From: Kiritimatiellales bacterium
Lineage (GTDB): Bacteria > Verrucomicrobiota > Kiritimatiellia > Kiritimatiellales > Tichowtungiaceae
Direction of reading: 5' to 3'
Length of the DNA: 64,000 nt
NCBI GenBank assembly: GCA_037141075.1
Contig: JBAXDG010000001.1
Coordinates: forward strand, 1,811 to 65,810
Each line of letters starts with the position of its first letter. Position 1 is the stretch's first letter. The notes beneath the pieces were generated by a model. It was not told the origin of the DNA. It saw only the letters and a list, made by a program, of their open reading frames with translations, and searched no databases. Shown one piece after another: positions 1 through 64,000 of the stretch. The position numbers were made by a program, and so were the translations under genes.

Positions 1-111
1 ATTTATATGCTTACCTATCAGGTTCGTCCGAAGTCGAAAAATGAGCCGGTTTATCAGCTCTGGTCTGATATTATCGAAAAAGCAACTCTTTCCCCGAATC
101 CACACCGATGA
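1..111 (+). CDS. 3' end of an unidentified CDS entering from the left edge
   Basis: Frame 1 is open from base 1 to TGA at 109-111 (IYMLTYQVRPKSKNEPVYQLWSDIIEKATLSPNPHR*); too short to assign. Confidence 0.3.
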   Translation: MYMLTYQVRPKSKNEPVYQLWSDIIEKATLSPNPHR

Positions 112-120
112 CAACCATGT

Positions 121-1211
121 GGAAAAGGTGTCAGTCCTATTATTTTCGCATTTTAGCTTGAGCGAGGTTGTCTGCGTGTCGTAGAACTTGCGCATGGGAA
201 GAGCACCGAGGATTGAATTTGAGGGAGCGTTTTATCATGTGATGTGTCGTGGGAACCGGCAGGAGCCGGTTTTCCGTGATTCCCAAGATAACGAACGGTT
301 TCTGGACACATTGAAAGAAGCGTGCAATCGCACCGGGTGGCAGGTGCATGCGTTCTGTTTGATGGGTAATCATTATCACCTGCTGGTGGAAACTCCGCAC
401 GCCGGTCTGGTGGACGGGATGCGCTGGTTGCAGGGAACCTATACCCGACGGTTTAATATCCGCCACAAGGTTTGGGGACACCTGTTTCAAAGCCGCTACA
501 AAGCGCTGCTGGTGGATACGGAGGAGGATTACTTTCTGACGGTCAGCAACTACATCCATCTGAATCCGGCGAGGGCAAAGTGCTTTGATTTGGAAAATGG
601 AAAGCTAACGGACTATCTCTGGAGCAGCTATGCGAGCTATTTACATCCGGCCAGAAGGCCGGACTGGCTGAAGGTTGCGCGTACGCTGGGTGCTCTTGGG
701 CTTTTGGATGATACGTCGGGACGGGCGAAGTACCGCCGGTATATGCAGAAACGGGTTTTGGAGATTGCTGGCAGTGACCGGCCGCAGGAAGCCGATGAGC
801 GCTGGAGTAAAATCCGCAGGGGCTGGTGTTTCGGGAGCGATCCATTCCGTGACCGGATGGTCGGGTCGCTTGATGGCGTGATGAAAGGGAAACGGCGAGA
901 CTCGTTTTGCGGAGAGGAAACCACCCAGCACGATACGCTCGACGCGCAACGGCTTTTCGACCGATCCCTCAAAAGGCTGAAGTTGAATACGGTCGGTCTG
1001 GAAAAGCTTAAAAAAAGCGATCCGCGCAAAAAAGCAATCGCATGGGTGATTCGGAAAAACACCCATGTCAGGAACGAATGGATCGCCCAGCAGGTTCAAA
1101 TGGGATGCGTATCAAACATGTCGCAGTATGTACGGGAGGTCGAGACGGCCCAGGAGGGATGTCTGTGCGAGCTGAAAGAAATGCTAAAATAATAGGACTG
1201 ACACTTTTTCC
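121..1211 (+). mobile_element. RAYT/Y1-HUH transposase element bounded by 33-bp terminal inverted repeats
   Basis: 121-153 GGAAAAGGTGTCAGTCCTATTATTTTCGCATTT is the reverse complement (31/33) of 1179-1211 AAATGCTAAAATAATAGGACTGACACTTTTTCC. The right repeat overlaps the transposase stop. No target-site duplication seen. Confidence 0.7.
194..1192 (+). CDS. REP-associated tyrosine transposase (Y1_Tnp/RAYT family) with C-terminal HTH-like extension
   Basis: YHVMCRGN, HUH motif NHYHLL, GHLFQSRYK and YIHLNP are typical of the family; ATG at 194. Confidence 0.9.
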   Translation: MGRAPRIEFEGAFYHVMCRGNRQEPVFRDSQDNERFLDTLKEACNRTGWQVHAFCLMGNHYHLLVETPHAGLVDGMRWLQGTYTRRFNIRHKVWGHLFQSRYKALLVDTEEDYFLTVSNYIHLNPARAKCFDLENGKLTDYLWSSYASYLHPARRPDWLKVARTLGALGLLDDTSGRAKYRRYMQKRVLEIAGSDRPQEADERWSKIRRGWCFGSDPFRDRMVGSLDGVMKGKRRDSFCGEETTQHDTLDAQRLFDRSLKRLKLNTVGLEKLKKSDPRKKAIAWVIRKNTHVRNEWIAQQVQMGCVSNMSQYVREVETAQEGCLCELKEMLK

Positions 1212-1392
1212 GGCGGCGTTGCTGGCGGACGACCAGTATAAAAACGGGCTGATCAATTTTTCCACGATGCTCGATTCCCAGCGCGCCCAATTGGCATTTG
1301 AAGCGCAACTCGTACAGAGCCAAAGCGCCATCACACAGAACCTGATTCAGCTCTATAAAGCCCTCGGCGGCGGCTGGCAACCGATGGAGTAA
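1212..1392 (+). pseudogene. Headless C-terminal fragment of a NodT/OprM-type RND outer-membrane efflux protein
   Basis: Reads AALLADDQYKNGLINFSTMLDSQRAQLAFEAQLVQSQSAITQNLIQLYKALGGGW, the family's C-terminal signature. It begins right at the transposase right IR and no N-terminal part is in the window. Confidence 0.75.
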
Positions 1393-1414
1393 TCCGTTTT
1401 TCAACCATTGGAAA

Positions 1415-4633
<3,219 letters not shown>

Positions 4634-4641
4634 AGGTACCT

Positions 4642-5088
4642 CTGAAATATGAAAGATGAAGTATGAAATATGAAAATAGTATTTATTGTCCCTTAGATTT
4701 TTTCACCCAAGACACCATGATGGAAATCAGCTCGTCGCATTCTTTCCACAACTCACCGATTTTACCGCTGTTTACATTGCAACCTTCAGTCAGCAGTTCG
4801 AGCCAGAGCTGTGTTTCGTCTGCTTCCTGAAGGCATTGTTCAAGTTTTGAAATAAATTCCGCCGTGCTTCGTGCCCGGTAAGCCTCTCTGAAATTGGCGG
4901 CAATTGATGTTCCTGAGCGGAGCATCTGTTTGCCGCAAACCTGTACCGAGGCCTCTTTTGAAAGGGCCGCGTATAAATGAATAATTTCTACAGCAAAAGC
5001 CTTTGTCCGTTTCCGGAAGTCATAGTTTTCGCTGTTTTCGTTCACATTCATACCGCTTTCATCTTTCATAGTTCATCATTCATCTTTC
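4642..5088. repeat. Complementary heptamer repeat arms flanking four-helix-bundle gene A
   Basis: 4642-4676 CTGAAAT ATGAAAG ATGAAGT ATGAAAT ATGAAAA; 5056-5088 CTTTCAT CTTTCAT AGTTCAT CATTCAT CTTTC. Confidence 0.85.
4683..5069 (-). CDS. Four helix bundle protein (23S-IVS-protein/Avd-like superfamily), copy A
   Basis: [13 protein letters not shown]...[30 protein letters not shown]...[12 protein letters not shown]. Start uncertain because the repeat arm contains several ATGs. Confidence 0.85.
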
Positions 5089-5093
5089 CGTCC

Positions 5094-6638
5094 CTACTCC
5101 CATTCGATGGTGGAAGGCGGTTTTGACGAAATATCGTAGACGACGCGGTTGACGCCTTTGACTTCGTTGATAATGCGGTTGGAAATGCTGTCGAGCACCT
5201 CGTAAGGCAGTTTGAACCAGTCGGCCGTCATGCCGTCGAGGCTTTGAACGGCGCGCACCGCGACGACGTTTTCGTAGGTGCGGTCGTCGCCCATGACACC
5301 GACGGTCTGGATCGGGAGCAGCACGGCGAAGTACTGCCAGACGTCGAGATGGTTTGGCATTTTCAGAATTTCTTCACGAACACGCAGGTCGGCTAGCTGG
5401 AGCAGATCGACGCGTTCCTGTGTGATATCGCCGAGGATGCGTACGGCGAGGCCGGGGCCGGGGAAGGGCTGGCGATCGACGACGTAACTCGGCAGGCCAA
5501 GCTCGCGGCCGACGGCGCGCACTTCATCTTTGAAGAGTTCGCGGAGCGGTTCAATCAGATCAAACTTCAGATCGGCGGGCAGTCCGCCGACATTGTGATG
5601 ACTCTTGATGGTGGCCGACGGCCCGCCGATCGGCGAAACGCTTTCGATGACGTCGGGATAGAGCGTGCCTTGTGCAAGATATTTCACTTTACCGACTTCG
5701 CGCGCTTTTTCGGCGAAGACATCGATAAAGGTTTTGCCGATGATTTTACGTTTCTTCTCCGGATCGGTGACGCCGGCCAGCGCATCGAGGAAAATGTCCT
5801 GCGCATGCGCCGTATGCAGGTCGATGCCGAAGGCTTTGCCGAAAAGCTCTTCGACTTCTCGTGCTTCGTTATAGCGGAGCAGTCCGTTGTCGACGAAGAC
5901 GCAGTGAAGCTGCGGGCCGATCGCTTTATGGAGCAGGGCGGCCACGACGGAAGAATCCACACCGCCGCTCAGTCCGAGCAGAACGTGATCGCTGCCGACC
6001 TTAGCGCGGATGGCACTAATGTTGTCTTCAATAAATTTGCTCATCTTCCAGTCGCCGGAGCAGCCGCAGACTTTATAGGCAAAATTGCCGAGCATCTGCG
6101 CGCCCTGCGGGGTATGGACGACTTCGGGATGAAACTGCACGCCGTAAATTTTCTTCGCGGTGTTCTGCATGGCGGCGAAAGGACAGTTGTCGGATTCGGC
6201 GACGGCTTCAAATCCGGCGGGAATCGCTTCGACTTTATCGCCGTGGCTCATCCAGACCTGAAGATTTTTATCCAGTCCTTGGAAAAGCGGGCATTCTTTG
6301 GTGACCTGCATCATCGCTTTGCCATATTCGCGTTTGGTGCCGCGGTGCACTTTGCCGCCGAGCGTCTGGGCGGTCATCTGCATGCCGTAGCAGATTCCAA
6401 GGATCGGAATGCCGAGTTCGAAAATCGCGGGATCGCACAGCGGCGAACCTTGATCGGTTACGCTGGCTGGGCCGCCGGAAAGAATAATGCCTTTCGGGGC
6501 ACGCTTGGCGAGGTCGGCGGCTTTGGTGTCAAAGCGGATGATTTCGCAGTACACCTTCTGTTCGCGGATGCGGCGGGCGATCAGCTGCGTCACCTGCGAG
6601 CCGTAATCTAAAATAGCAATCCATTCACTGTGTTTCAT
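5094..6638 (-). CDS. guaA: GMP synthase (glutamine-hydrolysing)
   Basis: [46 protein letters not shown]-terminal KPPSTIEWE. Confidence 0.98.
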
Positions 6639-7738
6639 GATTTCTTCCCTTTTTCCATCAGCGCAATGAACTCCTCAAAAAGATAGTAGGGGTCATGCGG
6701 TCCGGGGCAGGCTTCCGGATGGTACTGCACGCAGAACACCGGCAGTGTTTTATGACGCAGGCCGGCGACGGTGTTGTCGTTGAGATTGATGTGGCTGACT
6801 TCGGCGATTTTCGGATCGACGGTGGCCGGGTCAACGCAGAACCCGTGGTTGTGCGAAGCGATTTCCACTTTGCCGGTACGCAGATCCTGAATCGGCTGGT
6901 TGGCGCCGCGGTGGCCGAATTTCAGTTTATAGGTTGTTGCACCAAACGCCTGGCCGAGCATCTGGTGGCCGAAGCAGATTCCAAAGGTTGGAAGTTTGGA
7001 TTCGATCAGCTCTTTGACGGTTGCGACAATCTGCGGAACGCCAGCCGGATCGCCGGGGCCGTTAGAGAGGAAGAGACCGTCGGGCTTGCAGGCCAGAATT
7101 TCTTTGGCCGAGGCGGTATTGGGAAACACGCGGCATTCGCAACCGAGCTGGTCGAAGATACGAAGCTGGTTGGTTTTGATGCCGCAGTCGATCACGGCAA
7201 CGCGGAAGCGGGCGTTCTTTTTTCCACCTTCCGGATAAACATACGGTTTCTGTGCGCTGACTTCGGTGGAAAGGTCGCGTCCGACGAGCCCGGCGGAGTC
7301 CTTCGCCTTTTTGACGAGGCTCTTGCAGTCGAGATCTTCGGTCGAGATGACGCACTTCATGGCGCCTTTGTCACGGATATGGATGGTGACGGCGCGTGTG
7401 TCGATCTGATCCACGCCGACCACGCCGGCTTTTTCAAGGTATTCGGGCAGGCTCATGGTGGAGCGCCAGTTGCTGGCGATGCGGCTGCACTCGCTCACCA
7501 CCAGCCCTTTGGCAAAAACGGCGCGCGATTCGACGTCTTCAGGATTCACGCCGTAGTTGCCGATGAGCGGGTAGGTCATGGTGACGATCTGTCCATTATA
7601 GGAAGGATCGGTCAGGATTTCCTGATAACCGGTCATCGAGGTGTTGAACACCAGTTCGCCGTAGAATTCGCCGGAGCCGGCGAAGGCCCGTCCGGTGAAA
7701 CAGGTGCCGTCTTCGAGTGCAATGATTGCTTTTTTCAT
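6635..7738 (-). CDS. carA: Carbamoyl-phosphate synthase small subunit
   Basis: Start placed at [11 protein letters not shown] (7738); [41 protein letters not shown]. Confidence 0.97.
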
Positions 7739-7928
7739 TTTATGTCCGCTGAAAAGTCCCGTTTTTTTTCCAAAATTCCGGCCATAATCACAATCCAACC
7801 CGTGGCTTGCAACCCTTTTCCTGCTCCGCAGGGGGGATATTTTTCGGGGGCTTGACTGCGCCCGCCCCGCCGCATACACTGCCCCCCTGTTTTTATAGAA
7901 AAATGTGCAATTAACCGGAGCAAATTGA

Positions 7929-8642
7929 ATGAACAAAGCCAAAACTGAAACCACCCCGGCGACCGAAAAAACCAAGGCGCGGGAAGTCCTTTTCTTCGAA
8001 CTCGAATATGTCGCCGTCAACGGACGCCAGCTGATGTTTGATGTGCTTAAACAGGTGATGAAGAGCAAAGATATCGAAGTAACCCCGGCGCTATTTGCCC
8101 GTTACGGACTCACCTCCCGGCCCGGCAAAGCCATTCAGGCGATGATTGAAGCTTCCGGACGCAACCTGACGACCGGCGACCAGCTCACGGAACAGGCTGA
8201 AAATCTGCTGGCCAAAGCCTTTGCGGATAAAGCCGTGCTGGTCAAAGAACTTCCGGCGCTCATCAAAGCGGCCAAGGAACGGAACATTCAGGCGGTGGCC
8301 CTTTCGGCCTGGCCGGAAGCCGTTGCCAAAGAGCTGATGAAGAAAACCGGACTGGATGAAATGGGCGTTGATCTGGTTGCGATGGACAGCGTGGATCCGA
8401 TTTTCCCGCGCGCAGACCACTGGCTGCGTATCCTGAAACAGCGCGGACAGGAAGAGACTCCGGCGATCGCCATCGTCGCTTCCCGTGCCGCCTGTAAGGG
8501 CGCGCTGACGGCTGGCGCCACCTGCATCGCGTTGCCGGATGCCTACACCGCGTTCGAAGATTTCACCGGCGCCAAAGTGGTGCTTGATACGCTCGGCGAC
8601 CTGTCGGCCAAGGAACTGTTTGATCTGGTCAGCCGCCGGTAA
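7929..8642 (+). CDS. HAD-superfamily-like protein with degenerate catalytic motifs
   Basis: Layout resembles HAD subfamily I (cap domain, C-terminal GALTAGATCIALPDAYTAFEDFTGAKVVL), but motif I reads FFELEY and motif IV reads IVASR. Confidence 0.6.
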   Translation: MNKAKTETTPATEKTKAREVLFFELEYVAVNGRQLMFDVLKQVMKSKDIEVTPALFARYGLTSRPGKAIQAMIEASGRNLTTGDQLTEQAENLLAKAFADKAVLVKELPALIKAAKERNIQAVALSAWPEAVAKELMKKTGLDEMGVDLVAMDSVDPIFPRADHWLRILKQRGQEETPAIAIVASRAACKGALTAGATCIALPDAYTAFEDFTGAKVVLDTLGDLSAKELFDLVSRR

Positions 8643-8664
8643 CACGGACTCCCGGAGTCTGAAG

Positions 8665-8692
8665 AAAAGGCTGAACCGCGGTTCAGCCTTTT
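8665..8692. terminator. Intrinsic terminator-like perfect 28-bp palindrome
   Basis: AAAAGGCTGAACCG|CGGTTCAGCCTTTT followed by further T's, just after the HAD-like gene. Confidence 0.7.
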
Positions 8693-8709
8693 TGTTTTAA
8701 GGAGTGGGT

Positions 8710-9501
8710 ATGAAAGAAACATCGGCGGAACGTCTGCTTGGAATTATGCGCAAACTGCGCGGTCCGGACGGCTGTCCGTGGGATCGCGAACAGACGCTCG
8801 ACTCGCTCAAATCCAATCTCATCGAAGAAACCTACGAAGTCATCGACGCCATCGAAGGCGGCGACCGCGACGAACTGCGCGGCGAGCTGGGCGACCTGCT
8901 GCTTCAGGTGGTCTTTCAGGCGCAGATTTGCGATGAAGCCGGTGAATTTAATTTTGACGATGTCGTCAACGGAATCGCCGACAAACTTGTCCGGCGTCAT
9001 CCGCACGTTTTTGGCGATGTTAAGGCCGACACCTCCGGCGAGGTGCTGCGCAACTGGGAGAAAATTAAAAAAACCGAGAAGGATGCGGAAACGCCGCGTT
9101 CGCTGGTGGAAGGCATCCCGCGGCATCTGCCTGCGCTGGCCAAGGCGAATCTGGTGCAGAAACGTGTCGCCCGCGCCGGCTTCGAGTGGGACGAAATCAG
9201 CGGGGTGGTGGACAAGCTCGATGAGGAACTGGCCGAAGTCAAAGAAGCCATGGCGCAGAAAGATGCTGCCGCCATCCGTGAAGAGCTGGGCGATCTGATG
9301 TTTTCGGTTGTGAACCTCAGCCGCTATCTCGGCCACGAGCCGGAGGAGCTGCTCAACGAAAACATCGCCAAATTTATGCGCCGTTTCCAATCTCTGGAAA
9401 ACCGCCTGCACGCCGAAGGGCTTGAACTGGAAAACTGCTCCCTTGAAGAGCTTGAGGCGGTCTGGAAGGCGGTTAAAGTTGATGAGCGAAAAAAGACCTG
9501 A
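8710..9501 (+). CDS. mazG: Nucleoside triphosphate pyrophosphohydrolase MazG
   Basis: LRGPDGCPWDREQT, EETYEVIDAI, ELGDLLLQVVF, KLVRRHPHVFG and a second EELGDLMF domain. Confidence 0.95.
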   Translation: MKETSAERLLGIMRKLRGPDGCPWDREQTLDSLKSNLIEETYEVIDAIEGGDRDELRGELGDLLLQVVFQAQICDEAGEFNFDDVVNGIADKLVRRHPHVFGDVKADTSGEVLRNWEKIKKTEKDAETPRSLVEGIPRHLPALAKANLVQKRVARAGFEWDEISGVVDKLDEELAEVKEAMAQKDAAAIREELGDLMFSVVNLSRYLGHEPEELLNENIAKFMRRFQSLENRLHAEGLELENCSLEELEAVWKAVKVDERKKT

Positions 9502-9545
9502 AAACAGGCTTTGTAATTAGAATTAGATTTGGCAGTATGCGCGGC

Positions 9546-10214
9546 ATGAGCGACATAACTCCGCAAGAGCTTAAGAAGAGAATCCTGATTGTTGATGATC
9601 ACGCGTTCGTCCGGCAGGGGTTGCGTGACTTCATCGAACGCGAGCCGGATCTTTGTGTTTGTGGCGAAACGTCCACTCGGGCGGAGGCGCTTCAGATTTG
9701 CGTAAAAACAAATCCGCATCTGGTCGTGATCGATCTGTCGCTGGGAGAAGATTCAGGGCTCGATCTGGTTAAAGACATTGCGGTGCAGTTTCCCGAAATA
9801 AGAATGCTGGTGCTCTCTATGCAGGACGAAATGCTCTATGCCGAGCGTGTTCTGCGGGCCGGAGCTTCCGGTTTTGTCAGTAAAAACACACCTCCGGGCA
9901 GTTTGATTGAAGCCATATCCTGCGTGCTTGGCGGCGGGGTTCATGCCAGTGAAGCCGTTAAGCAAAAAATTATGCAGACGGTGCGGCATCCCGAACCGGA
10001 AGGCGACCCGGTTCTCCGGCTCAGCGATCGCGAACTGGCCGTTTTCGAACAGATCGGCAAAGGAAAGAGCACCGCGGATATTGCCACGGCCATGCACGTG
10101 AGCATCAAAACGGTCGAAACCTATCGTGCGCGCATTAAGTCGAAGCTCGGTGTGCACGGCTCATCCGAACTGGTTCAGCGGTCCGTGCAATGGATTTTAG
10201 ACAAAAATGGATGA
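9546..10214 (+). CDS. NarL/LuxR-family response regulator
   Basis: REC domain (IVDDH, DLSL) plus LuxR HTH LSDRELAVF...SIKTVETYRARIKSKL. Confidence 0.93.
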   Translation: MSDITPQELKKRILIVDDHAFVRQGLRDFIEREPDLCVCGETSTRAEALQICVKTNPHLVVIDLSLGEDSGLDLVKDIAVQFPEIRMLVLSMQDEMLYAERVLRAGASGFVSKNTPPGSLIEAISCVLGGGVHASEAVKQKIMQTVRHPEPEGDPVLRLSDRELAVFEQIGKGKSTADIATAMHVSIKTVETYRARIKSKLGVHGSSELVQRSVQWILDKNG

Positions 10215-10346
10215 CCTCCATTTTGTTGAAATCCTGTAATACAAATCCCCTCAATAATTTCGGGCGATGCCCCGACGTGCGGTATTCCTGAAAAGCAGTA
10301 AACTTCCCTCTAATTCTAAAAGAAAATTCCAATTGGGAAGAGAACA

Positions 10347-11333
10347 ATGAAAACCGTCTGGTTCTGGATATCAACTTTTACGATCGCACTGATAATTTTT
10401 GCCGGGTTGTGCTGGCTCGATACGCGTTCAGGCCCGACGCTTCACAGCGCCGCAGCGATCGGAAATGTTAAGCTCATCAAAAAACAACTGGCTGGCGGAT
10501 CTGACATTAATGCGCTGGACAAAGAAGGCTTTACTCCGCTGATGCGCGCTGTGCTGACCGGACAGCTGGCTGGCATGGAACTGCTGCTGGCTTCGGGCGC
10601 GGATATCAACCGTGCGGGGCAGAATGGCAACACCGCGCTGCACTTCGCCGCGATGCAGAAAGATCCGTCCGCGGCCGAACGGCTGATCGCTGCCGGCGCT
10701 GATTTCCAACTGCGCAACAATGACAAAGCCGCGCCGCTTTGTCTTGCCGTACAGGCCAACAATCCGGTGGTTGGAAAGCTGGTTGCCGCCGGGGCTCTCA
10801 CGGATGACCGCTCGTGCGCCGATGAAAATTGTCTTTTCTGCGCCGCCCGCGTCGGCAACATCACCATGCTTGAGATCCTGATCAAGCGCGGACAGGATTT
10901 GAACCTTCGTTCAAAAACAGGTGCCAGCGCGTTGCACTATGCCGTCACCCAGAAGCACGTGGAAGTCGTCCATCTGCTACTCGACCGGGGCGCGAACGTC
11001 AATCTTCAGGATCGGTACGGCTTAACACCGCTACTCTACGCGGTGCGCGGCAACCAGCTTGAGGTGGTCAAACTGCTGCTCAAGCATGGAGCGAATATGG
11101 AGCTTCCCGACAATCAGGAGCGCACCCCGTTGCTGATGACCGCGCAGCTTGGCTTTGTAGAAATCTTTGAACTACTGGTGCGCAGCGGCGCGAATATTGA
11201 TGCCAAGCTTTCTTCAGGGGAAACGGCCATCGAACTGGCCGGCGCCAATCATCGCGACGGAATTGTGGCCTTTCTGGCCAATTATCGCCGTGAACTTGAG
11301 ACCCGCCGCCTGAACTCTACTGTGCAGTTTTGA
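10347..11333 (+). CDS. Ankyrin-repeat protein with N-terminal membrane anchor
   Basis: Repeated G.TPL..A / ADIN motifs (GFTPLMRA, GNTALHFA, GLTPLLYA) after a hydrophobic N-terminus. Confidence 0.9.
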   Translation: MKTVWFWISTFTIALIIFAGLCWLDTRSGPTLHSAAAIGNVKLIKKQLAGGSDINALDKEGFTPLMRAVLTGQLAGMELLLASGADINRAGQNGNTALHFAAMQKDPSAAERLIAAGADFQLRNNDKAAPLCLAVQANNPVVGKLVAAGALTDDRSCADENCLFCAARVGNITMLEILIKRGQDLNLRSKTGASALHYAVTQKHVEVVHLLLDRGANVNLQDRYGLTPLLYAVRGNQLEVVKLLLKHGANMELPDNQERTPLLMTAQLGFVEIFELLVRSGANIDAKLSSGETAIELAGANHRDGIVAFLANYRRELETRRLNSTVQF

Positions 11334-11395
11334 CCTGTCGTTGCGGGCGAAATGCGTTTGACCTCGTATTTGAAACCCCGCACAATCCCCGCCCA

Positions 11396-12217
11396 ATGAT
11401 ACAGGAAAACACCACCGTAGTTGAACATCACGTCTTTCAGGGCGACTATCGCCTGCTCAGACTTTCTTCTCCCGCCATTGGTCCGCTCGTGCGGCCGGGG
11501 CAGTTTGTCCATCTGCGTGTACCGCGCCTCGCCGACGCCGTTTTGCGGCGGCCTTTCAGCGTTTTTAAAGCCGATGCCGAAGGCCTTTCCATTCTCTACA
11601 AATCCGTTGGTAAAGGCACCGCCGCGATGTGCTCCGTGCGCGAAGGCGAAACCGTTAATCTGATCGGTCCGCTGGGCAACGGGTTCCCGCCGATTCACTC
11701 TGCGAGCACGATGACACCTGTACTTGTTGCAGGCGGCTACGGCAACGCCGCGCTTTATCTGCAGGCGGCCAAACTGCCGGTCAAGGGCGTTGCCTTCTTC
11801 GGCGGGCGAAGTGCGGGGGATGTTCTCTGTGTCGACGAATTCAAAGCGCTCGGCTGGGATGTGCGCATCACCACCGACGACGGCTCGCTCGGACAGAAGG
11901 GGCTCGTCACGGTTGCGCTCGACTCGTGGCTGGCGGAGCAAGATGCAGGGGGCAGGGAGCAGGGAGCAGGGGGACAACGTTTCCAAGGATTGGAAATTTT
12001 CGCCTGTGGTCCCAACGCCATGCTCAAAGCGGTCGGCGATCGCGCTGTTCAAAATGGAATAACCGCCTGGCTTTCCATGGATCGCAACATGGCCTGCGGC
12101 GTCGGTGCCTGCCTCGCCTGCGTCATCAAACGCAAAACCGCTGACGGCTGGGAATGGGTGCGATGCTGCAAGACCGGCCCGGTTTTTAAAGCGCGGGAGA
12201 TTCTCTGGGATGAATAG
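11396..12217 (+). CDS. pyrK: Dihydroorotate dehydrogenase electron transfer subunit
   Basis: PGQFVHL, LRRPFS, GPLGNGF, ACGPNAML, MACGVGACLAC; two genes upstream of pyrD. Confidence 0.93.
   Translation: MIQENTTVVEHHVFQGDYRLLRLSSPAIGPLVRPGQFVHLRVPRLADAVLRRPFSVFKADAEGLSILYKSVGKGTAAMCSVREGETVNLIGPLGNGFPPIHSASTMTPVLVAGGYGNAALYLQAAKLPVKGVAFFGGRSAGDVLCVDEFKALGWDVRITTDDGSLGQKGLVTVALDSWLAEQDAGGREQGAGGQRFQGLEIFACGPNAMLKAVGDRAVQNGITAWLSMDRNMACGVGACLACVIKRKTADGWEWVRCCKTGPVFKAREILWDE
11946..11973 (+). repeat. Heptamer tandem repeat inside pyrK
   Basis: CAGGGGG CAGGGAG CAGGGAG CAGGGGG, translated as AGGREQGAGG; same family as the arms of cassette B. Confidence 0.8.
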
Positions 12218-12667
12218 GCAGGGAGCATGGGGCGTGGAGCTTGGAGAAAACATGGCACAATTTAGATTCCAAAACCTCGAAATATGGCAACGTGCCATTG
12301 AGATCGCCGATCAGCTCTTGAATGTTGCCGATGAGATGGATGTTCGTAAATTTTACCGGTTCTCCGATCAGTTGCGCGGGGCGGCTCTCAGCATTTCAAA
12401 CAATATTTCAGAAGGTGCCGGAGCGGCTTCAAAGAAAGAATTTGCTCAGTTTTTAAATTTTGCCAAACGCTCCTGTTTTGAAAATGCCAACATGCTGATT
12501 CTTTTTGCAAAAAGAGGGCTGATCAGTACAGAGTTAAGAGACCGTCAACTCGCAGAACTCGAAGCGGAGAGTAAAATGATAGAGGCATTTAGAAAAAGCC
12601 TGTTGGGAGGGGTTTCGTGATGGTAATGGTATCTCATGACTCCACGCTCCCGGCTCCCGGCTCCCGG
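12217..12667. repeat. Complementary heptamer repeat arms flanking four-helix-bundle gene B
   Basis: 12220-12246 AGGGAGC ATGGGGC GTGGAGC TTGGAG; 12639-12666 ACTCCAC GCTCCCG GCTCCCG GCTCCCG. Confidence 0.8.
12252..12620 (+). CDS. Four helix bundle protein, copy B
   Basis: FRFQNLEIWQRAI...DQLRGAALSISNNISEGAG..SKKEFAQFLNFAKRSCFE, the IVS-protein-type pattern. Confidence 0.9.
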   Translation: MAQFRFQNLEIWQRAIEIADQLLNVADEMDVRKFYRFSDQLRGAALSISNNISEGAGAASKKEFAQFLNFAKRSCFENANMLILFAKRGLISTELRDRQLAELEAESKMIEAFRKSLLGGVS

Positions 12668-13585
12668 CCGAAGCAGCCAGACATGGCTGTTCGCATCGGC
12701 TCGCTGGAAATGAAGAATCCGGTAACGGTCGCCTCCGGCACGTTCGGCTACGGGCCGGAATACGCCGATCTGGTTGATCTCGACCGCCTCGGCGCGATTA
12801 CCGTCAAAGGCATCAGCACCGAGCCGCATGTTGGCAATTCGATGCCGCGCACGTTCGAAACATTTGCCGGCATGCTCAATGCCATTGGCCTGCCCGGTCC
12901 CGGGGCGCATATGTTCATTAAGAAAAATATACCGTTCTTCGAAAAATATCGCGTGCCGCTCATCGTCAACATCTGGGGAAAAACCGTCGAAGACTACAGC
13001 CGCGTCGCGGAGATTTTCAACGATCAGCCGCGGATCAGCGCGCTCGAAGTGAATGTTTCCTGCCCGAACGTCAAAGAGGGCGGGGCGCTCTACGGAACCG
13101 ATGTGAATCTGTTTCGCTCGGTCGTGGATGCAGTTCGCGCCAAGACGCAGAAGCCGCTGATCATTAAACTCGCGCCGAATGTGGCGGACATCAAACTGTT
13201 CGCCCGCGCCGCCGAAGAATGCGGTGCCGACGCCGTTTCCATCATGAATTCCTATCCGGCCATGGCGATCAATATTGAAACGCGCAAGCCGCAGTTGGCC
13301 AACCGCACCGGCGGACTCTCCGGCCCGGCCATCAAACCCATTGCCGTCAAACTGGTGTGGGAAGCCGCCAAGGCCGTTAAAATTCCAATCATTGGAATGG
13401 GCGGCATAACCAGTCCTGAGGACGCGCTGGAGTTCATCATCGCCGGCGCTTCGGCCGTCGCCGTCGGCACCGCCAACTTCACCGATCCTTCCACCGCGGT
13501 GCGCGTGATTGAAGGAATGGAGAACTGGATGGCGGCAAAAGGGATCGGTTCGGTTGCCGAGCTTAAAGGAACGGTGCAGGCATGA
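12617..13585 (+). CDS. pyrD: Dihydroorotate dehydrogenase (class 1B) catalytic subunit
   Basis: KNPVTVASGTFGYG, LEVNVSCPN, GGLSGPAIKP, IPIIGMGGI. Start uncertain (12617 or 12683). Confidence 0.96.
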   Translation: MMVMVSHDSTLPAPGSRPKQPDMAVRIGSLEMKNPVTVASGTFGYGPEYADLVDLDRLGAITVKGISTEPHVGNSMPRTFETFAGMLNAIGLPGPGAHMFIKKNIPFFEKYRVPLIVNIWGKTVEDYSRVAEIFNDQPRISALEVNVSCPNVKEGGALYGTDVNLFRSVVDAVRAKTQKPLIIKLAPNVADIKLFARAAEECGADAVSIMNSYPAMAINIETRKPQLANRTGGLSGPAIKPIAVKLVWEAAKAVKIPIIGMGGITSPEDALEFIIAGASAVAVGTANFTDPSTAVRVIEGMENWMAAKGIGSVAELKGTVQA

Positions 13586-14136
13586 CGCGCCGCTGGACGG
13601 TTGGCGCGCTGGCCGCGCTGCTCGCCCTTTCCGTGATCGGCTGGATTTTCTATATGCCGCCGTCGGCGTTGCAGACGCTTAAGCCGATTCCTTCCCATGC
13701 GCAGATTGTTTACCGCAGCGTGACACCCGATTTGTCGGTTTTGGAACAGTTCCACGTTTCCAATGGCTGGAAAACAGCGGGCCGTTTTTTCCAAACCTTG
13801 AAAAAAAGTCCGCTGACGCTGGCCACGGTTGCGCTGAGCGGGCGCGACCGGCGCGACAGCTGGGTTGCGGTCAGCGCCCTCGGCCCGCGCTCCGTGCTTT
13901 TGCGCTGGCAGTTGAATCTTTTTCCTCCCGAAGGAATTAAGCCGTCCCGTTCTTACGGCGCGTGGCCGGTCTGGGAGTACAGCGACCCGGCGCTTCCGGT
14001 GTGGGTGCGAGTCCGCTTCTCGATCACCGAAGGATTGCTGATCTGTTCGATTTCCGATGACAGTCATGATATCTACTACCTGCTTGATACGCTCGACGGG
14101 CGCCGCCCTTCGGCGGAACGAAAGGAAGGCCAATGA
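13582..14136 (+). CDS. Hypothetical protein with N-terminal membrane segment
   Basis: Start/stop overlaps with both neighbours; hydrophobic N-terminus; no recognised motif. Confidence 0.6.
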   Translation: MTRRWTVGALAALLALSVIGWIFYMPPSALQTLKPIPSHAQIVYRSVTPDLSVLEQFHVSNGWKTAGRFFQTLKKSPLTLATVALSGRDRRDSWVAVSALGPRSVLLRWQLNLFPPEGIKPSRSYGAWPVWEYSDPALPVWVRVRFSITEGLLICSISDDSHDIYYLLDTLDGRRPSAERKEGQ

Positions 14137-15086
14137 AAACAACCGCGCTGATTTTATTCACTTCTGCTGTTCTGCTGGCGGCAGGCTGCAAGACGACAGA
14201 AACTAAACCGGTTACATGGAACGAGCAGCAAGCTTACATGGCGAAGGTTAAAAACCCGCAACGGTTCGGTTACAGCATTTATCAGACGCCCTCCGGAATT
14301 GAATACCGCGGCGGCAGCCGTCTGCATCCCAATCAGGCGGCGGAGCTTTCGATGAAAGCCGAAGAACCGCTTCGGCCTGTGGTGATGCTGCGCGGAAAAT
14401 TCGGGCTCGCATCGCCGCTGCTTTTGGATTTCACCGCTTCGTCCAGCTGGATGGAGTTTGATCTGGCGCAAACGTTTGGCTCACAACCGGTCGGTGAGGA
14501 CAGCGCACAGCTGGTTAAGACGCCCGGCGAAGAGATTGCCGGCTGTCTCTCGGTGGTGCCGACGGTTCGTTTGGATCAGCTTTACATTGAGAATCCGCTT
14601 GTTTATGTGCGGTTGGCCAATGGCCCGCTTGGAACGGTGGCGCGTGGCATTGAAAAGCCCGAGCTCAAAGCCGTAATGGGCTGGGATCTGCTCAGAATGT
14701 TTGGGCGGATCCGTTTGGATTACCCTGAGAAGAGGATCGTGCTTGCGACCGTCGAAACGGCTTATGTGCCCAACCCGGCCTTCCTCGTCGCAAAGATTCC
14801 GCTCATGAACTATGCCGGAGCCTGCGTGGTGCGCGGCGCTGTTGACGGCAAGGCTGGACCGATCCTGATTGACCCGGCGGGCGACTTTGAAGTGGCGACG
14901 GACGGCGCGGCGGCCGTTTCTTCTGTTCAGCTGGGTGCCGGTTTGATTTTTTCCGCGCCTGCGGTTTCGAATTCGCCCGGCGGGACACGGATCGGCGCGC
15001 GCCTGTTACAGAGTTATATCGTGACGGTCTGCCCTCAGGCGGGAGTGATTTATTTTGAAAGGCCGGCCAGCGGCAAAAACAAATAG
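14133..15086 (+). CDS. Lipoprotein with degenerate tandem retropepsin/aspartyl-protease-like domains
   Basis: Lipobox LAAGC; LLDFTASSS and LIDPAG at DTG-like positions; AVMGWDLLRMFGRIRLDY resembles the G.LG.DFL..F...IDY motif. Confidence 0.55.
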   Translation: MKTTALILFTSAVLLAAGCKTTETKPVTWNEQQAYMAKVKNPQRFGYSIYQTPSGIEYRGGSRLHPNQAAELSMKAEEPLRPVVMLRGKFGLASPLLLDFTASSSWMEFDLAQTFGSQPVGEDSAQLVKTPGEEIAGCLSVVPTVRLDQLYIENPLVYVRLANGPLGTVARGIEKPELKAVMGWDLLRMFGRIRLDYPEKRIVLATVETAYVPNPAFLVAKIPLMNYAGACVVRGAVDGKAGPILIDPAGDFEVATDGAAAVSSVQLGAGLIFSAPAVSNSPGGTRIGARLLQSYIVTVCPQAGVIYFERPASGKNK

Positions 15087-15092
15087 CCGGGG

Positions 15093-15476
15093 TTATTTGT
15101 TTTCTGCGAATTCGCTGAGCAGTTCATTAACCGCATCGCGCAAGTCGGACAGCTTGACCGGTTTTATAAACACGCGATGAGCGCCGAATTTTTTTGCCTG
15201 CGGGAGAAAGTTGGCCGGTTGGGTTTTCATGCCGCCGGAGATGGCGATGACCGGGATTCCCAGATGCTGTTTTCTGATGTTCATCAGCAGTTCCAGACCG
15301 TCCATTTCAGGCATCATAATATCCGTGATGATGAGGTCAGGTTTTTGCTGTTTCATCAGCTGTAATCCTTCCCGTCCGTTCGAAGCGAGCGCGACGGAGT
15401 GTCCTGCGCCCTCCAGAAACTGGCCGAAAAGAGACTGTACGGAGGTCTCATCATCCATCACTAGAATGTGTGCCAT
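15093..15476 (-). CDS. Single-domain CheY-like response regulator
   Basis: ILVMDDE, DLIITDIMMPEMDGLE, FIKPV. Confidence 0.92.
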   Translation of the reverse strand: MAHILVMDDETSVQSLFGQFLEGAGHSVALASNGREGLQLMKQQKPDLIITDIMMPEMDGLELLMNIRKQHLGIPVIAISGGMKTQPANFLPQAKKFGAHRVFIKPVKLSDLRDAVNELLSEFAENK

Positions 15477-15489
15477 AATCGCAGCTCCT

Positions 15490-18400
15490 TCATTGGATCA
15501 CTTCTGTCAGCGCACTATACACAGCGGTCAGCAGGCCGTCGACAGAAACCGGTTTTTTCAGGAAGTGATATCCCTTCGACTCGAGAAGAAGCCACCGATC
15601 ATGCTGATTCTGATAACCGCTGCACAGCACCACCGGCAGGCCGGGACTTTCTTTCCGGAGCAGGTCTGCCAGTTCGATGCCATCCTTCCCGGGCATGACG
15701 ATATCGCTGAAGAGCAGGTCGAAGTCGCCTTGCTGCTCTTTGAACAGTTCAAGGGCCTCTTCTGCGCTCGCGGCAACGACGGGTTTATAGCCTGCCGATT
15801 CCAGAATCTGAATGAACATATTGCGCATTCCCGCATCATCTTCGACCAGTAGAATCCGGTCGTTGCGTGTCCGGTCTGTTGGGTTGTCTGTCGCGGGAGC
15901 TTCATAGGCCGGCAGGTATATCTTCAGGGTGGTTCCCTGTCCTTCTTTGCTGTCCACATGAATCCAGCCCTTGTTCTGCTTGACGATGCCGTACACCACC
16001 GAAAGGCCCATGCCGGTTCCTTTGCCGACTGCTTTGGTTGTGAAAAACGGTTCAAACAAATGGTCTTTTACTTCACGGCTCATGCCGCAACCGGTGTCGG
16101 TGGCGGACAGGCAGACAAAAGAACCCGGTCGTGCTTCGGGCATTCCGGTGATGGCTTGCGGCGCGAAGGTGATGTTTTCTGTTGCGATCGTCAGGTGGCC
16201 GCCATCCGGCATGGCGTCGCGGGCGTTGACGGTCAGATTGATGATCAGTTGCGTGATCTGGCCGGGGTCGATATATATTTCATGCAAGGCTGGGTGCGTC
16301 ACGAAGGTTAATGCCGTCTTATTCCCCAGCAGTTGTTGCAACATCGCTTCGATATCCCGAACCACCGTGTTGAGGCCAATCCGTTTCCTGTCCGCAGGTT
16401 GGTTGCGGCTGAAGGTCAGCAGTTGCCGGGTCATTTCCGCCGCGCGCCGGGCGGCTTTCTGGACCTCAAGGGCATTCTCGTGTTCCAGAGTGTCCTTTTT
16501 CAACTGGTTGATAAGGAGTTCGCTGAACCCGAGGATAGCCTGAAGAACATTGTTGAAGTCATGCGCGATGCCGCCGGTGAGCCGACCGATTGCGTCCATC
16601 TTCTGGCTCTGCCGGAATTTCTCCTCCTGAGCCAGCTCCTGAGTGATGTCCCGTTTCACAGCGACATAGCCGGTGATGGTTCCGGACGGATCCCGAACCG
16701 CAGAAATCACGGCCTCCTCCGTGTAGAGTTCGCCGCCTTTCCGTTTATTGACGAAACGACCTTCCCAGGTTTTTCCAGAGGTGATGGTTTTCCAAAGGTT
16801 GGAATAAAAGGCTGCATCGTGATTTTCGCTCTTGAGGATTCGCGGGTTTTTCCCCAACGCTTCTTCGCGCGAATAGCCCGTGATGGTTTCAAAGGCCGGG
16901 TTGACATACTGGATGATTCCGCCGGGACCTGTAATCATGACGGTTTCCGGAGACTGCTCAATGGCGGTGGAAAGGCGCAGCAGTTCGGCTTTGTTCTTTT
17001 TTTCTTCGGTGATATCTGTGGTGTAGCCCGCCAGCAACGTTCTGTCGCCCTGAACAATCGGAAACTTGATCGTGGTATAGCTGCGGCCATTCAACTCCTC
17101 ATTTATTCTCAGCACCGCACCCTTGCTCACCACAGCCCAGTCGTCGGCCATGATCTTCAGGGCCAGTTCCGCCGGGAACAACTCGGCCATGGTCTTGCCC
17201 GCCATCTCTGAACCCGGGATGCCGATCATCTGGTGAAAATTATCGCTGGCTTGCAGCACGCGGCTTTCGGTGGGCGTTACTTCCTTGATATAGGTGTAAA
17301 CGGGCGAGTGATGCATGAACAGCCTGAACAGCTCTGCGCTCTCCCGGAGCGCCTCCTGCATCCGTTTACTTTCGGTGATATCTTCGTAGGCCCCGATCAC
17401 TCCAATGATTTCTCCCTGAATGTTTTTCAGCGGAATTTTGCTGGTCTTCAGCCAGTTGAGGGTTCCATCTGATCGGGTCTGAGGTTCTTCAATATCAAGT
17501 TTCGGTGCGCCCGACTCAATCACGTCACGATCGTCCGCGCGGAATGCTTCGGACTGTTCGTTCGTTGTGACCAGATCAAAATCGGTTTTTCCGACCACTT
17601 CTTCCGGGCTGGCAATTCCGACATCATGAGCAAACGGCAGGTTGCATCCGAGGTAGGTTGAGCTGCGGTCTTTCCAGAAAACACGAACCGGGATGCTATC
17701 AATAACGGTGCGCAGGAACTGTTGCGACTCTTCAAGCTTTTGCTGGGCAATTATGCGTTTGGTGATATCCCATGAAATCCCGAGTGTTCCTGCGAGATTC
17801 CCATTTTCGTCATAGCGGGGGGTTTTAGTGGTTTGATGCCAAACCGTCCCCGACAGCTCTTCGACCTGAACCGGCTGCCCGGTTTGCATCACCCGCTGTT
17901 CGTCCTCGAATTTTTTCCGGGCCAGAGCTTCCGGAAAGAGGTCGAAATCGGTTTTTCCGATCAAGGCTTCCTTTGCCATCCCGCGGTAGATTGCTGTGCT
18001 CTGGTTCACGTAGACGAACCGCCCGTTGGTGTCTTTGAAATAAACATTGGCCGGCAGGGACTCCATAAAAGACAGGAAGAGGTTTTGTTCAAACCGGAGA
18101 CGCTTTTCCGACTCCTTTCGATTGGTGATGTCATGGGCGGAAGTGCAGATATATTCCCTGTTCCCGTATCTTATATAGCTCGCATGAACTTCAACCGGAA
18201 GAAGCCGTCCGTCTTTGGTCTTATGGTGCATTTCAAGTTGCAGCGATTTCTTTTCCTGCAACTCCTGCCAGTGCGAAGGCCAGCGTTCCGCCGGCATATT
18301 CGGGTCAATATCGGGAACAGATAAGCGGAGAAGCTCTTCTTTGTCATAGCCCAGCGTGCGGCAGGCCGCCTCGTTGACATAGACAAACCGTCCTGTTGAG

Positions 18401-20103
18401 TTAACCCAAAAGGCAGGGTTCCCGGCGCGGTCGAGTGCAAATTGAGTCAGCTCCAGCCGCTCTTTGGCGAGCACCGCGTCTTCCATCAAATTCAATGCCG
18501 CCTGACGGGATTCTTTCAGGGCCTGGTTGGCGGACTTAATCTCAAGGGTGCGTTTTTTCACCTGTTGTTTCAGAAGGGCAATTAACAGGGCCGCGACGGC
18601 CGTCAGCAGAGTAATCACCGCGCCCACGATCAGGAGAATCTTTTTGACCTGCGGCCAGTAGGGTTCCCGATCCAGCACGCCCAGCCATTGGTTGTAAATC
18701 TGCTGGTATTCGCCGCTCTGTTTGAGTTGTGTCAGACCGTCATTGAGCAGATCAAGCAGCGCCGCGTCGCCCTTCCGGACCGCATAGCAGAATTCACTTT
18801 TCTGCAAGCGGGGGTCGACGGCGTACAGATTCTTGCGTTCGTTCTGGCGAATCCAGTAAAGCCCTGTCGAGAGACTGCCCAGTGCGAAATCAACCTGTCC
18901 CTTGTCCAGCAGCTCCATCGCGGCTTCAAATGATTCGGTAGTCGTCAGCGGTTCCAGCCCCTGCTGCAGCGCATACGTATTCAACACAGCACTCAGTTTC
19001 GGGAAGGAGATTCGGCGGCCTTTCAGATCTTCAGGGGTTTTGTAAGGCGGCGAATCGCGCCGGGCGAAGACCGCCCGGTACACAGTCGAGTGCGGAATCG
19101 AAAAATCAACCCAGGCTTCTTTCGCTGGGTTCGGGTATTGCATGCTGGTGATGTCAATTGCGCCTTTCTGCACTTGATCCCAGACGGTCTCCCACTGAGC
19201 GAGTTGGAAGGAGATGTTCAGCCCGGTTTTCCGGGCAACGGCACGGAGCAGCTCAACATTAAAACCGGTCGGCTGACCCGCTTCATCGAGAAACGAATGA
19301 GGGGGAGATGCAAAGTTGTCGCTGTAAACAAGCATCCGCTTATGGACGGAGTCGGCTTCGTTTGAGTAGAGCCATTTGCGTTCAAGCTGGCGGTAGGTCC
19401 CTTTGATCATGATGGCGGACAAACCTTTGTTCAGCGCAGACAGCAGTTTTCCGTTGCCCTTTTTTACCGCAAAGCAAAACTCCTGTTGAAACCCTTCGAT
19501 GGGTTTGCCTGTTTCCCGGATGTTGGCAAGACCCATTTGTTTGAGCAGGGAGACGCCCATCAGTTTCTGGGCGATCACCGCATCGGCGCGGCCATCCGAG
19601 AGCATGCGAAAGGCCTCGTCAAAGTTCGTGGTGACCATGATGTTTTCAGACAGCCGGGCGCGCCGCACATATTCTTCCGCATTGTCGCTCTGCATGACGG
19701 CAATCCGCCGCCCCTGTAAGTCCACTAGACTCCTGATTTCCGTGTTATCGTCCCGTACAAAAAGCGCTCCGGGTACCGTCAGGTAGGGGATGGTGAAATC
19801 GAACTGCGCCCTCCGTTCCGGTGTGCGTCCAACCAGCGGCAGCACATCCAGCCGGCCTTCGGCCAGATCGGTTTTAATTTCTGACCAGGCTCCGTTTTGA
19901 AATGAGACTTCCATGCCGATTTCGGCCACAGCCGCCCGCAGGAGCTCCACCGAAAACCCGTCCGCTTTTCCGTCGGAATTGACAACCGAAAGCGGTGGAT
20001 AATCCGGTTCCGCGGCGGAACGGACGGGGTCGGCAAAGCCTTGCGTCAGCAGGACACAAAGAAGCGATCCAGCAGCCAAAAGCCGTTTATTTTTCCTCAA
20101 CAT
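15490..20103 (-). CDS. Hybrid sensor histidine kinase: two periplasmic substrate-binding domains, TM, five PAS, HisKA-HATPase, REC
   Basis: PDYPPLS..GFSVELL solute-binding motifs; GIAHDFNNVLQ H-box; DTGCGM, FEPFFTTK..GKGTGMGL; C-terminal LVEDD REC domain. Confidence 0.93.
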   Translation of the reverse strand: MLRKNKRLLAAGSLLCVLLTQGFADPVRSAAEPDYPPLSVVNSDGKADGFSVELLRAAVAEIGMEVSFQNGAWSEIKTDLAEGRLDVLPLVGRTPERRAQFDFTIPYLTVPGALFVRDDNTEIRSLVDLQGRRIAVMQSDNAEEYVRRARLSENIMVTTNFDEAFRMLSDGRADAVIAQKLMGVSLLKQMGLANIRETGKPIEGFQQEFCFAVKKGNGKLLSALNKGLSAIMIKGTYRQLERKWLYSNEADSVHKRMLVYSDNFASPPHSFLDEAGQPTGFNVELLRAVARKTGLNISFQLAQWETVWDQVQKGAIDITSMQYPNPAKEAWVDFSIPHSTVYRAVFARRDSPPYKTPEDLKGRRISFPKLSAVLNTYALQQGLEPLTTTESFEAAMELLDKGQVDFALGSLSTGLYWIRQNERKNLYAVDPRLQKSEFCYAVRKGDAALLDLLNDGLTQLKQSGEYQQIYNQWLGVLDREPYWPQVKKILLIVGAVITLLTAVAALLIALLKQQVKKRTLEIKSANQALKESRQAALNLMEDAVLAKERLELTQFALDRAGNPAFWVNSTGRFVYVNEAACRTLGYDKEELLRLSVPDIDPNMPAERWPSHWQELQEKKSLQLEMHHKTKDGRLLPVEVHASYIRYGNREYICTSAHDITNRKESEKRLRFEQNLFLSFMESLPANVYFKDTNGRFVYVNQSTAIYRGMAKEALIGKTDFDLFPEALARKKFEDEQRVMQTGQPVQVEELSGTVWHQTTKTPRYDENGNLAGTLGISWDITKRIIAQQKLEESQQFLRTVIDSIPVRVFWKDRSSTYLGCNLPFAHDVGIASPEEVVGKTDFDLVTTNEQSEAFRADDRDVIESGAPKLDIEEPQTRSDGTLNWLKTSKIPLKNIQGEIIGVIGAYEDITESKRMQEALRESAELFRLFMHHSPVYTYIKEVTPTESRVLQASDNFHQMIGIPGSEMAGKTMAELFPAELALKIMADDWAVVSKGAVLRINEELNGRSYTTIKFPIVQGDRTLLAGYTTDITEEKKNKAELLRLSTAIEQSPETVMITGPGGIIQYVNPAFETITGYSREEALGKNPRILKSENHDAAFYSNLWKTITSGKTWEGRFVNKRKGGELYTEEAVISAVRDPSGTITGYVAVKRDITQELAQEEKFRQSQKMDAIGRLTGGIAHDFNNVLQAILGFSELLINQLKKDTLEHENALEVQKAARRAAEMTRQLLTFSRNQPADRKRIGLNTVVRDIEAMLQQLLGNKTALTFVTHPALHEIYIDPGQITQLIINLTVNARDAMPDGGHLTIATENITFAPQAITGMPEARPGSFVCLSATDTGCGMSREVKDHLFEPFFTTKAVGKGTGMGLSVVYGIVKQNKGWIHVDSKEGQGTTLKIYLPAYEAPATDNPTDRTRNDRILLVEDDAGMRNMFIQILESAGYKPVVAASAEEALELFKEQQGDFDLLFSDIVMPGKDGIELADLLRKESPGLPVVLCSGYQNQHDRWLLLESKGYHFLKKPVSVDGLLTAVYSALTEVIQ

Positions 20104-20974
20104 AGGGTTTGTTTTTTCCGAACAGTTTTTTCAGAAGCGGTTTTGAGCCGGAGCGGGGAAGGGTAGAGCCTTGATGCTCTGCATCGGTAACAACGTACGG
20201 AGCGGCCTGTCCCAGTTGCCGGCACAGCTGGTTGATTTCTTTTTTAAGTTCCACCATTCGCAGTTCGCGCCCGGTTGCCGCGCGGTTAAACCGTCCCAGT
20301 TCTTCGTTGTGGCTGCGCAGGGTTTCTTCGGCCTGCCGGCTTTGGGTTATATCATAATTGATGCCGGTCATCCGCACGGGCCTGCCGTTTTTATCGTGGA
20401 AGGCTTTACCGAAGGCTTTGATGTGCCGCACTTCACCGTCAGGCCGCACGATGCGAAATTCGATATCAAAATCTTTTTCGCCGCGTTCCGCCAGTTTAAC
20501 GGCGTGTGTCGCGTGTTCCCGGTCTTCAGGGTGGATGAGTTCTTTCCAGGCTTCATGCGTACCGTCGAATTCCTCATGCGGAATGCCGTAAATCCGGGCC
20601 ATTTGTTTATCCCAAAACAGCTGGTTATTGACGATATCGCGATCCCAGACGCCGATGTTGGCGGCCGAGGTGGCAATCTCATAACGCTCTTCGTTTTCGA
20701 GCACATGCCGATGGGTCAGCCGGATTCTGGAGATGAAATAGTTCAGGGCGAGGAAAAGCAGCGCCCCGGTGGAAAAGATAAAAAGCAGACCTCTGGATGT
20801 CGAGAGAATGCACCAGTGCTCCCCGGTCGTTTTCCCCAGCAGCTTGATCAGCAGGTCTGAAAAGTAAATCCAGCATTCTCCAATCAGCAGATAGAGCAAT
20901 GTGATGCCGGACACAAACGGCATTTTCAGAAGTCGAGGGAAATGCTTCGGAATGGATTTTTCACCTAGGCTCAT
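20087..20974 (-). CDS. Membrane-anchored PAS-domain protein with C-terminal coiled coil
   Basis: Two TM segments, PAS (IGVWDRDI..IHPEDRE..EFRIVRPDG) and RELRMVELKKEIN; start uncertain. Confidence 0.8.
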   Translation of the reverse strand: MSLGEKSIPKHFPRLLKMPFVSGITLLYLLIGECWIYFSDLLIKLLGKTTGEHWCILSTSRGLLFIFSTGALLFLALNYFISRIRLTHRHVLENEERYEIATSAANIGVWDRDIVNNQLFWDKQMARIYGIPHEEFDGTHEAWKELIHPEDREHATHAVKLAERGEKDFDIEFRIVRPDGEVRHIKAFGKAFHDKNGRPVRMTGINYDITQSRQAEETLRSHNEELGRFNRAATGRELRMVELKKEINQLCRQLGQAAPYVVTDAEHQGSTLPRSGSKPLLKKLFGKNKPYVEEK

Positions 20975-21146
20975 TGCGCTCCTCTCCGGTCGCCCGTGAC
21001 GGTATCTAACTTGCCGGATGATAATCAAGAACACTTCTTCTCAGATCATGCGCTCCTTAGCACGCTTCGTCAGGGGAAAGGCTTGGCGAAGTGAGCCTTT
21101 GCACGCTATCTTTATTTCCACATTCCGTCAAATCAGGGGAGCTGTA

Positions 21147-22118
21147 ATGAAAGTTTTAGTGGCCGGGGGCGCCGGATACATCGGCAGTGTCACAACCGAG
21201 ATGCTTTGCGACGCGGGGCACGACGTGACCGTGTTTGACAACCTGGAACGCGGGCACCGCGCTGCGGTCGATCCGCGCGCCAAATTCATTCAGGGCGACC
21301 TGCGCAAGCCGGAAGCCATTGAAGCCGCGCTCAAGCAGACAAAGCCCGAAGCCGTCATCCACTTCGCCGCCTACATCGAAGTCGGCGAATCGATGGTCAA
21401 TCCGCTTCCGTTCTTCGAAAACAACGTCGGCGGCTCACTCAACCTGATGAAGGCGATGGTTGCGGCGGATTGCAAAAAGCTGATTTTCTCATCCACCTGC
21501 GCCACCTATGGCACGCCCGAGCGGGTGCCGATGGACGAATCTCTGCCGCAGAAACCCGAAAGCGTTTATGGAGAATCCAAGCTGCTTTGCGAAAAAATCT
21601 TCTCATGGGCCCAGCAGATTCACGGTGTCGAGTGCGTCTTTCTGCGCTACTTCAACGCCTGCGGCGCCACCGCCAAATACGGCGAAGACCATGCGCCTGA
21701 ATCACACCTCATCCCGCTTGTCCTGCAGGTGCCGCTCGGCAAGCGGCAGAAAATCTATATCTTTGGCGACGACTACGACACGCCCGACGGAACCTGTATC
21801 CGCGACTACATTCACATCCGCGACCTGGCCCAGGCCCACATTCTCGCACTCAAACCCGGCATCACCGGCGCGTTTAACCTTGGCAACGGCGACGGCTATT
21901 CCGTCAAGGAAGTCATTGATGTCGCCCGCGAAGTCACCGGCCACCCGATTCCAGCGGAACTCCAGCCGCGCCGCGCCGGCGACTGCACCCGCCTGATTTC
22001 CAACTCCGCCAAAGCCAAAACGGTTCTTGGCTGGAAACCGGAATACGCCGACCTGCGCTCCATCGTCCAAAGCGCATGGGCTTGGCACAAAGCCCATCCG
22101 GACGGATATGAAGACTGA
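21147..22118 (+). CDS. galE: UDP-glucose 4-epimerase
   Basis: GGAGYIGS, FSSTCATYG, YGESK, LRYFNACGA, DGTCIRDYIH. Confidence 0.96.
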   Translation: MKVLVAGGAGYIGSVTTEMLCDAGHDVTVFDNLERGHRAAVDPRAKFIQGDLRKPEAIEAALKQTKPEAVIHFAAYIEVGESMVNPLPFFENNVGGSLNLMKAMVAADCKKLIFSSTCATYGTPERVPMDESLPQKPESVYGESKLLCEKIFSWAQQIHGVECVFLRYFNACGATAKYGEDHAPESHLIPLVLQVPLGKRQKIYIFGDDYDTPDGTCIRDYIHIRDLAQAHILALKPGITGAFNLGNGDGYSVKEVIDVAREVTGHPIPAELQPRRAGDCTRLISNSAKAKTVLGWKPEYADLRSIVQSAWAWHKAHPDGYED

Positions 22119-22869
22119 TATCGAACTGATTTCGATCGGCAGTGAGCTATTGAGCGGACGTACGCTCAACAGCCATGCGCAGACGCTGGGCGCGGCGCTC
22201 ACCGCCATCGGTCTTCGCCTTTCGCGCGACACGACGATTCCCGACGAAATCGAAACCATTCAATTCGCTGTTCGCGAAGCGTTCGAGCGCACCGACATCG
22301 TCGTCGTTAGTGGCGGTCTCGGCCCGACCTCCGACGACATCACGCGCGATGCGCTCGCCGGACTCTTTGGGCGAAAAATCGTCATATCGTCCGCCGCGCT
22401 CGCCGCTCTGCATAAACGGTTCAACGAGCGCGGACGCATCATCAATCCCGCCGCCGAACGTCAGGCTCTTATTCTCGACGGAGCGGAAACACTCATCAAC
22501 TCTGCCGGGGCCGCTCCCGGCGAACGGTTAGGCTTTCCGGGGAACAAAACCCTTTTTATTCTGCCCGGCCCGCCGAATGAATTTGCCGCCGTGCTCAACG
22601 ACCACATTGTTCCGTGGCTCATCAAACAGTTTCCTGATGTTGTCCCGCTCGAACTGCGCGTACTTACCACGCAGGGCATCGGCGAATCCGATATCGTCAC
22701 TCGACTTGAAGAGGCGGGGTTCCAACCCTTGGAAACTTCGATCGGGTTTTATCCAGGGCTTGGAAAAGTCGAAATCCGCCTGACCGCGCCGCGCGAACAG
22801 TTCGCCGCGCTCGAAGCCGTCGAGCGCACCCTGCGGGCAATCCTGCGCGACAAGCTCATTGGGAAATAA
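22108..22869 (+). CDS. CinA-type molybdopterin-binding-domain protein (no C-terminal PncC domain)
   Basis: IGSELLSGRTLNSH, SGGLGPTSDDIT, LPGPPNE; 253 aa, ending before any PncC domain. Confidence 0.85.
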   Translation: MKTDIELISIGSELLSGRTLNSHAQTLGAALTAIGLRLSRDTTIPDEIETIQFAVREAFERTDIVVVSGGLGPTSDDITRDALAGLFGRKIVISSAALAALHKRFNERGRIINPAAERQALILDGAETLINSAGAAPGERLGFPGNKTLFILPGPPNEFAAVLNDHIVPWLIKQFPDVVPLELRVLTTQGIGESDIVTRLEEAGFQPLETSIGFYPGLGKVEIRLTAPREQFAALEAVERTLRAILRDKLIGK

Positions 22870-22933
22870 GCTTGGCGGCGCAAGGCAATCGGCTAAGCTG
22901 ACTCGGGACAGGAAATAATCGGAGCAGTATCTT

Positions 22934-23335
22934 ATGATAAGAAGCTGGAAAGAGATGCCGAAATATTTCAGAGGTCTGGTGGTCGCCCTGTTGCTGGTGG
23001 TGATTGTGCAGTATGTACTGATGACGGGTCTGGTTCGTCCGGTTGGCGGGGTTTTTCTGGCCTTGCAGATTTTTTGCTATCTGCTGCTGGCAGCGGCCTT
23101 GTTGCGCGGCTTCATCGAACGCTCTCGGCTGGCCTGGCTGGTCGCTCAGATCATGCTGACCGCTTTGTTTGATTTTTCTCTGCTTTTCGCCGCCATCAGC
23201 GCGGTGTTTTCTCTGAAAACCGACAGTCTCTGGATTATGGTTGGTTCCGCTGTGGCAACTACTGTCTTAAATGGACTGTTGATGGTCCTCTTATTCGTGA
23301 TCCCGGTTCGCAACTACTTTCGCCCCTTGGACTGA
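22934..23335 (+). CDS. Small integral membrane protein
   Basis: Four hydrophobic segments; RBS-like GGAG upstream. Confidence 0.6.
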   Translation: MIRSWKEMPKYFRGLVVALLLVVIVQYVLMTGLVRPVGGVFLALQIFCYLLLAAALLRGFIERSRLAWLVAQIMLTALFDFSLLFAAISAVFSLKTDSLWIMVGSAVATTVLNGLLMVLLFVIPVRNYFRPLD

Positions 23336-23420
23336 AGATGAATAAGGGCGGTCGCTTTGCCGCACAAATGCCGCGTTCGCGGGCTTGATGCTGTGCCCCG
23401 ATCTCTTTACTATCAAGCCC

Positions 23421-24239
23421 ATGCAAGCGATCAGTCAGGCACTTCTTGATGAGGCGGTTTTGGCGGTGAAAAAAGCCTGGCCGCAGGCGAAACCGCGGCT
23501 CGGCATTATTCTCGGTTCCGGCTGGGGCGGGGCGGTCGCAGATTTCACCGTTAAGGCGGCTCTCCCTTACGACAAAGTTCCAAACCTTGGAAGAACCGGT
23601 GCGCCGGGCCATGCCGGAACGTTGCTTCATGCTGAACTTGGCGGAACGGAACTTTTTATTTTCCAGGGTCGGCGTCACGTCTATGAGGGCGAGGGCTGGG
23701 CGCCGGTCGTTCTGCCGGTCTGGCTGTTGAAACAGTTTGGCGCGCAGGCCGTGCTGCTCACCAATGCCTCCGGCGGCATCCGCGACGATCTGCGCCCCGG
23801 CACGCTGATGGCGATTGAAGACCACATCAATATGCTCGGTGGCAATCCGCTCGCCGGTTCGCACAATCCAGCGTTCGGCGACCGCTTTCCCGATCAGACC
23901 GCGGTTTATGATCACGACCTGCGTCAGGCGCTGATGGCGGCGGGCGCGGATGCTTCCGGCGTTTATCTCGCGACCGACGGGCCGACTTTTGAAACGCCGG
24001 CCGAGATTCGCGCCTTCCGCGCGCTCGGCGTCGATGCGGTTGGTATGTCCACTGTGCCGGAAGCGATTTTTGCCAACGCACTTGGGCTGCGGGTTGCCGG
24101 GCTTTCCTGCATCTGCAACTGGGCGGCTGGACTTGGAGATGACAAACTGTCAGCCGAAGATGTTTTATGTACAGCAAAAGAAGCCATGCCGCGCATGCGG
24201 TCAGTCATAAGGAGCTTTGTCGAAAAATGCGGATATTAA
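23421..24239 (+). CDS. punA: Purine nucleoside phosphorylase (PNP/XapA type)
   Basis: ILGSGWG, GHAG, QGRRHVYEG, TNASGG, DHIN, GPTFETPAE, VGMSTVPE. Confidence 0.93.
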   Translation: MQAISQALLDEAVLAVKKAWPQAKPRLGIILGSGWGGAVADFTVKAALPYDKVPNLGRTGAPGHAGTLLHAELGGTELFIFQGRRHVYEGEGWAPVVLPVWLLKQFGAQAVLLTNASGGIRDDLRPGTLMAIEDHINMLGGNPLAGSHNPAFGDRFPDQTAVYDHDLRQALMAAGADASGVYLATDGPTFETPAEIRAFRALGVDAVGMSTVPEAIFANALGLRVAGLSCICNWAAGLGDDKLSAEDVLCTAKEAMPRMRSVIRSFVEKCGY

Positions 24240-24883
24240 ATCAACTGTTTGAAAACAACCGGAACTGGGCGCGGAGCATTGTTGAAAAGGATCCGGAGTT
24301 TTTTAAAAAGCTCTTGAACCAGCAGTCTCCGCAATATCTTTGGATCGGCTGCTCGGACAGCCGCGTGCCTGCCAACGAAATTATTGGCCTGCAACCGGGC
24401 GAAGTATTTGTCCATCGCAACATCGCCAACATGGTGGTTCATACCGACATGAACTGTTTGTCGGTGATTCAGTACGCCGTCGATTTCCTGAAGGTGAAAC
24501 ACATCATCGTTTGCGGACACTACGGCTGCGGAGGCGTGGAGGGCGCGATGGATAACCGTCCGCAAGGGCTGGTGGATAACTGGCTACGGCACATCCGCGA
24601 CATCTACCAGAAACATGAACTGGTGCTCGACCGCATCGCCGACTTGAAACGCCGCAGTGATAAACTTTGCGAACTGAACGTCATCGAGCAGGTTTCCAAC
24701 GTCTGCCATACCACCATTGTTCAGGAGGCCTGGAAGCGCGGGCAGGAACTGGCGGTGCATGGCTGGGTTTACGGACTCCAGAACGGACTGCTGCGCGACC
24801 TGCACGTCTGCGTCCGCAAGGCGGACGAGCTCTCGTCCATCTACCGCATGGCCGTTGACGAAGAGCTCGAAGAAAAAGAGTAA
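24227..24883 (+). CDS. can: Beta-class carbonic anhydrase
   Basis: WIGCSDSRVP, GEVFVHRNIAN, CGHYGCGGV. Confidence 0.96.
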   Translation: MRILNQLFENNRNWARSIVEKDPEFFKKLLNQQSPQYLWIGCSDSRVPANEIIGLQPGEVFVHRNIANMVVHTDMNCLSVIQYAVDFLKVKHIIVCGHYGCGGVEGAMDNRPQGLVDNWLRHIRDIYQKHELVLDRIADLKRRSDKLCELNVIEQVSNVCHTTIVQEAWKRGQELAVHGWVYGLQNGLLRDLHVCVRKADELSSIYRMAVDEELEEKE

Positions 24884-24888
24884 AGTCG

Positions 24889-24933
24889 GGTAGGGACGGC
24901 TCGCCGCGCCGCTTTCGGCGAAAACGCCCTACC
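24889..24933. repeat. REP-like hairpin between convergent can and dapB
   Basis: GGTAGGGACG...CGCCCTACC, a GTAG-headed stem filling the intergenic space. Confidence 0.5.
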
Positions 24934-24934
24934 T

Positions 24935-25747
24935 TTAAAGCCCCAGCACATTCTGCATGTTATAAAGGCCGGGCTTCTGCTGAACCACCCATGCGGCGGC
25001 GTTAAGCGCGCCGACGGCGAAGGTTTCGCGGCTGGTCGCCCGGTGCGAAAGTTCGATCATCTCGCCGGTTCCGGCCATCAGTACCGTGTGGTCGCCGACA
25101 ATGTCGCCGCCGCGCACCGCATGAAATCCGATTTCCTCTTTAGTCCGCGCGCCGGACATACCGGTGCGTCCGTCCACCTGTGACTTTTTCAGATCGAGAC
25201 CCGCGCCGTCGGCGGCGGCCTTGCCAAGCATCAGCGCCGTACCGCTCGGAGCGTCTTTTTTCTGGTTATGGTGACGTTCGATCACTTCAATATCATAGCC
25301 TTTGGCGTGCAGCGCCTTCGCCGCTTCTTTGACGAGGTTGCAGAGCAGGTTGATGCCGAGGCTCATATTGCCGGCCATCACCACCGGAACTTTTTTCGCG
25401 GCTTTATTCACTTCCGTCAGCTCGCCGTCGGAGAGACCGGTCGTGCCGATCACCCAGGCGGTTTTCCATCCGGCAATACGTTCGGCGTTTCCCGAGGTTC
25501 CGAAGTGCGAGGTGAAATCGATGATAACGTCCGCGCCCGGCGCAACGGCGGCGAGGTCGGTCGTTAGTTTGACGCCCGCTTCTTTAGTTCCGGCAGCCAG
25601 TCCGGCGTCTTTTCCAATGTCTGGAACGTCCCAAAGGTCAATCGCCCCCGCCAGTTCAAGTCCGGCGACTTTCTGTTCCTGAATGCAGCGGATCAGCGTT
25701 TTGCCCATGCGGCCTGCCGCGCCCTGAATAACAACTTTGATGCTCAT
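24935..25747 (-). CDS. dapB: 4-hydroxy-tetrahydrodipicolinate reductase
   Basis: GAAGRMG, IGTTG, ERHHNQKKDAPSGTA, RGGDIVGDH. Confidence 0.96.
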   Translation of the reverse strand: MSIKVVIQGAAGRMGKTLIRCIQEQKVAGLELAGAIDLWDVPDIGKDAGLAAGTKEAGVKLTTDLAAVAPGADVIIDFTSHFGTSGNAERIAGWKTAWVIGTTGLSDGELTEVNKAAKKVPVVMAGNMSLGINLLCNLVKEAAKALHAKGYDIEVIERHHNQKKDAPSGTALMLGKAAADGAGLDLKKSQVDGRTGMSGARTKEEIGFHAVRGGDIVGDHTVLMAGTGEMIELSHRATSRETFAVGALNAAAWVVQQKPGLYNMQNVLGL

Positions 25748-25891
25748 AGTGTTTCTCCGTTGGCAGTTTTTACAGAAGGAAACGAAGGAATGAAAGTTGT
25801 TTTCCAAAAAGGCTGGCGGTCAGGGCGCGGAACCGGAAAGATGTGCGCCCGAATTTGACCCATATCCAATAACGAATAACAGGTGCTCCTT

Positions 25892-26986
25892 ATGTCTTTT
25901 GAAAGCGGTTCCATCAGTTTCCGAATGTTTTATGTGCCCGGCAAAGTGCCGCCGGATATCCACGAAAAGTTTGCCGCCGACGTGCTTGGCTCGGTGGACT
26001 ACCTGCTCGACGAAGAGCTTCACGGCTGGGTCGGCCCGCGCCATCTGCTCGACCGCGACATCAACGAAGGCTCGGCGTGGCCGTCCGGGTTCCTGCGCCT
26101 GACGCTGACGCAGGCCCAGCGCAAAATTCCCGCCTCGCTCCTGCGCGCCGAGTGCCGCATGGAAGAACTGGCCCGTATGCAGGCCGAGCATCGCGACTAC
26201 GTCAACCGCGCCACCCGCAGCGAAATTAAAAAACAGGTAACAGAGCGACTGCTGCCAACCATGCCGCCGCAGCTCAAAGGGATCGACTTTTGCTGCGATC
26301 CTAAAGAAAAAATTCTCTACGCCTCCGCGCTTTCCGAAACACAGCTCGACGCTTTCCTGATCAACTTTGGCAAAACCACCGGCATCAAACTGATTCCGGT
26401 CGAACCGGTTTCCGCCGCATGGAGCGAGGCGCGCTGCCGCGCCGACCAGTGGTCGCCGTGGAGCTTCGCCGCTGAACAGTGGGCCGACTGCGCTCCTGGC
26501 CGCGAATTTTTGATGTGGCTCTGGTTTATGTCCGAAGCCAAAGGTGGCGAAGTGGAGCTGCCTGAAGGCGGAACCTTTGCTGTGCTGGTCGAAGGTCCGC
26601 TGCTGTTCGATCAGGAAGAACAGGGCGAGACTGCCATCCGCAAAGGCGAGCCGATGCTCAGCGCCGAAACACGCGCCGCGCTGCTTAGCGGTAAAAAGCT
26701 GCGCCGCGCAAAGCTCACGCTGGCGCGCGGCGAAGAGTGCTGGACCGTCACGCTCGACGCCGACTCATTCGTCTTCCGCGGCATCAAACTTCCGCCGACC
26801 GAAGCCATCGATGCCGAAGGCCGCTTTCAGGAACGGATGGAAATGATTGAAACATTCCGGCAGGCTTTCCTCGGCCTTTATTGCACCTTCGTCAAACTGC
26901 GCGACGACAAAGCCGCATGCAAAAAACTCGACGCCGAAATGAAAGCCTGGATGTCCGCCCGCCCGTCCCGCAAACTCGTTGAGTAG
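25892..26986 (+). CDS. RdgC-like (recombination-associated) protein
   Basis: HGWVGP..., RKIPASLLR..., EIKKQVTERLLP resemble the RdgC N-terminal pattern; recognition from memory only. Confidence 0.6.
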   Translation: MSFESGSISFRMFYVPGKVPPDIHEKFAADVLGSVDYLLDEELHGWVGPRHLLDRDINEGSAWPSGFLRLTLTQAQRKIPASLLRAECRMEELARMQAEHRDYVNRATRSEIKKQVTERLLPTMPPQLKGIDFCCDPKEKILYASALSETQLDAFLINFGKTTGIKLIPVEPVSAAWSEARCRADQWSPWSFAAEQWADCAPGREFLMWLWFMSEAKGGEVELPEGGTFAVLVEGPLLFDQEEQGETAIRKGEPMLSAETRAALLSGKKLRRAKLTLARGEECWTVTLDADSFVFRGIKLPPTEAIDAEGRFQERMEMIETFRQAFLGLYCTFVKLRDDKAACKKLDAEMKAWMSARPSRKLVE

Positions 26987-27023
26987 AGAGTTTGAAACGC
27001 AAACTTGCCGTCCCGGCGCACAC

Positions 27024-27485
27024 CTATTTAAAAAACCGGATGGAGCAGGGATATGGCCAGACTTCACCGTTGCCGGCTTTGATGGCGCCGATGATCGGGA
27101 AGACGATTCCGAGTACGCCGAGTATAAACAGCAGGGGAAAGCCGATCAGGATAAAACAGAGCGGGATGATAATGAGCAGCAGGATGAATTCGGTGAAAAT
27201 CCAGTTCATGACAATTCGGCCGTGCCGGTCGATGACAGCGGATTCATCTTTTTTGACCTGCCAGAGGACGAGAGGAACGATCAGTCCGGCCAGCGGAAGA
27301 ACGTAGGCCATGAATTGGGAGAGATGGAGGAACAGCCCCCAGGTGTTTACGTCCAGCGCGGGACGCGGTTCAGTTGGTGCGGGTTTTGCCAGCAGGGATT
27401 CTTTGGCATCCTGATATTCCTGTTCGGAGATGGCGCCGGACTGTTTGAGGTCGTTTAATTTCTGAATCTCGTCGGCAAGGCTCAT
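27024..27485 (-). CDS. SHOCT + DUF4870-type membrane protein
   Basis: EIQKLNDLKQSGAISEQEYQDAKESLL (SHOCT) then LHLSQF...PLVLWQVKKDES..IDRHGRIVMNW...WPYP. Confidence 0.8.
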   Translation of the reverse strand: MSLADEIQKLNDLKQSGAISEQEYQDAKESLLAKPAPTEPRPALDVNTWGLFLHLSQFMAYVLPLAGLIVPLVLWQVKKDESAVIDRHGRIVMNWIFTEFILLLIIIPLCFILIGFPLLFILGVLGIVFPIIGAIKAGNGEVWPYPCSIRFFK

Positions 27486-27595
27486 GATGTCTCCTTGAAT
27501 AGTTGGCAGAACGGCCCGTTCTTAACACGTCGGCAGTCGCCGGGCAATAAAGAGATTTTCCAATGACTGGAAAGCCGTTAGGATGACGGCCTGAT

Positions 27596-28603
27596 ATGAA
27601 AGCTCTGCGAAACATTGCTATCGGTCTGATGTTATTTGCCCTGACTGTTTTCGTTGCGGTTGCGGTGGTGACGACGAATGTCCGCGCGATGGAGTTTGTT
27701 GTCCGTCAGGTTTTACAGCGCACCGCCAAAGAGGTGCAGGCCTTCAGTCTCGGTTCGCTGGTCTATTCGTTTCCGTCGAGCTGGACGCTCGGCGATGTGC
27801 GCGCCACGGTGCTGTCAAAGGGTAAGCCGGCGCTGATTTATGCCGGTCAGGTTGAGCTGAAGGATGTGTTTCATCTGCTGACGGATGGAAAACACGCTCA
27901 GGTGAATGTTTCCGGTGCTGAAGCGTCTTATGACCAGCTCAAGGTGCGCGGTGCTTCGTGCGCTGTGGATTTGAGCAGGGTGACGAACGGAATTTTCTAT
28001 CGCGGGAATATTCTGCTGGCGGACGTTTTGCAGGAGCCGTTCAGTATATCGGATTTAAAAACGGATTTCGTCGGCAACGAGCAGTCGGTGGTGCTGAGTA
28101 ATTTGTCGGCGGCGGTTTACGGCGGGCGGCTGTCCGGCACGGCGGTTTTCACGATCCCGGAGAGTTATGATGTCGATCTGGCTCTGCAAGAAGTCGATTC
28201 CGGCGAGCTGGAACGCGCCATGGGCGGGGTTTTTCGCGAACTGGGTGGTAAATTGTCCGGACAGTTGCATGTGGCTGGATCCGGCCAGCGCATAGACCTG
28301 TTCGACACTTCATGGAACATGCCGTCGGGCGGGGCGGTCAGTGCGGATCTTTTGTCGTCCATCACGCGCTACATTCCCGATTCGGTTCAAAAGAAGCGGA
28401 TCGACTTTTTGATCCGTTCCGGCGGAAAGCTTGCGGTAGAATCTTTTTTGTTTACACTGAAGAACGATTCGCCGGAGCAGTTGAGCGGGGAGATCGGCAT
28501 TAAGAGCCGCGAGGCGAATCTGGAACTGAATGTGACGCATGAGATACGGGTGGATGCGCGGATCGATTCGCTGTTGCAGGCCTGGCAGGCGGTGTTTAAG
28601 TGA
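27596..28603 (+). CDS. AsmA/YdbH-like protein (short form)
   Basis: N-terminal anchor, beta-rich repeats (YGGRLSG, GKLSGQLH) and position before ynbE/ydbL-like genes. Confidence 0.55.
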   Translation: MKALRNIAIGLMLFALTVFVAVAVVTTNVRAMEFVVRQVLQRTAKEVQAFSLGSLVYSFPSSWTLGDVRATVLSKGKPALIYAGQVELKDVFHLLTDGKHAQVNVSGAEASYDQLKVRGASCAVDLSRVTNGIFYRGNILLADVLQEPFSISDLKTDFVGNEQSVVLSNLSAAVYGGRLSGTAVFTIPESYDVDLALQEVDSGELERAMGGVFRELGGKLSGQLHVAGSGQRIDLFDTSWNMPSGGAVSADLLSSITRYIPDSVQKKRIDFLIRSGGKLAVESFLFTLKNDSPEQLSGEIGIKSREANLELNVTHEIRVDARIDSLLQAWQAVFK

Positions 28604-28616
28604 AGGAGGAGATCGA

Positions 28617-28787
28617 ATGAAATATCTTTTGTTGGCGGCTGTGCTGATGTGCTGCGCCGGATGCACGGTAAAGGCGGTGGGCGATCCCAACCGTCCGATT
28701 ACGATTAATGCGCACGTGACCATTGATATTAAAGGGCTGGAGAAGACGGCTTCCGGCATTGAAGATTATGTCAGCAGTGGAAAATAA
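28617..28787 (+). CDS. ynbE: YnbE-like small lipoprotein
   Basis: Lipobox CAGC followed by PITINAHVTIDI. Confidence 0.7.
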   Translation: MKYLLLAAVLMCCAGCTVKAVGDPNRPITINAHVTIDIKGLEKTASGIEDYVSSGK

Positions 28788-28799
28788 AGGAGCAACCTC

Positions 28800-29195
28800 A
28801 TGAAAAAGCTGTTTATGGTTTGTGTATTGATTTGCGCGGCGGCGGCCACGGCTCCGGCGCAGGCGACGTATGACATTAAGGAAATGACCCCGGCGGTGAA
28901 GTCGGCTCTCGACGGCCGCAAGGCGCGTTTCGCCGAACTGAAGACGTTGAAAACGCAGGGCGTTGTTGGCGAGAACAATCGCGGCTACGTCCAGGCGCTG
29001 GTCGGCGATAAATCGGCGAAGGCACTGGTTGCCGCCGAGAACAAAGACCGCAAGCAGGTGTACGAAGCGATTGTTGAGCAGAACAAGCTCGGTTCAGGAG
29101 CGCTGGCGACGGTTGAGGCGGTCTTTGCGCGAGTTCAGCGTGATAAGGCGGAGCCCGGCGAAAAAGTTCAGGACGCTTCCGGAGGTTGGAACTAA
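28800..29195 (+). CDS. ydbL: YdbL/DUF1318-family protein
   Basis: Signal peptide; GVVGENNRGY, VAAENKDRKQVY, A..GEKVQ..SGGW. Confidence 0.8.
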   Translation: MKKLFMVCVLICAAAATAPAQATYDIKEMTPAVKSALDGRKARFAELKTLKTQGVVGENNRGYVQALVGDKSAKALVAAENKDRKQVYEAIVEQNKLGSGALATVEAVFARVQRDKAEPGEKVQDASGGWN

Positions 29196-29216
29196 GACCG
29201 CATCAGAAGGCCGCCG

Positions 29217-29684
29217 TTACGGCAACAGCTCGACGGCGACCTTGATGACGACCTTTTTGACGGGCTGTGGAGAGTCTCCGGCCATGAGGCAGGGCATGTG
29301 GGCGTCTTCCGGGAGAAAGACAACGAACTGGCCGGGGCTCAACGTGACCTTTGCACGGGTTTCCGGCGGAACCTGATAGAACTCAGCATCCTTTTCCGGA
29401 TTGTAGGGCGTACTGACCGTCAGATCCTGCAGCTGGAAAACTTCGATGACCTCCTCGCCGCTCAGAAGCACTTGAATATCCACGTATTTGCGGTGCGTTT
29501 CCAGTTTGGCGGCGGCGCGGGATTTTGTTTCGTAACAGTCCACGCCGGCGAACAGATGGTCGCCCTGAATCAGCCGTTTTCCTGTTTCTGTTTCCGGTGT
29601 GAGCGTTTCTAAAAAATCAAATGCGGCTTTCCATGCCGGGCCGAGGGGATAGAGCGAATGGTTTTTTATGGAATCTACAATCAT
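29217..29684 (-). CDS. YhcH/YjgK/YiaL (DUF386) family protein
   Basis: LETHRKYVDIQ, YNPEKDAEFY, FVVFLPEDAHMP, VKKVVIKV. Confidence 0.9.
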   Translation of the reverse strand: MIVDSIKNHSLYPLGPAWKAAFDFLETLTPETETGKRLIQGDHLFAGVDCYETKSRAAAKLETHRKYVDIQVLLSGEEVIEVFQLQDLTVSTPYNPEKDAEFYQVPPETRAKVTLSPGQFVVFLPEDAHMPCLMAGDSPQPVKKVVIKVAVELLP

Positions 29685-29686
29685 GA

Positions 29687-30820
29687 TTATCCTTTGATGA
29701 TCTGTTGCGGATGTATCGGGTGAACAAAGATGGCTTTCCCGTTGCGGACGGCGGGACAGTTCTGCTCGCACCCGCCGCAGCCGCGGCACGCTTCCTCGAT
29801 TACGATCGGGCAGGCAATATCACCATTCATCTGCGTTTCAAATGCCTGATAAGGGCAGAACTCATCGCAGACCATGCAGTATTCATTGTCGGCCCATGCC
29901 AGACATTTATCCTTTTCGATTTTGGCCGTTCCGATCTTGACCTGCCGTTTAGTCTTTTCAGTCAGTTTTCGGATGGCACCGGTCGGGCAAACTTCCGTGC
30001 ACCGGGTGCAGAACTCGTTGCAAACGCCTTTGTCGAAGAAAAGTTCGGGCATGAAGAGTTCGTTCAGGCCTCCGCCTGCTTTGACGCGGATGATTTTTGC
30101 GGGGCAGACGCTGACGCAGGCGTAACAGCGCGTGCAGGTTTCCGCGAACTGTTCTGTTGCCCCAGGCGGCAGGATCGACGGTTTGGCGGAACTTTTTCCG
30201 AGCTTCGGAAGGATTAGCGCGGCCGGAATGCCGATGCCGAGTCCGGCGATAAACTGCCGGCGGTCGCGGTTAAAAACCCGTTTGGTGTTTTTGACATTCA
30301 CGAGGTCAAAACAGTAACCGAGCGGGCAGAGGTGTGTACACCATACCTGCGGCTGAAAAAAGCTGAGCAGCAGAAAGATCGGAACCAGCAATCCGGGAAT
30401 CCACGCGGACCACGCACCAATCCGGCTGAAGGTGGAAAGAGGATCAAGAAAGAGCAGAGCGGGCAGGCCGAGCGCGGAGGCCGAAATGACGATCCAGAAA
30501 ATCAGCGCGTTCAGGCGGATCGGCAGAATTTTCTTTTTGAGGCTGAGTTTCTGCGGCAGGGCGTAGATTGTGCCGAGAGGACAGAGCCACTGGCAGAAAA
30601 AGCGGCCTTTCCAGACCGCCAGCGACAGCACCGCCAGCGGAGGAATCGCCCAGAAAAGCCCAGCATACCATGAGCGCTGTGCAACAGACTCGGCCAGCAA
30701 GGCCAACGGACTCAGCGCCGGAACAATCCGATCCATCCAGACCGGAAGCGGCCCGCCGATGGCGAAAAACAAAGCGGCCGCCAGCAGGAGCAGGCGGATA
30801 ATCCAGCGGACGGTTTTCAT
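29687..30820 (-). CDS. Membrane 4Fe-4S binding protein (NapH/MauN-like fused to NapG/MauM-like polyferredoxin)
   Basis: FFCQWLCPLG and WCTHLCPLG membrane motifs, then four CxxCxxC..CP clusters. Confidence 0.88.
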   Translation of the reverse strand: MKTVRWIIRLLLLAAALFFAIGGPLPVWMDRIVPALSPLALLAESVAQRSWYAGLFWAIPPLAVLSLAVWKGRFFCQWLCPLGTIYALPQKLSLKKKILPIRLNALIFWIVISASALGLPALLFLDPLSTFSRIGAWSAWIPGLLVPIFLLLSFFQPQVWCTHLCPLGYCFDLVNVKNTKRVFNRDRRQFIAGLGIGIPAALILPKLGKSSAKPSILPPGATEQFAETCTRCYACVSVCPAKIIRVKAGGGLNELFMPELFFDKGVCNEFCTRCTEVCPTGAIRKLTEKTKRQVKIGTAKIEKDKCLAWADNEYCMVCDEFCPYQAFETQMNGDIACPIVIEEACRGCGGCEQNCPAVRNGKAIFVHPIHPQQIIKG

Positions 30821-30975
30821 GGGAAATCCTTTTGTCATGAGTTTGGCGCGCAGTGTATCGGAGTTTTTCCGAGGGCTGAACAGGAAATAATTTTTCTTTT
30901 TCTAAAATAAACGGGTAGGCTTCCCCGTTATTTACCAGTTTGTTGCCAGGTCACTTAAAAGAGGCGGGGTGAATT

Positions 30976-33291
30976 ATGTATCGAAGCCGAATCGTGGTTC
31001 TGTTGTTGGTTTGTTCTTTTTCCCATTCATTTGCCCAGGACGGGTCTGGACATCCGGCGTTGAGCGATGAAGAACGTGCAGCGCGGCGGGCGCAGTTTGC
31101 TCAAAGGTTGCTGCAGGAGGGCGGAGCAGGCGGCGCAAGCGGTCCCACCAGTGCCGCGGTACGCGATCAGGCGGTGACCACTCAGCGCCCAGCTGAAGGC
31201 GGGCAGCTTGAAACCACCCGTCAGGCGACCGCGACAGGCTCCGAAGTGACGGTAAACTGGGAGAACATCACGCTGAAGGACAGTATCGAAGTCCTCTGCC
31301 GCGACCTCGGGATGGAATTTATCATTTCCCCTTCGGTGAATGTCTCGCAAGAAGTGAGCGTACGGGCTGGCGATGTAACCCGCTGGACGACGCAGGACAA
31401 GCAGGAGCTTTTTGACGCGATTCTTGAAACCGCCGGTGTGCAGAAAGTTCAGCGCGGCCGGGTCTGGGTTTTTTCGCCCTCCGACATTCGTCCGGTGGTT
31501 GAGGCCTTCAAAGACAGTAAATACGGCGACGGTAAGCCGGTGATCGGCATGATCAAACTGAAGAGTATTGACGCATCGCAGGCCGAGCCGTTTTTGAATA
31601 CGGTCGGCGGCAAGCCGCAGCGCGTTTTCGCCATGAAAGGCTCCCGTATGGTGCTGGTGCTTGGCACTCAGCAGTTCCTGACGCAGATGGAAGAACTCGT
31701 TAAACTGATCGATTTTCCGCCGGGCGTTTTGAGTCCTTACGCGCTCGAAAACGCCTCTTCCGACGACATGGTCAAAGAGCTGACGGCCATTTTTAACGGA
31801 CGGACCGGCGGAGACGGGGAGTCGATCCGCTTTACATCCGTGGCGCGATTGAATGTAGTGGTTGCGCTCAATGTTTCCGAGGGAATGACCGATGAAGTAA
31901 CCAAGTGGATCAAACTGCTGGACCGTTCCGATGTTGCCAATGAACGCGCCACCCGCGTTTACCGGTTACAGGTTATTGACGCGGAAACGATTGGCAAAAC
32001 GCTGGCCTCACTTTACTCGACCCTTTACAAGCAGACGCAGTCCGACAAAGCGGCGGCGGCAAAGATGGCGGCGGCGGCCTCCAAGAGCGGCGCGAACGCG
32101 AAGAAGAGCAGCGACTCAGCTCCGGCAAAGGCGGGCGGTTCCGAGGCCGCTCCGAAAGCGAATGCCTCGAAAGCGGATGCTCCGGCGGCCAAGTCGGCGG
32201 ACGCCTCGTCGCAATCCTCACCCAGTATGGAGGAGGAAGCGGTGATTCTGACGGATAAAGACACCAACACGTTGATTGTCAATGCAACGCCGGATCAGCA
32301 CCGTGACATTGAGCGGACCATCAAAGAGCTGGATAAGCCGCGCCGTCAGGTGCTGATTGAAACCGTTCTGGTCGAAATGACGCTGAGTGAGGGTATGGAT
32401 TTAGGTGTGGAATGGGCGGCGGCTAAAGGCATTTCTTCTGCCGGACTTCAGTCCGGGCTTAATAGCAGTATAACCCCCTTGAGCAGTATAAACCCCTTAA
32501 CCCCCTTGACCCCTGCAAACCCCTTGTTTAGTACTTTTAACCCCTTGATAGACAGTACTCCGGTCAATAACGGCCTGTCCTATCTGCTCAAAACCAGCGC
32601 CGAAAAATGGGCGTTCATCCAGGCTGCTGAGAACGATAACCGTTTGCAGGTGCTGGCCTCGCCAACCGTGCTGACCCGCGATGGAATGGCCGCGACCGTT
32701 TCCTTCGGGAATGAAGTGCCGGTTCAGGCGCAGAGTCAGACGGACGCAGGGAAGTCGAATTTTTCCTATGACTACCATGATGCGAAAATGATCCTCACGG
32801 TTACGCCGACGATTGACGACAATAAAAACGTCACGCTGGCTCTCTCGCAGGTTCAGCGGCAGGTGAATACGGATACGACAAAGCCGCCAGGGGTAACCAG
32901 TAGCGCGCCAACTTTCACGACGCGCGAAATCAGCTCCAGCCTGCAGGTGGCGAGCGGACAGACCCTGATTCTCGGCGGGTTGATCGCACGTAACGATCAG
33001 GTCATCAAAACCGGCATTCCGCTGCTCTGCCGTATTCCATATATCGGATGGATTTTCGGACGAAACAAGACGATCAAAGTCGGCACTGAAATTCTGATGA
33101 TTCTCACGCCGCACGTTGTGGACACCCGGGATGAAACCGATCTGTTGACCAAAGAGTTTCGCACGAAGATTATGGGGGCGATGTCGATGTCGGCGAAAGA
33201 CACCCGCAAGCTTTATAATCTGGAAGAACCGAAAGTCTCGACGAACGCACTGGTGGATACAGCTTCTGCCGAAGTGAAAAAGGAAGACTAA
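30976..33291 (+). CDS. gspD: Type II secretion secretin
   Basis: Signal peptide; RRQVLIETVLVE, VLASPTVLT, GQTLILGGLI, GIPLLCRIPYIGWIFG, LTPHVV. Confidence 0.92.
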   Translation: MYRSRIVVLLLVCSFSHSFAQDGSGHPALSDEERAARRAQFAQRLLQEGGAGGASGPTSAAVRDQAVTTQRPAEGGQLETTRQATATGSEVTVNWENITLKDSIEVLCRDLGMEFIISPSVNVSQEVSVRAGDVTRWTTQDKQELFDAILETAGVQKVQRGRVWVFSPSDIRPVVEAFKDSKYGDGKPVIGMIKLKSIDASQAEPFLNTVGGKPQRVFAMKGSRMVLVLGTQQFLTQMEELVKLIDFPPGVLSPYALENASSDDMVKELTAIFNGRTGGDGESIRFTSVARLNVVVALNVSEGMTDEVTKWIKLLDRSDVANERATRVYRLQVIDAETIGKTLASLYSTLYKQTQSDKAAAAKMAAAASKSGANAKKSSDSAPAKAGGSEAAPKANASKADAPAAKSADASSQSSPSMEEEAVILTDKDTNTLIVNATPDQHRDIERTIKELDKPRRQVLIETVLVEMTLSEGMDLGVEWAAAKGISSAGLQSGLNSSITPLSSINPLTPLTPANPLFSTFNPLIDSTPVNNGLSYLLKTSAEKWAFIQAAENDNRLQVLASPTVLTRDGMAATVSFGNEVPVQAQSQTDAGKSNFSYDYHDAKMILTVTPTIDDNKNVTLALSQVQRQVNTDTTKPPGVTSSAPTFTTREISSSLQVASGQTLILGGLIARNDQVIKTGIPLLCRIPYIGWIFGRNKTIKVGTEILMILTPHVVDTRDETDLLTKEFRTKIMGAMSMSAKDTRKLYNLEEPKVSTNALVDTASAEVKKED
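32464..32559 (+). repeat. 9/18-nt periodic repeat inside the secretin domain
   Basis: AGCAGTATAACCCCCTTG AGCAGTATAAACCCCTTA ACCCCCTTG ACCCCTGCA AACCCCTTG...; encodes SSITPLSSINPLTPLTPANPL. Confidence 0.7.
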
Positions 33292-33292
33292 T

Positions 33293-34981
33293 ATGGCGTA
33301 CCGTCAGCTGGGCGATATTCTGGTGGCGCAGGGAGCCGTCGGACGCGACGATATTCAGGCGGCGTTGCGCACTCAGCATGCGGATGGCGGCAAAACCCGC
33401 CTCGGGGAACTGCTGATCGAAGCCGGGAAGATTACTCCGGCGAATCTGGCGGCGGCGCTGGCGGCGCAGTTCGACCTGCCGCTTTGCACCTGCGAAAAAC
33501 CGGCGGAGCATCTGCTGATCGACGAAGGTCTGCCATTCGCCTTTCTGATCGAACACCGCATTCTGCTTCTGGCTGGCGAGAACGGTCAGGCCTGTTCGGT
33601 AATTACCGACGATCCGTCCGACTGGTCTGCGTTCGAAGCCATCCAGTTGCAGTTCGGAAAAGATTTGCCGTTGCAGGTGGTTTCGGCTGAACAGATGGGT
33701 GAGGCGCTGGATAGAATTCGCGGCTTCACCGACAACAATCTCAACACCTTGATGAAAGATGCGGAGGTTGTTGAGAAGGGTGACTGGAGCGACGAGGAAG
33801 AGCATTTGCGAGACCTCGCGCTGGAAGTCCCGATTGTCCGCATGGTGAACCTGATCATCACTCAAGCGGTGGATCGGCGAGCCTCCGACATTCATGTCGA
33901 AATCGGCGAGCACCGTCTGCGTATCCGTTACCGCGTGGATGGCGTTTTATACGAAGCGGAGCAGATTGATAAAAAGCACCATGCCGCCGTGGTTTCTCGA
34001 TTGAAGCTGCTGGCCCGTCTGGATATCGCGGAGCATCGCGTTCCGCAGGACGGACGCATTAAAATGATGATTCAGGGTCACGACCTCGATATGCGCGTGG
34101 CGACCACTCCGACAATTTACGGTGAGTGCGTCGTGATTCGCCTGCTGAATCAGCAGCAGGTCGAACTTTCCTTCGGCAGTCTGGGTATGCCGCTGCGCGA
34201 GCAGCAGGGTTTCAAGAAGATGATCGAAGATCCGCAGGGCTTTATTCTGGTGACCGGCCCGACCGGTAGCGGGAAAACCACAACGTTGCACACCGCCTTG
34301 ACTCACCTGAACAGCGAAAAAGTCAAAATCATCACCATTGAAGACCCGGTGGAAATCCGTCTGCCGTCCATCAATCAGATTCAGATGAATCCGAAGATCG
34401 GAATGACCTTTGCCAACGGCTTGCGGTCGATCGTTCGTCAGGACCCCGACATCATCATGGTCGGTGAAATCCGCGACAGCGAAACGGCTGATGTGGCGAT
34501 TCAGGCTTCGCTGACGGGTCACATGGTTTTAAGCACGCTGCATACCAACGATGCCGCCGGCAGTGTCGCGCGGCTGGCCGAAATGGGCGTGAAGAGCTAC
34601 CTCATCGCCTCGGCGCTGAGCGGTGTGCTGGCGCAACGGCTTTGCCGCCGGATCTGTCCGCACTGTTCGGAAGCCTTTACCGTTGCCGGTTCGCATCTGG
34701 CCGATTTTCCTGAAGCGACAGCGGCGGAATACACCCTTCATCGCGGACGGGGCTGTGAGCACTGCGACGGCACCGGCTTCTACGGCCGGATGGGTCTGTA
34801 TGAATTGCTGATTGCCGACGACGAAATGCGTTCGCTCATCCAGCGCACCGCCGAGGCCGGGCCGATTCGCGAGCTGGCCCGCGCCAAAGGCATGCGGCTC
34901 CTGCGTGAGTCCGGCTGGGACGCGGTGATGTCTGGCGCCAGCACGGTTGAAGAAGTGCGGCGCGTAACCCGGTGGGGTTGA
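33293..34981 (+). CDS. gspE: Type II secretion ATPase
   Basis: ASDIHVE, GPTGSGKTTT, TIEDPVE, RQDPDIIMVGEIRD, CxxC zinc motifs. Confidence 0.96.
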   Translation: MAYRQLGDILVAQGAVGRDDIQAALRTQHADGGKTRLGELLIEAGKITPANLAAALAAQFDLPLCTCEKPAEHLLIDEGLPFAFLIEHRILLLAGENGQACSVITDDPSDWSAFEAIQLQFGKDLPLQVVSAEQMGEALDRIRGFTDNNLNTLMKDAEVVEKGDWSDEEEHLRDLALEVPIVRMVNLIITQAVDRRASDIHVEIGEHRLRIRYRVDGVLYEAEQIDKKHHAAVVSRLKLLARLDIAEHRVPQDGRIKMMIQGHDLDMRVATTPTIYGECVVIRLLNQQQVELSFGSLGMPLREQQGFKKMIEDPQGFILVTGPTGSGKTTTLHTALTHLNSEKVKIITIEDPVEIRLPSINQIQMNPKIGMTFANGLRSIVRQDPDIIMVGEIRDSETADVAIQASLTGHMVLSTLHTNDAAGSVARLAEMGVKSYLIASALSGVLAQRLCRRICPHCSEAFTVAGSHLADFPEATAAEYTLHRGRGCEHCDGTGFYGRMGLYELLIADDEMRSLIQRTAEAGPIRELARAKGMRLLRESGWDAVMSGASTVEEVRRVTRWG

Positions 34982-34989
34982 GCCGAATT

Positions 34990-35080
34990 ATGAAATGTGA
35001 AAGATGAACTATGAAATCGGTATTTATAACCTTGGTTAATTTATCCATTTTCATCCTTCATCTTTCATCTTTCATCTTTC
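34990..35080. repeat. Empty heptamer hairpin (same family as cassette A arms) between gspE and gspF
   Basis: 34990-35017 ATGAAAT GTGAAAG ATGAACT ATGAAAT; 35048-35080 TTTTCAT CCTTCAT CTTTCAT CTTTCAT CTTTC; 30-nt loop with no ORF. Confidence 0.85.
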
Positions 35081-35099
35081 TGCCAACGGAGTTGGCGAA

Positions 35100-36314
35100 A
35101 TGATCCGTTTTTCATACAGAGCAATCACCGCTGATGGAACTCCCCACAACGGCTCGCTGGAGGCGCCCGGCAAAGCACAGGCGGCTCTGTCGCTTCAGAA
35201 AAGCGGATTAATTGTTCTCAGCCTGTCGGCCGCCGGCGAACAGGGCTCTTCCGGATCGGCATCCTTCGCGCTGACCGGCCGCGTCAACGCGCAGCATCTG
35301 GTGGACTTTGCCATCGAAACATCGGCGTTGCTTGATGCGAAGGTTCCTCTGGAACAGGTGCTCAAAACACAGACCGACCTCTGTACGCACAAACGGTTCA
35401 AAGAAATGCTCACCTCAATCTGGCAGGATGTGAATGGCGGGGCTTCTTTTGCCGACGCACTGGCGCGGCACCCGAAAACATTCGAACGCTTTTTTGTCAA
35501 TATGGTGCGAGGCGGCGAGGCATCCGGCTCGCTGGAGCTGATCATGCGGCGTATTGCGGAGTTACTGGAACGCCGCATGAAACTGCGCACGAAAGTGGTT
35601 GGCGCGTTGATTTATCCGTCGCTGCTCGTGGTCATGGGCGTCGTGGTGATCAGTGTCATGATGATTTTTGTGGTTCCGAAAATGACGTCGCTGTTCGGGG
35701 ATTCCGGGCGGTTGCTGCCGGCGTCCACGCGGGCGGTGATCGCGATGAGTAATTTTACCCGTTCCAGCTGGTGGCTTTTCCCGCTGGCGTGCGCCGGCCT
35801 GTTTTCCGTTTATAAAATGAAGACCCGCTCCGAAGAAGGGCAGGCCGCTTTCGGGCGCGCCATCTTGAAAATTCCACTGCTTGGAAACCTGATCGCGCAG
35901 GCGGAGACCAGCCGCTTCTGCCGTATGATGAGTTCGCTGCTCGACGGACAGGTTCCGATTCTTTCCGCTCTCTCGATCACCGGCGGCACGCTGGGCAACG
36001 CGGCGCTGCGTAAGCTGATGAAAGAAGTCTATTCCCGTGTGCAGGGCGGCCAGCCGATGGGGCCGCTTCTTCAGGCCAGTCCGGAATTTCCGGAGCTGGC
36101 TTCGCGCATGATCACCATGGGCGAGGAGTCCGGCGAATTGCAGACGATGCTCAACAAAGTGGCCGATCGCTACGAAGAAAAAGTGGCCGCCACCACCGAG
36201 CGGCTGGTCGGCGTGATCGAGCCGGTTTTTATTATCTTAATGGGGATCGTCGTCGGGTTCATTGTCATCAGCATGATGCAGGGCATTATGGCGATGAGTA
36301 CGTCGGCGGGATAA
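35100..36314 (+). CDS. gspF: Type II secretion inner-membrane platform protein
   Basis: GASFADAL..HPKTF..FFVNMVRGGEASGSL, ALIYP, GEESGEL..ML, EPVFIILMG. Confidence 0.95.
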   Translation: MIRFSYRAITADGTPHNGSLEAPGKAQAALSLQKSGLIVLSLSAAGEQGSSGSASFALTGRVNAQHLVDFAIETSALLDAKVPLEQVLKTQTDLCTHKRFKEMLTSIWQDVNGGASFADALARHPKTFERFFVNMVRGGEASGSLELIMRRIAELLERRMKLRTKVVGALIYPSLLVVMGVVVISVMMIFVVPKMTSLFGDSGRLLPASTRAVIAMSNFTRSSWWLFPLACAGLFSVYKMKTRSEEGQAAFGRAILKIPLLGNLIAQAETSRFCRMMSSLLDGQVPILSALSITGGTLGNAALRKLMKEVYSRVQGGQPMGPLLQASPEFPELASRMITMGEESGELQTMLNKVADRYEEKVAATTERLVGVIEPVFIILMGIVVGFIVISMMQGIMAMSTSAG

Positions 36315-36844
36315 GGGAACGGAAGAGTGGAAGGTTGGAAGAATGGTGATGGAATACACCCAAAGAAAAAATATTAACCGGGGATATCGGAAGCTGTGTG
36401 TTTGGCAGGATGCCATCGAATACTACGCTTTGACCTGCGGGATATTTATGAAGTTTCCTTACGAATTAAAGCGCATCGCCTCCAACCATATTGCATCGGT
36501 CGATTCCATTCATCGGAATATCGCCGAAGGATTTTGCCGCCGGTCGCTCAAGGAATATCTGGTGTTCTTGAACTATGCGCTGGCTTCTGCAGGAGAATCC
36601 GTTTCCGGGCTTCACGCTTATATGCATTCCGGCCAAATTGCGACCGGACAGTTCGAGGAGATGGATCAACTCGCCTACAAGATAGAGAACGGTTTGAAGA
36701 AGCTGATCGAAAGTCTGCAACTCAAACAACAGGACAAGGATTGGGACGACAGTTTTATTATCAAAGAGAGCAATGTTCAATATCTCACAGAACGGGAGAG
36801 GGCGGATGATTCTTCCATCCTTCCTCCCTTCCAAACTTCCAACC
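36315..36844. repeat. Complementary octamer repeat arms flanking four-helix-bundle gene C
   Basis: 36321-36344 GGAAGAGT GGAAGGTT GGAAGAAT; 36809-36840 ATTCTTCC ATCCTTCC TCCCTTCC AAACTTCC. Confidence 0.85.
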
Positions 36845-36873
36845 CAAAAGCAGAGGAAATGAACCATGAATAA
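36343..36873 (+). CDS. Four helix bundle protein, copy C (C-terminal extension)
   Basis: RGYRKLCVWQDAI...SIHRNIAEGFCRRSLKEYLVFLNYALASAGE; the 3' end reads through the right repeat arm. Confidence 0.88.
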   Translation: MVMEYTQRKNINRGYRKLCVWQDAIEYYALTCGIFMKFPYELKRIASNHIASVDSIHRNIAEGFCRRSLKEYLVFLNYALASAGESVSGLHAYMHSGQIATGQFEEMDQLAYKIENGLKKLIESLQLKQQDKDWDDSFIIKESNVQYLTERERADDSSILPPFQTSNPKAEEMNHE

Positions 36874-37315
36874 ACGAAACAAACGTAATAACTGCAACCG
36901 TAACGCCGGCTTTACACTGGTTGAACTGCTGGTGGTGCTGGTGATTCTAATGGTGATCGGAACAATTGCCGTGCAGAACTTCGGCGGTGAAGAAGACAAG
37001 GCCAAGGTGAAAGCCACGAAAGCGTCCTTTACGTCGCTCGAAAATGCGCTCGAACGCTTCAAGCTGGATGTCGGCCGTTATCCGACGGCGGAAGAAGGTT
37101 TGGCGGCGCTGTACGACGCGCCCGACGGAGTCGAAGGCTGGGCCGGTAAATATTTGACGAAGCGCCGGTCGCTGAAAGACGCATGGGAAAACGATTATGT
37201 TTATGTGATTCCCGGGCCGGACAACGAACCGTTTGAAATTAGGTCCTACGGCGCGGACAAGGTGGAAGGCGGCGAAAAATTCAACGCCGATCTCTCCAAC
37301 CTTGACGAAAAGTAG
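36866..37315 (+). CDS. gspG: Major pseudopilin
   Basis: AG|FTLVELLVV, ALERFKLDVGRYP..EEGL.AL, W.G.YL, DAWENDYVY..PG, SYGADKVEGG. Confidence 0.95.
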   Translation: MNKRNKRNNCNRNAGFTLVELLVVLVILMVIGTIAVQNFGGEEDKAKVKATKASFTSLENALERFKLDVGRYPTAEEGLAALYDAPDGVEGWAGKYLTKRRSLKDAWENDYVYVIPGPDNEPFEIRSYGADKVEGGEKFNADLSNLDEK

Positions 37316-37335
37316 GAAATTGGAAGGTTGGAAGA

Positions 37336-38061
37336 ATGGAAGGTCGGAAGCCCAGTTTGGAGTGCGGCGGGAAACGAAGTGCCACGCCGCTTTTTCATCC
37401 GCAAAGAGCGGTGTCGTCCGTTGGTTGCCACCGCACTCCAAAGCGTTGCAATGCCGCGTTCACATTGATCGAATTGCTGGTGGTGCTGGCAATTATCTCG
37501 ATCATGGTCGGCGTGGCAGTCGCCACGCTCTCCGGAGCCGGTACGCCGAAGCAGCAGCTGCGCCGCGAAGCCCGCGACTTAACCAAACTGCTTAAAGAGG
37601 CGCGGCAGGCCGCGATGGAGCGCAAACTGAAAGTGGATGTTTATGTCGAGCCGTCTGTTCGTGCGGTTTGCGCGGTTGAATCCGGGTATGCACGCAAGCT
37701 GCTGGCGGACAACGCGGAGTTCTTTACGGATGAAACCAGTCTGAAGGAACTGGTGCCGGAAACAAACCGGTTCTTCCGGGTGACAACCTTTCCGGAAGAG
37801 ATCGCCGTGGAAGCCTTTGCGCTAAGTGATATTGAGCCGGAAAAAACCGGGGAGGAACCGCTGTTTGAATCGGTGCCGAAAGAAGTTCCAATGACTGGAA
37901 CCGAAACCCCCGAAGTCAGCCGGGCGGTTTTCAGTTTTACACATCTGGGCGGCGCCTCCGGCGGTGGAGTCAGCGTGGTGCGCAACGGACTGCGCGTTGA
38001 TATCGCCTGCGATCTGCTTACCGGACTGCCGGAAATTGTTCAGCGGAAGGCGGCGCAGTGA
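37336..38061 (+). CDS. Minor pseudopilin (GspH-like) with repeat-derived leader
   Basis: AA|FTLIELLVVLAII prepilin motif; position after gspG. Confidence 0.8.
   Translation: MEGRKPSLECGGKRSATPLFHPQRAVSSVGCHRTPKRCNAAFTLIELLVVLAIISIMVGVAVATLSGAGTPKQQLRREARDLTKLLKEARQAAMERKLKVDVYVEPSVRAVCAVESGYARKLLADNAEFFTDETSLKELVPETNRFFRVTTFPEEIAVEAFALSDIEPEKTGEEPLFESVPKEVPMTGTETPEVSRAVFSFTHLGGASGGGVSVVRNGLRVDIACDLLTGLPEIVQRKAAQ
37356..37442. repeat. 87-bp REP-like palindrome, copy 1 (in frame in a prepilin leader)
   Basis: TTTGGAGTGCGGCGGGAAACGAAGTGCCACGCCGCTTT...AAGAGCGGTGTCG...TTGCCACCGCACTCCAAA; nested stems. Confidence 0.85.
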
Positions 38062-38549
38062 AACGCTTGCGGAAAATTTTGGAGTGCGGCGGGAAACGAA
38101 GTGCCACGCCGCTTTTATATTCGCGAAGAGCGGTGTCGCCTATCGGTTGCCACCGCACTCCAGAACGTTGCAGCGCGGGCTTCTCCCTGCTGGAGGTTCT
38201 GGTGGCGCTGGCGATTTTTGCGATTGCCGCCGGCGGGGTTCTCGTGGCGCTGGGACATCATTTAAAAAATGTGTCGTTTCTGCAGGACCACTCGCGGGCG
38301 GTGCGGATTGCTTCCCGAGAAATGAATGCAATGCGACGGATGCCTACTGCTCTGGAAGAAGTAGCGGAAGGTTCTGAAGATCGCTTTTCCTGGATGTCTT
38401 TGGCCAGCACCGAAGGACTTGAGGAGTGGCCGGGGCTGACCTCGTCGACGGGAACGCCCGTGCGGCTTTCGGTGACGGTTCAGTGGAGTGACAGTGCGGG
38501 CGGGCCGCCGGCGGGAAAGGTTCGGCTGGACGGCTTTGAGGTTTTTTAG
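38058..38549 (+). CDS. Minor pseudopilin (GspI-like) with repeat-derived leader
   Basis: AG|FSLLEVLVALAIFAI; GTG start overlapping the upstream stop. Confidence 0.8.
   Translation: MKRLRKILECGGKRSATPLLYSRRAVSPIGCHRTPERCSAGFSLLEVLVALAIFAIAAGGVLVALGHHLKNVSFLQDHSRAVRIASREMNAMRRMPTALEEVAEGSEDRFSWMSLASTEGLEEWPGLTSSTGTPVRLSVTVQWSDSAGGPPAGKVRLDGFEVF
38078..38164. repeat. 87-bp REP-like palindrome, copy 2 (in frame in a prepilin leader)
   Basis: TTTGGAGTGCGGCGGGAAACGAAGTGCCACGCCGCTTT...AAGAGCGGTGTCG...TTGCCACCGCACTCCAGA; same length as copy 1. Confidence 0.85.
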
Positions 38550-38558
38550 GGCAGGAGA

Positions 38559-39365
38559 ATGATGAGAAAAGTGGAACATTGGAAGAATCGAAGCAGGGAT
38601 GTTGAATATTCAGCATCCCATCCTTCCATCCTTCCATCCTTCCACTCTTCCGCTTTCACGCTCATTGAGCTGCTGGTTGCGCTTGCGCTGCTGGGAATTC
38701 TCGGCGCTTCGCTGGCCGGAGTTTTGCGTAACTCAACGGACTCGGTGGATCAGGCTCAGGCGTCGGTGGATCACCTGACCCGCTTGCGCTCGCTGGATTT
38801 GGTTCTGGGCGGCGCTCTGCGTGATGCGGTCACACTGACGTTGTCAGACACCGAGCAGAAGATGCTGGCCGATCAGGTTTCTTTCGATGCGGCGGCCGGG
38901 ACGATCCGGTTCCACGGCGAAGAGCAATCGCTCGGGTTCTGTCTGCAACGGCCGTTTTTGTCTGCCGAGCGCGACGGATATACGCACTGGATTTCGCTGG
39001 ATATCCGGCAGGATGAAAAGACGGAACGCCGTTCACTTTGGCTCCGCGATGTTTCGTTTATTCCCGGTGTCGACAATCCGGTCGGCGACGACTGGGGCGG
39101 GCTGGATGGCGAAGTGGCCGAGCGTCTTCCGGTTCAGGAAGTTTGCCTGGTTCGCGATGCGGCGACGTTGAGTTTTCATTTCTGGGCCCTTCCGGAAGAC
39201 GGCGTCAGCGATCCCGAGGAAATGGAGCCGGATGCTATTGCCGGGGACTATGCGCTGGATACTCCCGATTATATTGAGATGGAAATTAAAATGCCGAAGG
39301 GCTCGGCGGAAGTGCTGACGTTTGATTACAGCCTGAGGGAGAAGCTGCCGTTATGGGCACAGTAA
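38559..39365 (+). CDS. Minor pseudopilin (GspJ-like) with repeat-derived leader
   Basis: SA|FTLIELLVALALLGIL; position in the cluster. Confidence 0.8.
   Translation: MMRKVEHWKNRSRDVEYSASHPSILPSFHSSAFTLIELLVALALLGILGASLAGVLRNSTDSVDQAQASVDHLTRLRSLDLVLGGALRDAVTLTLSDTEQKMLADQVSFDAAAGTIRFHGEEQSLGFCLQRPFLSAERDGYTHWISLDIRQDEKTERRSLWLRDVSFIPGVDNPVGDDWGGLDGEVAERLPVQEVCLVRDAATLSFHFWALPEDGVSDPEEMEPDAIAGDYALDTPDYIEMEIKMPKGSAEVLTFDYSLREKLPLWAQ
38573..38651. repeat. Empty octamer hairpin (cassette C family) forming the GspJ-like leader
   Basis: GGAACATT GGAAGAAT CGAAGCAG GGATGTTGAATATTCAGCATCC C ATCCTTCC ATCCTTCC ATCCTTCC ACTCTTCC. Confidence 0.85.
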
Positions 39366-40423
39366 CCTCCAGAGATTCGAAGTCCGGATCGGCGCTCCTG
39401 ATTGTATTGGGAGTGATGGCGATTCTTTCGCTGCTGGTGGCGGAGTTCGGTCGCGGACTGCGGGCGGATCTGCGCGCCTCCGGCGGTTTTTATGAAGAGG
39501 CTCAGAATGATCAATTGGCCCGCAGTGCGCTGGCCGCGGCGCAAATTGAGCTTTTGGCGGTGGGCGCTTCGATGTACGCCGACCCGACCGGGAATGTTTA
39601 TTTTGTGACGAGTGACGAAACGGCCGAATCCGAGATCGCCGCTCTGGCGCAGTACCGGCTGGGTCAGCCGCTGGGGCGCGGATCGTTTTCATACCGCTTT
39701 GTGATGAAACCCTATGCATTGGATATTAATGAACTGAGCGCCGACGCATTGGGGCGGCTGTTTGAAGTGGCCTGCGGTCTTGAGGAAGGTGACGAACGCT
39801 TGGCGCTGGTGGATGCCATTCTTGACTGGACGGATTCCGATAATGTTGCGCGCGCTTACGGTGCCGAAGAGGATTTTTACAAGGCGCTTGTTCCGCCGCG
39901 TCATTGCCGCAATGCTCCGTTCGAAACGGTTGAAGAACTGTTCCTGGTTAACGGGATTACGCCGGATATGCTGTTCGGATATGGCCTTCCGGCACACATC
40001 GAGGATGGTATACTGATGGGCGGCGGGCTTTACCGTTTTCTGATTGGAGATAACTGCCCGGAGGCGCAGGCTTCCGTTCAGTATATTCTGCGGGGGATTT
40101 TCCCTTCGGATGATCAGGGCAAAAAGGATGTTGAAGTGGTTAGCGGGTTTCAAAAAGTAGCCGAGTTGCCGTCAGTGCTTTATCTCGTGGCCGAGGGCTT
40201 TGTCCCCTCGGCGGCGGGAGATAAAGAAGCTCCTGCTTTAGGAGCGGAAGAATCTGCTCCGGCCGATGCAGCTTCCCGGCATATCATTCTGGTAAAACTG
40301 GCTGTGTCTAAAAGCACCCAGAACGCGGGGTATACGATTGATGATTTTCAGGAAAATGCTGCTGGCGAACTGCTGGAGCAGGTGCTGGTGTATGGAGTCC
40401 CGGAGGAAACGAATGAACTTTAA
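39353..40423 (+). CDS. gspK: GspK-like minor pseudopilin
   Basis: GSALLIVLGVMAILSLL, ALVDAILDWTDSD, NAPFETVEELFLVNGI. Confidence 0.85.
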   Translation: MGTVTSRDSKSGSALLIVLGVMAILSLLVAEFGRGLRADLRASGGFYEEAQNDQLARSALAAAQIELLAVGASMYADPTGNVYFVTSDETAESEIAALAQYRLGQPLGRGSFSYRFVMKPYALDINELSADALGRLFEVACGLEEGDERLALVDAILDWTDSDNVARAYGAEEDFYKALVPPRHCRNAPFETVEELFLVNGITPDMLFGYGLPAHIEDGILMGGGLYRFLIGDNCPEAQASVQYILRGIFPSDDQGKKDVEVVSGFQKVAELPSVLYLVAEGFVPSAAGDKEAPALGAEESAPADAASRHIILVKLAVSKSTQNAGYTIDDFQENAAGELLEQVLVYGVPEETNEL

Positions 40424-41810
40424 AAATATGCCGGAAGTCAAGTGGATGGCCGGAAGATCGAGTCTGATTCTGATTTTCCGGGATACCGCGGTGGATGTCG
40501 TCTGGCTGGAGCAGAGTCTGCTCGGACCGGCAATCCGCCTGATGAAACGCTTTTCGCGTGACGAACAGATGCCGGAACTGCTGGCGCAGCAGATTCGTGC
40601 GGCGGAGAAAACGCCGGCACGCGTACTGGTCTGTCTGCCGCGGGCGATGGTGATGCAGCGGACTCTTTTCTATCCGGCGGCGGTTCAGAACGACCTCGCC
40701 CAGATGCTTCAGTTTGAGGTGTCGCGGCATGTGCCGCTGCCGGAAGCGGACCGGCGTGTTGCCTTTGCATCTATGCCGCTGCCCGACGGAAAACAGATCG
40801 GCGTGAATCTGCTGGCCGCCCGCGGCACTGAAATTTCAGCGTTTCTGGAGCCGTTGACCGCGGCCGGAATTCCCGTGGACGAGGTGGCTTCATTGAGTTC
40901 GCTGCTGGTTCCGGATGTGAACAGTGCGCCGACTTTGCTGGTTCTTACGGATGATACGCAGGTTGAGCTGGTTCTTTTTGCCAATGGACTCTTGTACGAC
41001 AGTCTGCCGGTTGACCGGCAGTCCGCCGGGTTCTGTAAAGAAATGCTGGTGGACGCGGCTCGGCGTATGGCCGTCCGGCACCGCGAGCTGCTCGGCGCGG
41101 AAGGAATCGGGCGAATCATCTGCGCCGGTGCGGCGGAACTTCCGGAAGAGTTTCGGAACACTCTTGAAACGTCCTTCGGTCTGCATATCCATCCATTGGA
41201 AATTCCGGAAGCCCTGCGGCCGGCGGCTTTATCGTTTTCCGATGGACCGGTTTTGACCGAAGCGCTGTGCGCTGCGGCTGCCGAGCCGCCGCCCACACTG
41301 AATCTGATTGAGCGGCCCAGCCGTACGGTATCTTTCAGCCGGCGGACGCTGATCATCGCAGGGTTGTGTATTTTACTGACAGTGGAACTGCTCGCCGGAT
41401 GGCTGATCCGAACGGTTTCTCCGGCCATAGCGCTGAAAGCCGTTGAACGCGAAACGGCGGATTTGAAGCGCAGCGCGGCTCCGATACAAACCGTGAAAAA
41501 CCAGAACCGCGATCTGCGCAGCGAAATTCAACAGCTTGACGAGCTTGGGAAAACCCGTGTGAGTGTCATGAGCATGCTGAAAGTTCTATCAGACACCCTT
41601 CCGGAGGATACGTATTTGCAAGGGATCACCTATACGCGCGGGGATAATATTCAGCTCAAGGGACGTTCCAAAACGCCGGACCGTATTCCCCAACTGGTTC
41701 AGAGCATTCCTTTTGTCAAAACCATCGAAGAGTCGGATATCGGCAAAAAAGACGATCAGTATTTTAAATTCAACCTTTCGGCAGCCTTGAGGAGTACGCG
41801 CAATGAATAA
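40413..41810 (+). CDS. GspL/PilM-PilN-like assembly platform protein
   Basis: Cytoplasmic actin-like region (LAQMLQFEVSRHVPL), single TM, PilN-like C-terminus (LSDTLPEDTYL..IQLKG). Confidence 0.75.
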   Translation: MNFKNMPEVKWMAGRSSLILIFRDTAVDVVWLEQSLLGPAIRLMKRFSRDEQMPELLAQQIRAAEKTPARVLVCLPRAMVMQRTLFYPAAVQNDLAQMLQFEVSRHVPLPEADRRVAFASMPLPDGKQIGVNLLAARGTEISAFLEPLTAAGIPVDEVASLSSLLVPDVNSAPTLLVLTDDTQVELVLFANGLLYDSLPVDRQSAGFCKEMLVDAARRMAVRHRELLGAEGIGRIICAGAAELPEEFRNTLETSFGLHIHPLEIPEALRPAALSFSDGPVLTEALCAAAAEPPPTLNLIERPSRTVSFSRRTLIIAGLCILLTVELLAGWLIRTVSPAIALKAVERETADLKRSAAPIQTVKNQNRDLRSEIQQLDELGKTRVSVMSMLKVLSDTLPEDTYLQGITYTRGDNIQLKGRSKTPDRIPQLVQSIPFVKTIEESDIGKKDDQYFKFNLSAALRSTRNE

Positions 41811-42489
41811 CTTTTTAACCAAACTGTCCCGGCGCGAACGGCTCTATGTGCTGCTCGCCGCCGCCGTTCTGATCGTCGGGGGAATTTTCTACCCCGTTTT
41901 CCGGGCGACCGAAAAATACCGTCAGGAAAAACTCGAGGAGCTGGATGCCGCCCAGTCGCTTCGCGCAAGTTATCAGGCGATGATTCTTTCCGCTGAACAG
42001 ATCCGGTCGGAAAACAGCGAGCTGAAAAAAGTGCTGAGTCAGGCGGATGGACTGCTGTTCGATCGGACCGGCAATGACGTGATGATGGAGGCTTCGATCA
42101 CTAAAATGCTCAATCAGATGGCTCCGGATCTTAATCTGGATATTTCCATGGCGCGTTCCTCGCTGCGTGGTGTGCCGGGACAGCTGAACTTCACCGTTCG
42201 CGGAACGGGGCGTTATCCTGAAATTCTGAACTTTTTTTATCAGCTCGAAACACACCGTCCGCTGATGATCGTGGATCAATTCAGCGTGGCGGTGCAGGGC
42301 AGCAAAAGCCCATCAGATCAAGGCAGTAAAAATCCGTCAAATCAAGGTAGCAAAAATTCATCCGATCAGAAGAAGAAGCCGTCCCCGCAGGCCAAGTCGC
42401 AGCGCACGGACGAACTGACAGAGCCCCGGATGAAACTGCAAATGAAGATTCACATCAACTGCCGGACGGCAGCGGAGGGCGGCAAATGA
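41803..42489 (+). CDS. GspM/PilO-like protein
   Basis: LSRRERLYVLL then TM, coiled coil and ferredoxin-like GRYPEILNFFYQLE; Q/S/K-rich repeat insert. Confidence 0.75.
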   Translation: MNNFLTKLSRRERLYVLLAAAVLIVGGIFYPVFRATEKYRQEKLEELDAAQSLRASYQAMILSAEQIRSENSELKKVLSQADGLLFDRTGNDVMMEASITKMLNQMAPDLNLDISMARSSLRGVPGQLNFTVRGTGRYPEILNFFYQLETHRPLMIVDQFSVAVQGSKSPSDQGSKNPSNQGSKNSSDQKKKPSPQAKSQRTDELTEPRMKLQMKIHINCRTAAEGGK

Positions 42490-43328
42490 AAATTTCGACT
42501 CATCGCCTGATTATTCCCGGCCTCGTGGTTCTCTGCGGCCTTGCCGCAGTGGCGTTGATTCCGGCCGTGCATCTGTCCCGGACAGACGTCGGCACACGTA
42601 AAGAGAGTCCACGCGCGGTTCCGGCTCTCGGCCTGAACGCCCTGAACGAAGCTCCTCCCACCATGCCGGAGGTTGTCGAGAAGCATTTATTTGTCGCTCA
42701 GCGCAAAGCGACGGGTCAGAACGCATTTCCCGATCTGATTGTGAAGGGGGTTTTTCTCGGGACGGAAAACAGCGCGGTTTTTTCACTGAAATCCACACCG
42801 CAGGCGAATCTACGGGTTTGGGCCGGTCGGACGGACAGCGCTTTGGCGCAGGTCACCAATCCGCGCGATCCACGCCAGCCGATTGTCGCGTTTCTGCGTG
42901 AGTGGAGCATTAAGGAAATCAGCTCCAGCGGCGTGACGGTCGAGCATTCTATTACCGGCGAGAAACAAACGTATGCGGTGAACTATACGCCGGTGGCAAA
43001 GGTGAAGGATGATGCCTCCCGCGGTTATGGGCAGGGCATTATCCCGCAGGGCGGCGAGGTGGCGGCGGGAACCGGCGCACGAACCGCTACCGGGAATAAT
43101 CCGATGGGGAGAGGTGGCCAATTTCCGTCCGATGCTCCGCCACCAGTGAACGTTCTGGCGAACCGCGTTTCCGAAATAATGCAACGGATGAGCCCCGATC
43201 AGCAGAAGAATTTTCTGAAGCAGATTGGACAGGATAGCTCCGGAGCAAATCAGAAGACCGACACCTCAGGGCAGTCCTCTTCGCAAAACAAATCTAAAAC
43301 CACCACCAAGACGAAGTCAGCCAAATAA
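42486..43328 (+). CDS. Last gene of the T2SS cluster, hypothetical (possibly GspC/GspN-like)
   Basis: Overlapping start, single TM, HLFVAQRK followed by a beta-rich segment. Confidence 0.55.
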   Translation: MKISTHRLIIPGLVVLCGLAAVALIPAVHLSRTDVGTRKESPRAVPALGLNALNEAPPTMPEVVEKHLFVAQRKATGQNAFPDLIVKGVFLGTENSAVFSLKSTPQANLRVWAGRTDSALAQVTNPRDPRQPIVAFLREWSIKEISSSGVTVEHSITGEKQTYAVNYTPVAKVKDDASRGYGQGIIPQGGEVAAGTGARTATGNNPMGRGGQFPSDAPPPVNVLANRVSEIMQRMSPDQQKNFLKQIGQDSSGANQKTDTSGQSSSQNKSKTTTKTKSAK

Positions 43329-43351
43329 GTAGAAATGAACCGGATTGGTGC

Positions 43352-44269
43352 TTAGCACTCAATCCGGCGAATATTCATGTTGGCGACATCGGTTTCACCG
43401 ATGTTCATGTCTTTGGCGATGGCGAGATATTTTACCACAGCGAACGGATCATCGTGGAAGAGTTGCGCGGCAACCACGTCGGCGGCGACCTGATCCTTGG
43501 ATAGAATGATCTGTTGCGGATAAATCATATCCGGCGACGGGCCGTTTGGCCCCTTACTGGTCATGCAGCGTGTGGCATCTATGATCGTCCATGTTGGCTT
43601 CAGGAACAGGCAGAAGTCGGCAATGCACTGGGGAAGGTCGTTTTGGTGCCACCAGCGAGGATCTTTGACAACGCCCATCCAGTTTTTCATCGCCATAGTC
43701 AGTTTGGCACCACTGTGGTGTTTGGCGACCGGCATGTTAACGACGGCATCGGCCTCCAGCAGTTCGGAGCAGACGTCGACGGTCTTCAGGCTTTTGGCAC
43801 CCTCGATCGTAATTGTTTTGAAGTTGGAATCGGCCGACTTGGTGGGAATCAGCTTCACTTTGTATTTGCTGAGTACCGGGCCGATCCCGTTACGTTCGGG
43901 CAGCTCATTTTTGCCTGCTGAGCTTGCAAACCGCTCCGGCAGTAAAATGTCTGTGAAGCCTTTATCTGCGGCGGCCTTCAAAAAACCTTCGACCACGTCG
44001 GGGTGGGTTGCGGCCGCTTCTTCGGGCGTCCGGTTAAACATAGCATTCGGCTTTATAGCTATTTTTTTGACGTTTCCCGCTAATCCGCCGTTGGCGAAGA
44101 GAGTTTCCATGCATTGTTTCATCAGCACCTGATTATCCGGACCTTTAAAAACCCAGACATCGACTTTCGGTTTGCTCTGTTGAGCGAGCAGGGTGGACGG
44201 GCTGGTAGCCAGCGCGGCGGAACTGAGGGCTCCGATTTTGACGAACTCACGGCGGGACACTTTCATCAT
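43352..44269 (-). CDS. DUF362-domain protein with Tat signal
   Basis: VSRREFVK twin-arginine signal; IAIKPN, THPDVV, VNMPVAKHH...MAMKNWMG, D.VAAD. Confidence 0.9.
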   Translation of the reverse strand: MMKVSRREFVKIGALSSAALATSPSTLLAQQSKPKVDVWVFKGPDNQVLMKQCMETLFANGGLAGNVKKIAIKPNAMFNRTPEEAAATHPDVVEGFLKAAADKGFTDILLPERFASSAGKNELPERNGIGPVLSKYKVKLIPTKSADSNFKTITIEGAKSLKTVDVCSELLEADAVVNMPVAKHHSGAKLTMAMKNWMGVVKDPRWWHQNDLPQCIADFCLFLKPTWTIIDATRCMTSKGPNGPSPDMIYPQQIILSKDQVAADVVAAQLFHDDPFAVVKYLAIAKDMNIGETDVANMNIRRIEC

Positions 44270-44404
44270 AATAAACCTCCTTAAGAAGGCACCGACTATA
44301 ATAGATTTTCCAATATTTGGAAGTCTCCCCTTACGGCAATTTTTTCGTGTATTTGAGCGGAGGGCTGGTTTATGCTCGCCGCCTCAATTTTCAGGACGTT
44401 TAGA

Positions 44405-45781
44405 ATGAAATATATCAGTACCAGAGGGCGGATGGAGCCGGTGGGCTTTCTTGATGCCGTGATGACCGGGCTGGCGCCCGACGGCGGACTGCTTCTGCCC
44501 GAAAGTCTGCCGGACGTTTCCGGTAAACTGCTGGCGTGGAAGGATCTTTCCTATCAGGAGCTGGCGTTCGAGGTGATGAGCCTTTTTATTTCCGACATAC
44601 CCGCTGAAGACCTCAAAGCGCTGATTGATAAGAGCTATTCCACTTTCCGGACTCCGGATGTCACACCGGTTATTCCGGTCAACGGTTTCCATGTATTGGA
44701 ACTTTGGCACGGCCCGACGCTGGCCTTTAAAGATGTGGCGCTCCAATTTCTCGGCAACCTGTTTGAATACGTTCTCGAAAAGCGCGGCGGCGAGCTGAAC
44801 ATTCTCGGCGCAACCAGCGGCGACACCGGCTCGGCCGCCATCTACGGCGTGCACGGCAAAAAGAACATCCGCATTTTCATCATGCACCCGAAAGGGCGCA
44901 CCAGCCCTGTTCAGGAAAAGCAGATGACCAGCGTGCTCGACGACAACGTCTTCAACCTCGCGGTCGAGGGCACGTTCGACGACTGCCAGCACCTGATGAA
45001 ATCCATTTTCTCCGACGTGGCGTTCAAGACCGAACACTCGCTTGGCTCGGTCAACTCCGTCAACTGGGCGCGGGTGCTGGCCCAAATCGTTTACTACTTC
45101 TATGCGTTCTTCCGTGTTCAGGAAAACACCGATGCGGCGCAGGTGCAGTTTTCGGTGCCGACCGGCAACTTCGGCGACATCATGGCCGGATACATCGCCG
45201 CGCAGATGGGTCTGCCGGTCAAAAAACTGATTCTGGCCACCAACGAGAACAATATTCTCTCGCGCTTCTTTAACACCGGCGTCTACAGCATGGGCGAAGT
45301 CGTGCCGACAATCAGTCCCTCCATGGACATTCAGATCGCCAGCAACTTCGAGCGCTATCTCTATTACCGCGTCGGTCAAGACGCCGCCAAACTGTGCGAA
45401 CTGATGGACAGTTTCGCCAAAAATAAATCGCTGACGGTTGACGGCACCGATGATCTTTTCGCCGCCGGTGAGGCCGACACGGCGCAGACGCTGGCGATGA
45501 TTAAAAAATGTTATGAAACAGAAAGCTACATTCTCGATCCGCACACCGCCGTCGGCGTCGTTGTAGCGGAGCGTTTCCAAAGTTCGGAAGCTCCGACCAT
45601 CTGTCTCGCCACGGCGCACCCGGCTAAATTTACGGACGCCATTCAGCAGGCGATCGGCACCGCCGCGCACCATCCGGCGCTCGACAAACTCGCGAACGCC
45701 GAAACCCGCTGCGATACCATCGCCAACGACGAATCCGCCGTGCGCGAGTATTTGATTCGGAAAATATCGAGCAAGTTATGA
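44405..45781 (+). CDS. thrC: Threonine synthase
   Basis: YISTRG, GLAPDGGL, LELWHGPTLAFKDVAL, ATSGDTGSAA, VPTGNFG, TAHPAKF. Confidence 0.97.
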   Translation: MKYISTRGRMEPVGFLDAVMTGLAPDGGLLLPESLPDVSGKLLAWKDLSYQELAFEVMSLFISDIPAEDLKALIDKSYSTFRTPDVTPVIPVNGFHVLELWHGPTLAFKDVALQFLGNLFEYVLEKRGGELNILGATSGDTGSAAIYGVHGKKNIRIFIMHPKGRTSPVQEKQMTSVLDDNVFNLAVEGTFDDCQHLMKSIFSDVAFKTEHSLGSVNSVNWARVLAQIVYYFYAFFRVQENTDAAQVQFSVPTGNFGDIMAGYIAAQMGLPVKKLILATNENNILSRFFNTGVYSMGEVVPTISPSMDIQIASNFERYLYYRVGQDAAKLCELMDSFAKNKSLTVDGTDDLFAAGEADTAQTLAMIKKCYETESYILDPHTAVGVVVAERFQSSEAPTICLATAHPAKFTDAIQQAIGTAAHHPALDKLANAETRCDTIANDESAVREYLIRKISSKL

Positions 45782-46461
45782 CGGATGATGAAATTCGTAA
45801 AAGGTTTGAAGAATACAGAGATAACCTGTTGGACGAATGTCAGTATTTTGTTGCTTGTGTGCACATCAGCAAACGGTTTCGAGAGCAACAAATTAAGAAC
45901 CCCAAGTTAGTGAACACAGCGCCCTGTTATTGGGCCGTAAGCATGAAGTCAGTTTTTGTCTCGATTGTTTTGTGGGGAGAAAAGCTTTTTGGAGACCATG
46001 CTAAATCTAAGTGGCCGCAGATGGATTTCTGGGAATTTATTGATTTTTTAAAGGAGAACAGACAAGCCTTGTTCTCGACACCTATTTATTGCGAAGAAGA
46101 ATCATGGGGGGTTACCTCTGACGACATAGAAGCTCATCTCGAGAAACTTAAAAGCTTAGAGGGAATGAAGGTTATCAAGCACCTGAGAGACAAATATTAC
46201 GCACACTTCGATGAGGGTTTTTTTCTGGACCGGAAAAAGCTTCGGGATGGCACAGACATTAACTTTGCCGCGCTGGAAAACATGGGCAATGTTGCTCAAG
46301 AGATCCTTTTGCACTATTCACTTGCCTACAATGGGGAAGGGTTCAGCGTTAAGGCCGCAAATGTAGATGATGTAACAGGACTTTTTGGATTGATTGAGCG
46401 ATACTTCGACGAGCGAAAGAAATCGGTTAACATGATCCGAAAAGAAGGGAAGAAAGAGTGA
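45778..46461 (+). CDS. AT-rich hypothetical protein, HEPN (AbiU2-like) candidate
   Basis: All-helical character; RDKYYAH fits the Rx4-6H HEPN motif; codon usage differs from the neighbours. Confidence 0.55.
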   Translation: MTDDEIRKRFEEYRDNLLDECQYFVACVHISKRFREQQIKNPKLVNTAPCYWAVSMKSVFVSIVLWGEKLFGDHAKSKWPQMDFWEFIDFLKENRQALFSTPIYCEEESWGVTSDDIEAHLEKLKSLEGMKVIKHLRDKYYAHFDEGFFLDRKKLRDGTDINFAALENMGNVAQEILLHYSLAYNGEGFSVKAANVDDVTGLFGLIERYFDERKKSVNMIRKEGKKE

Positions 46462-47879
46462 GAAATAAATATTTGTTACTGACGGTCTGTTTATACTGCT
46501 TTGCAAATTTTTCTCTTGGAGATGATATCAACAATCTGTTGCAGTCTGCCAAACAAGGCGATGTCTCAGCCCAATACAATCTAGGTATCTGCTATAAAAA
46601 TGGTGAAGGCGTTCCGCAGGATTATAAGGAAGCGATTAAATGGTTCCGTCTTGCTGCTGATCAAGGTTACGCCGAAGCTCAAGCCGTTCTGGGCATTTGC
46701 TACGGTTTAGGTAACGGTGTTCCTAGTGATGATAAAGAGGCGGAAAAATGGTATAGGCTCGCCGCAGAGCAGGGGAATACCGCAGCCCAATTTCTCCTTG
46801 GTGTCTATTATGCCAATGGCAAAGGTATTTCGCAGGATTACGAAGAGGCTGTTAAATGGTTTCGCCTTGCCGCTGAAAAAGGGGATGCCCCGGCCCAATA
46901 CAGCCTGGGTCTTTGCTATGCCCGCGGCGAGGGTGTGCTGCAGGATTATAAAGAGGCGGCTAAGTGGTACCGTCTCGCGGCTGAACAGGGAGATGATAAA
47001 GCCCAAAGCAATCTCGGTCTTTGCTATGCCCGAGGCCAAGGTGTGCTTGAAGATTATGTTGAAGCGTACGCATGGTCGATAATTGCCGCAATGAATGGAA
47101 ATGAGCCTGCGGCTAAAAACAAAGGGAAGTTGGTCAACACTTTAAACAAAACTCAAGTTGCCGCGGGGCAAGAGCGGGCAAAAGAACTGATAGCGAATAT
47201 CGAGCGGAAAAAGCAACTTGCGAAATTGCCTGCCGGTCAGGTGCCTGCGGCAGACATTGCTCCTTCCGGATTTGGTAGCGGCTTACTGGTTAAAGGCGGA
47301 TATGTTTTGACCTGCTGGCATGTGGTTGAGAACGCCAAAAAAATCTCTGTCAGTTGCCAAGGGAAAGATTTTTCTGCCCGTTTGATTCAAAAGGATACTG
47401 GCAACGACTTGGCCATTTTGCGTGTCGATGGTGCCGATGCCGGAGTCTCGCTGAGTTTTGCCGATAGCGTGAAGTTAGGTGCACAGGTCTTTACGATGGG
47501 GTTTCCTCATCCCGGTTTACAGGGTTCGGATGTCAAGTTTACAACCGGATCAATCAGCGGGCTGACCGGCCCTGGAAATACCCCCGTTTATTTTCAAATC
47601 AGCGCACCGTTGCAGTCCGGCAACTCGGGCGGGCCGCTTTTTGATGAATACGGCAATCTGGTCGGGATAGTCGCGGCCAAGCTGGACTCTCTGAAGATGT
47701 TGGCCGCTACCGGCGACCTTACCCAGAACGTGAACTATGCCATTAAGTCGGACTATCTCGTTCCGCTCCTGAAAACGGTGGATGGCATCAAGATACAGCC
47801 GTCCCAGACCAAGCCGGTCAATTTGCTCGGACTGGTTGAGGATTTGAAGAAGTCGGTTGTGATGATCAAGGTTTATTAA
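46458..47879 (+). CDS. Secreted Sel1-repeat + trypsin-like serine protease
   Basis: Signal peptide, five Sel1 repeats (AQYNLG.CY..G.GV.QDY.EA..W), triad TCWHVV / NDLAIL / GNSGGP. Confidence 0.9.
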   Translation: MRNKYLLLTVCLYCFANFSLGDDINNLLQSAKQGDVSAQYNLGICYKNGEGVPQDYKEAIKWFRLAADQGYAEAQAVLGICYGLGNGVPSDDKEAEKWYRLAAEQGNTAAQFLLGVYYANGKGISQDYEEAVKWFRLAAEKGDAPAQYSLGLCYARGEGVLQDYKEAAKWYRLAAEQGDDKAQSNLGLCYARGQGVLEDYVEAYAWSIIAAMNGNEPAAKNKGKLVNTLNKTQVAAGQERAKELIANIERKKQLAKLPAGQVPAADIAPSGFGSGLLVKGGYVLTCWHVVENAKKISVSCQGKDFSARLIQKDTGNDLAILRVDGADAGVSLSFADSVKLGAQVFTMGFPHPGLQGSDVKFTTGSISGLTGPGNTPVYFQISAPLQSGNSGGPLFDEYGNLVGIVAAKLDSLKMLAATGDLTQNVNYAIKSDYLVPLLKTVDGIKIQPSQTKPVNLLGLVEDLKKSVVMIKVY

Positions 47880-47994
47880 CGATTTAAGACAATGACCGAT
47901 ACAGGCGCGGCCACCGTCCGCACCCACAGTAAGAACGAATTTCTGTAGCCGCGAACGGTGGGCACGGTAAAAACTAAAAGCATACGAATTGAGT

Positions 47995-48225
47995 ATGAAC
48001 AGTCCTCAAATGAGCAAAAGAGGTCAGGAGGCTTTGGAATGCCTTCGTCGTGCCGTGTATGACGAGATGGTGAAAAAGGCCAAGCTTGGGCAGGATGTGA
48101 TTGTTGAGCGCGACGGGAAACCCTGCAAAATTTCCGCCGCAGAGGCTGTGCGACAAATTGAACAAAGCCGCGCCCGCGCCGCCGAAAGCACGGCGGCAAA
48201 CGCTTCCTTGGTAAAAGAGCCCTGA
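47995..48225 (+). CDS. Small hypothetical protein (76 aa)
   Basis: Clean ORF, ALECLRRAVYDEMVKKAKLGQDVIVERDGK; function not recognised. Confidence 0.55.
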   Translation: MNSPQMSKRGQEALECLRRAVYDEMVKKAKLGQDVIVERDGKPCKISAAEAVRQIEQSRARAAESTAANASLVKEP

Positions 48226-48235
48226 ATCCGGATTT

Positions 48236-48317
48236 TTTTGTGTGTTTTTGTGACTTTTCGTGGCTAAAGTCTCTCCCTCAGATTTAAATCCGCGTTCATT
48301 CGTGTCCATTCGCGGTT
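48236..48317. repeat. Two short periodic repeat arms (9-mer and 10-mer) upstream of trpS
   Basis: TTTTGTGTG TTTTTGTGA CTTTTCGTGGCTA and ATCCGCGTTC ATTCGTGTCC ATTCGCGGTT. Confidence 0.6.
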
Positions 48318-48335
48318 AAAGCAGGAGTTAGTTTA

Positions 48336-49298
48336 ATGAGAATTCTTTCAGGAATACAGCCTTCGGGCAAACTGCATATCGGCAACTATTTCGGGATGAT
48401 GAAGCCCGCGATTGAGTTGCAGGAGCAGGGCGAGGCGTTTCTTTTCATTGCCGACTACCACGCGCTGACGACGGTGAACGATGCCGCCGCGCTGCGCACG
48501 ATGGTGAAGGATGTGGCGCTCGACTTTCTGGCCGCCGGACTCGATCCGGCCAAGACCGCATTTTACCGGCAGAGCGATGTGCCGGAAGTGCAGGAGCTGG
48601 CGTGGCTTCTTTCGGTGGTTACGCCGATGGGTCTGCTGGAGCGCTGTCATTCCTACAAAGACAAAATCGCCAAAGGCATCGCCGCCACGCACAGCCTGTT
48701 CGCTTATCCGGTGCTGATGGCCGCCGACATTCTCTCCGTGCAGTCCACCGTGGTGCCGGTCGGGCGCGACCAGAAACAGCACGTCGAAGTGACGCGCGAC
48801 ATCGCCATTAAATTTAACAATCAGTTCGGCGAGGTGTTCACGATTCCGGAACCGTCCATCCGCGACTCGGTTGCCGTGGTGCCGGGCATTGACGGACAGA
48901 AGATGTCCAAGTCCTACGACAACACACTGGAAATTTTCGGCGATCCCGGCGCATTGAAAAAACGGGTGATGCAGATTGTCACCGACAGCACGCCGCTGGA
49001 AGATCCGAAAAATCCCGACACCTGCAACGCGTTCGCGCTCTATAAGCTTTTCGCCACAGACGCCGAGACCGCCGATCTTGCCGCGCGCTACCGTGCGGGC
49101 GGATTCGGCTACGGCACCGCCAAAAAAGAACTGCTCGCTAAAATCAACGAACATTTTGCGCCGATGCGCGAAAAGCGCGCCGCGCTTGAAAAAGATCCCG
49201 ACTTCGTGAACGACGTCTTGAAGAAGGGTGCTGAAAAAGCGCGCGCCGAAACCCGTAAAACTCTGCAAGCCGCCCGCAAGGCCGTTGGACTGGAATAA
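48336..49298 (+). CDS. trpS: Tryptophanyl-tRNA synthetase
   Basis: SGIQPSGKLHIGNY, YPVLMAADIL, VPVGRDQKQH, KMSKSY. Confidence 0.98.
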   Translation: MRILSGIQPSGKLHIGNYFGMMKPAIELQEQGEAFLFIADYHALTTVNDAAALRTMVKDVALDFLAAGLDPAKTAFYRQSDVPEVQELAWLLSVVTPMGLLERCHSYKDKIAKGIAATHSLFAYPVLMAADILSVQSTVVPVGRDQKQHVEVTRDIAIKFNNQFGEVFTIPEPSIRDSVAVVPGIDGQKMSKSYDNTLEIFGDPGALKKRVMQIVTDSTPLEDPKNPDTCNAFALYKLFATDAETADLAARYRAGGFGYGTAKKELLAKINEHFAPMREKRAALEKDPDFVNDVLKKGAEKARAETRKTLQAARKAVGLE

Positions 49299-50084
49299 AT
49301 GCATATGGCCGATCTGCTTCCGAACGAAGAATACAAAGTGAATCTCGAGGTCTTTGAAGGCCCGCTGGATCTGCTCCTTTACCTCATCAAAAAAGACGAG
49401 GTGGACATCTACGACATTCCGATCGGGCGGATCACCACCCAGTACATGGAATATCTCGATTTGATGAAAATCCTCAATCTCGAGATCGCCGGCGACTTTA
49501 TCGTGATGGCCGCGACGCTGATGGTGATCAAGAGCCGCCTGCTGCTGCCCGATGAAGATCGCGGCCCGGTGGAAGAGGACGACGAGGACGATCCGCGCTG
49601 GGATCTGGTGCGCCAGCTGGTTGAGTACAAAAAGTTTAAGGATGCCGCCGGGTTTCTTGGTCAGCTCGAAGAGATTCAGGAAAATGTTTTTTCCCGCGAA
49701 GGCGAGCATGTTGAACTCGGTATGCGGCCTGATGTCGGTATGTCGGATGTCAGTATTTTCGACCTGATCAGCGCGCTGAATCAGGCTCTCGATCGCGCGC
49801 CGAAAGAGGAACTGAACGAGATTTTCGCCGAGCAGTTCACCGTCAGCGAAAAAGTGGATTATCTGCTGGAGGCCACGAAGAACGGCAAGCCGCTGACACT
49901 GGGCCGTCTATTCCGCGGCATGCGTTCACGGCAGGAAATCGTCTGCACGTTTCTCGCCGTGCTGGAGCTGATGAAGCTCAACCGCCTTGTCGCGCGGCAG
50001 GATAACCATTTTGATGAAATCGTTATTGAGCAGATCGAAGGCGGCGAACCCGAACCCGTTTTACAGAAGGATGAACAGTTATGA
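49299..50084 (+). CDS. scpA: Segregation and condensation protein A
   Basis: FEGPLDLLLYLIKK.EVDIYDIPI, IKSRLLLP, TFLAVLELMK. Confidence 0.96.
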   Translation: MHMADLLPNEEYKVNLEVFEGPLDLLLYLIKKDEVDIYDIPIGRITTQYMEYLDLMKILNLEIAGDFIVMAATLMVIKSRLLLPDEDRGPVEEDDEDDPRWDLVRQLVEYKKFKDAAGFLGQLEEIQENVFSREGEHVELGMRPDVGMSDVSIFDLISALNQALDRAPKEELNEIFAEQFTVSEKVDYLLEATKNGKPLTLGRLFRGMRSRQEIVCTFLAVLELMKLNRLVARQDNHFDEIVIEQIEGGEPEPVLQKDEQL

Positions 50085-50773
50085 GCAGTATCGAAGTGCT
50101 TCCTGAACTCAAACAGATTATCGGCTCTCTGCTGTTTGCGGCCAAAAAGCCGCTGACCGCCAAGGAAGTCCGCAAGGTGCTGGCCGATGCCGGTGCCGGC
50201 TACGGCGGTCCCTACGTGCAGTTCGCCGAGATCAAAGAGGATGAGATCATCGCCGCGGTCGCGGAGTTGACCGAGGAACTGGCGCGGAGCAGTACCGGCC
50301 TGTGCATTGCCGAAGTGGCCCACGGCTACCGATTGCAGAACGAAATCAACTGCGGCCCGTGGGTGCGCACACTGCTCGACAAGGATCATAACGCCCGGCT
50401 CTCCAAGCCCGCGCTCGAAACGCTCGCCATTATCGCCTACCGCCAGCCGATTCTGCGCTCCGAGATCGAATCCGTCCGCGGCGTCGCGGTCGATCAGGTG
50501 CTTCGCAATCTGGTTGAGATGCAACTGGTTAAAGTGGTTGCCCGCAGTGACCTGCCGGGCCGCCCGTGGCTCTTCGGCACCACCCAGCGCTTTCTCGAAC
50601 ACTTCGGCCTGCGGGCGCTCGACGAGATGCCCGGCATGGAAGAACTCAAACGCATGGAAAAACCCGAGCGGACAAAAACTTTCCCTGCGATGGAAAAAGA
50701 GTTAGAACTGCGGGCGCAAGAGGCGCTAACGGAGGACGACGATGAGTCTGGAGAAACTGAGGAAACAGATTGA
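50081..50773 (+). CDS. scpB: Segregation and condensation protein B
   Basis: LSKPALETLAIIAYRQP, IESVRGV, GRPWLFGTT..FLEHFGL. Confidence 0.96.
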   Translation: MSSIEVLPELKQIIGSLLFAAKKPLTAKEVRKVLADAGAGYGGPYVQFAEIKEDEIIAAVAELTEELARSSTGLCIAEVAHGYRLQNEINCGPWVRTLLDKDHNARLSKPALETLAIIAYRQPILRSEIESVRGVAVDQVLRNLVEMQLVKVVARSDLPGRPWLFGTTQRFLEHFGLRALDEMPGMEELKRMEKPERTKTFPAMEKELELRAQEALTEDDDESGETEETD

Positions 50774-51803
50774 CGGTCTTGATGCGGAACTGATCAAGCT
50801 CCTCAACGAGCGGATCAAGGTCGCGCTCGAAATCGGGAAGACTAAAAAAGAGCAGGGCGGCGAAATCTACGTGCCGTCGCGCGAGAAGGCCGTCTTTGAC
50901 CGGATCGCCGCGCTTAACAACGGTCCGCTTCCTGAACAGTCGGCGCGCGCCATCTACCGCGAAATCATGTCGGCGGCTCTCGCTCTCGAAAGCAATCTGA
51001 AAATCGCCTATCTCGGCCCGCCCGCCACTTTCACCCATCAGGCCGCGCACGCTAAATTCGGCGCGAGCGTTGATTACCATCCCGTCGGCACCATCACTGA
51101 GGTGTTCAACGCGGTGGAGCACGGCACCGCCGATTACGGCGTCGTGCCGATCGAAAACTCCATCGAAGGCGCCGTGACGCACACCTTCGATCAGTTCACC
51201 AACACGCAACTTAAAATCTGTGCGGAAATCTACCTGCCGGTTTCGCTCTATCTGCTCGCCTCGGTGCCAAGAGAAAAAATCACGCGGGTCTGCAGTAAGC
51301 AGGAAGCCATCGGCCAGTGTCGCCGCTGGCTAAGCGAAAACCTTTCCGGCGTTGAGCTCGACGCGGTCAACAGCACCGCGCTGGCCGCCGAAATGGCCGC
51401 GAACGGGGACTGCGCCGCCATCGCCAGTCTACTGGCCGCCGAGCTGTACGGGCTGGATATTGTCGCGGAGAACATTCAGGACTCCAGCGGCAACACCACC
51501 CGCTTTCTTGTCATCGGCAAAAAATACGGCGAGCCGTCTGGCGAAGATAAGACATCCATCTACTTCGGCATCAAAGACGAAGTCGGCGCGCTGCACGACG
51601 CGCTCGACGCGCTCAAGACCAACAAAATCAACATGACCAAGATCGAGTCGCGCCCCAGCAAAAACAAAGCGTGGGAATACTACTTTTTCGTCGACTTCGA
51701 GGGCCATGCGGATGATCCGCACGTCAAAGACGCGCTCAAAGCGCTCGCGAAACACTGCGCCGTGCTCAACGTGCTCGGCTCATACCCCAAAGTGGAGGTC
51801 TGA
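50742..51803 (+). CDS. pheA: Chorismate mutase / prephenate dehydratase
   Basis: N-terminal chorismate mutase (LRKQIDGLD), LGPPATFT, PIENSIEG, NTTRFL, IESRPS ACT domain. Confidence 0.96.
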   Translation: MSLEKLRKQIDGLDAELIKLLNERIKVALEIGKTKKEQGGEIYVPSREKAVFDRIAALNNGPLPEQSARAIYREIMSAALALESNLKIAYLGPPATFTHQAAHAKFGASVDYHPVGTITEVFNAVEHGTADYGVVPIENSIEGAVTHTFDQFTNTQLKICAEIYLPVSLYLLASVPREKITRVCSKQEAIGQCRRWLSENLSGVELDAVNSTALAAEMAANGDCAAIASLLAAELYGLDIVAENIQDSSGNTTRFLVIGKKYGEPSGEDKTSIYFGIKDEVGALHDALDALKTNKINMTKIESRPSKNKAWEYYFFVDFEGHADDPHVKDALKALAKHCAVLNVLGSYPKVEV

Positions 51804-51857
51804 GCGACCTGTGCAGTGCTGGTTCAGCCGGCCGGATAAGTTCAAAAGGAGATATTC

Positions 51858-52259
51858 GTGTCGTCCCATACTCATCAGTTCCGTGTCCGCTATAGTGAAA
51901 CCGACCAGATGCAGACCTTCTACAACTCCCGTGCGTTGGAGTGGTTTGAGGTCGGCCGTACCGAACTGTCGCGCGCCATGGGTGTTTCCTATGCGGAATG
52001 GGAGCATCGCGGCATCGGGTTGCCGCTGATTGAAGCGCATGTTTATTTTACCGGCCGCGCCAAATACGATGATCTGCTGGAGATGACCACGAGCATTCAT
52101 CGCGAAGGGCGCGCACGGATTCGTTTTGAAAACCGCATTGTGCAGGCTGATGGCTCCGGGGATGTGGCGCACGGCTTTACGGTGCATGCCATGTTCGGCA
52201 CGGACGGACGTCCGGTCCGTGCGCCGGACTGGGTGGTTGAGCTTTTGAATAAGGAATAG
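51858..52259 (+). CDS. Acyl-CoA thioesterase (YbgC/FadM hotdog family)
   Basis: RVRYSETDQMQ..YNS..LEWFEVGRTE, AKYDDLL. Confidence 0.9.
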   Translation: MSSHTHQFRVRYSETDQMQTFYNSRALEWFEVGRTELSRAMGVSYAEWEHRGIGLPLIEAHVYFTGRAKYDDLLEMTTSIHREGRARIRFENRIVQADGSGDVAHGFTVHAMFGTDGRPVRAPDWVVELLNKE

Positions 52260-52261
52260 AA

Positions 52262-53845
52262 ATGGAACGACAGTTTTTGATGGGGAATGAAGCGGTTGCA
52301 TTGGGTGCGCTGCATGCGGGTGCCGCCCGCGGAACCGGTTATCCGGGAACGCCGTCGAGCGAGATTCTCGATGTTTATAGCAAGCTTGGCGGCAAGGCTG
52401 AATGGTCGCCGAACGAAAAAGTCGCTGCCGAAGTGGCGCTGGGCGTTTCGTTCGCCGGCGTGCGCGCTTTCACGACCATGAAACACGTCGGACTGAACGT
52501 CGCCGCGGATGTGCTGTTTACCGCCGCCTACAGCGGAGTGGACGGCGCGCTGGTTTTCATTGTCGCCGACGATCCGGGGCTGGCTTCCAGTCAGAACGAG
52601 CAGGATACCCGCCGCTACGCGGTGGCCGCCGGCGTGCCGCTGGTTGAGCCGTCCGATTCGCAGGAAGCCTATGACTTCACCCGTCTGGCGTTTGAAATTT
52701 CCGAACGTTGGAAAATTCCAGTGATCGTAAAACTGACCACCCGCGTCTGCCATTCCGGAACGATTGTTGTTCCGCGCAAGCCGGATCATCATTTGCCGAA
52801 GGCGCACTTCGAGCGCAATATTCCGTATCATGTCATGGTGCCCGGACATGCCCGCCCGGCGCACCGCCGTCTGCGGCAGAAGCTGGCGGAGATTGCCGAG
52901 TGGAATGAAAAGGAAGGCCCGAATCAGAAAATCGAAGGCTCGAAAGATCTCGGCATTCTGGTTTCCGGTGTTGCGTATCAGCATGTGCGTGAAGCCGCGC
53001 CGGACGCGTCCGTTTTCAAAATCGGCATGAGCTATCCGCTGCCGATGCGGCGGATGCTCGATTTTGTTGCTTCGGTTGACCGCGCCGTGGTCATCGAAGA
53101 AAACGATCCGTATATGGCCGACGCGGTGCGCGCCGCAGGCGGCGCGATTGAAAGTGCGCCGGAAATGTATCGCTTCGGGGAGTTGGATGTAGGACGGGTG
53201 AAACGCATTCTGGCGCATGACGTCACTCCCGAAGCGGTTCCGCCGCGCGGGAAACCGCCGCAGCTTTGCGCCGGCTGTCCGCATACGGTCGTGTTTGAAA
53301 TACTCAAGCGGCACAACTGCATCGTGGCGGGCGATATCGGCTGCTACACACTGGCCGCGCTCCAGCCGTTGGCGGCCATGGACACGCAGATCTGCATGGG
53401 CGCGAGTCTTGGTGTCGGCATCGGCCTGCGCCACGTTCTGCCGCGCGAAGAAGCCAAGCGGGTTGTCAGCGTTATCGGCGACAGCACGTTCGTTCACAGC
53501 GGACTCACCGGGCTGGCCGAGATGACCTATAACGTGCCGCCGACCGGCCATGTTCTGCTGATCCTCGACAACGCCACCACCGCGATGACCGGACAGCAGG
53601 AACATCCCGGCACCGGAAGGCTGCTGGATCATACGCCGGCTAATCAGCTCGATTACGAAGCAGTGGTTCGCGCCATGAATGTTCCGAATGTCGGAGTTTT
53701 CGACCCGATCCGCCAGCTCGGAGAGTTTGAAAAAGCGCTGGTCGAAGCTCTTGGAAAAGATGAACTGACGGTTCTGATTGTGCGCCGGCCCTGTATTCTG
53801 GCGGTGGCCCGCAAAGGTGTGAAACCCGCTTCAGCCGAAGGATAA
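52262..53845 (+). CDS. iorA: Indolepyruvate:ferredoxin oxidoreductase alpha subunit
   Basis: LMGNEAVALG, YPGTPSSEI, TMKHVGLNVAAD, LCAGCPH, GDIGCYTL, IGDSTFVHSG. Confidence 0.95.
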   Translation: MERQFLMGNEAVALGALHAGAARGTGYPGTPSSEILDVYSKLGGKAEWSPNEKVAAEVALGVSFAGVRAFTTMKHVGLNVAADVLFTAAYSGVDGALVFIVADDPGLASSQNEQDTRRYAVAAGVPLVEPSDSQEAYDFTRLAFEISERWKIPVIVKLTTRVCHSGTIVVPRKPDHHLPKAHFERNIPYHVMVPGHARPAHRRLRQKLAEIAEWNEKEGPNQKIEGSKDLGILVSGVAYQHVREAAPDASVFKIGMSYPLPMRRMLDFVASVDRAVVIEENDPYMADAVRAAGGAIESAPEMYRFGELDVGRVKRILAHDVTPEAVPPRGKPPQLCAGCPHTVVFEILKRHNCIVAGDIGCYTLAALQPLAAMDTQICMGASLGVGIGLRHVLPREEAKRVVSVIGDSTFVHSGLTGLAEMTYNVPPTGHVLLILDNATTAMTGQQEHPGTGRLLDHTPANQLDYEAVVRAMNVPNVGVFDPIRQLGEFEKALVEALGKDELTVLIVRRPCILAVARKGVKPASAEG

Positions 53846-53850
53846 TTTGT

Positions 53851-54327
53851 ATGAGTGATAAAGTGACCAGTATTAAAATCGCCGGTCTTGGCGGTATGGG
53901 TGTTCTGACCTCCACGCAGATTCTTGCCGAAGTTTTTTTCCGGCAGGGGCTTGATGTCAAAAAGGCGGAAGTGCACGGCATGAGTCAGCGCGGCGGTTCT
54001 ATTTGCAGCGATGTACGCTTCGGAAAGAAAGTATTCAGTCCGATGATTCCCGCCGGAGAGATCGACTTTCTCGTCCTGTTTCAGGACGACCAGTTTCCGC
54101 TGTACGAAGCGGAGTGCTCTCCGGGAACCTCGATCCTAAAGTCGTCGGCAATTGATTTGGCAAAACTGGAAAACAAAAGAGCACTTAACATCGCCATGCT
54201 CGGCCTGCTGAGCCGTCATCTGAATGTTCCGGCCGATGCCTGGCTGAAAGTGATTCGTGGAAACCTGCCGGAGAAACTGCATAAAGTGAACGAAGCCGCT
54301 TTTGAACTTGGACGTCAGTCCGCATAG
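53851..54327 (+). CDS. iorB: Indolepyruvate:ferredoxin oxidoreductase beta subunit
   Basis: GLGGMGVL, EVHGMSQRGGSI.SDVRFG. Confidence 0.92.
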   Translation: MSDKVTSIKIAGLGGMGVLTSTQILAEVFFRQGLDVKKAEVHGMSQRGGSICSDVRFGKKVFSPMIPAGEIDFLVLFQDDQFPLYEAECSPGTSILKSSAIDLAKLENKRALNIAMLGLLSRHLNVPADAWLKVIRGNLPEKLHKVNEAAFELGRQSA

Positions 54328-54335
54328 GAGAGCTC

Positions 54336-55646
54336 ATGGAAACTGATATCCATCCCGAGTGTATGCCTGATTATCTGGACCCCCACGAACTGCGGGCGCT
54401 GCAGCTACAGCGGTTGAAAGCCACTGTTCAGCGCTGTTACAATAACGTGGCGCTTTTCCGTCAGCGCATGGATGAACGCGGCATGAAGCCCGCCGACATC
54501 CGCACGCTGGATGATGTACAAAAACTTCCATTTACTCAGAAAACCGATTTGCGTGATACGTATCCTTACGGACTGTTTGCCGTGCCGATGAAAGACGTCG
54601 TCCGCCTGCACGCCTCCAGCGGAACAACCGGCAAGCCGATTGTAGTCGGCTACACCCAGGACGATCTGGACGTCTGGAGCAGTGTCATGCTCCGTTCTTT
54701 TGTCGCCACCGGCATGCACGCCGGAGACGTCCTCCAGAACGCCTACGGCTACGGACTGTTCACCGGCGGCCTCGGCGCGCATTACGGCGCGGAGCGGCTC
54801 GGTGCAACCGTCATTCCGATTTCCGGCGGCAACACGGAACGCCAGATTCTGGTGATGAAGGATTTCGGCGTCACCGCCATCTGCTGTACGCCGAGCTATT
54901 TTATTCACCTGATCGAAAAAGTGAACGCGAGCGGTATTTCCTTCAGAGATCTTGGCGTAAAAATCGGCGTGTTCGGCGCGGAGCCGTGGACGGAAGCCAT
55001 GCGCACCTACATTCAGCGCGAATCCGGCATTAAGGCTTTTGACATTTACGGACTGACGGAAATTATTGGCCCTGGTGTCGGCATCGAATGCTGTGAGCAG
55101 GCCGGTCTTCATATTTTTGAAGACCACTTCCTGATCGAAATTGTCGATCCGGAAACCGATGAAGTCCTGCCCGACGGTGCGGAAGGCGAGCTGATCATCA
55201 CGACGCTCACCAAGCAGGCGTTTCCGATGATCCGCTACCGCACTCACGATATCACTTCGATCAATCCGGAGCGTTGCGCCTGCGGCCGCACCATCCGCCG
55301 CATCAACCGCATCCGCTCACGCAGCGACGACATGATGATCATTCGCGGCGTCAACGTCTTCCCGTCGCAGATCGAAGCCGCGCTGCTGTCGGTCGAGGAA
55401 ACTGTGCCGCACTATCAGATTCTGCTCACCCGCAAGGGCGGGCTCGACCAGATCGAAGTGCAGGTTGAAGTCACGAAAGAAATGTTTGGCGACCGCATCA
55501 GCGAACTTGAGGCCACGCAAGCACGGATTGCTCAGGCGATCGACCATATAACCGGCCTGCGCGTTCCGGTCCGTCTTGTTGAGCCGCACACCATTGCGCG
55601 CAGCGAAGGGAAAGCCAAACGAGTCATCGATAATCGGAACCAATAG
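54336..55646 (+). CDS. paaK: Phenylacetate-CoA ligase
   Basis: VRLHASSGTTGKP, YGYGLFTGGLG, GAEPW, RSDDMMIIRGVNVFPSQIE, GKAKRVID. Confidence 0.95.
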   Translation: METDIHPECMPDYLDPHELRALQLQRLKATVQRCYNNVALFRQRMDERGMKPADIRTLDDVQKLPFTQKTDLRDTYPYGLFAVPMKDVVRLHASSGTTGKPIVVGYTQDDLDVWSSVMLRSFVATGMHAGDVLQNAYGYGLFTGGLGAHYGAERLGATVIPISGGNTERQILVMKDFGVTAICCTPSYFIHLIEKVNASGISFRDLGVKIGVFGAEPWTEAMRTYIQRESGIKAFDIYGLTEIIGPGVGIECCEQAGLHIFEDHFLIEIVDPETDEVLPDGAEGELIITTLTKQAFPMIRYRTHDITSINPERCACGRTIRRINRIRSRSDDMMIIRGVNVFPSQIEAALLSVEETVPHYQILLTRKGGLDQIEVQVEVTKEMFGDRISELEATQARIAQAIDHITGLRVPVRLVEPHTIARSEGKAKRVIDNRNQ

Positions 55647-55647
55647 T

Positions 55648-56128
55648 TCGATATCGAAAATCCTAATCTCTAAACACTAAATCCTAAACCAATTTAACGT
55701 CAGGAACCCGATGAGCCAGCCATACGATCTGGAGGAGAGAACCTTGGAGTTTGCTAAGGCAGTCAGAGCGTTTGTGCGCAGGGTGATGAAAGATATTCCG
55801 AACATCGAAGACTGCAAGCAGGTTGTCCGTTCGTCCGGATCTGTGGCGGCTAACTACATTGAAGCCAATGAGTCGTTGAGCAAAAAAGATTTTTTGATGC
55901 GCGCAAAAATTTGCCGGAAGGAAGCCAAGGAATCGCGTCTTTGGTTGCGTCTGATTCTGGCAGAAGGCCTTGAGGAGGAGCGGATTCGACTGGAACAGGA
56001 AGCCAAAGAGCTTACTCATATTTTCGGTGCGATTGTCACGAAATCGGGAGACTGAATTTAAATATTAAATTTTGATCATTTGTCATTTGAATTTGTTTAG
56101 AATTTAGAAATTAGTGGTTAGATATTCG
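55648..56128. repeat. Complementary heptamer repeat arms flanking four-helix-bundle gene D
   Basis: 55660-55687 ATCCTAA TCTCTAA ACACTAA ATCCTAA; 56097-56124 TTAGAAT TTAGAAA TTAGTGG TTAGATA. Confidence 0.8.
55711..56055 (+). CDS. Four helix bundle protein, copy D
   Basis: YDLEERTLEFAK...KQVVRSSGSVAANYIEANESLSKKDF..RAKICRKEAKESRLWL. Confidence 0.92.
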   Translation: MSQPYDLEERTLEFAKAVRAFVRRVMKDIPNIEDCKQVVRSSGSVAANYIEANESLSKKDFLMRAKICRKEAKESRLWLRLILAEGLEEERIRLEQEAKELTHIFGAIVTKSGD

Positions 56129-56148
56129 CGACTGAAAGGAGTGGAAAG

Positions 56149-56577
56149 ATGAAACTGAAACAGCTCTCTGTTTTTCTCGAAAACCGTCCGGGACATCTCA
56201 GCCGTGTCTGCGAAGTGCTGGCGGAAGCCGGAATCAATATCGTCACCATGACGCTGGCCGACACACGCGAGTTCGGTATCCTGCGTCTGATCGTCCGCGA
56301 ATGGCAGCGCGCCAAAGAAGTACTCGAAGCTGCCGGCTTTGCGGTGAATATCACCGACGTCATGGCGATTGAAGTTACCGACGAACCCGGCGGGCTGGAG
56401 AAGATCCTTAAGGTGGCGGAAGCTGGCGGGCTGAGTGTCGAATACATGTACGCCTTTGCCTGCAAGCAGAAGAAAAACGCCCTGATCGTCATCCGCTTCG
56501 ACAACATCGAGCGCGCTTCCGCCGTACTGGAATCGGCCGGGATTGGAATTTTATCCGCCACAGAATTTTACGCTTAA
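56149..56577 (+). CDS. Tandem ACT-domain protein
   Basis: KQLSVFLENRPGHL, LADTREFGILRLIV, DEPGGL; a usual neighbour of paaK. Confidence 0.92.
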   Translation: MKLKQLSVFLENRPGHLSRVCEVLAEAGINIVTMTLADTREFGILRLIVREWQRAKEVLEAAGFAVNITDVMAIEVTDEPGGLEKILKVAEAGGLSVEYMYAFACKQKKNALIVIRFDNIERASAVLESAGIGILSATEFYA

Positions 56578-56592
56578 CCGCAGGAGAACAGT

Positions 56593-57687
56593 ATGATTCC
56601 CAACAAATGGATTGAAACCGTGCCGGTGTATGAGCCGGGCAAACCGATTGAAGAAGTGGCGCGCGAACTCGGCTTCGACGACATCGCCGAAATCATCAAA
56701 GTCGCCTCGAACGAAAACGAGCTTGGCCCGTCGCCTAAAGCGATGAACGCCATGGCCGCCGCCGCGAAAGAGATGCACCGCTATCCCGACGGCGGGTGTT
56801 TTTATTTGAAGGACAAGCTGGCCGGACAGCTCGGTGTGAAGCCGCAGAATTTACTTTTCGGCAATGGCAGTAACGAGCTGATCGAATTTCTCGGCCACGT
56901 TTATCTTAGCCCCGGCACCAACCTGGTCATGAGCGAATGCGCCTTTGTCGTCTACCGCCTCGTCGCCATGCTCTTCAACGCGAAGGTGATTGCTGTGCCA
57001 ATAAGAAAGTTCGCGCATGACCTCGATGCCATGCTGGCTGCCGTTACGCCCGAAACCCGCATGGTCATCATCTGCAACCCGAACAACCCGACCGGTACCA
57101 TCGTCACGCCCGCGAAAATTAAAGCCTTCCTCAAAAAACTGCCCGCGAACGTGCTGGCCGTTTTTGACGAAGCCTATTTCGAACTCATGCCCGACGAACA
57201 AAAGCCCGATCTGATCAAAGAGATTCAGAAGGGCAGAGAAAACGTCATTGTTCTGCGCACCTTCTCCAAAGCGTACGGACTGGCCGGACTGCGCATCGGC
57301 TACGCCGTCGGACATGAAAAACTGATCGGACTGCTTAACCGTGTCCGCCAGCCATTCAACGTCAACTCCATGGCGCTGGCCGCAGCCTTCGCCGCACTCG
57401 ACGACGACAAACATCTGGAGAAAACCCGTAAAACCGTTTTTCAGGGATTGGAACTTTTCGCCCGCGAGCTTCCGAAGATTGGAAACGGACTCGAAATGGT
57501 TCCGTCGTTCGCCAACTTCTTTTTGGTGAAAACCGGTAACGGCCGGAAAGTATTTGGCGAACTGCAGAAACGTAAAGTCATCGTCCGACCCATGGACGGC
57601 TACGGACTGCCCGAATGGATTCGCATCACCGTCGGAACTCCTGCCCAGAACCGCGCAGTCCTTAAAGCCCTCAAAGAGATTCTGTAA
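56593..57687 (+). CDS. hisC: Histidinol-phosphate / aromatic aminotransferase
   Basis: KVASNENELG, RYPD, CNPNNPTG, DEAY, RTFSKAYGLAGLRIGY. Confidence 0.94.
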   Translation: MIPNKWIETVPVYEPGKPIEEVARELGFDDIAEIIKVASNENELGPSPKAMNAMAAAAKEMHRYPDGGCFYLKDKLAGQLGVKPQNLLFGNGSNELIEFLGHVYLSPGTNLVMSECAFVVYRLVAMLFNAKVIAVPIRKFAHDLDAMLAAVTPETRMVIICNPNNPTGTIVTPAKIKAFLKKLPANVLAVFDEAYFELMPDEQKPDLIKEIQKGRENVIVLRTFSKAYGLAGLRIGYAVGHEKLIGLLNRVRQPFNVNSMALAAAFAALDDDKHLEKTRKTVFQGLELFARELPKIGNGLEMVPSFANFFLVKTGNGRKVFGELQKRKVIVRPMDGYGLPEWIRITVGTPAQNRAVLKALKEIL

Positions 57688-57798
57688 GAAGAATTTTTAC
57701 CACCCAGCCTTGGCGGGCGTGGAAAAAAACTGGTAAGGACACGGGTGTTTCATGCGCCGGTGTTCGAGCTGAGTTGAATCTTAAATTAGGAGTTGGTT

Positions 57799-58452
57799 AT
57801 GATGTCGTTTCGCAAGGTCCTGTTCTGCACGCTGATCTATACCGCTTCGCTGGCTTACACCGCCGAGAAGGCTTCAGTTGTTATTCCCGACAAAACCATC
57901 AAACTGTTCGACGGCAAGAGTCTGGACGGATGGACGGCCTTTGCCAAAGACGGTGCGAAGATGGAGCAGATTTGGTCTGTGCGGGACGGCGTGATGTACT
58001 GTGTAGGCACTCCGAAAGGTTATTTACGAACGGTTGCGCATTATGCGAATTATCTGCTGACGGTGGAATGGCGCTTCATCAAGGCCGGTAATACCGGCGT
58101 GATCGTTCACGCCAACGGCGAAGAAAAGGTCTGGCCGGACGGCGTCGAATGCCAAGGCGCCCACGAACGTCAGGGTGACTTCTATGTGCGGGGCGGTTTG
58201 GTTTGCGATCAGCCTTTCACCCAAGGAAAGACCGGAATCCCGGCGGCCGCGCCTGGCGTTGAAAACCCGGTCGGCGAATGGAACCAGTATCAGGTTCGTT
58301 GCGACGGCGGCACGATTACGGTCAGTGTTAATGGAAAAGAAATCAACCGCATTACCGGGTGTTCATCCACGTCCGGCTGGATTGGACTGCAGAGTGAAGG
58401 CGCTGAAATGGAAGTCCGCGAGGTGACACTGCAACCGCTACCGCAAAGCTGA
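57799..58452 (+). CDS. DUF1080 (3-keto-disaccharide hydrolase-like) secreted protein
   Basis: Signal peptide; LFDGKSLDGW, WSVRDG, VEWRF, GEWNQY, GWIGLQSEG. Confidence 0.9.
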   Translation: MMSFRKVLFCTLIYTASLAYTAEKASVVIPDKTIKLFDGKSLDGWTAFAKDGAKMEQIWSVRDGVMYCVGTPKGYLRTVAHYANYLLTVEWRFIKAGNTGVIVHANGEEKVWPDGVECQGAHERQGDFYVRGGLVCDQPFTQGKTGIPAAAPGVENPVGEWNQYQVRCDGGTITVSVNGKEINRITGCSSTSGWIGLQSEGAEMEVREVTLQPLPQS

Positions 58453-58460
58453 TGCGAGCC

Positions 58461-58506
58461 GCAGAAACGTAAAATCATCATCCGCCCGTTGGACGGCTAC
58501 GGCCTG
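58461..58506 (+). pseudogene. 46-bp diverged duplicate of the hisC 3' region
   Basis: GCAGAAACGTAAAATCATCATCCGCCCGTTGGACGGCTACGGCCTG vs hisC 57564-57609 GCAGAAACGTAAAGTCATCGTCCGACCCATGGACGGCTACGGACTG (40/46). Confidence 0.75.
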
Positions 58507-58694
58507 ATACAGTTGCTCTGCGCGGAATATTCTATAATCAGCCTTTGAGATAAGAGAGGCGTTTGAGTTCGGGAAATTTTTCGATGGCCTGCGGCAGGGA
58601 TGCCGTTTCCACAATTGGCGCTGACGGAGCAACACCCTCCCGGGAGGGTTGCGCTTCGTCGCAACCGGGTTCCAAACATCGAAAACCATCTGGA

Positions 58695-59084
58695 CTATTT
58701 GATCCGGAATCCGGTTCCGGTAAAGAGGGCGATCAGTTGATCCGTCTGTTCGTTGCGGATTTCGATCTCGTAGATGGAGATTGTTTTCCGTCGGCTGGCT
58801 TCACGTATGTGAGCGATCAGGACGTCTCCGGGTTGTGCCGGAGAAATAAAAGCGATGTTTGTTTGAAGTCCGGTGGAAGTGCGGCCGTCCGTGTTTGAGG
58901 CAATCGCGAAGGCGTAGTCTGCCAGCGTGAAGATCACTCCGCCCTGAGCAACGCCCAGTCCGTTGAGATGTTTTTCGGCCACGGTCAGCCGGGCCGTCCA
59001 GTGTCCGTCTTTGCAGAGAACCCGTTCGATCCCGATGGTTTCGGCGAAGCGGTCGTTTTTCAGATGTTCTGCCAATTCATTCAT
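58695..59084 (-). CDS. PaaI-family thioesterase (hotdog fold)
   Basis: HLNGLGVAQGGVIFTLADYAFAIASN. Confidence 0.92.
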   Translation of the reverse strand: MNELAEHLKNDRFAETIGIERVLCKDGHWTARLTVAEKHLNGLGVAQGGVIFTLADYAFAIASNTDGRTSTGLQTNIAFISPAQPGDVLIAHIREASRRKTISIYEIEIRNEQTDQLIALFTGTGFRIK

Positions 59085-59148
59085 ACGGGGAATCTAACGC
59101 AGCTTTGCAGAAAAAGGAATTTCCAATCATTGAAACTCGTGGCGGATT

Positions 59149-59850
59149 TTATAACCGGCCGTGGAGATAGGCGAGGCGTTTGGGTTCGGGGAAACGCTCG
59201 ATGGCGTAGCGGAGCATTGTGCGCGGCATTTGTTTGTAACGCGGAAGCAGGAATTCTTCTTCAACTTTCAAATCGCGTTTGCCGACTTCGCGGAGCATCC
59301 AGCCGACGGCTTTGTGCATCAGGTCTTCTTTGTCATTCAGCAGAATGTCGGCGATGGCGAGCGTGTCGTCGAACTGATTCCTGCGGATGAAATGAAAGGT
59401 GGCGATGATGGCGATGCGCCGTTCCCAGAGGCTTTTGGATTTCGCCAGTTTGTAAAGCGGTTGGCGGGTTCGTTTGAAGAGATGTGCGCCGACAATGTCC
59501 GCAGCAGAGCCGTCTACCAGATCCCAGTTGTTGATGCGGTGCGTGTTGGCGAGATGGGCGCGGTAAATGGCGGTCTGATTCTCTCTGCGTTTGTACTGAA
59601 GAACCATAATCAGCAGGGCCAGCATTCGCACTTCGTGGAGCGGAGACTGCAACAGTTCGATAATATCATCCAGCGTGATGTCGCAGTGTTCTTTGGCGAG
59701 CTGGTGCAGAACGGGAACGCGGATGCCGAGGAACAGATCGCCTTCGCCGTACTGTCCGGGGCCGGTTTTGAAAAACCGCATGGCGTGTTCGGCGGCGGGT
59801 TTATTTCCCATCGCCTTCAGCTGTTTTATGATCTTTTCTGCCACAGGCAT
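59149..59850 (-). CDS. DNA alkylation repair protein (AlkD-like)
   Basis: FFKTGPGQYGEGDLFLGIRVP, INNWDLVD, SLWERRIAI, HKAVGWMLREVGKR, MPRTMLRYAIE. Confidence 0.9.
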   Translation of the reverse strand: MPVAEKIIKQLKAMGNKPAAEHAMRFFKTGPGQYGEGDLFLGIRVPVLHQLAKEHCDITLDDIIELLQSPLHEVRMLALLIMVLQYKRRENQTAIYRAHLANTHRINNWDLVDGSAADIVGAHLFKRTRQPLYKLAKSKSLWERRIAIIATFHFIRRNQFDDTLAIADILLNDKEDLMHKAVGWMLREVGKRDLKVEEEFLLPRYKQMPRTMLRYAIERFPEPKRLAYLHGRL

Positions 59851-59861
59851 AAACAATTTTT

Positions 59862-59985
59862 ACCACAGAGTTCTCAGAGGCACAGAGAATTACAGCCACG
59901 CAAAAAGATAGGAAGCGATCTCGAATGTTAGAGGCATCTTCTTCCAGCCATTAGAAACCCTCTGTGTCTCCGTGGCCTCTGTGGT
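59862..59985. repeat. Empty 9-mer-periodic hairpin between argS and the alkD-like gene
   Basis: ACCACAGAG TTCTCAGAG GCACAGAG ... CTCTGTGT CTCCGTGGC CTCTGTGGT. Confidence 0.75.
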
Positions 59986-59991
59986 GAAAAT

Positions 59992-61725
59992 CTAGATTCG
60001 TTCCGGCGTTTCGATACCGAGAAGAGCGAGGCCATTTTTCAGAATCGCGGCGGTGAGGGCGCAGAGGCGGATGCGGCTTTCGCGCGGGCCTTCATCGGCT
60101 TTGAGGAACGGGACGTTCTGGTAGAACGAGCTGTAGGTCTGCGAGAGATCGAAGAGATAGTCGGCCATAACGCTGGGTCGGTCGAGGCTGGCGGCGGAAA
60201 CGACAGCCGCCGGGAAGCGGGTCAGTTTGAGCGCGAGGCGGCGTTCGATTTCTTCGGTGAGGACAATCGGATAGTCGTCGGGGTTTTTGTCGGGGAACTG
60301 CGCGGCATATTTATCACGGACACTGGCGATACGAGCGTAGGCATATTGCAAATACGGCGCGGAATTGCCGTCCATGGCGAGCGCTTTTTCCCAGGTGAAT
60401 GTGACGAGGCTCTGCGGGTTTTGGCTGAGGTCGGTGTATTTGATGGCGCCGATGCCGACGGCGCGGGCGATTTCGCGCTGCTGCGCTTCGTCCATGCCGG
60501 GGCTGGAGGCTTTAACGACTTCGAGCGCGCGGGCTTCCGCTTCGTTGAGCAGGGCTTCGAGTTTGATTACGTTGCCTTCGCGGGTGGAGAAGGTGGCTTC
60601 GGGCAGGCGCATGAGGCCGAACCAGACGTGGGTCAGTTTGGTCGGCACACCGATTTTTTTGCAGATGTGGAAGAACTGTTTGAAGTGGAGCTGCTGACGT
60701 TCGTCGGTGACGTAGATGATTTCCGAAGGTTGGAATTCTTCGGTGCGCGAAATGACGGTGGCGATGTCAGTAGTGGTGTAGTTGTAACCGCCGTCGCTTT
60801 TGCGGACGATGGCGACGTTGAGTCCGTCGGCCTCGAGATCACAAACGAGTGCGCCGTCGCTTACACTGGCGAGGCCTTCTTTTTTCAGCCGCTCGACAGT
60901 TCCGGCGAGCTGGTCGTTATAAAAACTTTCGCCGCGGTAGAGATCGAAGGAAACGCCGAGCCGTTTATAGATGCGGTTGAATTCGCTGAGCGTGAGTTCA
61001 ACAAACTTTTCCCAGAGCGCGCGGTTCTCCTTGTCGCCCTGCTGGAGTTTGACGAGTTCAGCCTTGGCGCGGTCGCGCCAGGGTTCGTCCGCTTTGGAGA
61101 GGTTGTAGCTTTTAACGTAGATGCGTTCGAGCTCTTCGACCGGCGCGGTTTTAAGCGCTTCGGCATCGGCGAACTCGCGGTAGCCGAGAATGATGAGACC
61201 GAACTGCGTGCCCCAGTCGCCGAGATGGTTGTCGGCGATGACGTTGTAGCCGAGAGCGCGGTAGAGGCGGTCGAGGGCGTTGCCGATGACGGTGGAGCGG
61301 ATGTGACCGATATGCATCGGCTTGGCGACGTTGGGGCTGGAGTAATCGATGATGACCGTCTGATTTTTTCCGAGGTTTGGAAGACCGAGTTTTTTATCGG
61401 ACTGCATGGCCGTGAGCTGGTCGGCCAGCGCGGCGGTTTTGAGATAGATGTTGATAAAGCCGGGGCCGGCGATTTCAATCTTCTCGACGAAGTCAGGAAG
61501 CTCAGCCTTTTCTTTGAACTGCTGGGCGACGGCGCGCGGATTGGTTTTCAGCTCCTTGGCGAGTTTCATCGCGGCTTCGCACTGGCAGTCTCCGAATTCT
61601 TCGTTTCGCGACGGAATGACGGCGAGCGGAACGGCACTTAAGTCTACGCCGGGGAAGCAGGCGGCGAAGGTCTCCGCGCACCATGCGGAGAGCTGTGTTT
61701 CCAGAGAGATAGGTTCTTTTTTCAT
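59992..61725 (-). CDS. argS: Arginyl-tRNA synthetase
   Basis: AGPGFINI, DYSSPNVAKPMHIGHIRST, NHLGDWGTQFG, GNSAPYLQYAYARI. Confidence 0.98.
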   Translation of the reverse strand: MKKEPISLETQLSAWCAETFAACFPGVDLSAVPLAVIPSRNEEFGDCQCEAAMKLAKELKTNPRAVAQQFKEKAELPDFVEKIEIAGPGFINIYLKTAALADQLTAMQSDKKLGLPNLGKNQTVIIDYSSPNVAKPMHIGHIRSTVIGNALDRLYRALGYNVIADNHLGDWGTQFGLIILGYREFADAEALKTAPVEELERIYVKSYNLSKADEPWRDRAKAELVKLQQGDKENRALWEKFVELTLSEFNRIYKRLGVSFDLYRGESFYNDQLAGTVERLKKEGLASVSDGALVCDLEADGLNVAIVRKSDGGYNYTTTDIATVISRTEEFQPSEIIYVTDERQQLHFKQFFHICKKIGVPTKLTHVWFGLMRLPEATFSTREGNVIKLEALLNEAEARALEVVKASSPGMDEAQQREIARAVGIGAIKYTDLSQNPQSLVTFTWEKALAMDGNSAPYLQYAYARIASVRDKYAAQFPDKNPDDYPIVLTEEIERRLALKLTRFPAAVVSAASLDRPSVMADYLFDLSQTYSSFYQNVPFLKADEGPRESRIRLCALTAAILKNGLALLGIETPERI

Positions 61726-61877
61726 TCTGTGTTTTCCGGGCTGAAGCAGGGCGGATAAGACCATATTTTAGAATTCAGTTAAAGCGCCTAATTAGGCTTG
61801 TATTTAGGGTGTAGAAAACTAGAGTTCCGACCGCCGCGAAAAAGAATGCGGATAGGAATTATTAAAAGGGGGATCAA

Positions 61878-62168
61878 ATGGCTATTGAAAAGAAAACGAC
61901 GAAGAAGACGGTGACGAAAGCGGTGGTTAAAAAAACCGCTGTTGCTAAACCAGCTGCTGTGAAACCTGCCGCGCCGAAGGCTGCGGCTAAGAAAGCTCCA
62001 GCCAAAGCGGCTGTTGCGAAAAAGACGGTTATTGCTCCGGAGCGTTTCTACGCGATGGTCAGCGAAGCGGCTTATTTCTCGGCTCAGAACGACGGTAATA
62101 AAAAAGGTGCTGCGGAATACTGGGTTGAAGCTGAAGCAGCTGTGCGCGCCAAGTTCAACGTGGTGTAA
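61878..62168 (+). CDS. Lys/Ala-rich histone-like N-terminus + DUF2934-like domain
   Basis: KKT/KPAA/KKAPAK repeats followed by VSEAAYFSAQNDG...YWVEAE. Confidence 0.75.
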   Translation: MAIEKKTTKKTVTKAVVKKTAVAKPAAVKPAAPKAAAKKAPAKAAVAKKTVIAPERFYAMVSEAAYFSAQNDGNKKGAAEYWVEAEAAVRAKFNVV

Positions 62169-62186
62169 ACGTTTATCGTTGAATCG

Positions 62187-62220
62187 AAAACCCCGCTCTG
62201 CAAAGGGCGGGGTTTTTGTT
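62187..62220 (+). terminator. Rho-independent terminator
   Basis: AAAACCCCGC-loop-GCGGGGTTTTTGTT after the 61878 ORF. Confidence 0.8.
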
Positions 62221-62440
62221 TGTCATTACCCAGAATCAGGGCATAAAAAATCCGGTTTTTGTCAGCCGAAGTGATGAGGTGGAGCGTGATCGCCGAGCAC
62301 GCTTCCTCCTGTGGCGGACAAGTAAAACACGCCCGGCCCTTCGATTAACTCAGGGCAGGCGGTCGCGTTTCACCCGTTATCTTCAAAAGAAGACCGCTTC
62401 TGCGCTTGAACAATTTTCCGGGCCGTGTAGGCTCTCCCGC

Positions 62441-63466
62441 ATGGCTGCAAAAACCGATAAAAAAGAAGGCGCCTCCAATCTCGAGGCAGTACTCGCTGAC
62501 ATCAAAAAACAGTACGGCGACGGCGCAATTGTGCGTCTCGGCGACGAAGCGGGTCCCCGTAAAATTCCATGTATTTCCACCGGCGCGCTGACGCTGGATA
62601 TCGCGCTCGGCATCGGCGGCGTTCCGCGCGGCCGCGTGATCGAAATCTTCGGCCCGGAATCTTCCGGTAAAACCACGCTGGTTTCCCACATCATCGCTAA
62701 TGTCCAGCGGGAAGGCGGCACGGCGGCTTTTATTGATACCGAACATGCGCTCGATCCGGGCTATGCGCAGAAGATCGGCGTGAACCTGAACGACCTGCTG
62801 GTTTCGCAACCCGACTCCGGCGAAGAAGCCCTCAACATCTGCGAGGCGCTGGTGAAGAGCAACTCAATCGACGTCGTGGTCGTGGACTCCGTCGCGGCGC
62901 TCGCGCCGCGCGCCGAGCTCGACGGCGAAATGGGCCAGTCGCACGTTGGATTGCAGGCGCGTTTGATGTCTCAGGCTCTGCGCAAGCTGACGTCGGCGAT
63001 TGCCCGCTCGAACTGCTGCTGTATTTTCACCAATCAGATCCGCGAAAAAGTCGGCGTGATGTTCGGCAGTCCTGAAACGACGCCCGGCGGCCGCGCGCTG
63101 AAGTTTTATTCTTCCGTGCGCCTCGACATCCGCCGTATCGGTCAGCTTAAAAACACCGACGGCTCGATCTATGGCAACCGGACCAAGGTTAAGGTGGTCA
63201 AAAACAAAGTGGCTCCGCCGTTCACCATGGCCGAGTTTGACATCCTTTACGCCGAAGGCATTTCATGGACCGGCTCGATTGTCGATGCCGGCACCGACTG
63301 TGGCATCATTGAAAAGAAAGGCTCGTGGCTTTCTTACAATGGCCAGCAGCTTGGGCAGGGCCGCGACGGCGCGCGCAAAGCGCTGATGGAAGACAAAAAG
63401 CTGGCGGACGAACTGGCCAAAAAGATCAAAGAAACCGCCAAAGCCAAAACAGACGGAAGCGAATAA
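62441..63466 (+). CDS. recA: Recombinase A
   Basis: [55 protein letters not shown]. Confidence 0.99.
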
Positions 63467-63480
63467 GGCTGGAGTTTCCA

Positions 63481-64000
63481 ATGTCTGGAAAAATTCTTTT
63501 TACGTGCTTTGCGGCCTTCTGTTTGATTTTTTCCGGGTGCAAGAAGGCGACGTTTGACGGCGCGAAGGCGATGGCCGAGACCGAAGCGCTGGTGAAGATT
63601 ACTCCTCGTGATGCGGGCGGCGGCGGTGCGCGACGCGCTTCGGTCTTGCTGGAAAGCAAACTGAAGGCTCTCGGACTCAAGACAGCCATCGACACTTTTT
63701 CCGAAGAGACGCCGAGCGGGAAAATGCACTTCAACAATGTGCTGGGACGCATCCCGGGCAAGACGAGACGTCTAATTGTTCTTGCGTCGCACTTCGACAC
63801 CAAGAGCGGTATTTCCAAAGATTTTCAAGGGGCGAACGATTCCGGATCCAGTTCCGGCGTTTTGCTGGAGCTGGCGCGGGTTCTTGTTGAGCGCGGCCCG
63901 TTTGAAACGGAATTTCTGATCGCGTTTCTGGACGGCGAGGAATGCCGCAAAGAGTACGGACCGCATGACGGCCTGCACGGCAGCCGGCATCTCGCAAAGC
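63481..64000 (+). CDS. M28-family peptidase / glutaminyl-cyclase-like lipoprotein (runs off the right edge)
   Basis: Not in the ORF track; my translation gives MSGKILFTCFAAFCLIFSGC (lipobox) ... ASHFDTK, GANDSGSS, FLDGEE, DGLHGSR. Confidence 0.85.
   Translation, partial: MSGKILFTCFAAFCLIFSGCKKATFDGAKAMAETEALVKITPRDAGGGGARRASVLLESKLKALGLKTAIDTFSEETPSGKMHFNNVLGRIPGKTRRLIVLASHFDTKSGISKDFQGANDSGSSSGVLLELARVLVERGPFETEFLIAFLDGEECRKEYGPHDGLHGSRHLAK

Follow-up and report, generated by a model that had tools for sequence, protein, structure and literature searches.

The question raised by this locus is why a single 64,000-nucleotide stretch of a Kiritimatiellales/Pontiellaceae MAG (here called the window) contains four small genes, each placed between two co-oriented host genes and each enclosed by inverted arrays of short repeats. 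The first-pass annotation, made from the sequence alone, saw them as possible mobile mRNA intervening elements. Our best reading, to which we assign a probability of roughly 0.6, is that they are IVS-like mobile hairpin cassettes, small and selfish or semi-domesticated, which ride in operon transcripts. The earlier interpretation was borne out with respect to arm enrichment, non-fixation and predicted pairing, but not with respect to RNA processing and sense-specific selection.

Four IVP genes and their arms in the window

The window encodes four divergent PF05635/TIGR02436 four-helix-bundle genes, c1 to c4, with pairwise identities of 18-33%. They belong to the intervening-sequence protein (IVP) family, originally discovered within intervening sequences (IVSs) of 23S rRNA. 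Gene c1 (128 aa, 4683-5069, minus strand) lies between guaA (5094-6638) and carB (1415-4633). The other three are on the plus strand: c2 (122 aa, 12252-12620) between pyrK (11330-12217) and pyrD (probable start 12683), c3 (176 aa, 36343-36873) between gspF (35100-36314) and gspG (36866-37315), and c4 (114 aa, 55711-56055) between genes for a paaK-like ligase (54336-55646) and an ACT protein (56149-56577). These are the co-oriented neighbour pairs that had been named originally, with the location of the pyrK/pyrD cassette corrected to 12.2-12.7 kb. In HMM searches, c1 to c4 scored 67.0, 87.5, 53.1 and 39.8 bits against PF05635 (curated cut-off 33.8) and 83, 86, 60 and 62 bits against TIGR02436 (cut-off 24; E-values 1.4e-23 for c1 and 1.4e-24 for c2), confirming the description as four divergent members of one family. 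The c1 sequence matched PDB 2RLD (E=1e-19), which was deposited with five chains. The predicted structure of c2 (pLDDT 84.6) has four helices, with TM scores of 0.82-0.87 to 2GSC, 0.76-0.86 to 2RLD and 0.73-0.82 to Avd (4DWL), supporting both family membership and the suggested kinship with Avd. In c3, the IVP domain comprises residues 16-128, and the tail is translated through the gene's own 3' arm. No promoter or terminator match was found on the sense strand for c1 or c4, and the window contained no Rfam matches. A 133-aa ORF (22934-23335) does not belong to the family; its product is hydrophobic, probably a membrane protein, and has no Pfam/NCBIfam match.

Each of the four genes is flanked by imperfect inverted arms built from units of 7-8 nt. 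For c1 (unit ATGAAAG, minus strand), the 5' arm with ATGAAnn heptads (5050-5088, GAAAGATGAATGATGAACTATGAAAGATGAAAG) and the 3' arm (4644-4682, TTTCATATTTCATACTTCATCTTTCATATTTC) are 82% complementary over 39 nt. In the c2 cassette (unit GCAGGGA), the 5' arm (12208-12253) follows immediately past the pyrK stop as heptads GCAGGGA/GCATGGG/GCGTGGA, and the 3' arm (12626-12678) reads CTCCACGCTCCCGGCTCCCGGCTCCCGG; the segments 12208-12246 and 12640-12678 are 72% complementary over 39 nt. The c3 unit GGAAGNNT has period 8, with GGAAGAGT/GGAAGGTT/GGAAGAAT in the 5' arm (36321-36346) and ATTCTTCCATCCTTCCTCCCTTCCAAACTTCC in the 3' arm (36809-36844), and 81% complementarity over 26 nt (36321-36346 and 36815-36840). 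For c4 (unit CTAAANC), the 5' arm (55663-55697, heptads CTAATCT/CTAAACA/CTAAATC/CTAAACC) and the 3' arm (56087-56126, TTGAATTTGTTTAGAATTTAGAAATTAGTGGTTAG) are 77% complementary over 35 nt (55663-55697 and 56087-56121). Local alignment of the arms gave scores of 44, 25, 33 and 30 for c1 to c4, compared with a mean of 13.8 (SD 2.4, 99th percentile 21, maximum 30) for 1,523 equally spaced control window pairs. Repeat arms with a different unit in each cassette are thereby confirmed as described. The 5' arms had been described as purine-rich or A-rich, which needs an exception for c4, whose 5' arm is A/C/T-rich.

Further pieces of the same kind, absent from the first-pass annotation, are present, three of them on the plus strand. 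A third GGAAG-type arm past gspG (37326-37350) is complementary to the c3 3' arm (25 nt, 84%) and is an alternative partner for it. A solo array of four c2-type heptads (11947-11974) lies in frame inside pyrK, in a stretch of 16 aa that PDB PyrK lacks. The gspE/gspF spacer harbours an ORF-less hairpin (34982-35083) with c1-type heptads, 35-nt arms of 80% complementarity and a 32-nt loop. A second ORF-less hairpin, to which no strand was assigned, is found between argS and a DNA-alkylation-repair gene (59856-59991); its arms are of the CACAGAG type, found elsewhere on either side of GxxExxY genes.

Recurrence, conservation and exchange among relatives

The association of arms with this gene family extends far beyond the window. 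Of 149 IVP loci, drawn from ten or more phyla, 127 had arms (59/74 in set 1 and 68/75 in set 2, or 80-91%), compared with 0.5-0.8% of 784 shifted controls, which is strong support for the predicted enrichment. The period was 7 in 117 of 125 armed cassettes, and the paired arrays may be comparable to the STRR heptamers of cyanobacteria. The 5' arm was purine-rich in 89-98% of armed cassettes and contained stops in all three frames in 69 of 125. The IVP gene was co-oriented with both neighbours at 104 of 132 loci (42/62 and 62/70 in the two sets) and opposed to both at 6 (4 and 2). Median gaps between the ORF and its neighbour were 40-65 nt, too short to leave space for a promoter. None of the 155 fetched loci of the two sets had the IVP inside a 23S rRNA gene, and no conserved 23S motif adjoined any of them.

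Arms do not depend on the IVP gene. A scan for arms, irrespective of genes, found 45 short-loop hairpins versus 5 gene-sized loops, three of which hold an IVP; hairpins without an ORF are about ten times commoner than gene-bearing ones. The same scan found heptad arrays without a partner in 50-67 of 124 cases. GxxExxY genes (PD-(D/E)XK, nuclease-fold) constitute a second cargo, with 51 of 74 genes armed by a unit type of their own, and arm type follows the cargo and not the site. Within the heptads, some 5 nt form a conserved core. This core (TGAAAC) is kept between orthologues with saturated synonymous sites. It points to sequence recognition and not just to tolerance of slippage, the role that had been suggested for the periodic units. 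The preponderance of gene-less hairpins, the second cargo and the conserved core had all been overlooked initially. Values of dN/dS for IVP genes were 0.02-0.15, indicating purifying selection, and premature stops also exist. As judged from codon evolution, the IVP is shown to be made and under selection.

Cassettes are not fixed at syntenic sites, which supports the first-pass interpretation. The orthologous guaA/carB spacer of relatives is empty or holds an ORF-less hairpin, an IVP of type 1, an IVP of type 2, or a GxxExxY cassette with its own arm type, and full, arms-only and empty guaA/carB alleles were found together in a single metagenome. Sequence identity between IVPs is uncoupled from that between their flanking genes, and the 52 loci with c1-like IVPs represent 32 different genomic contexts. 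The guaA/carB cassette is also old, with vertical inheritance in 24 genomes, a history as compatible with domestication as with selfishness. No enzyme that could move the cassettes was identified. Target-site duplications were not found either: beyond the arms, the longest word shared by the two sides averaged 3.1 versus 3.1 in controls (set 1) and 3.4 versus 3.4 (set 2).

Possible explanations: pairing in RNA, action in DNA, and others

The proposal that the arms pair in the mRNA and loop out the ORF found support in structure prediction. Both arms pair in the predicted whole-cassette MFE structure of all four window cassettes, with 26 arm pairs for c1 (z=-6.5) and 30 and 35 terminal pairs for c2 and c4, respectively. 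Two further comparisons do not favour sense RNA: mismatches in the arms showed no G·U excess (35 G·U-type versus 30 A·C-type), and hairpin energies did not differ between sense and antisense strands (p=0.14). As neither bias is present, it could be in DNA that pairing matters, or the arms could be complementary simply because both carry the conserved core. Processing or skipping at the arms, which the first-pass annotation had proposed to look for by RNA-seq, was not seen in Bacteroides, where contigs of 4.5-5.5 kb span araB-IVP-araA without interruption; being assembled, these contigs show continuity and not ends. RNA of the window organism is represented by one low-depth contig (4590-4761).

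The absence of both biases fits an element that works in DNA only, with foldback/MITE-like ends or hairpin/cruciform targets for a trans-acting enzyme (for example, a Y1/RAYT transposase or the GxxExxY nuclease), the small gene being a passenger or mobility factor and mRNA pairing irrelevant. We consider this unlikely, though it is the likeliest of the alternatives. In Geobacter, similar paired repeats have IS elements at constant distances (PMC2700814), and the window itself encodes a RAYT-like Y1 transposase at 188-1192 (Y1_Tnp, 60 bits in Pfam; NCBIfam REP_Tyr_transpos, 56 bits versus a cut-off of 80). The excess of ORF-less hairpins and the coexistence of full, arms-only and empty alleles point in the same direction. 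However, a DNA-only mechanism does not predict the co-orientation of cargo and operon (104 versus 6 loci) and is not helped by the missing target-site duplication, and arms that vary between cassettes of one genome are awkward for a single sequence-specific transposase. We also know of no catalytic motif in the IVP protein family.

The conservation of the core and the low dN/dS, together with long residence at guaA/carB, might instead be read as signs of a host regulatory device kept for host benefit, with units that bind a nucleoid or regulatory protein, as suggested for Geobacter, or the encoded protein itself, the latter being a local regulator or RNA chaperone of the flanking operon. Aklujkar et al. 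interpret similar paired repeats as IHF/HU sites (PMC2700814). Such a device is rather improbable, because the host operons have no function in common (nucleotide synthesis, type II secretion, arabinose use, phenylacetate-type ligases), near relatives lack the cassette or have other cargo in the same spacer, premature stops occur, and contexts are as diverse as described above. Finally, the chance build-up, through replication slippage, of STRR-like heptanucleotide repeats in spacers where small genes merely happen to be, to which the frequent partnerless arrays and the status of heptamers as the commonest long simple repeats in many bacteria (PMC4679880) might lend colour, is effectively refuted by complementary arrays on both flanks of the gene at the great majority of loci, by arm types that go with cargo types, and by the exchange of entire cassettes at one site.

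Known systems and a possible mechanism

The closest parallel to the present cassettes is the IVS of 23S rRNA in Leptospira and Coxiella burnetii (PMC4990558). In both cases the same protein family is encoded within terminal inverted repeats forming a long stem, without a promoter and sporadic among relatives, with horizontal transfer suspected. The rRNA IVS is embedded in its host RNA and transcribed with it, as the present cassettes probably are. In Coxiella, the terminal stem of the IVS measures 28 bp and is cut in its middle by RNase III, and the ORF is an IVP (PMC4990558). In contrast to a 23S helix, the host here is an operon spacer, c1 to c4 all being located between protein-coding genes, and the arms are periodic arrays of heptads. 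RNase III excision belongs to the rRNA IVSs and might by analogy apply here. Coxiella S23p is apparently not made, whereas the IVPs studied here are under strong purifying selection.

Other systems share single features. Paired tandem hepta-, octa- and nonanucleotide 'global regulator binding sites' of Geobacter metallireducens (Aklujkar et al. 2009, PMC2700814) are opposite-strand arrays about 100 nt apart between co-oriented genes (moaA/mosC, proB/proA) and resemble the two ORF-less hairpins of the window, but they were read as IHF/HU sites, with no link drawn to IVP/GxxExxY or to gain and loss. REP/BIME, REPIN-RAYT and MITEs are likewise multi-copy intergenic palindromes in operons that far outnumber gene-bearing copies; they are co-transcribed, as the present hairpins would be, and the window has a RAYT-like gene, though one below the NCBIfam cut-off. 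Unlike these, the arms described here have an internal period and vary from cassette to cassette within one genome, cargo is in the loop, and neither target-site duplication nor a DDE transposase is associated with them. Integron cassettes (attC) are also promoterless single genes in sense orientation behind a host promoter, bounded by imperfect inverted repeats whose structure may be what is recognised. They differ by having one attC instead of two arms around the ORF and by forming an attI array, while the present cassettes are scattered singly in housekeeping operons with no adjacent integrase.

Together, the observations suggest the following mechanism. A cassette, as shown above, consists of a promoterless gene of about 120 aa (IVP or, elsewhere, GxxExxY) between two inverted arrays, each made of some 3-5 short units that are nearly always heptads, and it lies in sense orientation in the spacer of two co-transcribed host genes. 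The cassette would be transcribed within the operon mRNA, as indicated here by orientation and spacing and by co-transcription in the Bacteroides relative. Folding of this mRNA is predicted to bring the arms together in a periodically interrupted helix of about 30 bp, which would loop out the cargo ORF and draw the upstream stop codon near the downstream ribosome-binding site. Tolerance may be similar to that of IVP-bearing IVSs of 23S rRNA, and could include cutting of the arms by RNase III.

Avd is a pentamer, all five protomers of which touch an RNA stem-loop (bioRxiv 10.1101/2023.10.23.563531), gripping it through bases flipped into inter-protomer crevices. Given this homology, the probable target of the IVP is the set of repeat units in its own arms. 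The fold is homologous, but the immediate neighbours of c1 to c4 are the housekeeping genes listed above, with no RT or template/variable repeat of a DGR among them. At the DNA level, whole cassettes, arms and cargo, are gained, lost and swapped at one spacer. They leave, or derive from, the abundant ORF-less hairpins, a relationship much like that between autonomous elements and the MITE-like copies derived from them.

The literature searched contained no published link of these genes to such arms. Because 80-91% of some 150 relatives, spread over many phyla, show this design again, the ribosomal IVS looks like one instance of a widespread hairpin cassette that is gained and lost.

Four armed cassettes in the window

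The window, part of a Kiritimatiellales/Pontiellaceae metagenome-assembled genome (MAG), carries four genes of the IVP family (PF05635/TIGR02436), four-helix-bundle proteins first known from the intervening sequences (IVS) of 23S rRNA, each matched above the curated cut-offs. They were named c1 (4683-5069, minus strand), c2 (12252-12620, plus strand), c3 (36343-36873, plus strand) and c4 (55711-56055, plus strand). Their neighbors are those stated in the first-pass annotation, namely guaA|carB, pyrK|pyrD, gspF|gspG and paaK-like ligase|ACT protein, respectively, with the position of the pyrK|pyrD cassette corrected to 12.2-12.7 kb. The 133-aa ORF at 22934-23335, in a different pyr-like spacer, was considered as a second cassette and rejected, because its product is hydrophobic and has no IVP match.

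The four proteins share 18-33% pairwise identity, and their four-way alignment was too divergent for a pattern scan. By sequence, c1 matches the solved structure 2RLD (BT_0352) with E=1e-19; an identical c1 protein is encoded on GCA_964384695.1, and the closest relatives by guaA are Pontiellaceae MAGs. The AlphaFold model of c2 (pLDDT 84.6) has four helices and superimposes on 2GSC (TM 0.82-0.87), on 2RLD (0.76-0.86) and on Avd, the accessory protein of diversity-generating retroelements (4DWL, 0.73-0.82). PADLOC and PHROGs gave no match for IVP or for the GxxExxY family discussed below, an Rfam search returned no family match, and two scans of viral contigs found no close IVP relatives.

Imperfect inverted repeats of 24-39 nt (72-88% complementary), the arms, flank each gene and are tandem arrays of ATGAAnn (c1), GCAGGGA (c2), GGAAGnnT with period 8 (c3) or CTAAAnC (c4). 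Local-alignment scores of the arm pairs were 44, 25, 33 and 30 for c1 to c4, against a mean of 13.8, a 99th percentile of 21 and a maximum of 30 for 1,523 equally spaced control pairs from the same window. This score replaced RNAduplex energies of the 85-nt flanks, which were undiscriminating in a GC-rich genome. RNA MFE folds of the whole cassettes close with a terminal helix of 26, 30, 12 and 35 pairs, at z-scores of -6.5, -2.4, -1.5 and -2.7, for c1 to c4. The top control score belongs to a 21-nt inverted repeat (86% complementary) whose halves lie within the end of gspE (34706-34726) and within the start of gspF (35182-35202), around an ORF-less hairpin; it may be due to chance.

Arm-like sequences were also found apart from the four genes. 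ORF-less hairpins lie in the gspE|gspF spacer (34982-35083, c1-type heptads) and between argS and a repair gene (59856-59991, CACAGAG-type arms), and a third GGAAG-type arm, complementary to the 3' arm of c3, follows gspG (37326-37350). Inside pyrK, four c2-type heptads (11947-11974, in frame) and then a TTCCAAGGATTGGAA palindrome encode a 16-residue insertion (EQDAGGREQGAGGQRFQ; 11935-11999) relative to the PDB PyrK 5KSW_B, and a solo arm is thus tolerated in frame within a gene. The longest pyrD ORF starts with GTG at 12617, so that the c2 3' arm would be translated (12617-12682); the true start is likely the ATG at 12683 (MAVRIGSLEMKNPV...). The final ~48 residues of c3 are read-through of its 3' arm.

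Other repeats and a transposase-like gene were noted in the window. A hairpin repeat of ~87 nt (TTTGGAGTGCGGCGGGAAACGAAGTGCCACGCCGCTTTT ... CCACCGCACTCCAAA) is present in two copies (37356-37442 and 38077-38165), each immediately before the prepilin-type N-terminus of a pseudopilin gene; from gspE to the second of these genes, the gsp operon has a repeat element in four consecutive spacers. The 15-nt palindrome TTCCAA-N3-TTGGAA occurs 26 times with at most one mismatch (0.21 expected), mostly in coding regions (for example at 2650-2664, 6979-6993, 11981-11995, 13383-13397, 16790-16804, 22720-22734, 23578-23592 and 44308-44322). Among relatives, the guaA|carB spacer of locus L026 consists of four tandem copies, and two lie in the hairpin loop of L032. 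The motif resembles an iterated palindrome of the HIP1 kind, or else a site for binding or uptake. Adjoining carB, the ORF at 188-1192 (plus strand; orthologue in the related locus L001) encodes a Y1 (IS200-like) transposase domain, with REP-associated tyrosine transposase as its best NCBIfam match (56 bits, below the cut-off of 80).

Generality of the design and a second cargo family

The association of arms with IVP genes is far more general than could be seen in the first-pass annotation. Two independent sets of IVP loci were drawn from one-genome-per-species contigs, and loci with a score ≥24 were counted as armed. In set 1 (c1-like; Verrucomicrobiota, Planctomycetota, Chloroflexota, Acidobacteriota, Geobacteraceae and cyanobacteria), 59/74 loci were armed, compared with 2/388 shifted controls from the same loci, and in set 2 (2RLD-like; Bacteroidota, Oscillospiraceae, cyanobacteria and others) the counts were 68/75 and 3/396. 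The best period of the 5' arm was 7 in 54/59 (set 1) and 63/66 (set 2), and arms were mostly 4-5 units long (80 of 125 3' arms). The 5' arm was purine-rich in 98% and 89% of cases, respectively, and in 36/59 and 33/66 all three of its frames were interrupted by stop codons. Because the arms are mutually reverse complementary, the hairpin reads purine-first on either strand, and this polarity does not reflect how the gene is oriented.

The genuine asymmetry of the cassettes is the orientation of the gene, which was the same as that of both neighbors in 42/62 (set 1) and 62/70 cases (set 2); only 4 and 2 genes ran against both. In this sense orientation there is no room for a promoter, the gaps between ORF and neighbor having a median of 40-65 nt, mostly occupied by arms; no promoter-like or terminator-like site was found on the sense strand of c1 and c4. 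No conserved 23S motifs were found beside the fetched IVP loci. The sole rRNA-linked locus among them (L228, 2504-2845) is an armed IVP gene ~0.8 kb upstream of the 16S rRNA gene in a Ruthturnera-like MAG.

An arms-first scan, by exact match to four TGAAGGA units and ignoring the gene, identified 124 arrays. In 45 of them a complementary partner lay within 150 nt, forming an ORF-less hairpin; five had gene-sized loops (150-800 nt, with IVP in three), two had loops >800 nt, 50-67 were solitary and five were too near a contig end to score. Together with the locus sets, this indicates that the IVP gene is almost always armed and that most such hairpins are gene-less, the proportion that an autonomous element and its miniature derivatives would show.

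A second cargo family, GxxExxY/PDDEXK_3, has arms of its own. A 125-aa member replaces IVP at guaA|carB in four relatives (TIGR04256, E=3e-43), and 51/74 metagenome loci of the family were armed, as opposed to 1/240 controls. The units (CGCAAAG, CACAAAG, CACAGAG or CGCAGAG; period ~8-10) occur in both polarities, some genes have a complete hairpin on each side, and 39/54 genes were co-oriented with both neighbors. As these genes have their own unit type, the type of arm goes with the type of cargo. The function of PDDEXK_3 is not known (PMC3424549), and a sequence search of the PDB found nothing for GxxExxY.

Gain, loss and replacement at guaA|carB

The first-pass annotation had regarded the cassettes as possibly mobile, and comparison of relatives for presence and absence revealed five forms of the guaA|carB spacer and three alleles in a single metagenome. 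The spacer is empty (10-33 nt; L008, L013, L019, L021, L022, L025, L027), or contains an ORF-less hairpin or repeat block (128-173 nt; L010, L014, L024, L026, L032), a c1-type cassette, a second IVP cassette (51-60% identical, TGAAACC arms; L005, L007, L016, L017) or a GxxExxY cassette (L004, L011, L012, L015). Two of the ORF-less inserts (L014, 3167-3323; L010, 8105-8233) have the 3' end of the GxxExxY cassette (…GCGCCTTTGCGTTGAGG) or GxxExxY-type arms, and look like remnants after loss of the cargo. Matches of ~2,100 nt to guaA, considered as insertions within that gene, in fact represent an upstream GATase paralogue.

The identity of the cargo does not follow that of the flanking genes. Relative to the window, L005 has 95% identity in guaA and 95-96% in carB, with only 60% in IVP, and L085 has 85%, 98% and 94%, respectively. 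One lake metagenome contains the full allele (depth 43), an arms-only allele with 36 nt in place of the ORF (depth 52) and an empty carB-guaA junction of 7 nt (depth 17). An empty allele of the c4 site probably exists as well. The guaA|carB spacer is the site of 24/80 c1-like loci; since these include genomes with guaA only 57% identical, the cassette is also old at that site.

Purifying selection acts on the protein, with an IVP dN/dS of 0.02-0.15 where dS was measurable. In the c1 orthologue of one close relative (L006, 4948-5325), a premature TAA shortens the product by its final ~21 residues, either by cargo decay in one lineage or by sequencing error. Target-site duplications were looked for at the cassettes of both sets, and none was found. 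Together with the structure-forming ends and an alternative cargo of nuclease fold, this points to homing, recombination or hairpin-directed movement, rather than DDE transposition.

Mechanism and implications

The most likely mechanism, to which we assign a probability of roughly 60%, is that of IVS-like hairpin cassettes riding in operon transcripts. The arms would form a periodically interrupted helix of ~30 bp in the transcript, looping out the cargo ORF and holding the upstream stop codon close to the downstream ribosome-binding site. With the 5' arm ending a median of 7 nt short of the ATG, the helix would also conceal the cargo's own start, and RNase III may cut it, as in the rRNA case. 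More speculatively, a pentameric IVP might recognize its own arms by their 4-5 repeated units.

Co-transcription was observed in a relative, Bacteroides, where RNA-seq contigs of 4.5-5.5 kb from culture run unbroken through araB-IVP-araA; no skipping joint was seen there in the assembled contigs, which cannot reveal processed ends. The AATTGAC arms also turn up elsewhere in these runs, in one case around a loop of 39 nt. From the window organism, a single low-depth RNA contig extends from the IVP 3' end across the 3' arm into carB. Arm mismatches gave no signal of sense-RNA pairing (35 G·U-type versus 30 A·C-type), and sense and antisense hairpins were equally stable (-33.0 versus -32.4 kcal/mol, p=0.14). 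An element acting in DNA only, in whose favor these two negative results speak, is unlikely. Mismatches were clustered in certain heptad phases (0.65 versus 0.57 expected, p=5e-5), and orthologous cassettes kept a 5-nt core (TGAAAC) despite dS >1, which argues for sequence-level constraint on the units, beyond complementarity. A regulatory device of the host is quite improbable; c1-like IVPs occur in 32 distinct contexts in 52 loci. Coincidence of slippage, as an origin of paired arms at this frequency over controls, is extremely improbable.

Compared with the rRNA IVSs, the cassettes described here add a second kind of cargo and a swarm of empty, MITE-like hairpins, and would be best filed outside that class, as IVS-like in their proposed working. 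The Coxiella IVS (428 nt) has a 28-bp terminal stem cut mid-stem by RNase III and an ORF of the IVP family; neither where the element came from nor what the ORF does has been settled, a role in mobility having been proposed in 1993 (PMC4990558). In CPR bacteria, insertions in rRNA can likewise carry IVP ORFs (bioRxiv 10.1101/2024.02.27.582315). Avd forms a pentameric barrel described as "similar to S23 ribosomal proteins"; each of the five protomers touches an RNA stem-loop, and flipped-out bases are held in the crevices between them (bioRxiv 10.1101/2023.10.23.563531). Aklujkar et al. reported 53 pairs of tandem arrays in G. metallireducens, with octa-, nona- or heptanucleotide units and the two arrays of a pair on opposite strands; one such pair lies between moaA and mosC, and they interpreted the arrays as IHF/HU sites (PMC2700814). 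A search of the openly available literature found no paper connecting IVP or GxxExxY genes with such arms.

Tentatively, the preferred reading of transcript-borne cassettes could extend to a hitherto unrecognized superfamily of mobile cassettes bounded by hairpins, in which IVP and GxxExxY would be the trans-acting factors and ORF-less derivatives would be abundant. Across bacteria, such cassettes would have colonized the spacers of operons and, now and then, helices of rRNA. A pentameric IVP might then bind the periodically interrupted helix of its own heptad arms in an Avd-like manner, one unit per protomer, the complex being an intermediate for processing, maintenance or movement.

For ~30 years the rRNA IVSs and the ORF conserved in them have lacked a known origin and function. 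If they are a special case of the operon-spacer cassette, cultured bacteria could be used to address both, and BT_0352/2RLD, from the arabinose operon of Bacteroides, would be a test case of solved structure. Two large families of "function unknown" gain a candidate ligand, their own repeat units, and the paired tandem repeats of Geobacter, annotated as regulator sites, may belong to the same class. Annotation is also affected, as arms are read into neighboring ORFs (the pyrD GTG start, the c3 tail and the in-frame pyrK array), and long interrupted helices between cistrons could alter operon expression and assembly quality in many phyla.

Follow-up and report, generated by a model that had tools for sequence, protein, structure and literature searches.

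Rickettsia palindromic elements (RPEs) have been described as selfish DNA in protein-coding genes (PMC10969869). Prepilin leaders are hydrophilic peptides of varying length with a Gly or Ala at the end; they remain in the cytoplasm and are cleaved off by prepilin peptidase, and long hydrophilic class III leaders ending in Gly/Ala are tolerated in type IVb pilins and in the pilins of Streptococcus sanguinis (PMC10191384). The window analysed here, which is the whole stretch of 64,000 nucleotides, contains a type II secretion operon in which these two subjects meet. We propose, with a probability of roughly 0.6, that hairpin repeats sit in frame in the leaders of its minor pseudopilins and are tolerated there because the leader would be cut off. 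The features of the operon are collected in Table 1.

A profile search of the window matched the operon components Secretin, T2SSE, T2SSF, T2SSK_1st, GspL_C/PilN and T2SSM, the T2SSG profile matched GspG, and PF07963 (N_methyl) matched all four pseudopilins with E values of 1e-8 to 1.5e-6. The class III (prepilin) motif was readable in these four proteins, with G/A at -1, F at +1, E at +5 and then the hydrophobic helix. Elements were called by inverted-repeat detection, which was preferred over a sliding-window MFE scan; across the whole window, the scan did not distinguish the elements from GC-rich coding sequence. Rfam gave no match at the gathering threshold and just chance matches to miRNA precursors at E < 1. 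All five junctions from gspE to gspJ carried an element, a pattern overlooked by the first-pass annotation, and only three elements were detected in the rest of the 64 kb window. No repeats were present at the junctions of the genes from gspK onward. The first-pass annotation had described four consecutive pseudopilin leaders as built of repeats; this stood for the gspH-like, gspI-like and gspJ-like genes, where the repeats lie in the ORFs of N_methyl proteins, and failed for GspG.

Table 1. Genes and repeat elements of the type II secretion operon in the window (the arrow marks the cleavage site)
Feature	Positions	Strand	Remarks
gspD	30976-33291	+	Context gene, type II secretion operon
gspE	33293-34981	+	Context gene
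Heptamer-unit hairpin (ATGAAAN type)	34982-35083	+	Occupies the gspE/gspF gap
gspF	35100-36314	+	Context gene
IVP cassette, gspF-gspG gap	36320-36848	+	Left arm 36320-36346, IVP gene, complementary right arm 36809-36848
23S_rRNA_IVP four-helix-bundle gene	36343-36873	+	PF05635, E = 4e-14
gspG (major pseudopilin)	36866-37315	+	Leader MNKRNKRNNCNRNAG↓F; first F codon 36911; T2SSG, N_methyl
Orphan GGAAGNNT-unit arm	37316-37350	+	Bears the gspH-like ATG (37336)
gspH-like minor pseudopilin	37336-38061	+	Predicted 41-aa leader ending NAA↓FTLIELL; first F codon 37459; N_methyl
87-nt imperfect palindrome, copy 1	37356-37442	+	Within gspH-like leader; encodes ...LECGGKRSATPLFHPQRAVSSVGCHRTPK
gspI-like minor pseudopilin	38058-38549	+	GTG start overlaps gspH stop (GTGA); 41-aa leader; first F codon 38181
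Palindrome, copy 2	38077-38165	+	Within gspI-like leader, between MKRLRKI and RCSAG↓F
gspJ-like minor pseudopilin	38559-39365	+	32-aa leader ending SSA↓FTLIELL; first F codon 38655
Complete GGAAGNNT-unit hairpin	38566-38657	+	Within gspJ-like leader
gspK	39353-40423	+	Context gene
gspK, gspL/PilN-like gene, gspM, one further gene	39353-43328	+	Each overlaps its neighbours

The leader of the gspH-like protein contains an octamer arm and then the 87-nt palindrome, as had been described, and the second copy in the gspI-like leader has an identical 37-nt 5' arm, which confirmed that one palindrome is present in both. This palindrome gave two matches in the window versus none in 100 shuffles and was restricted in the window to these two leaders. 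The predicted RNA folds of the copies had free energies of -46.9 and -50.7 kcal/mol (z = -6.1 and -6.8). A pattern search of the window for GGAAGNNT-unit arrays gave 9 matches versus 0.02 expected and located the octamer family at four places with five arms, 36321-41(+), 36812-40(-), 37322-50(+), 38573-93(+) and 38615-51(-). The full octamer hairpin claimed for the gspJ-like leader was found, with a predicted fold of -39.4 kcal/mol (z = -7.0), and the orphan arm at the gspH-like start has its counterpart in the relative L206, as the left arm of a hairpin that is complete there. The observation that the repeats end near the G/A↓F site also held, since they stop 0-5 codons before it in H, I and J.

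The stretches upstream of gspF and gspG served as controls. The "9-nt units" reported for the GspG leader are two adjacent 9-mers with 7 of 9 bases alike, and 338 such positions occur in the window. Tandem Repeats Finder found nothing in this leader, and the stretch was unstructured (z = +1.1). It is an ordinary K/R/N-rich leader with a 9-mer similarity at chance level, and none of the 15 loci had a hairpin in it. Among the nine expanded gspG loci, the elements stopped upstream of the Shine-Dalgarno site and ATG of gspG, which in the window lie downstream of the IVP cassette. The hairpins upstream of gspF and gspG are located outside the ORF, with a Shine-Dalgarno site and an ATG downstream of them; in-frame stops were present in these stretches (15, 31 and 30 stops across the three frames), and the N-terminus of GspF was extended in none of the loci compared. 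The heptamer-unit hairpin between gspE and gspF, which had been overlooked as well, had a predicted fold of -33.1 kcal/mol (z = -7.2) and lies outside the GspF ORF, with stops in the gspF frame. The idea that leaders in general harbour such repeats was not upheld; the harbour is narrower, namely the leaders of minor pseudopilins, which lack an intergenic spacer.

Orthologous leaders were compared across 16 Kiritimatiellales loci with 28 expanded junctions upstream of the minor pseudopilins H, I, J and K. A scan of genome contigs gave at least nine Kiritimatiellales loci among 80 listed, and the other 71 were used as the outgroup. The comparison, which the first-pass annotation had suggested, revealed both filled and empty sites. 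The same operon is found in the relative L003 without repeats; its leaders measure 10, 8, 10 and 16 aa, that of the gspH orthologue is MRRNRNSG↓F, the empty gspI site reads VKRLKKTNAG↓F, and the gspE/gspF gap is 3 nt. Elements were absent at all junctions of L003 and L007 and at the G-H and H-I junctions of L005, and all five E-to-J junctions were filled in L004 and L206 as in the window. No target-site duplication, which together with terminal inverted repeats would mark a MITE, was visible in the alignments of filled and empty sites. The whole element is a palindrome, and the ancestral leaders of H and J were replaced, not simply interrupted. The mature proteins of the window and L206 are 88-94% identical, yet the elements in their H and I leaders differ, and a lost element tends to give way to a different hairpin at the same place. 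Pseudogenisation was rejected because the mature parts stay this similar despite the leader differences, and an assembly artefact was rejected because independent NCBI, ENA, JGI and Logan assemblies contain the same structures. Short contigs of the locus break off within gspH. In metatranscriptome contigs of relatives, transcription spans the G-H junction and strain variants are present, the strains living together differing in their inserts at these junctions; RNA ends or processing were not visible in these contigs.

Expanded leaders were also common in the wider sets. The leaders of GspK were invaded too, and among orthologues of one minor pseudopilin the leader length ranged from 4 to 70 aa. 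The cultured Pontiellaceae strain B1224 (locus L012) has I, J and K leaders of 32, 42 and 38 aa. In GspI, 40 of 115 orthologue clusters had leaders of at least 30 aa, which contained at least seven repeat families; all of these long leaders had a net charge of zero or above and ended in G. Outside the order, 64 of the 71 GspI loci (mostly proteobacterial) start within 17 codons of the site. In L119, which belongs to an unrelated peat lineage, the H and J leaders of a GspH-I-J-K operon contained palindromes, and the I leader a different repeat. Seven of 83 metagenomic copies of the palindrome family continued in frame into prepilin N-termini (...ALQ(S/N/NR)A↓FTL[IV]E).

The pseudopilin frame was free of stops in 26 of the 28 expanded junctions versus 10 and 13 in the other frames, with total stops of 3 versus 28 and 25, and both exceptions have an ATG past the hairpin. 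This frame-specific lack of stops is hard to reconcile with the explanation that the repeats are untranslated, or translated in their last third only, with true starts within or after the elements and long leaders as artefacts of gene calling, which we consider very unlikely. The nearest in-frame start was at least 12 codons upstream in 23 of the 28 junctions; in at least nine, it lay at or before the first hairpin arm, and the stems reached 0-5 codons from the site. The gspJ-like gene has no in-frame starts other than -28, -31 and -32, none of which lies beyond the first arm of the hairpin, and an in-frame start after the hairpin was likewise lacking in the gspJ-like gene of L206, L006 J, L012 I, L207 I, L206 H and L009 K. 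The gspI start overlapping the gspH stop (GTGA or ATGA) and the first codons (KRL+K) are common to empty and filled loci, and this K/R-rich beginning of the leader is kept alongside the upstream start. Starts downstream of the repeats, a possibility raised by the first-pass annotation itself, were missing in most genes, but the 3' arm of both palindromes includes a GTG in frame, 16 codons ahead of the cleavage site, so the 5' half in H and I may go untranslated; in the gspH-like gene, the other in-frame starts are -41 (ATG) and -34 (TTG). The hairpin does sit upstream of the ATG in L010 H and L008 K, and gene callers disagree on some starts, placing that of P0055 within the palindrome and those of P0013 and P0025 at an internal TTG or GTG. 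The GspI of P0025 was considered as a broken leader and rejected, since the short form is the choice of the gene caller, with the ancestral ATG now ATA and an in-frame TTG 7 codons before the site. Taken as a whole, the stop-free pseudopilin frame and the missing downstream starts suggest that the repeats are translated.

The octamer hairpin and the 23S_rRNA_IVP cassette have arms in common, which had also been overlooked: the left arm of the gspF-gspG cassette and the right arm of the hairpin in the gspJ-like leader are 93% complementary. In this cassette, the ATG of the IVP gene sits in the arm and the IVP stop overlaps the gspG start. Three cassettes with a PF05635 gene in the stem formed by the element ends were present in the window, the other two at 4651-5088 and 12218-12670. 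Each of the three is situated between protein-coding genes rather than in a 23S rRNA helix, and there is no rRNA in the window. The arms of the gspE/gspF hairpin share their unit type with the arms of the cassette at 4651-5088. These findings connect the poorly understood 23S_rRNA_IVP gene family with the hairpin family. It is conceivable, though in our judgement improbable, that the unit-array hairpins are gene-less partners of the IVP cassettes and that both belong to one undescribed class of mobile element, with arms of tandem 7-8-nt units (the purine-rich arm first) and its own Shine-Dalgarno-like motifs and ATGs, which settles in operon junctions. Such a class would have replaced the original start regions of minor pseudopilins in type II secretion operons of PVC bacteria, a takeover made possible by the cleavable leader, and would now set their output via ribosome access or RNase III-type cleavage.

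The spread of the palindrome was considered separately. Among 1.84 billion representative proteins, whole-palindrome matches at E ≤ 0.001 were found in only two pseudopilins, one H-like and one J-like; I-like carriers of the palindrome surfaced in the GspI orthologue set. The H and I copies of the window have, in addition to the identical arm, about 9 nt of 3' flank in common (CGTTGCA..GC). Copying between paralogues fits these two observations better than random transposition. Recombination or gene conversion among paralogous pseudopilin genes, rather than transposition, may have spread the elements inside the operon, with the conserved DNA of the N-terminal helix as the anchor, and the leader would then be a private niche, not a harbour for genome-wide selfish DNA. 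We regard this explanation as possible but rather doubtful. P0122 (J-like) and P0124 (H-like) have the same leader, ...HRTPEHSA↓F, and the tail SARSAG↓F comes after the octamer hairpins in H and J, with the related tails SARKAG, SARSAG and SARNAG after those in many I orthologues; the tail resembles the end of the ancestral J leader, ARSG↓F. Filled genomes, however, showed no closer resemblance between the helix-coding DNA of H and I than empty genomes did, octamer-type hairpins and IVP cassettes were also found at junctions without a pseudopilin, and the wider palindrome family comprises more than 120 stretches in metagenomes, which are mostly intergenic and include tandem arrays. The 87-89-nt palindrome is a member of a REP-like family widespread in environmental bacteria. 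The label "selfish" given by the first-pass annotation was not established, in view of the filling of five of five junctions and the presence of the full palindrome in only two of the searched proteins.

The abundance of elements in this operon, with five of five junctions filled and three elements elsewhere in 64 kb, may be a sign of targeting or selection, beyond mere tolerance. The hairpins could be selected regulators between cistrons, each located just 3' of a stop codon, and their translation would then be incidental. They might shield the upstream cistron from 3' exonucleases, be cut by an RNase III-type enzyme or slow the ribosomes that enter the next cistron, and in this way adjust how much GspG is made relative to the minor pseudopilins. 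The elements do begin 0-20 nt past the upstream stop codon, their structures are highly stable (z = -6 to -7), and the replacement of lost elements in place and the filling of every E-to-J junction in the window, L004 and L206 are in line with this role. The IVP cassettes resemble 23S rRNA intervening sequences, the stems of which are RNase III substrates. We nevertheless consider selected regulation unlikely, since close relatives do without the elements, strains with about 90% identical mature proteins have different sequence families, and elements are also present upstream of gspF and gspG, where lowered expression makes less sense. Among the 3-4 homologous J-leader hairpins compared for covariation, which are too few to reveal compensatory change, only 0-2 pairs differed on both sides.

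Tolerance of in-frame repeats in a discarded leader remains our preferred explanation. The elements would colonise gene junctions, and because minor pseudopilin genes overlap or abut the upstream neighbour without a spacer between cistrons, the leader-coding stretch would be the sole room for about 100 nt. Survivors would be the frame-keeping, stop-free versions only. Translation would initiate at the upstream start, which is conserved, or at an ATG that comes with the purine-rich arm, and the ribosomes would pass through the hairpin, giving a cytoplasmic, net-positive leader of 32-41 aa, which prepilin peptidase would cut off at G/A↓F and thereby leave the mature protein unchanged. The original proposal of in-frame repeats tolerated in a later-removed leader gained support from the empty-site relative, the conserved start, the frame-specific lack of stops, the scarcity of in-frame starts past the hairpins and the contrast with gspF and gspG, whose hairpins stay out of the ORF; its two further steps, translation of the repeats and cleavage of the long leaders, are probable. 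We infer that the elements are tolerated rather than useful. The comparison suggests that repeat DNA in a tightly packed operon can find shelter in a peptide that is later discarded. If this is true, such a peptide is a niche for repeat DNA in otherwise incompressible, translationally coupled operons, the RPE idea widens to an insert that never reaches the mature protein, and the prepilin peptidases here must accept leaders of 30-70 aa of almost any hydrophilic sequence. For annotation, the starts and lengths of PVC pseudopilins are called inconsistently, with GspI orthologues called at 115-201 aa.

Compared with known systems, the leader elements are similar to RPEs in that both are palindromic repeats of about 100-150 nt which lie in frame and without stops in ORFs, occur in some orthologues but not in others, and are considered tolerable because the protein still works. 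In the present case, a palindrome was repeated at several loci and inserted in frame without stops, with empty orthologous sites. The RPE peptide stays on the surface of the mature protein, whereas the leader insert is located in a segment predicted to be cut off; moreover, the leader elements are unrelated to RPEs in sequence, one and the same site is used by at least seven unrelated hairpin families, and the host is a free-living PVC bacterium and not a reduced intracellular genome. We rate the leader elements as in-frame palindromic insertions of the Rickettsia RPE kind, with an insert predicted never to reach the mature protein. Like REP/BIME elements, they are multi-copy imperfect palindromes, usually just past stops in operons, and new copies cluster at sites already occupied. 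REP/BIME elements are extragenic by definition, as are most metagenomic copies of the palindrome family, whereas the H, I and J copies lie inside ORFs. No cognate RAYT was found; the 33-nt inverted repeats on either side of the window's sole Y1_Tnp ORF (188-1192) are unrelated to these palindromes and have no further copy in the window. The cassettes are similar to 23S rRNA intervening sequences with an IVP ORF (PF05635) in having a four-helix-bundle gene in a long stem formed by the ends, and versions without the ORF exist in both, but the present elements are located in mRNA operon junctions and pseudopilin leaders instead of rRNA helices, and their arms are tandem arrays of 7-8-nt units. 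The long leaders of type IVb pilins and Streptococcus sanguinis pilins are conserved within the family and contain no dispersed DNA repeats, whereas those described here are built of repeats and vary in length.

Sequence analysis showed that the gspH-, gspI-, and gspJ-like leaders of the type II secretion operon contained hairpin-forming repeats, and that elements of this kind were present at each of the five junctions from gspE to gspJ in the window, so the repeat pattern extends beyond the leaders. The three minor pseudopilins of the operon are these gspH-, gspI-, and gspJ-like proteins, and prepilin-type N-termini in the 64 kb were found only in G, H, I, and J. The relatives are Kiritimatiellales/Pontiellaceae, and an identical GspG protein is present in MAG GCA_964384695.1. 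The first-pass annotation had described repeats in four consecutive leaders, three of which were confirmed: the gspH-like leader with one palindrome and an orphan arm, the gspI-like leader with the second palindrome copy, and the gspJ-like leader with a full octamer hairpin. The two palindromes were identical over the 37-nt 5' arm, both folded strongly (z about -6 to -7), and the window gave two matches compared with none in shuffles. Arms of GGAAGNNT units occurred at five places, with 9 matches against 0.02 expected. The 9-nt units proposed for the GspG leader had to be dropped, as 338 equally good positions were found across the window, Tandem Repeats Finder reported no repeat, and the leader had no structure. 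Tandem repeats were also seen in gspM (24 nt, x3, 42298-42368, encoding GSK(S/N)PS(D/N)Q) and in the ORF at 46458-47879 (108 nt, x2, 46832-47047).

Features of the operon, its junction elements, and the 23S_rRNA_IVP (PF05635) cassettes in the window
Feature	Position	Strand	Location or content
Type II secretion operon	30976-43328	+	gspD, gspE, gspF, gspG, gspH-, gspI-, gspJ-like, gspK, gspL/PilN-like, gspM, one more gene
IVP cassette	4651-5088		carB/guaA junction; arms ATGAAAN
IVP cassette	12218-12670		pyrK/pyrD junction; arms TGGRGCN
IVP cassette	36320-36848		gspF/gspG junction; arms GGAAGNNT
GGAAGNNT-unit arm pair	36320-46 and 36809-48		encloses the 23S_rRNA_IVP gene between gspF and gspG
Hairpin with heptamer-unit arms	34982-35083		fills the gspE/gspF gap
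Orphan GGAAGNNT-unit arm	37316-37350		G/H junction
87-nt imperfect palindrome, copy 1	37356-37442		gspH-like leader
Palindrome, copy 2	38077-38165		gspI-like leader
Complete GGAAGNNT-unit hairpin	38566-38657		gspJ-like leader

Comparison of orthologous leaders spoke for the in-frame repeats of the first-pass annotation. The same operon in the relative L003 contained no element and represented the empty site, with short, repeat-free leaders (MGKRKQSRAG↓F, MRRNRNSG↓F, VKRLKKTNAG↓F, and VIRRYPTDSGRPARSG↓F; ↓, cleavage site) and a gspE/gspF gap of 3 nt. At the H/I junction, empty and filled loci had the first codons in common, as well as the start, which overlaps the gspH stop as GTGA or ATGA; the window gspI-like leader was V-KRLRKI-[palindrome]-RCSAG↓F. 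Among 28 expanded junctions 5' of H, I, J, or K from 16 Kiritimatiellales loci, the pseudopilin frame was stop-free in 26, compared with 10 and 13 for the other two frames (3 summed stops versus 28 and 25), and both exceptions had an ATG 3' of the hairpin. The bias is far from chance, since the 28 junctions still correspond to about 18 independent events. For 23 of the 28, the nearest in-frame start was 12 or more codons 5' of the cleavage site, and the hairpin stems reached within 0-5 codons of this site. That the repeats are largely untranslated, with the true starts inside or downstream of the elements, is very unlikely: in at least nine junctions, including J of the window, L206, and L006, I of L012 and L207, H of L206, and K of L009 (all gsp loci of relatives except the window), every in-frame start was located 5' of the hairpin or at its first arm, with none 3' of the hairpin. 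On the other side, an in-frame GTG was present in the 3' arm of both window palindromes, and translation in H and I may therefore cover the distal half of the palindrome only. As a control, the hairpins 5' of gspF and gspG contained in-frame stops, and a Shine-Dalgarno site and ATG lay 3' of them; no N-terminal extension of GspF was found in the loci compared. In L005 (about 1352) and L205 (3441-3446), ATA (ATAA) replaced the ATG/GTG of the ancestral gspI start at the gspH stop; the next in-frame start was a TTG located 7 codons 5' of the cleavage site, and this gspI was called at different lengths by different gene callers (115, 129, or 135 aa).

We favor, at a probability of roughly 0.6, the explanation that hairpin elements colonize gene junctions and that in-frame, stop-free copies survive in front of genes that lack a spacer but begin with a dispensable leader, which in prepilins is cytoplasmic and tolerant in length (PMC10191384). 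The surviving copies would be read through, and the repeat-encoded residues would then be removed along with the leader.

Each of the three 23S_rRNA_IVP genes in the window formed the loop of a long hairpin, and all three were located in operon junctions. The arms consisted of tandem 7-8-nt units, different in sequence for each cassette. In all three, the purine-rich arm came first, and the IVP ATG was at this arm or a few bases from it. Two of the three arm types reappeared in a gene-less hairpin, the gspE/gspF hairpin matching the carB/guaA cassette and the gspJ-like leader hairpin matching the gspF/gspG cassette. By their arms, these two gene-less hairpins look like non-autonomous derivatives of the IVP cassettes as autonomous elements. 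In L012 (Pontiellaceae B1224), the IVP gene was at the gspE/gspF junction instead, and the GGATT type was common to the IVP arms and the J and K leader hairpins. A hairpin with CACAGAG-unit arms was located at 59856-59991 between a DNA-alkylation-repair gene and argS (both - strand), and no IVP gene with matching arms was present in the window.

The elements turned over rapidly. The mature pseudopilins of the window and L206 were 88-94% identical and both loci carried the IVP cassette as well as the J hairpin; the H and I leader elements differed, and the orphan arm of the window was the left arm of a complete hairpin in L206. Contigs from the same sample carried alternative inserts at the H/I junction, contigs of the sequencing runs X1, X22, and X24, from the same or similar samples, matched the flanks at 37348-37462 (G/H) and 38055-38175 (H/I) with other inserts between, and the E/F hairpin was wholly missing from one RNA contig; the sampled strains are thus polymorphic for the junction elements. 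Such turnover, together with relatives free of any element, argues against the hairpins being selected regulators between cistrons, an explanation that the 5/5 junction occupancy supports and that we regard as rather unlikely.

Whole-palindrome matches among 1.84 billion representative proteins (E <= 0.001) were confined to one H-like and one J-like pseudopilin, which, with the common 3' flank of the window H and I copies, suggests copying between paralogues inside the operon. Spread by gene conversion between paralogues, not transposition, is a tentative option of lower probability and is compatible with survival in the leaders as explained above. The remaining protein matches were rejected as spurious ORFs across intergenic arrays, matching the 5' arm only. 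The predicted ORF P0121 (348 aa) consisted of six tandem palindrome-family copies about 62 aa apart and so corresponds, in some genome, to a long array of the elements.

Among 115 orthologue clusters, the GspI leader ranged from 4 to 70 aa and was at least 30 aa in 40. The long leaders were translations of at least 7 different hairpin families, all with net charge >= 0 and G as the last residue, and GspK leaders were likewise invaded. Outside the order, 64 of 71 GspI loci among the matches listed, mostly proteobacterial, had a start no more than 17 codons from the site. The palindrome was one of a large family, with >120 stretches in metagenomes from soil, peat, and freshwater. Most of the 83 copies read were intergenic or in 5' UTRs, and 7 were fused in frame, in opposite orientation, to prepilin N-termini (...RRGASLPAALQ(S/N/NR)A↓FTL[IV]E). 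Contig L119 carried a GspH-I-J-K operon from a distant lineage, with a GspJ that could be aligned to that of the window over 67 residues only (34% identity). In this operon, both the H and the J leader contained palindromes, and the I leader had another repeat instead. A 15-nt mini-palindrome, TTCCAAnnnTTGGAA, translated as FQxLE, recurred in GspI leaders of 13-24 aa (P0006-P0061; L005 and L205 H/I junction) and was also found 5' of gspG in L004 (4777-4791). On metagenome contig L124 (reverse strand, ~5600-5700), a PSCyt-like exported protein (...GLEFFERKVRPLL...) lay near a palindrome copy; between the palindrome and the hydrophobic core there was no in-frame ATG/TTG and no start preceding the core, and translation of its Sec signal peptide may begin at the GTG within the palindrome.

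Other repeats were also observed in the window. At 121-1211, inverted repeats of 33 nt (121-153 and 1179-1211) flanked an ORF of 334 aa (188-1192) whose product has an IS200-like Y1 transposase domain, which resembles the REPtron/RAYT arrangement; the repeats were unrelated to the leader elements and had no further copy in the window. The pyrK-like gene (11330-12217, DHODB_Fe-S_bind) contained at 11945-12005 an in-frame (GCAGGGA)x3.9 run followed by the small palindrome TTCCAAGGATTGGAA, encoding ...DAGGREQGAGGQRFQGLEIF directly ahead of the conserved ACGP motif; this may be a repeat that inserted in frame at a site other than a leader.

No description of repeats in prepilin leaders was found in the literature searched. 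The closest known case is that of the Rickettsia palindromic elements, which also insert in frame (PMC10969869); unlike them, the inserts of the window sit in a leader segment that is predicted to be cut off.
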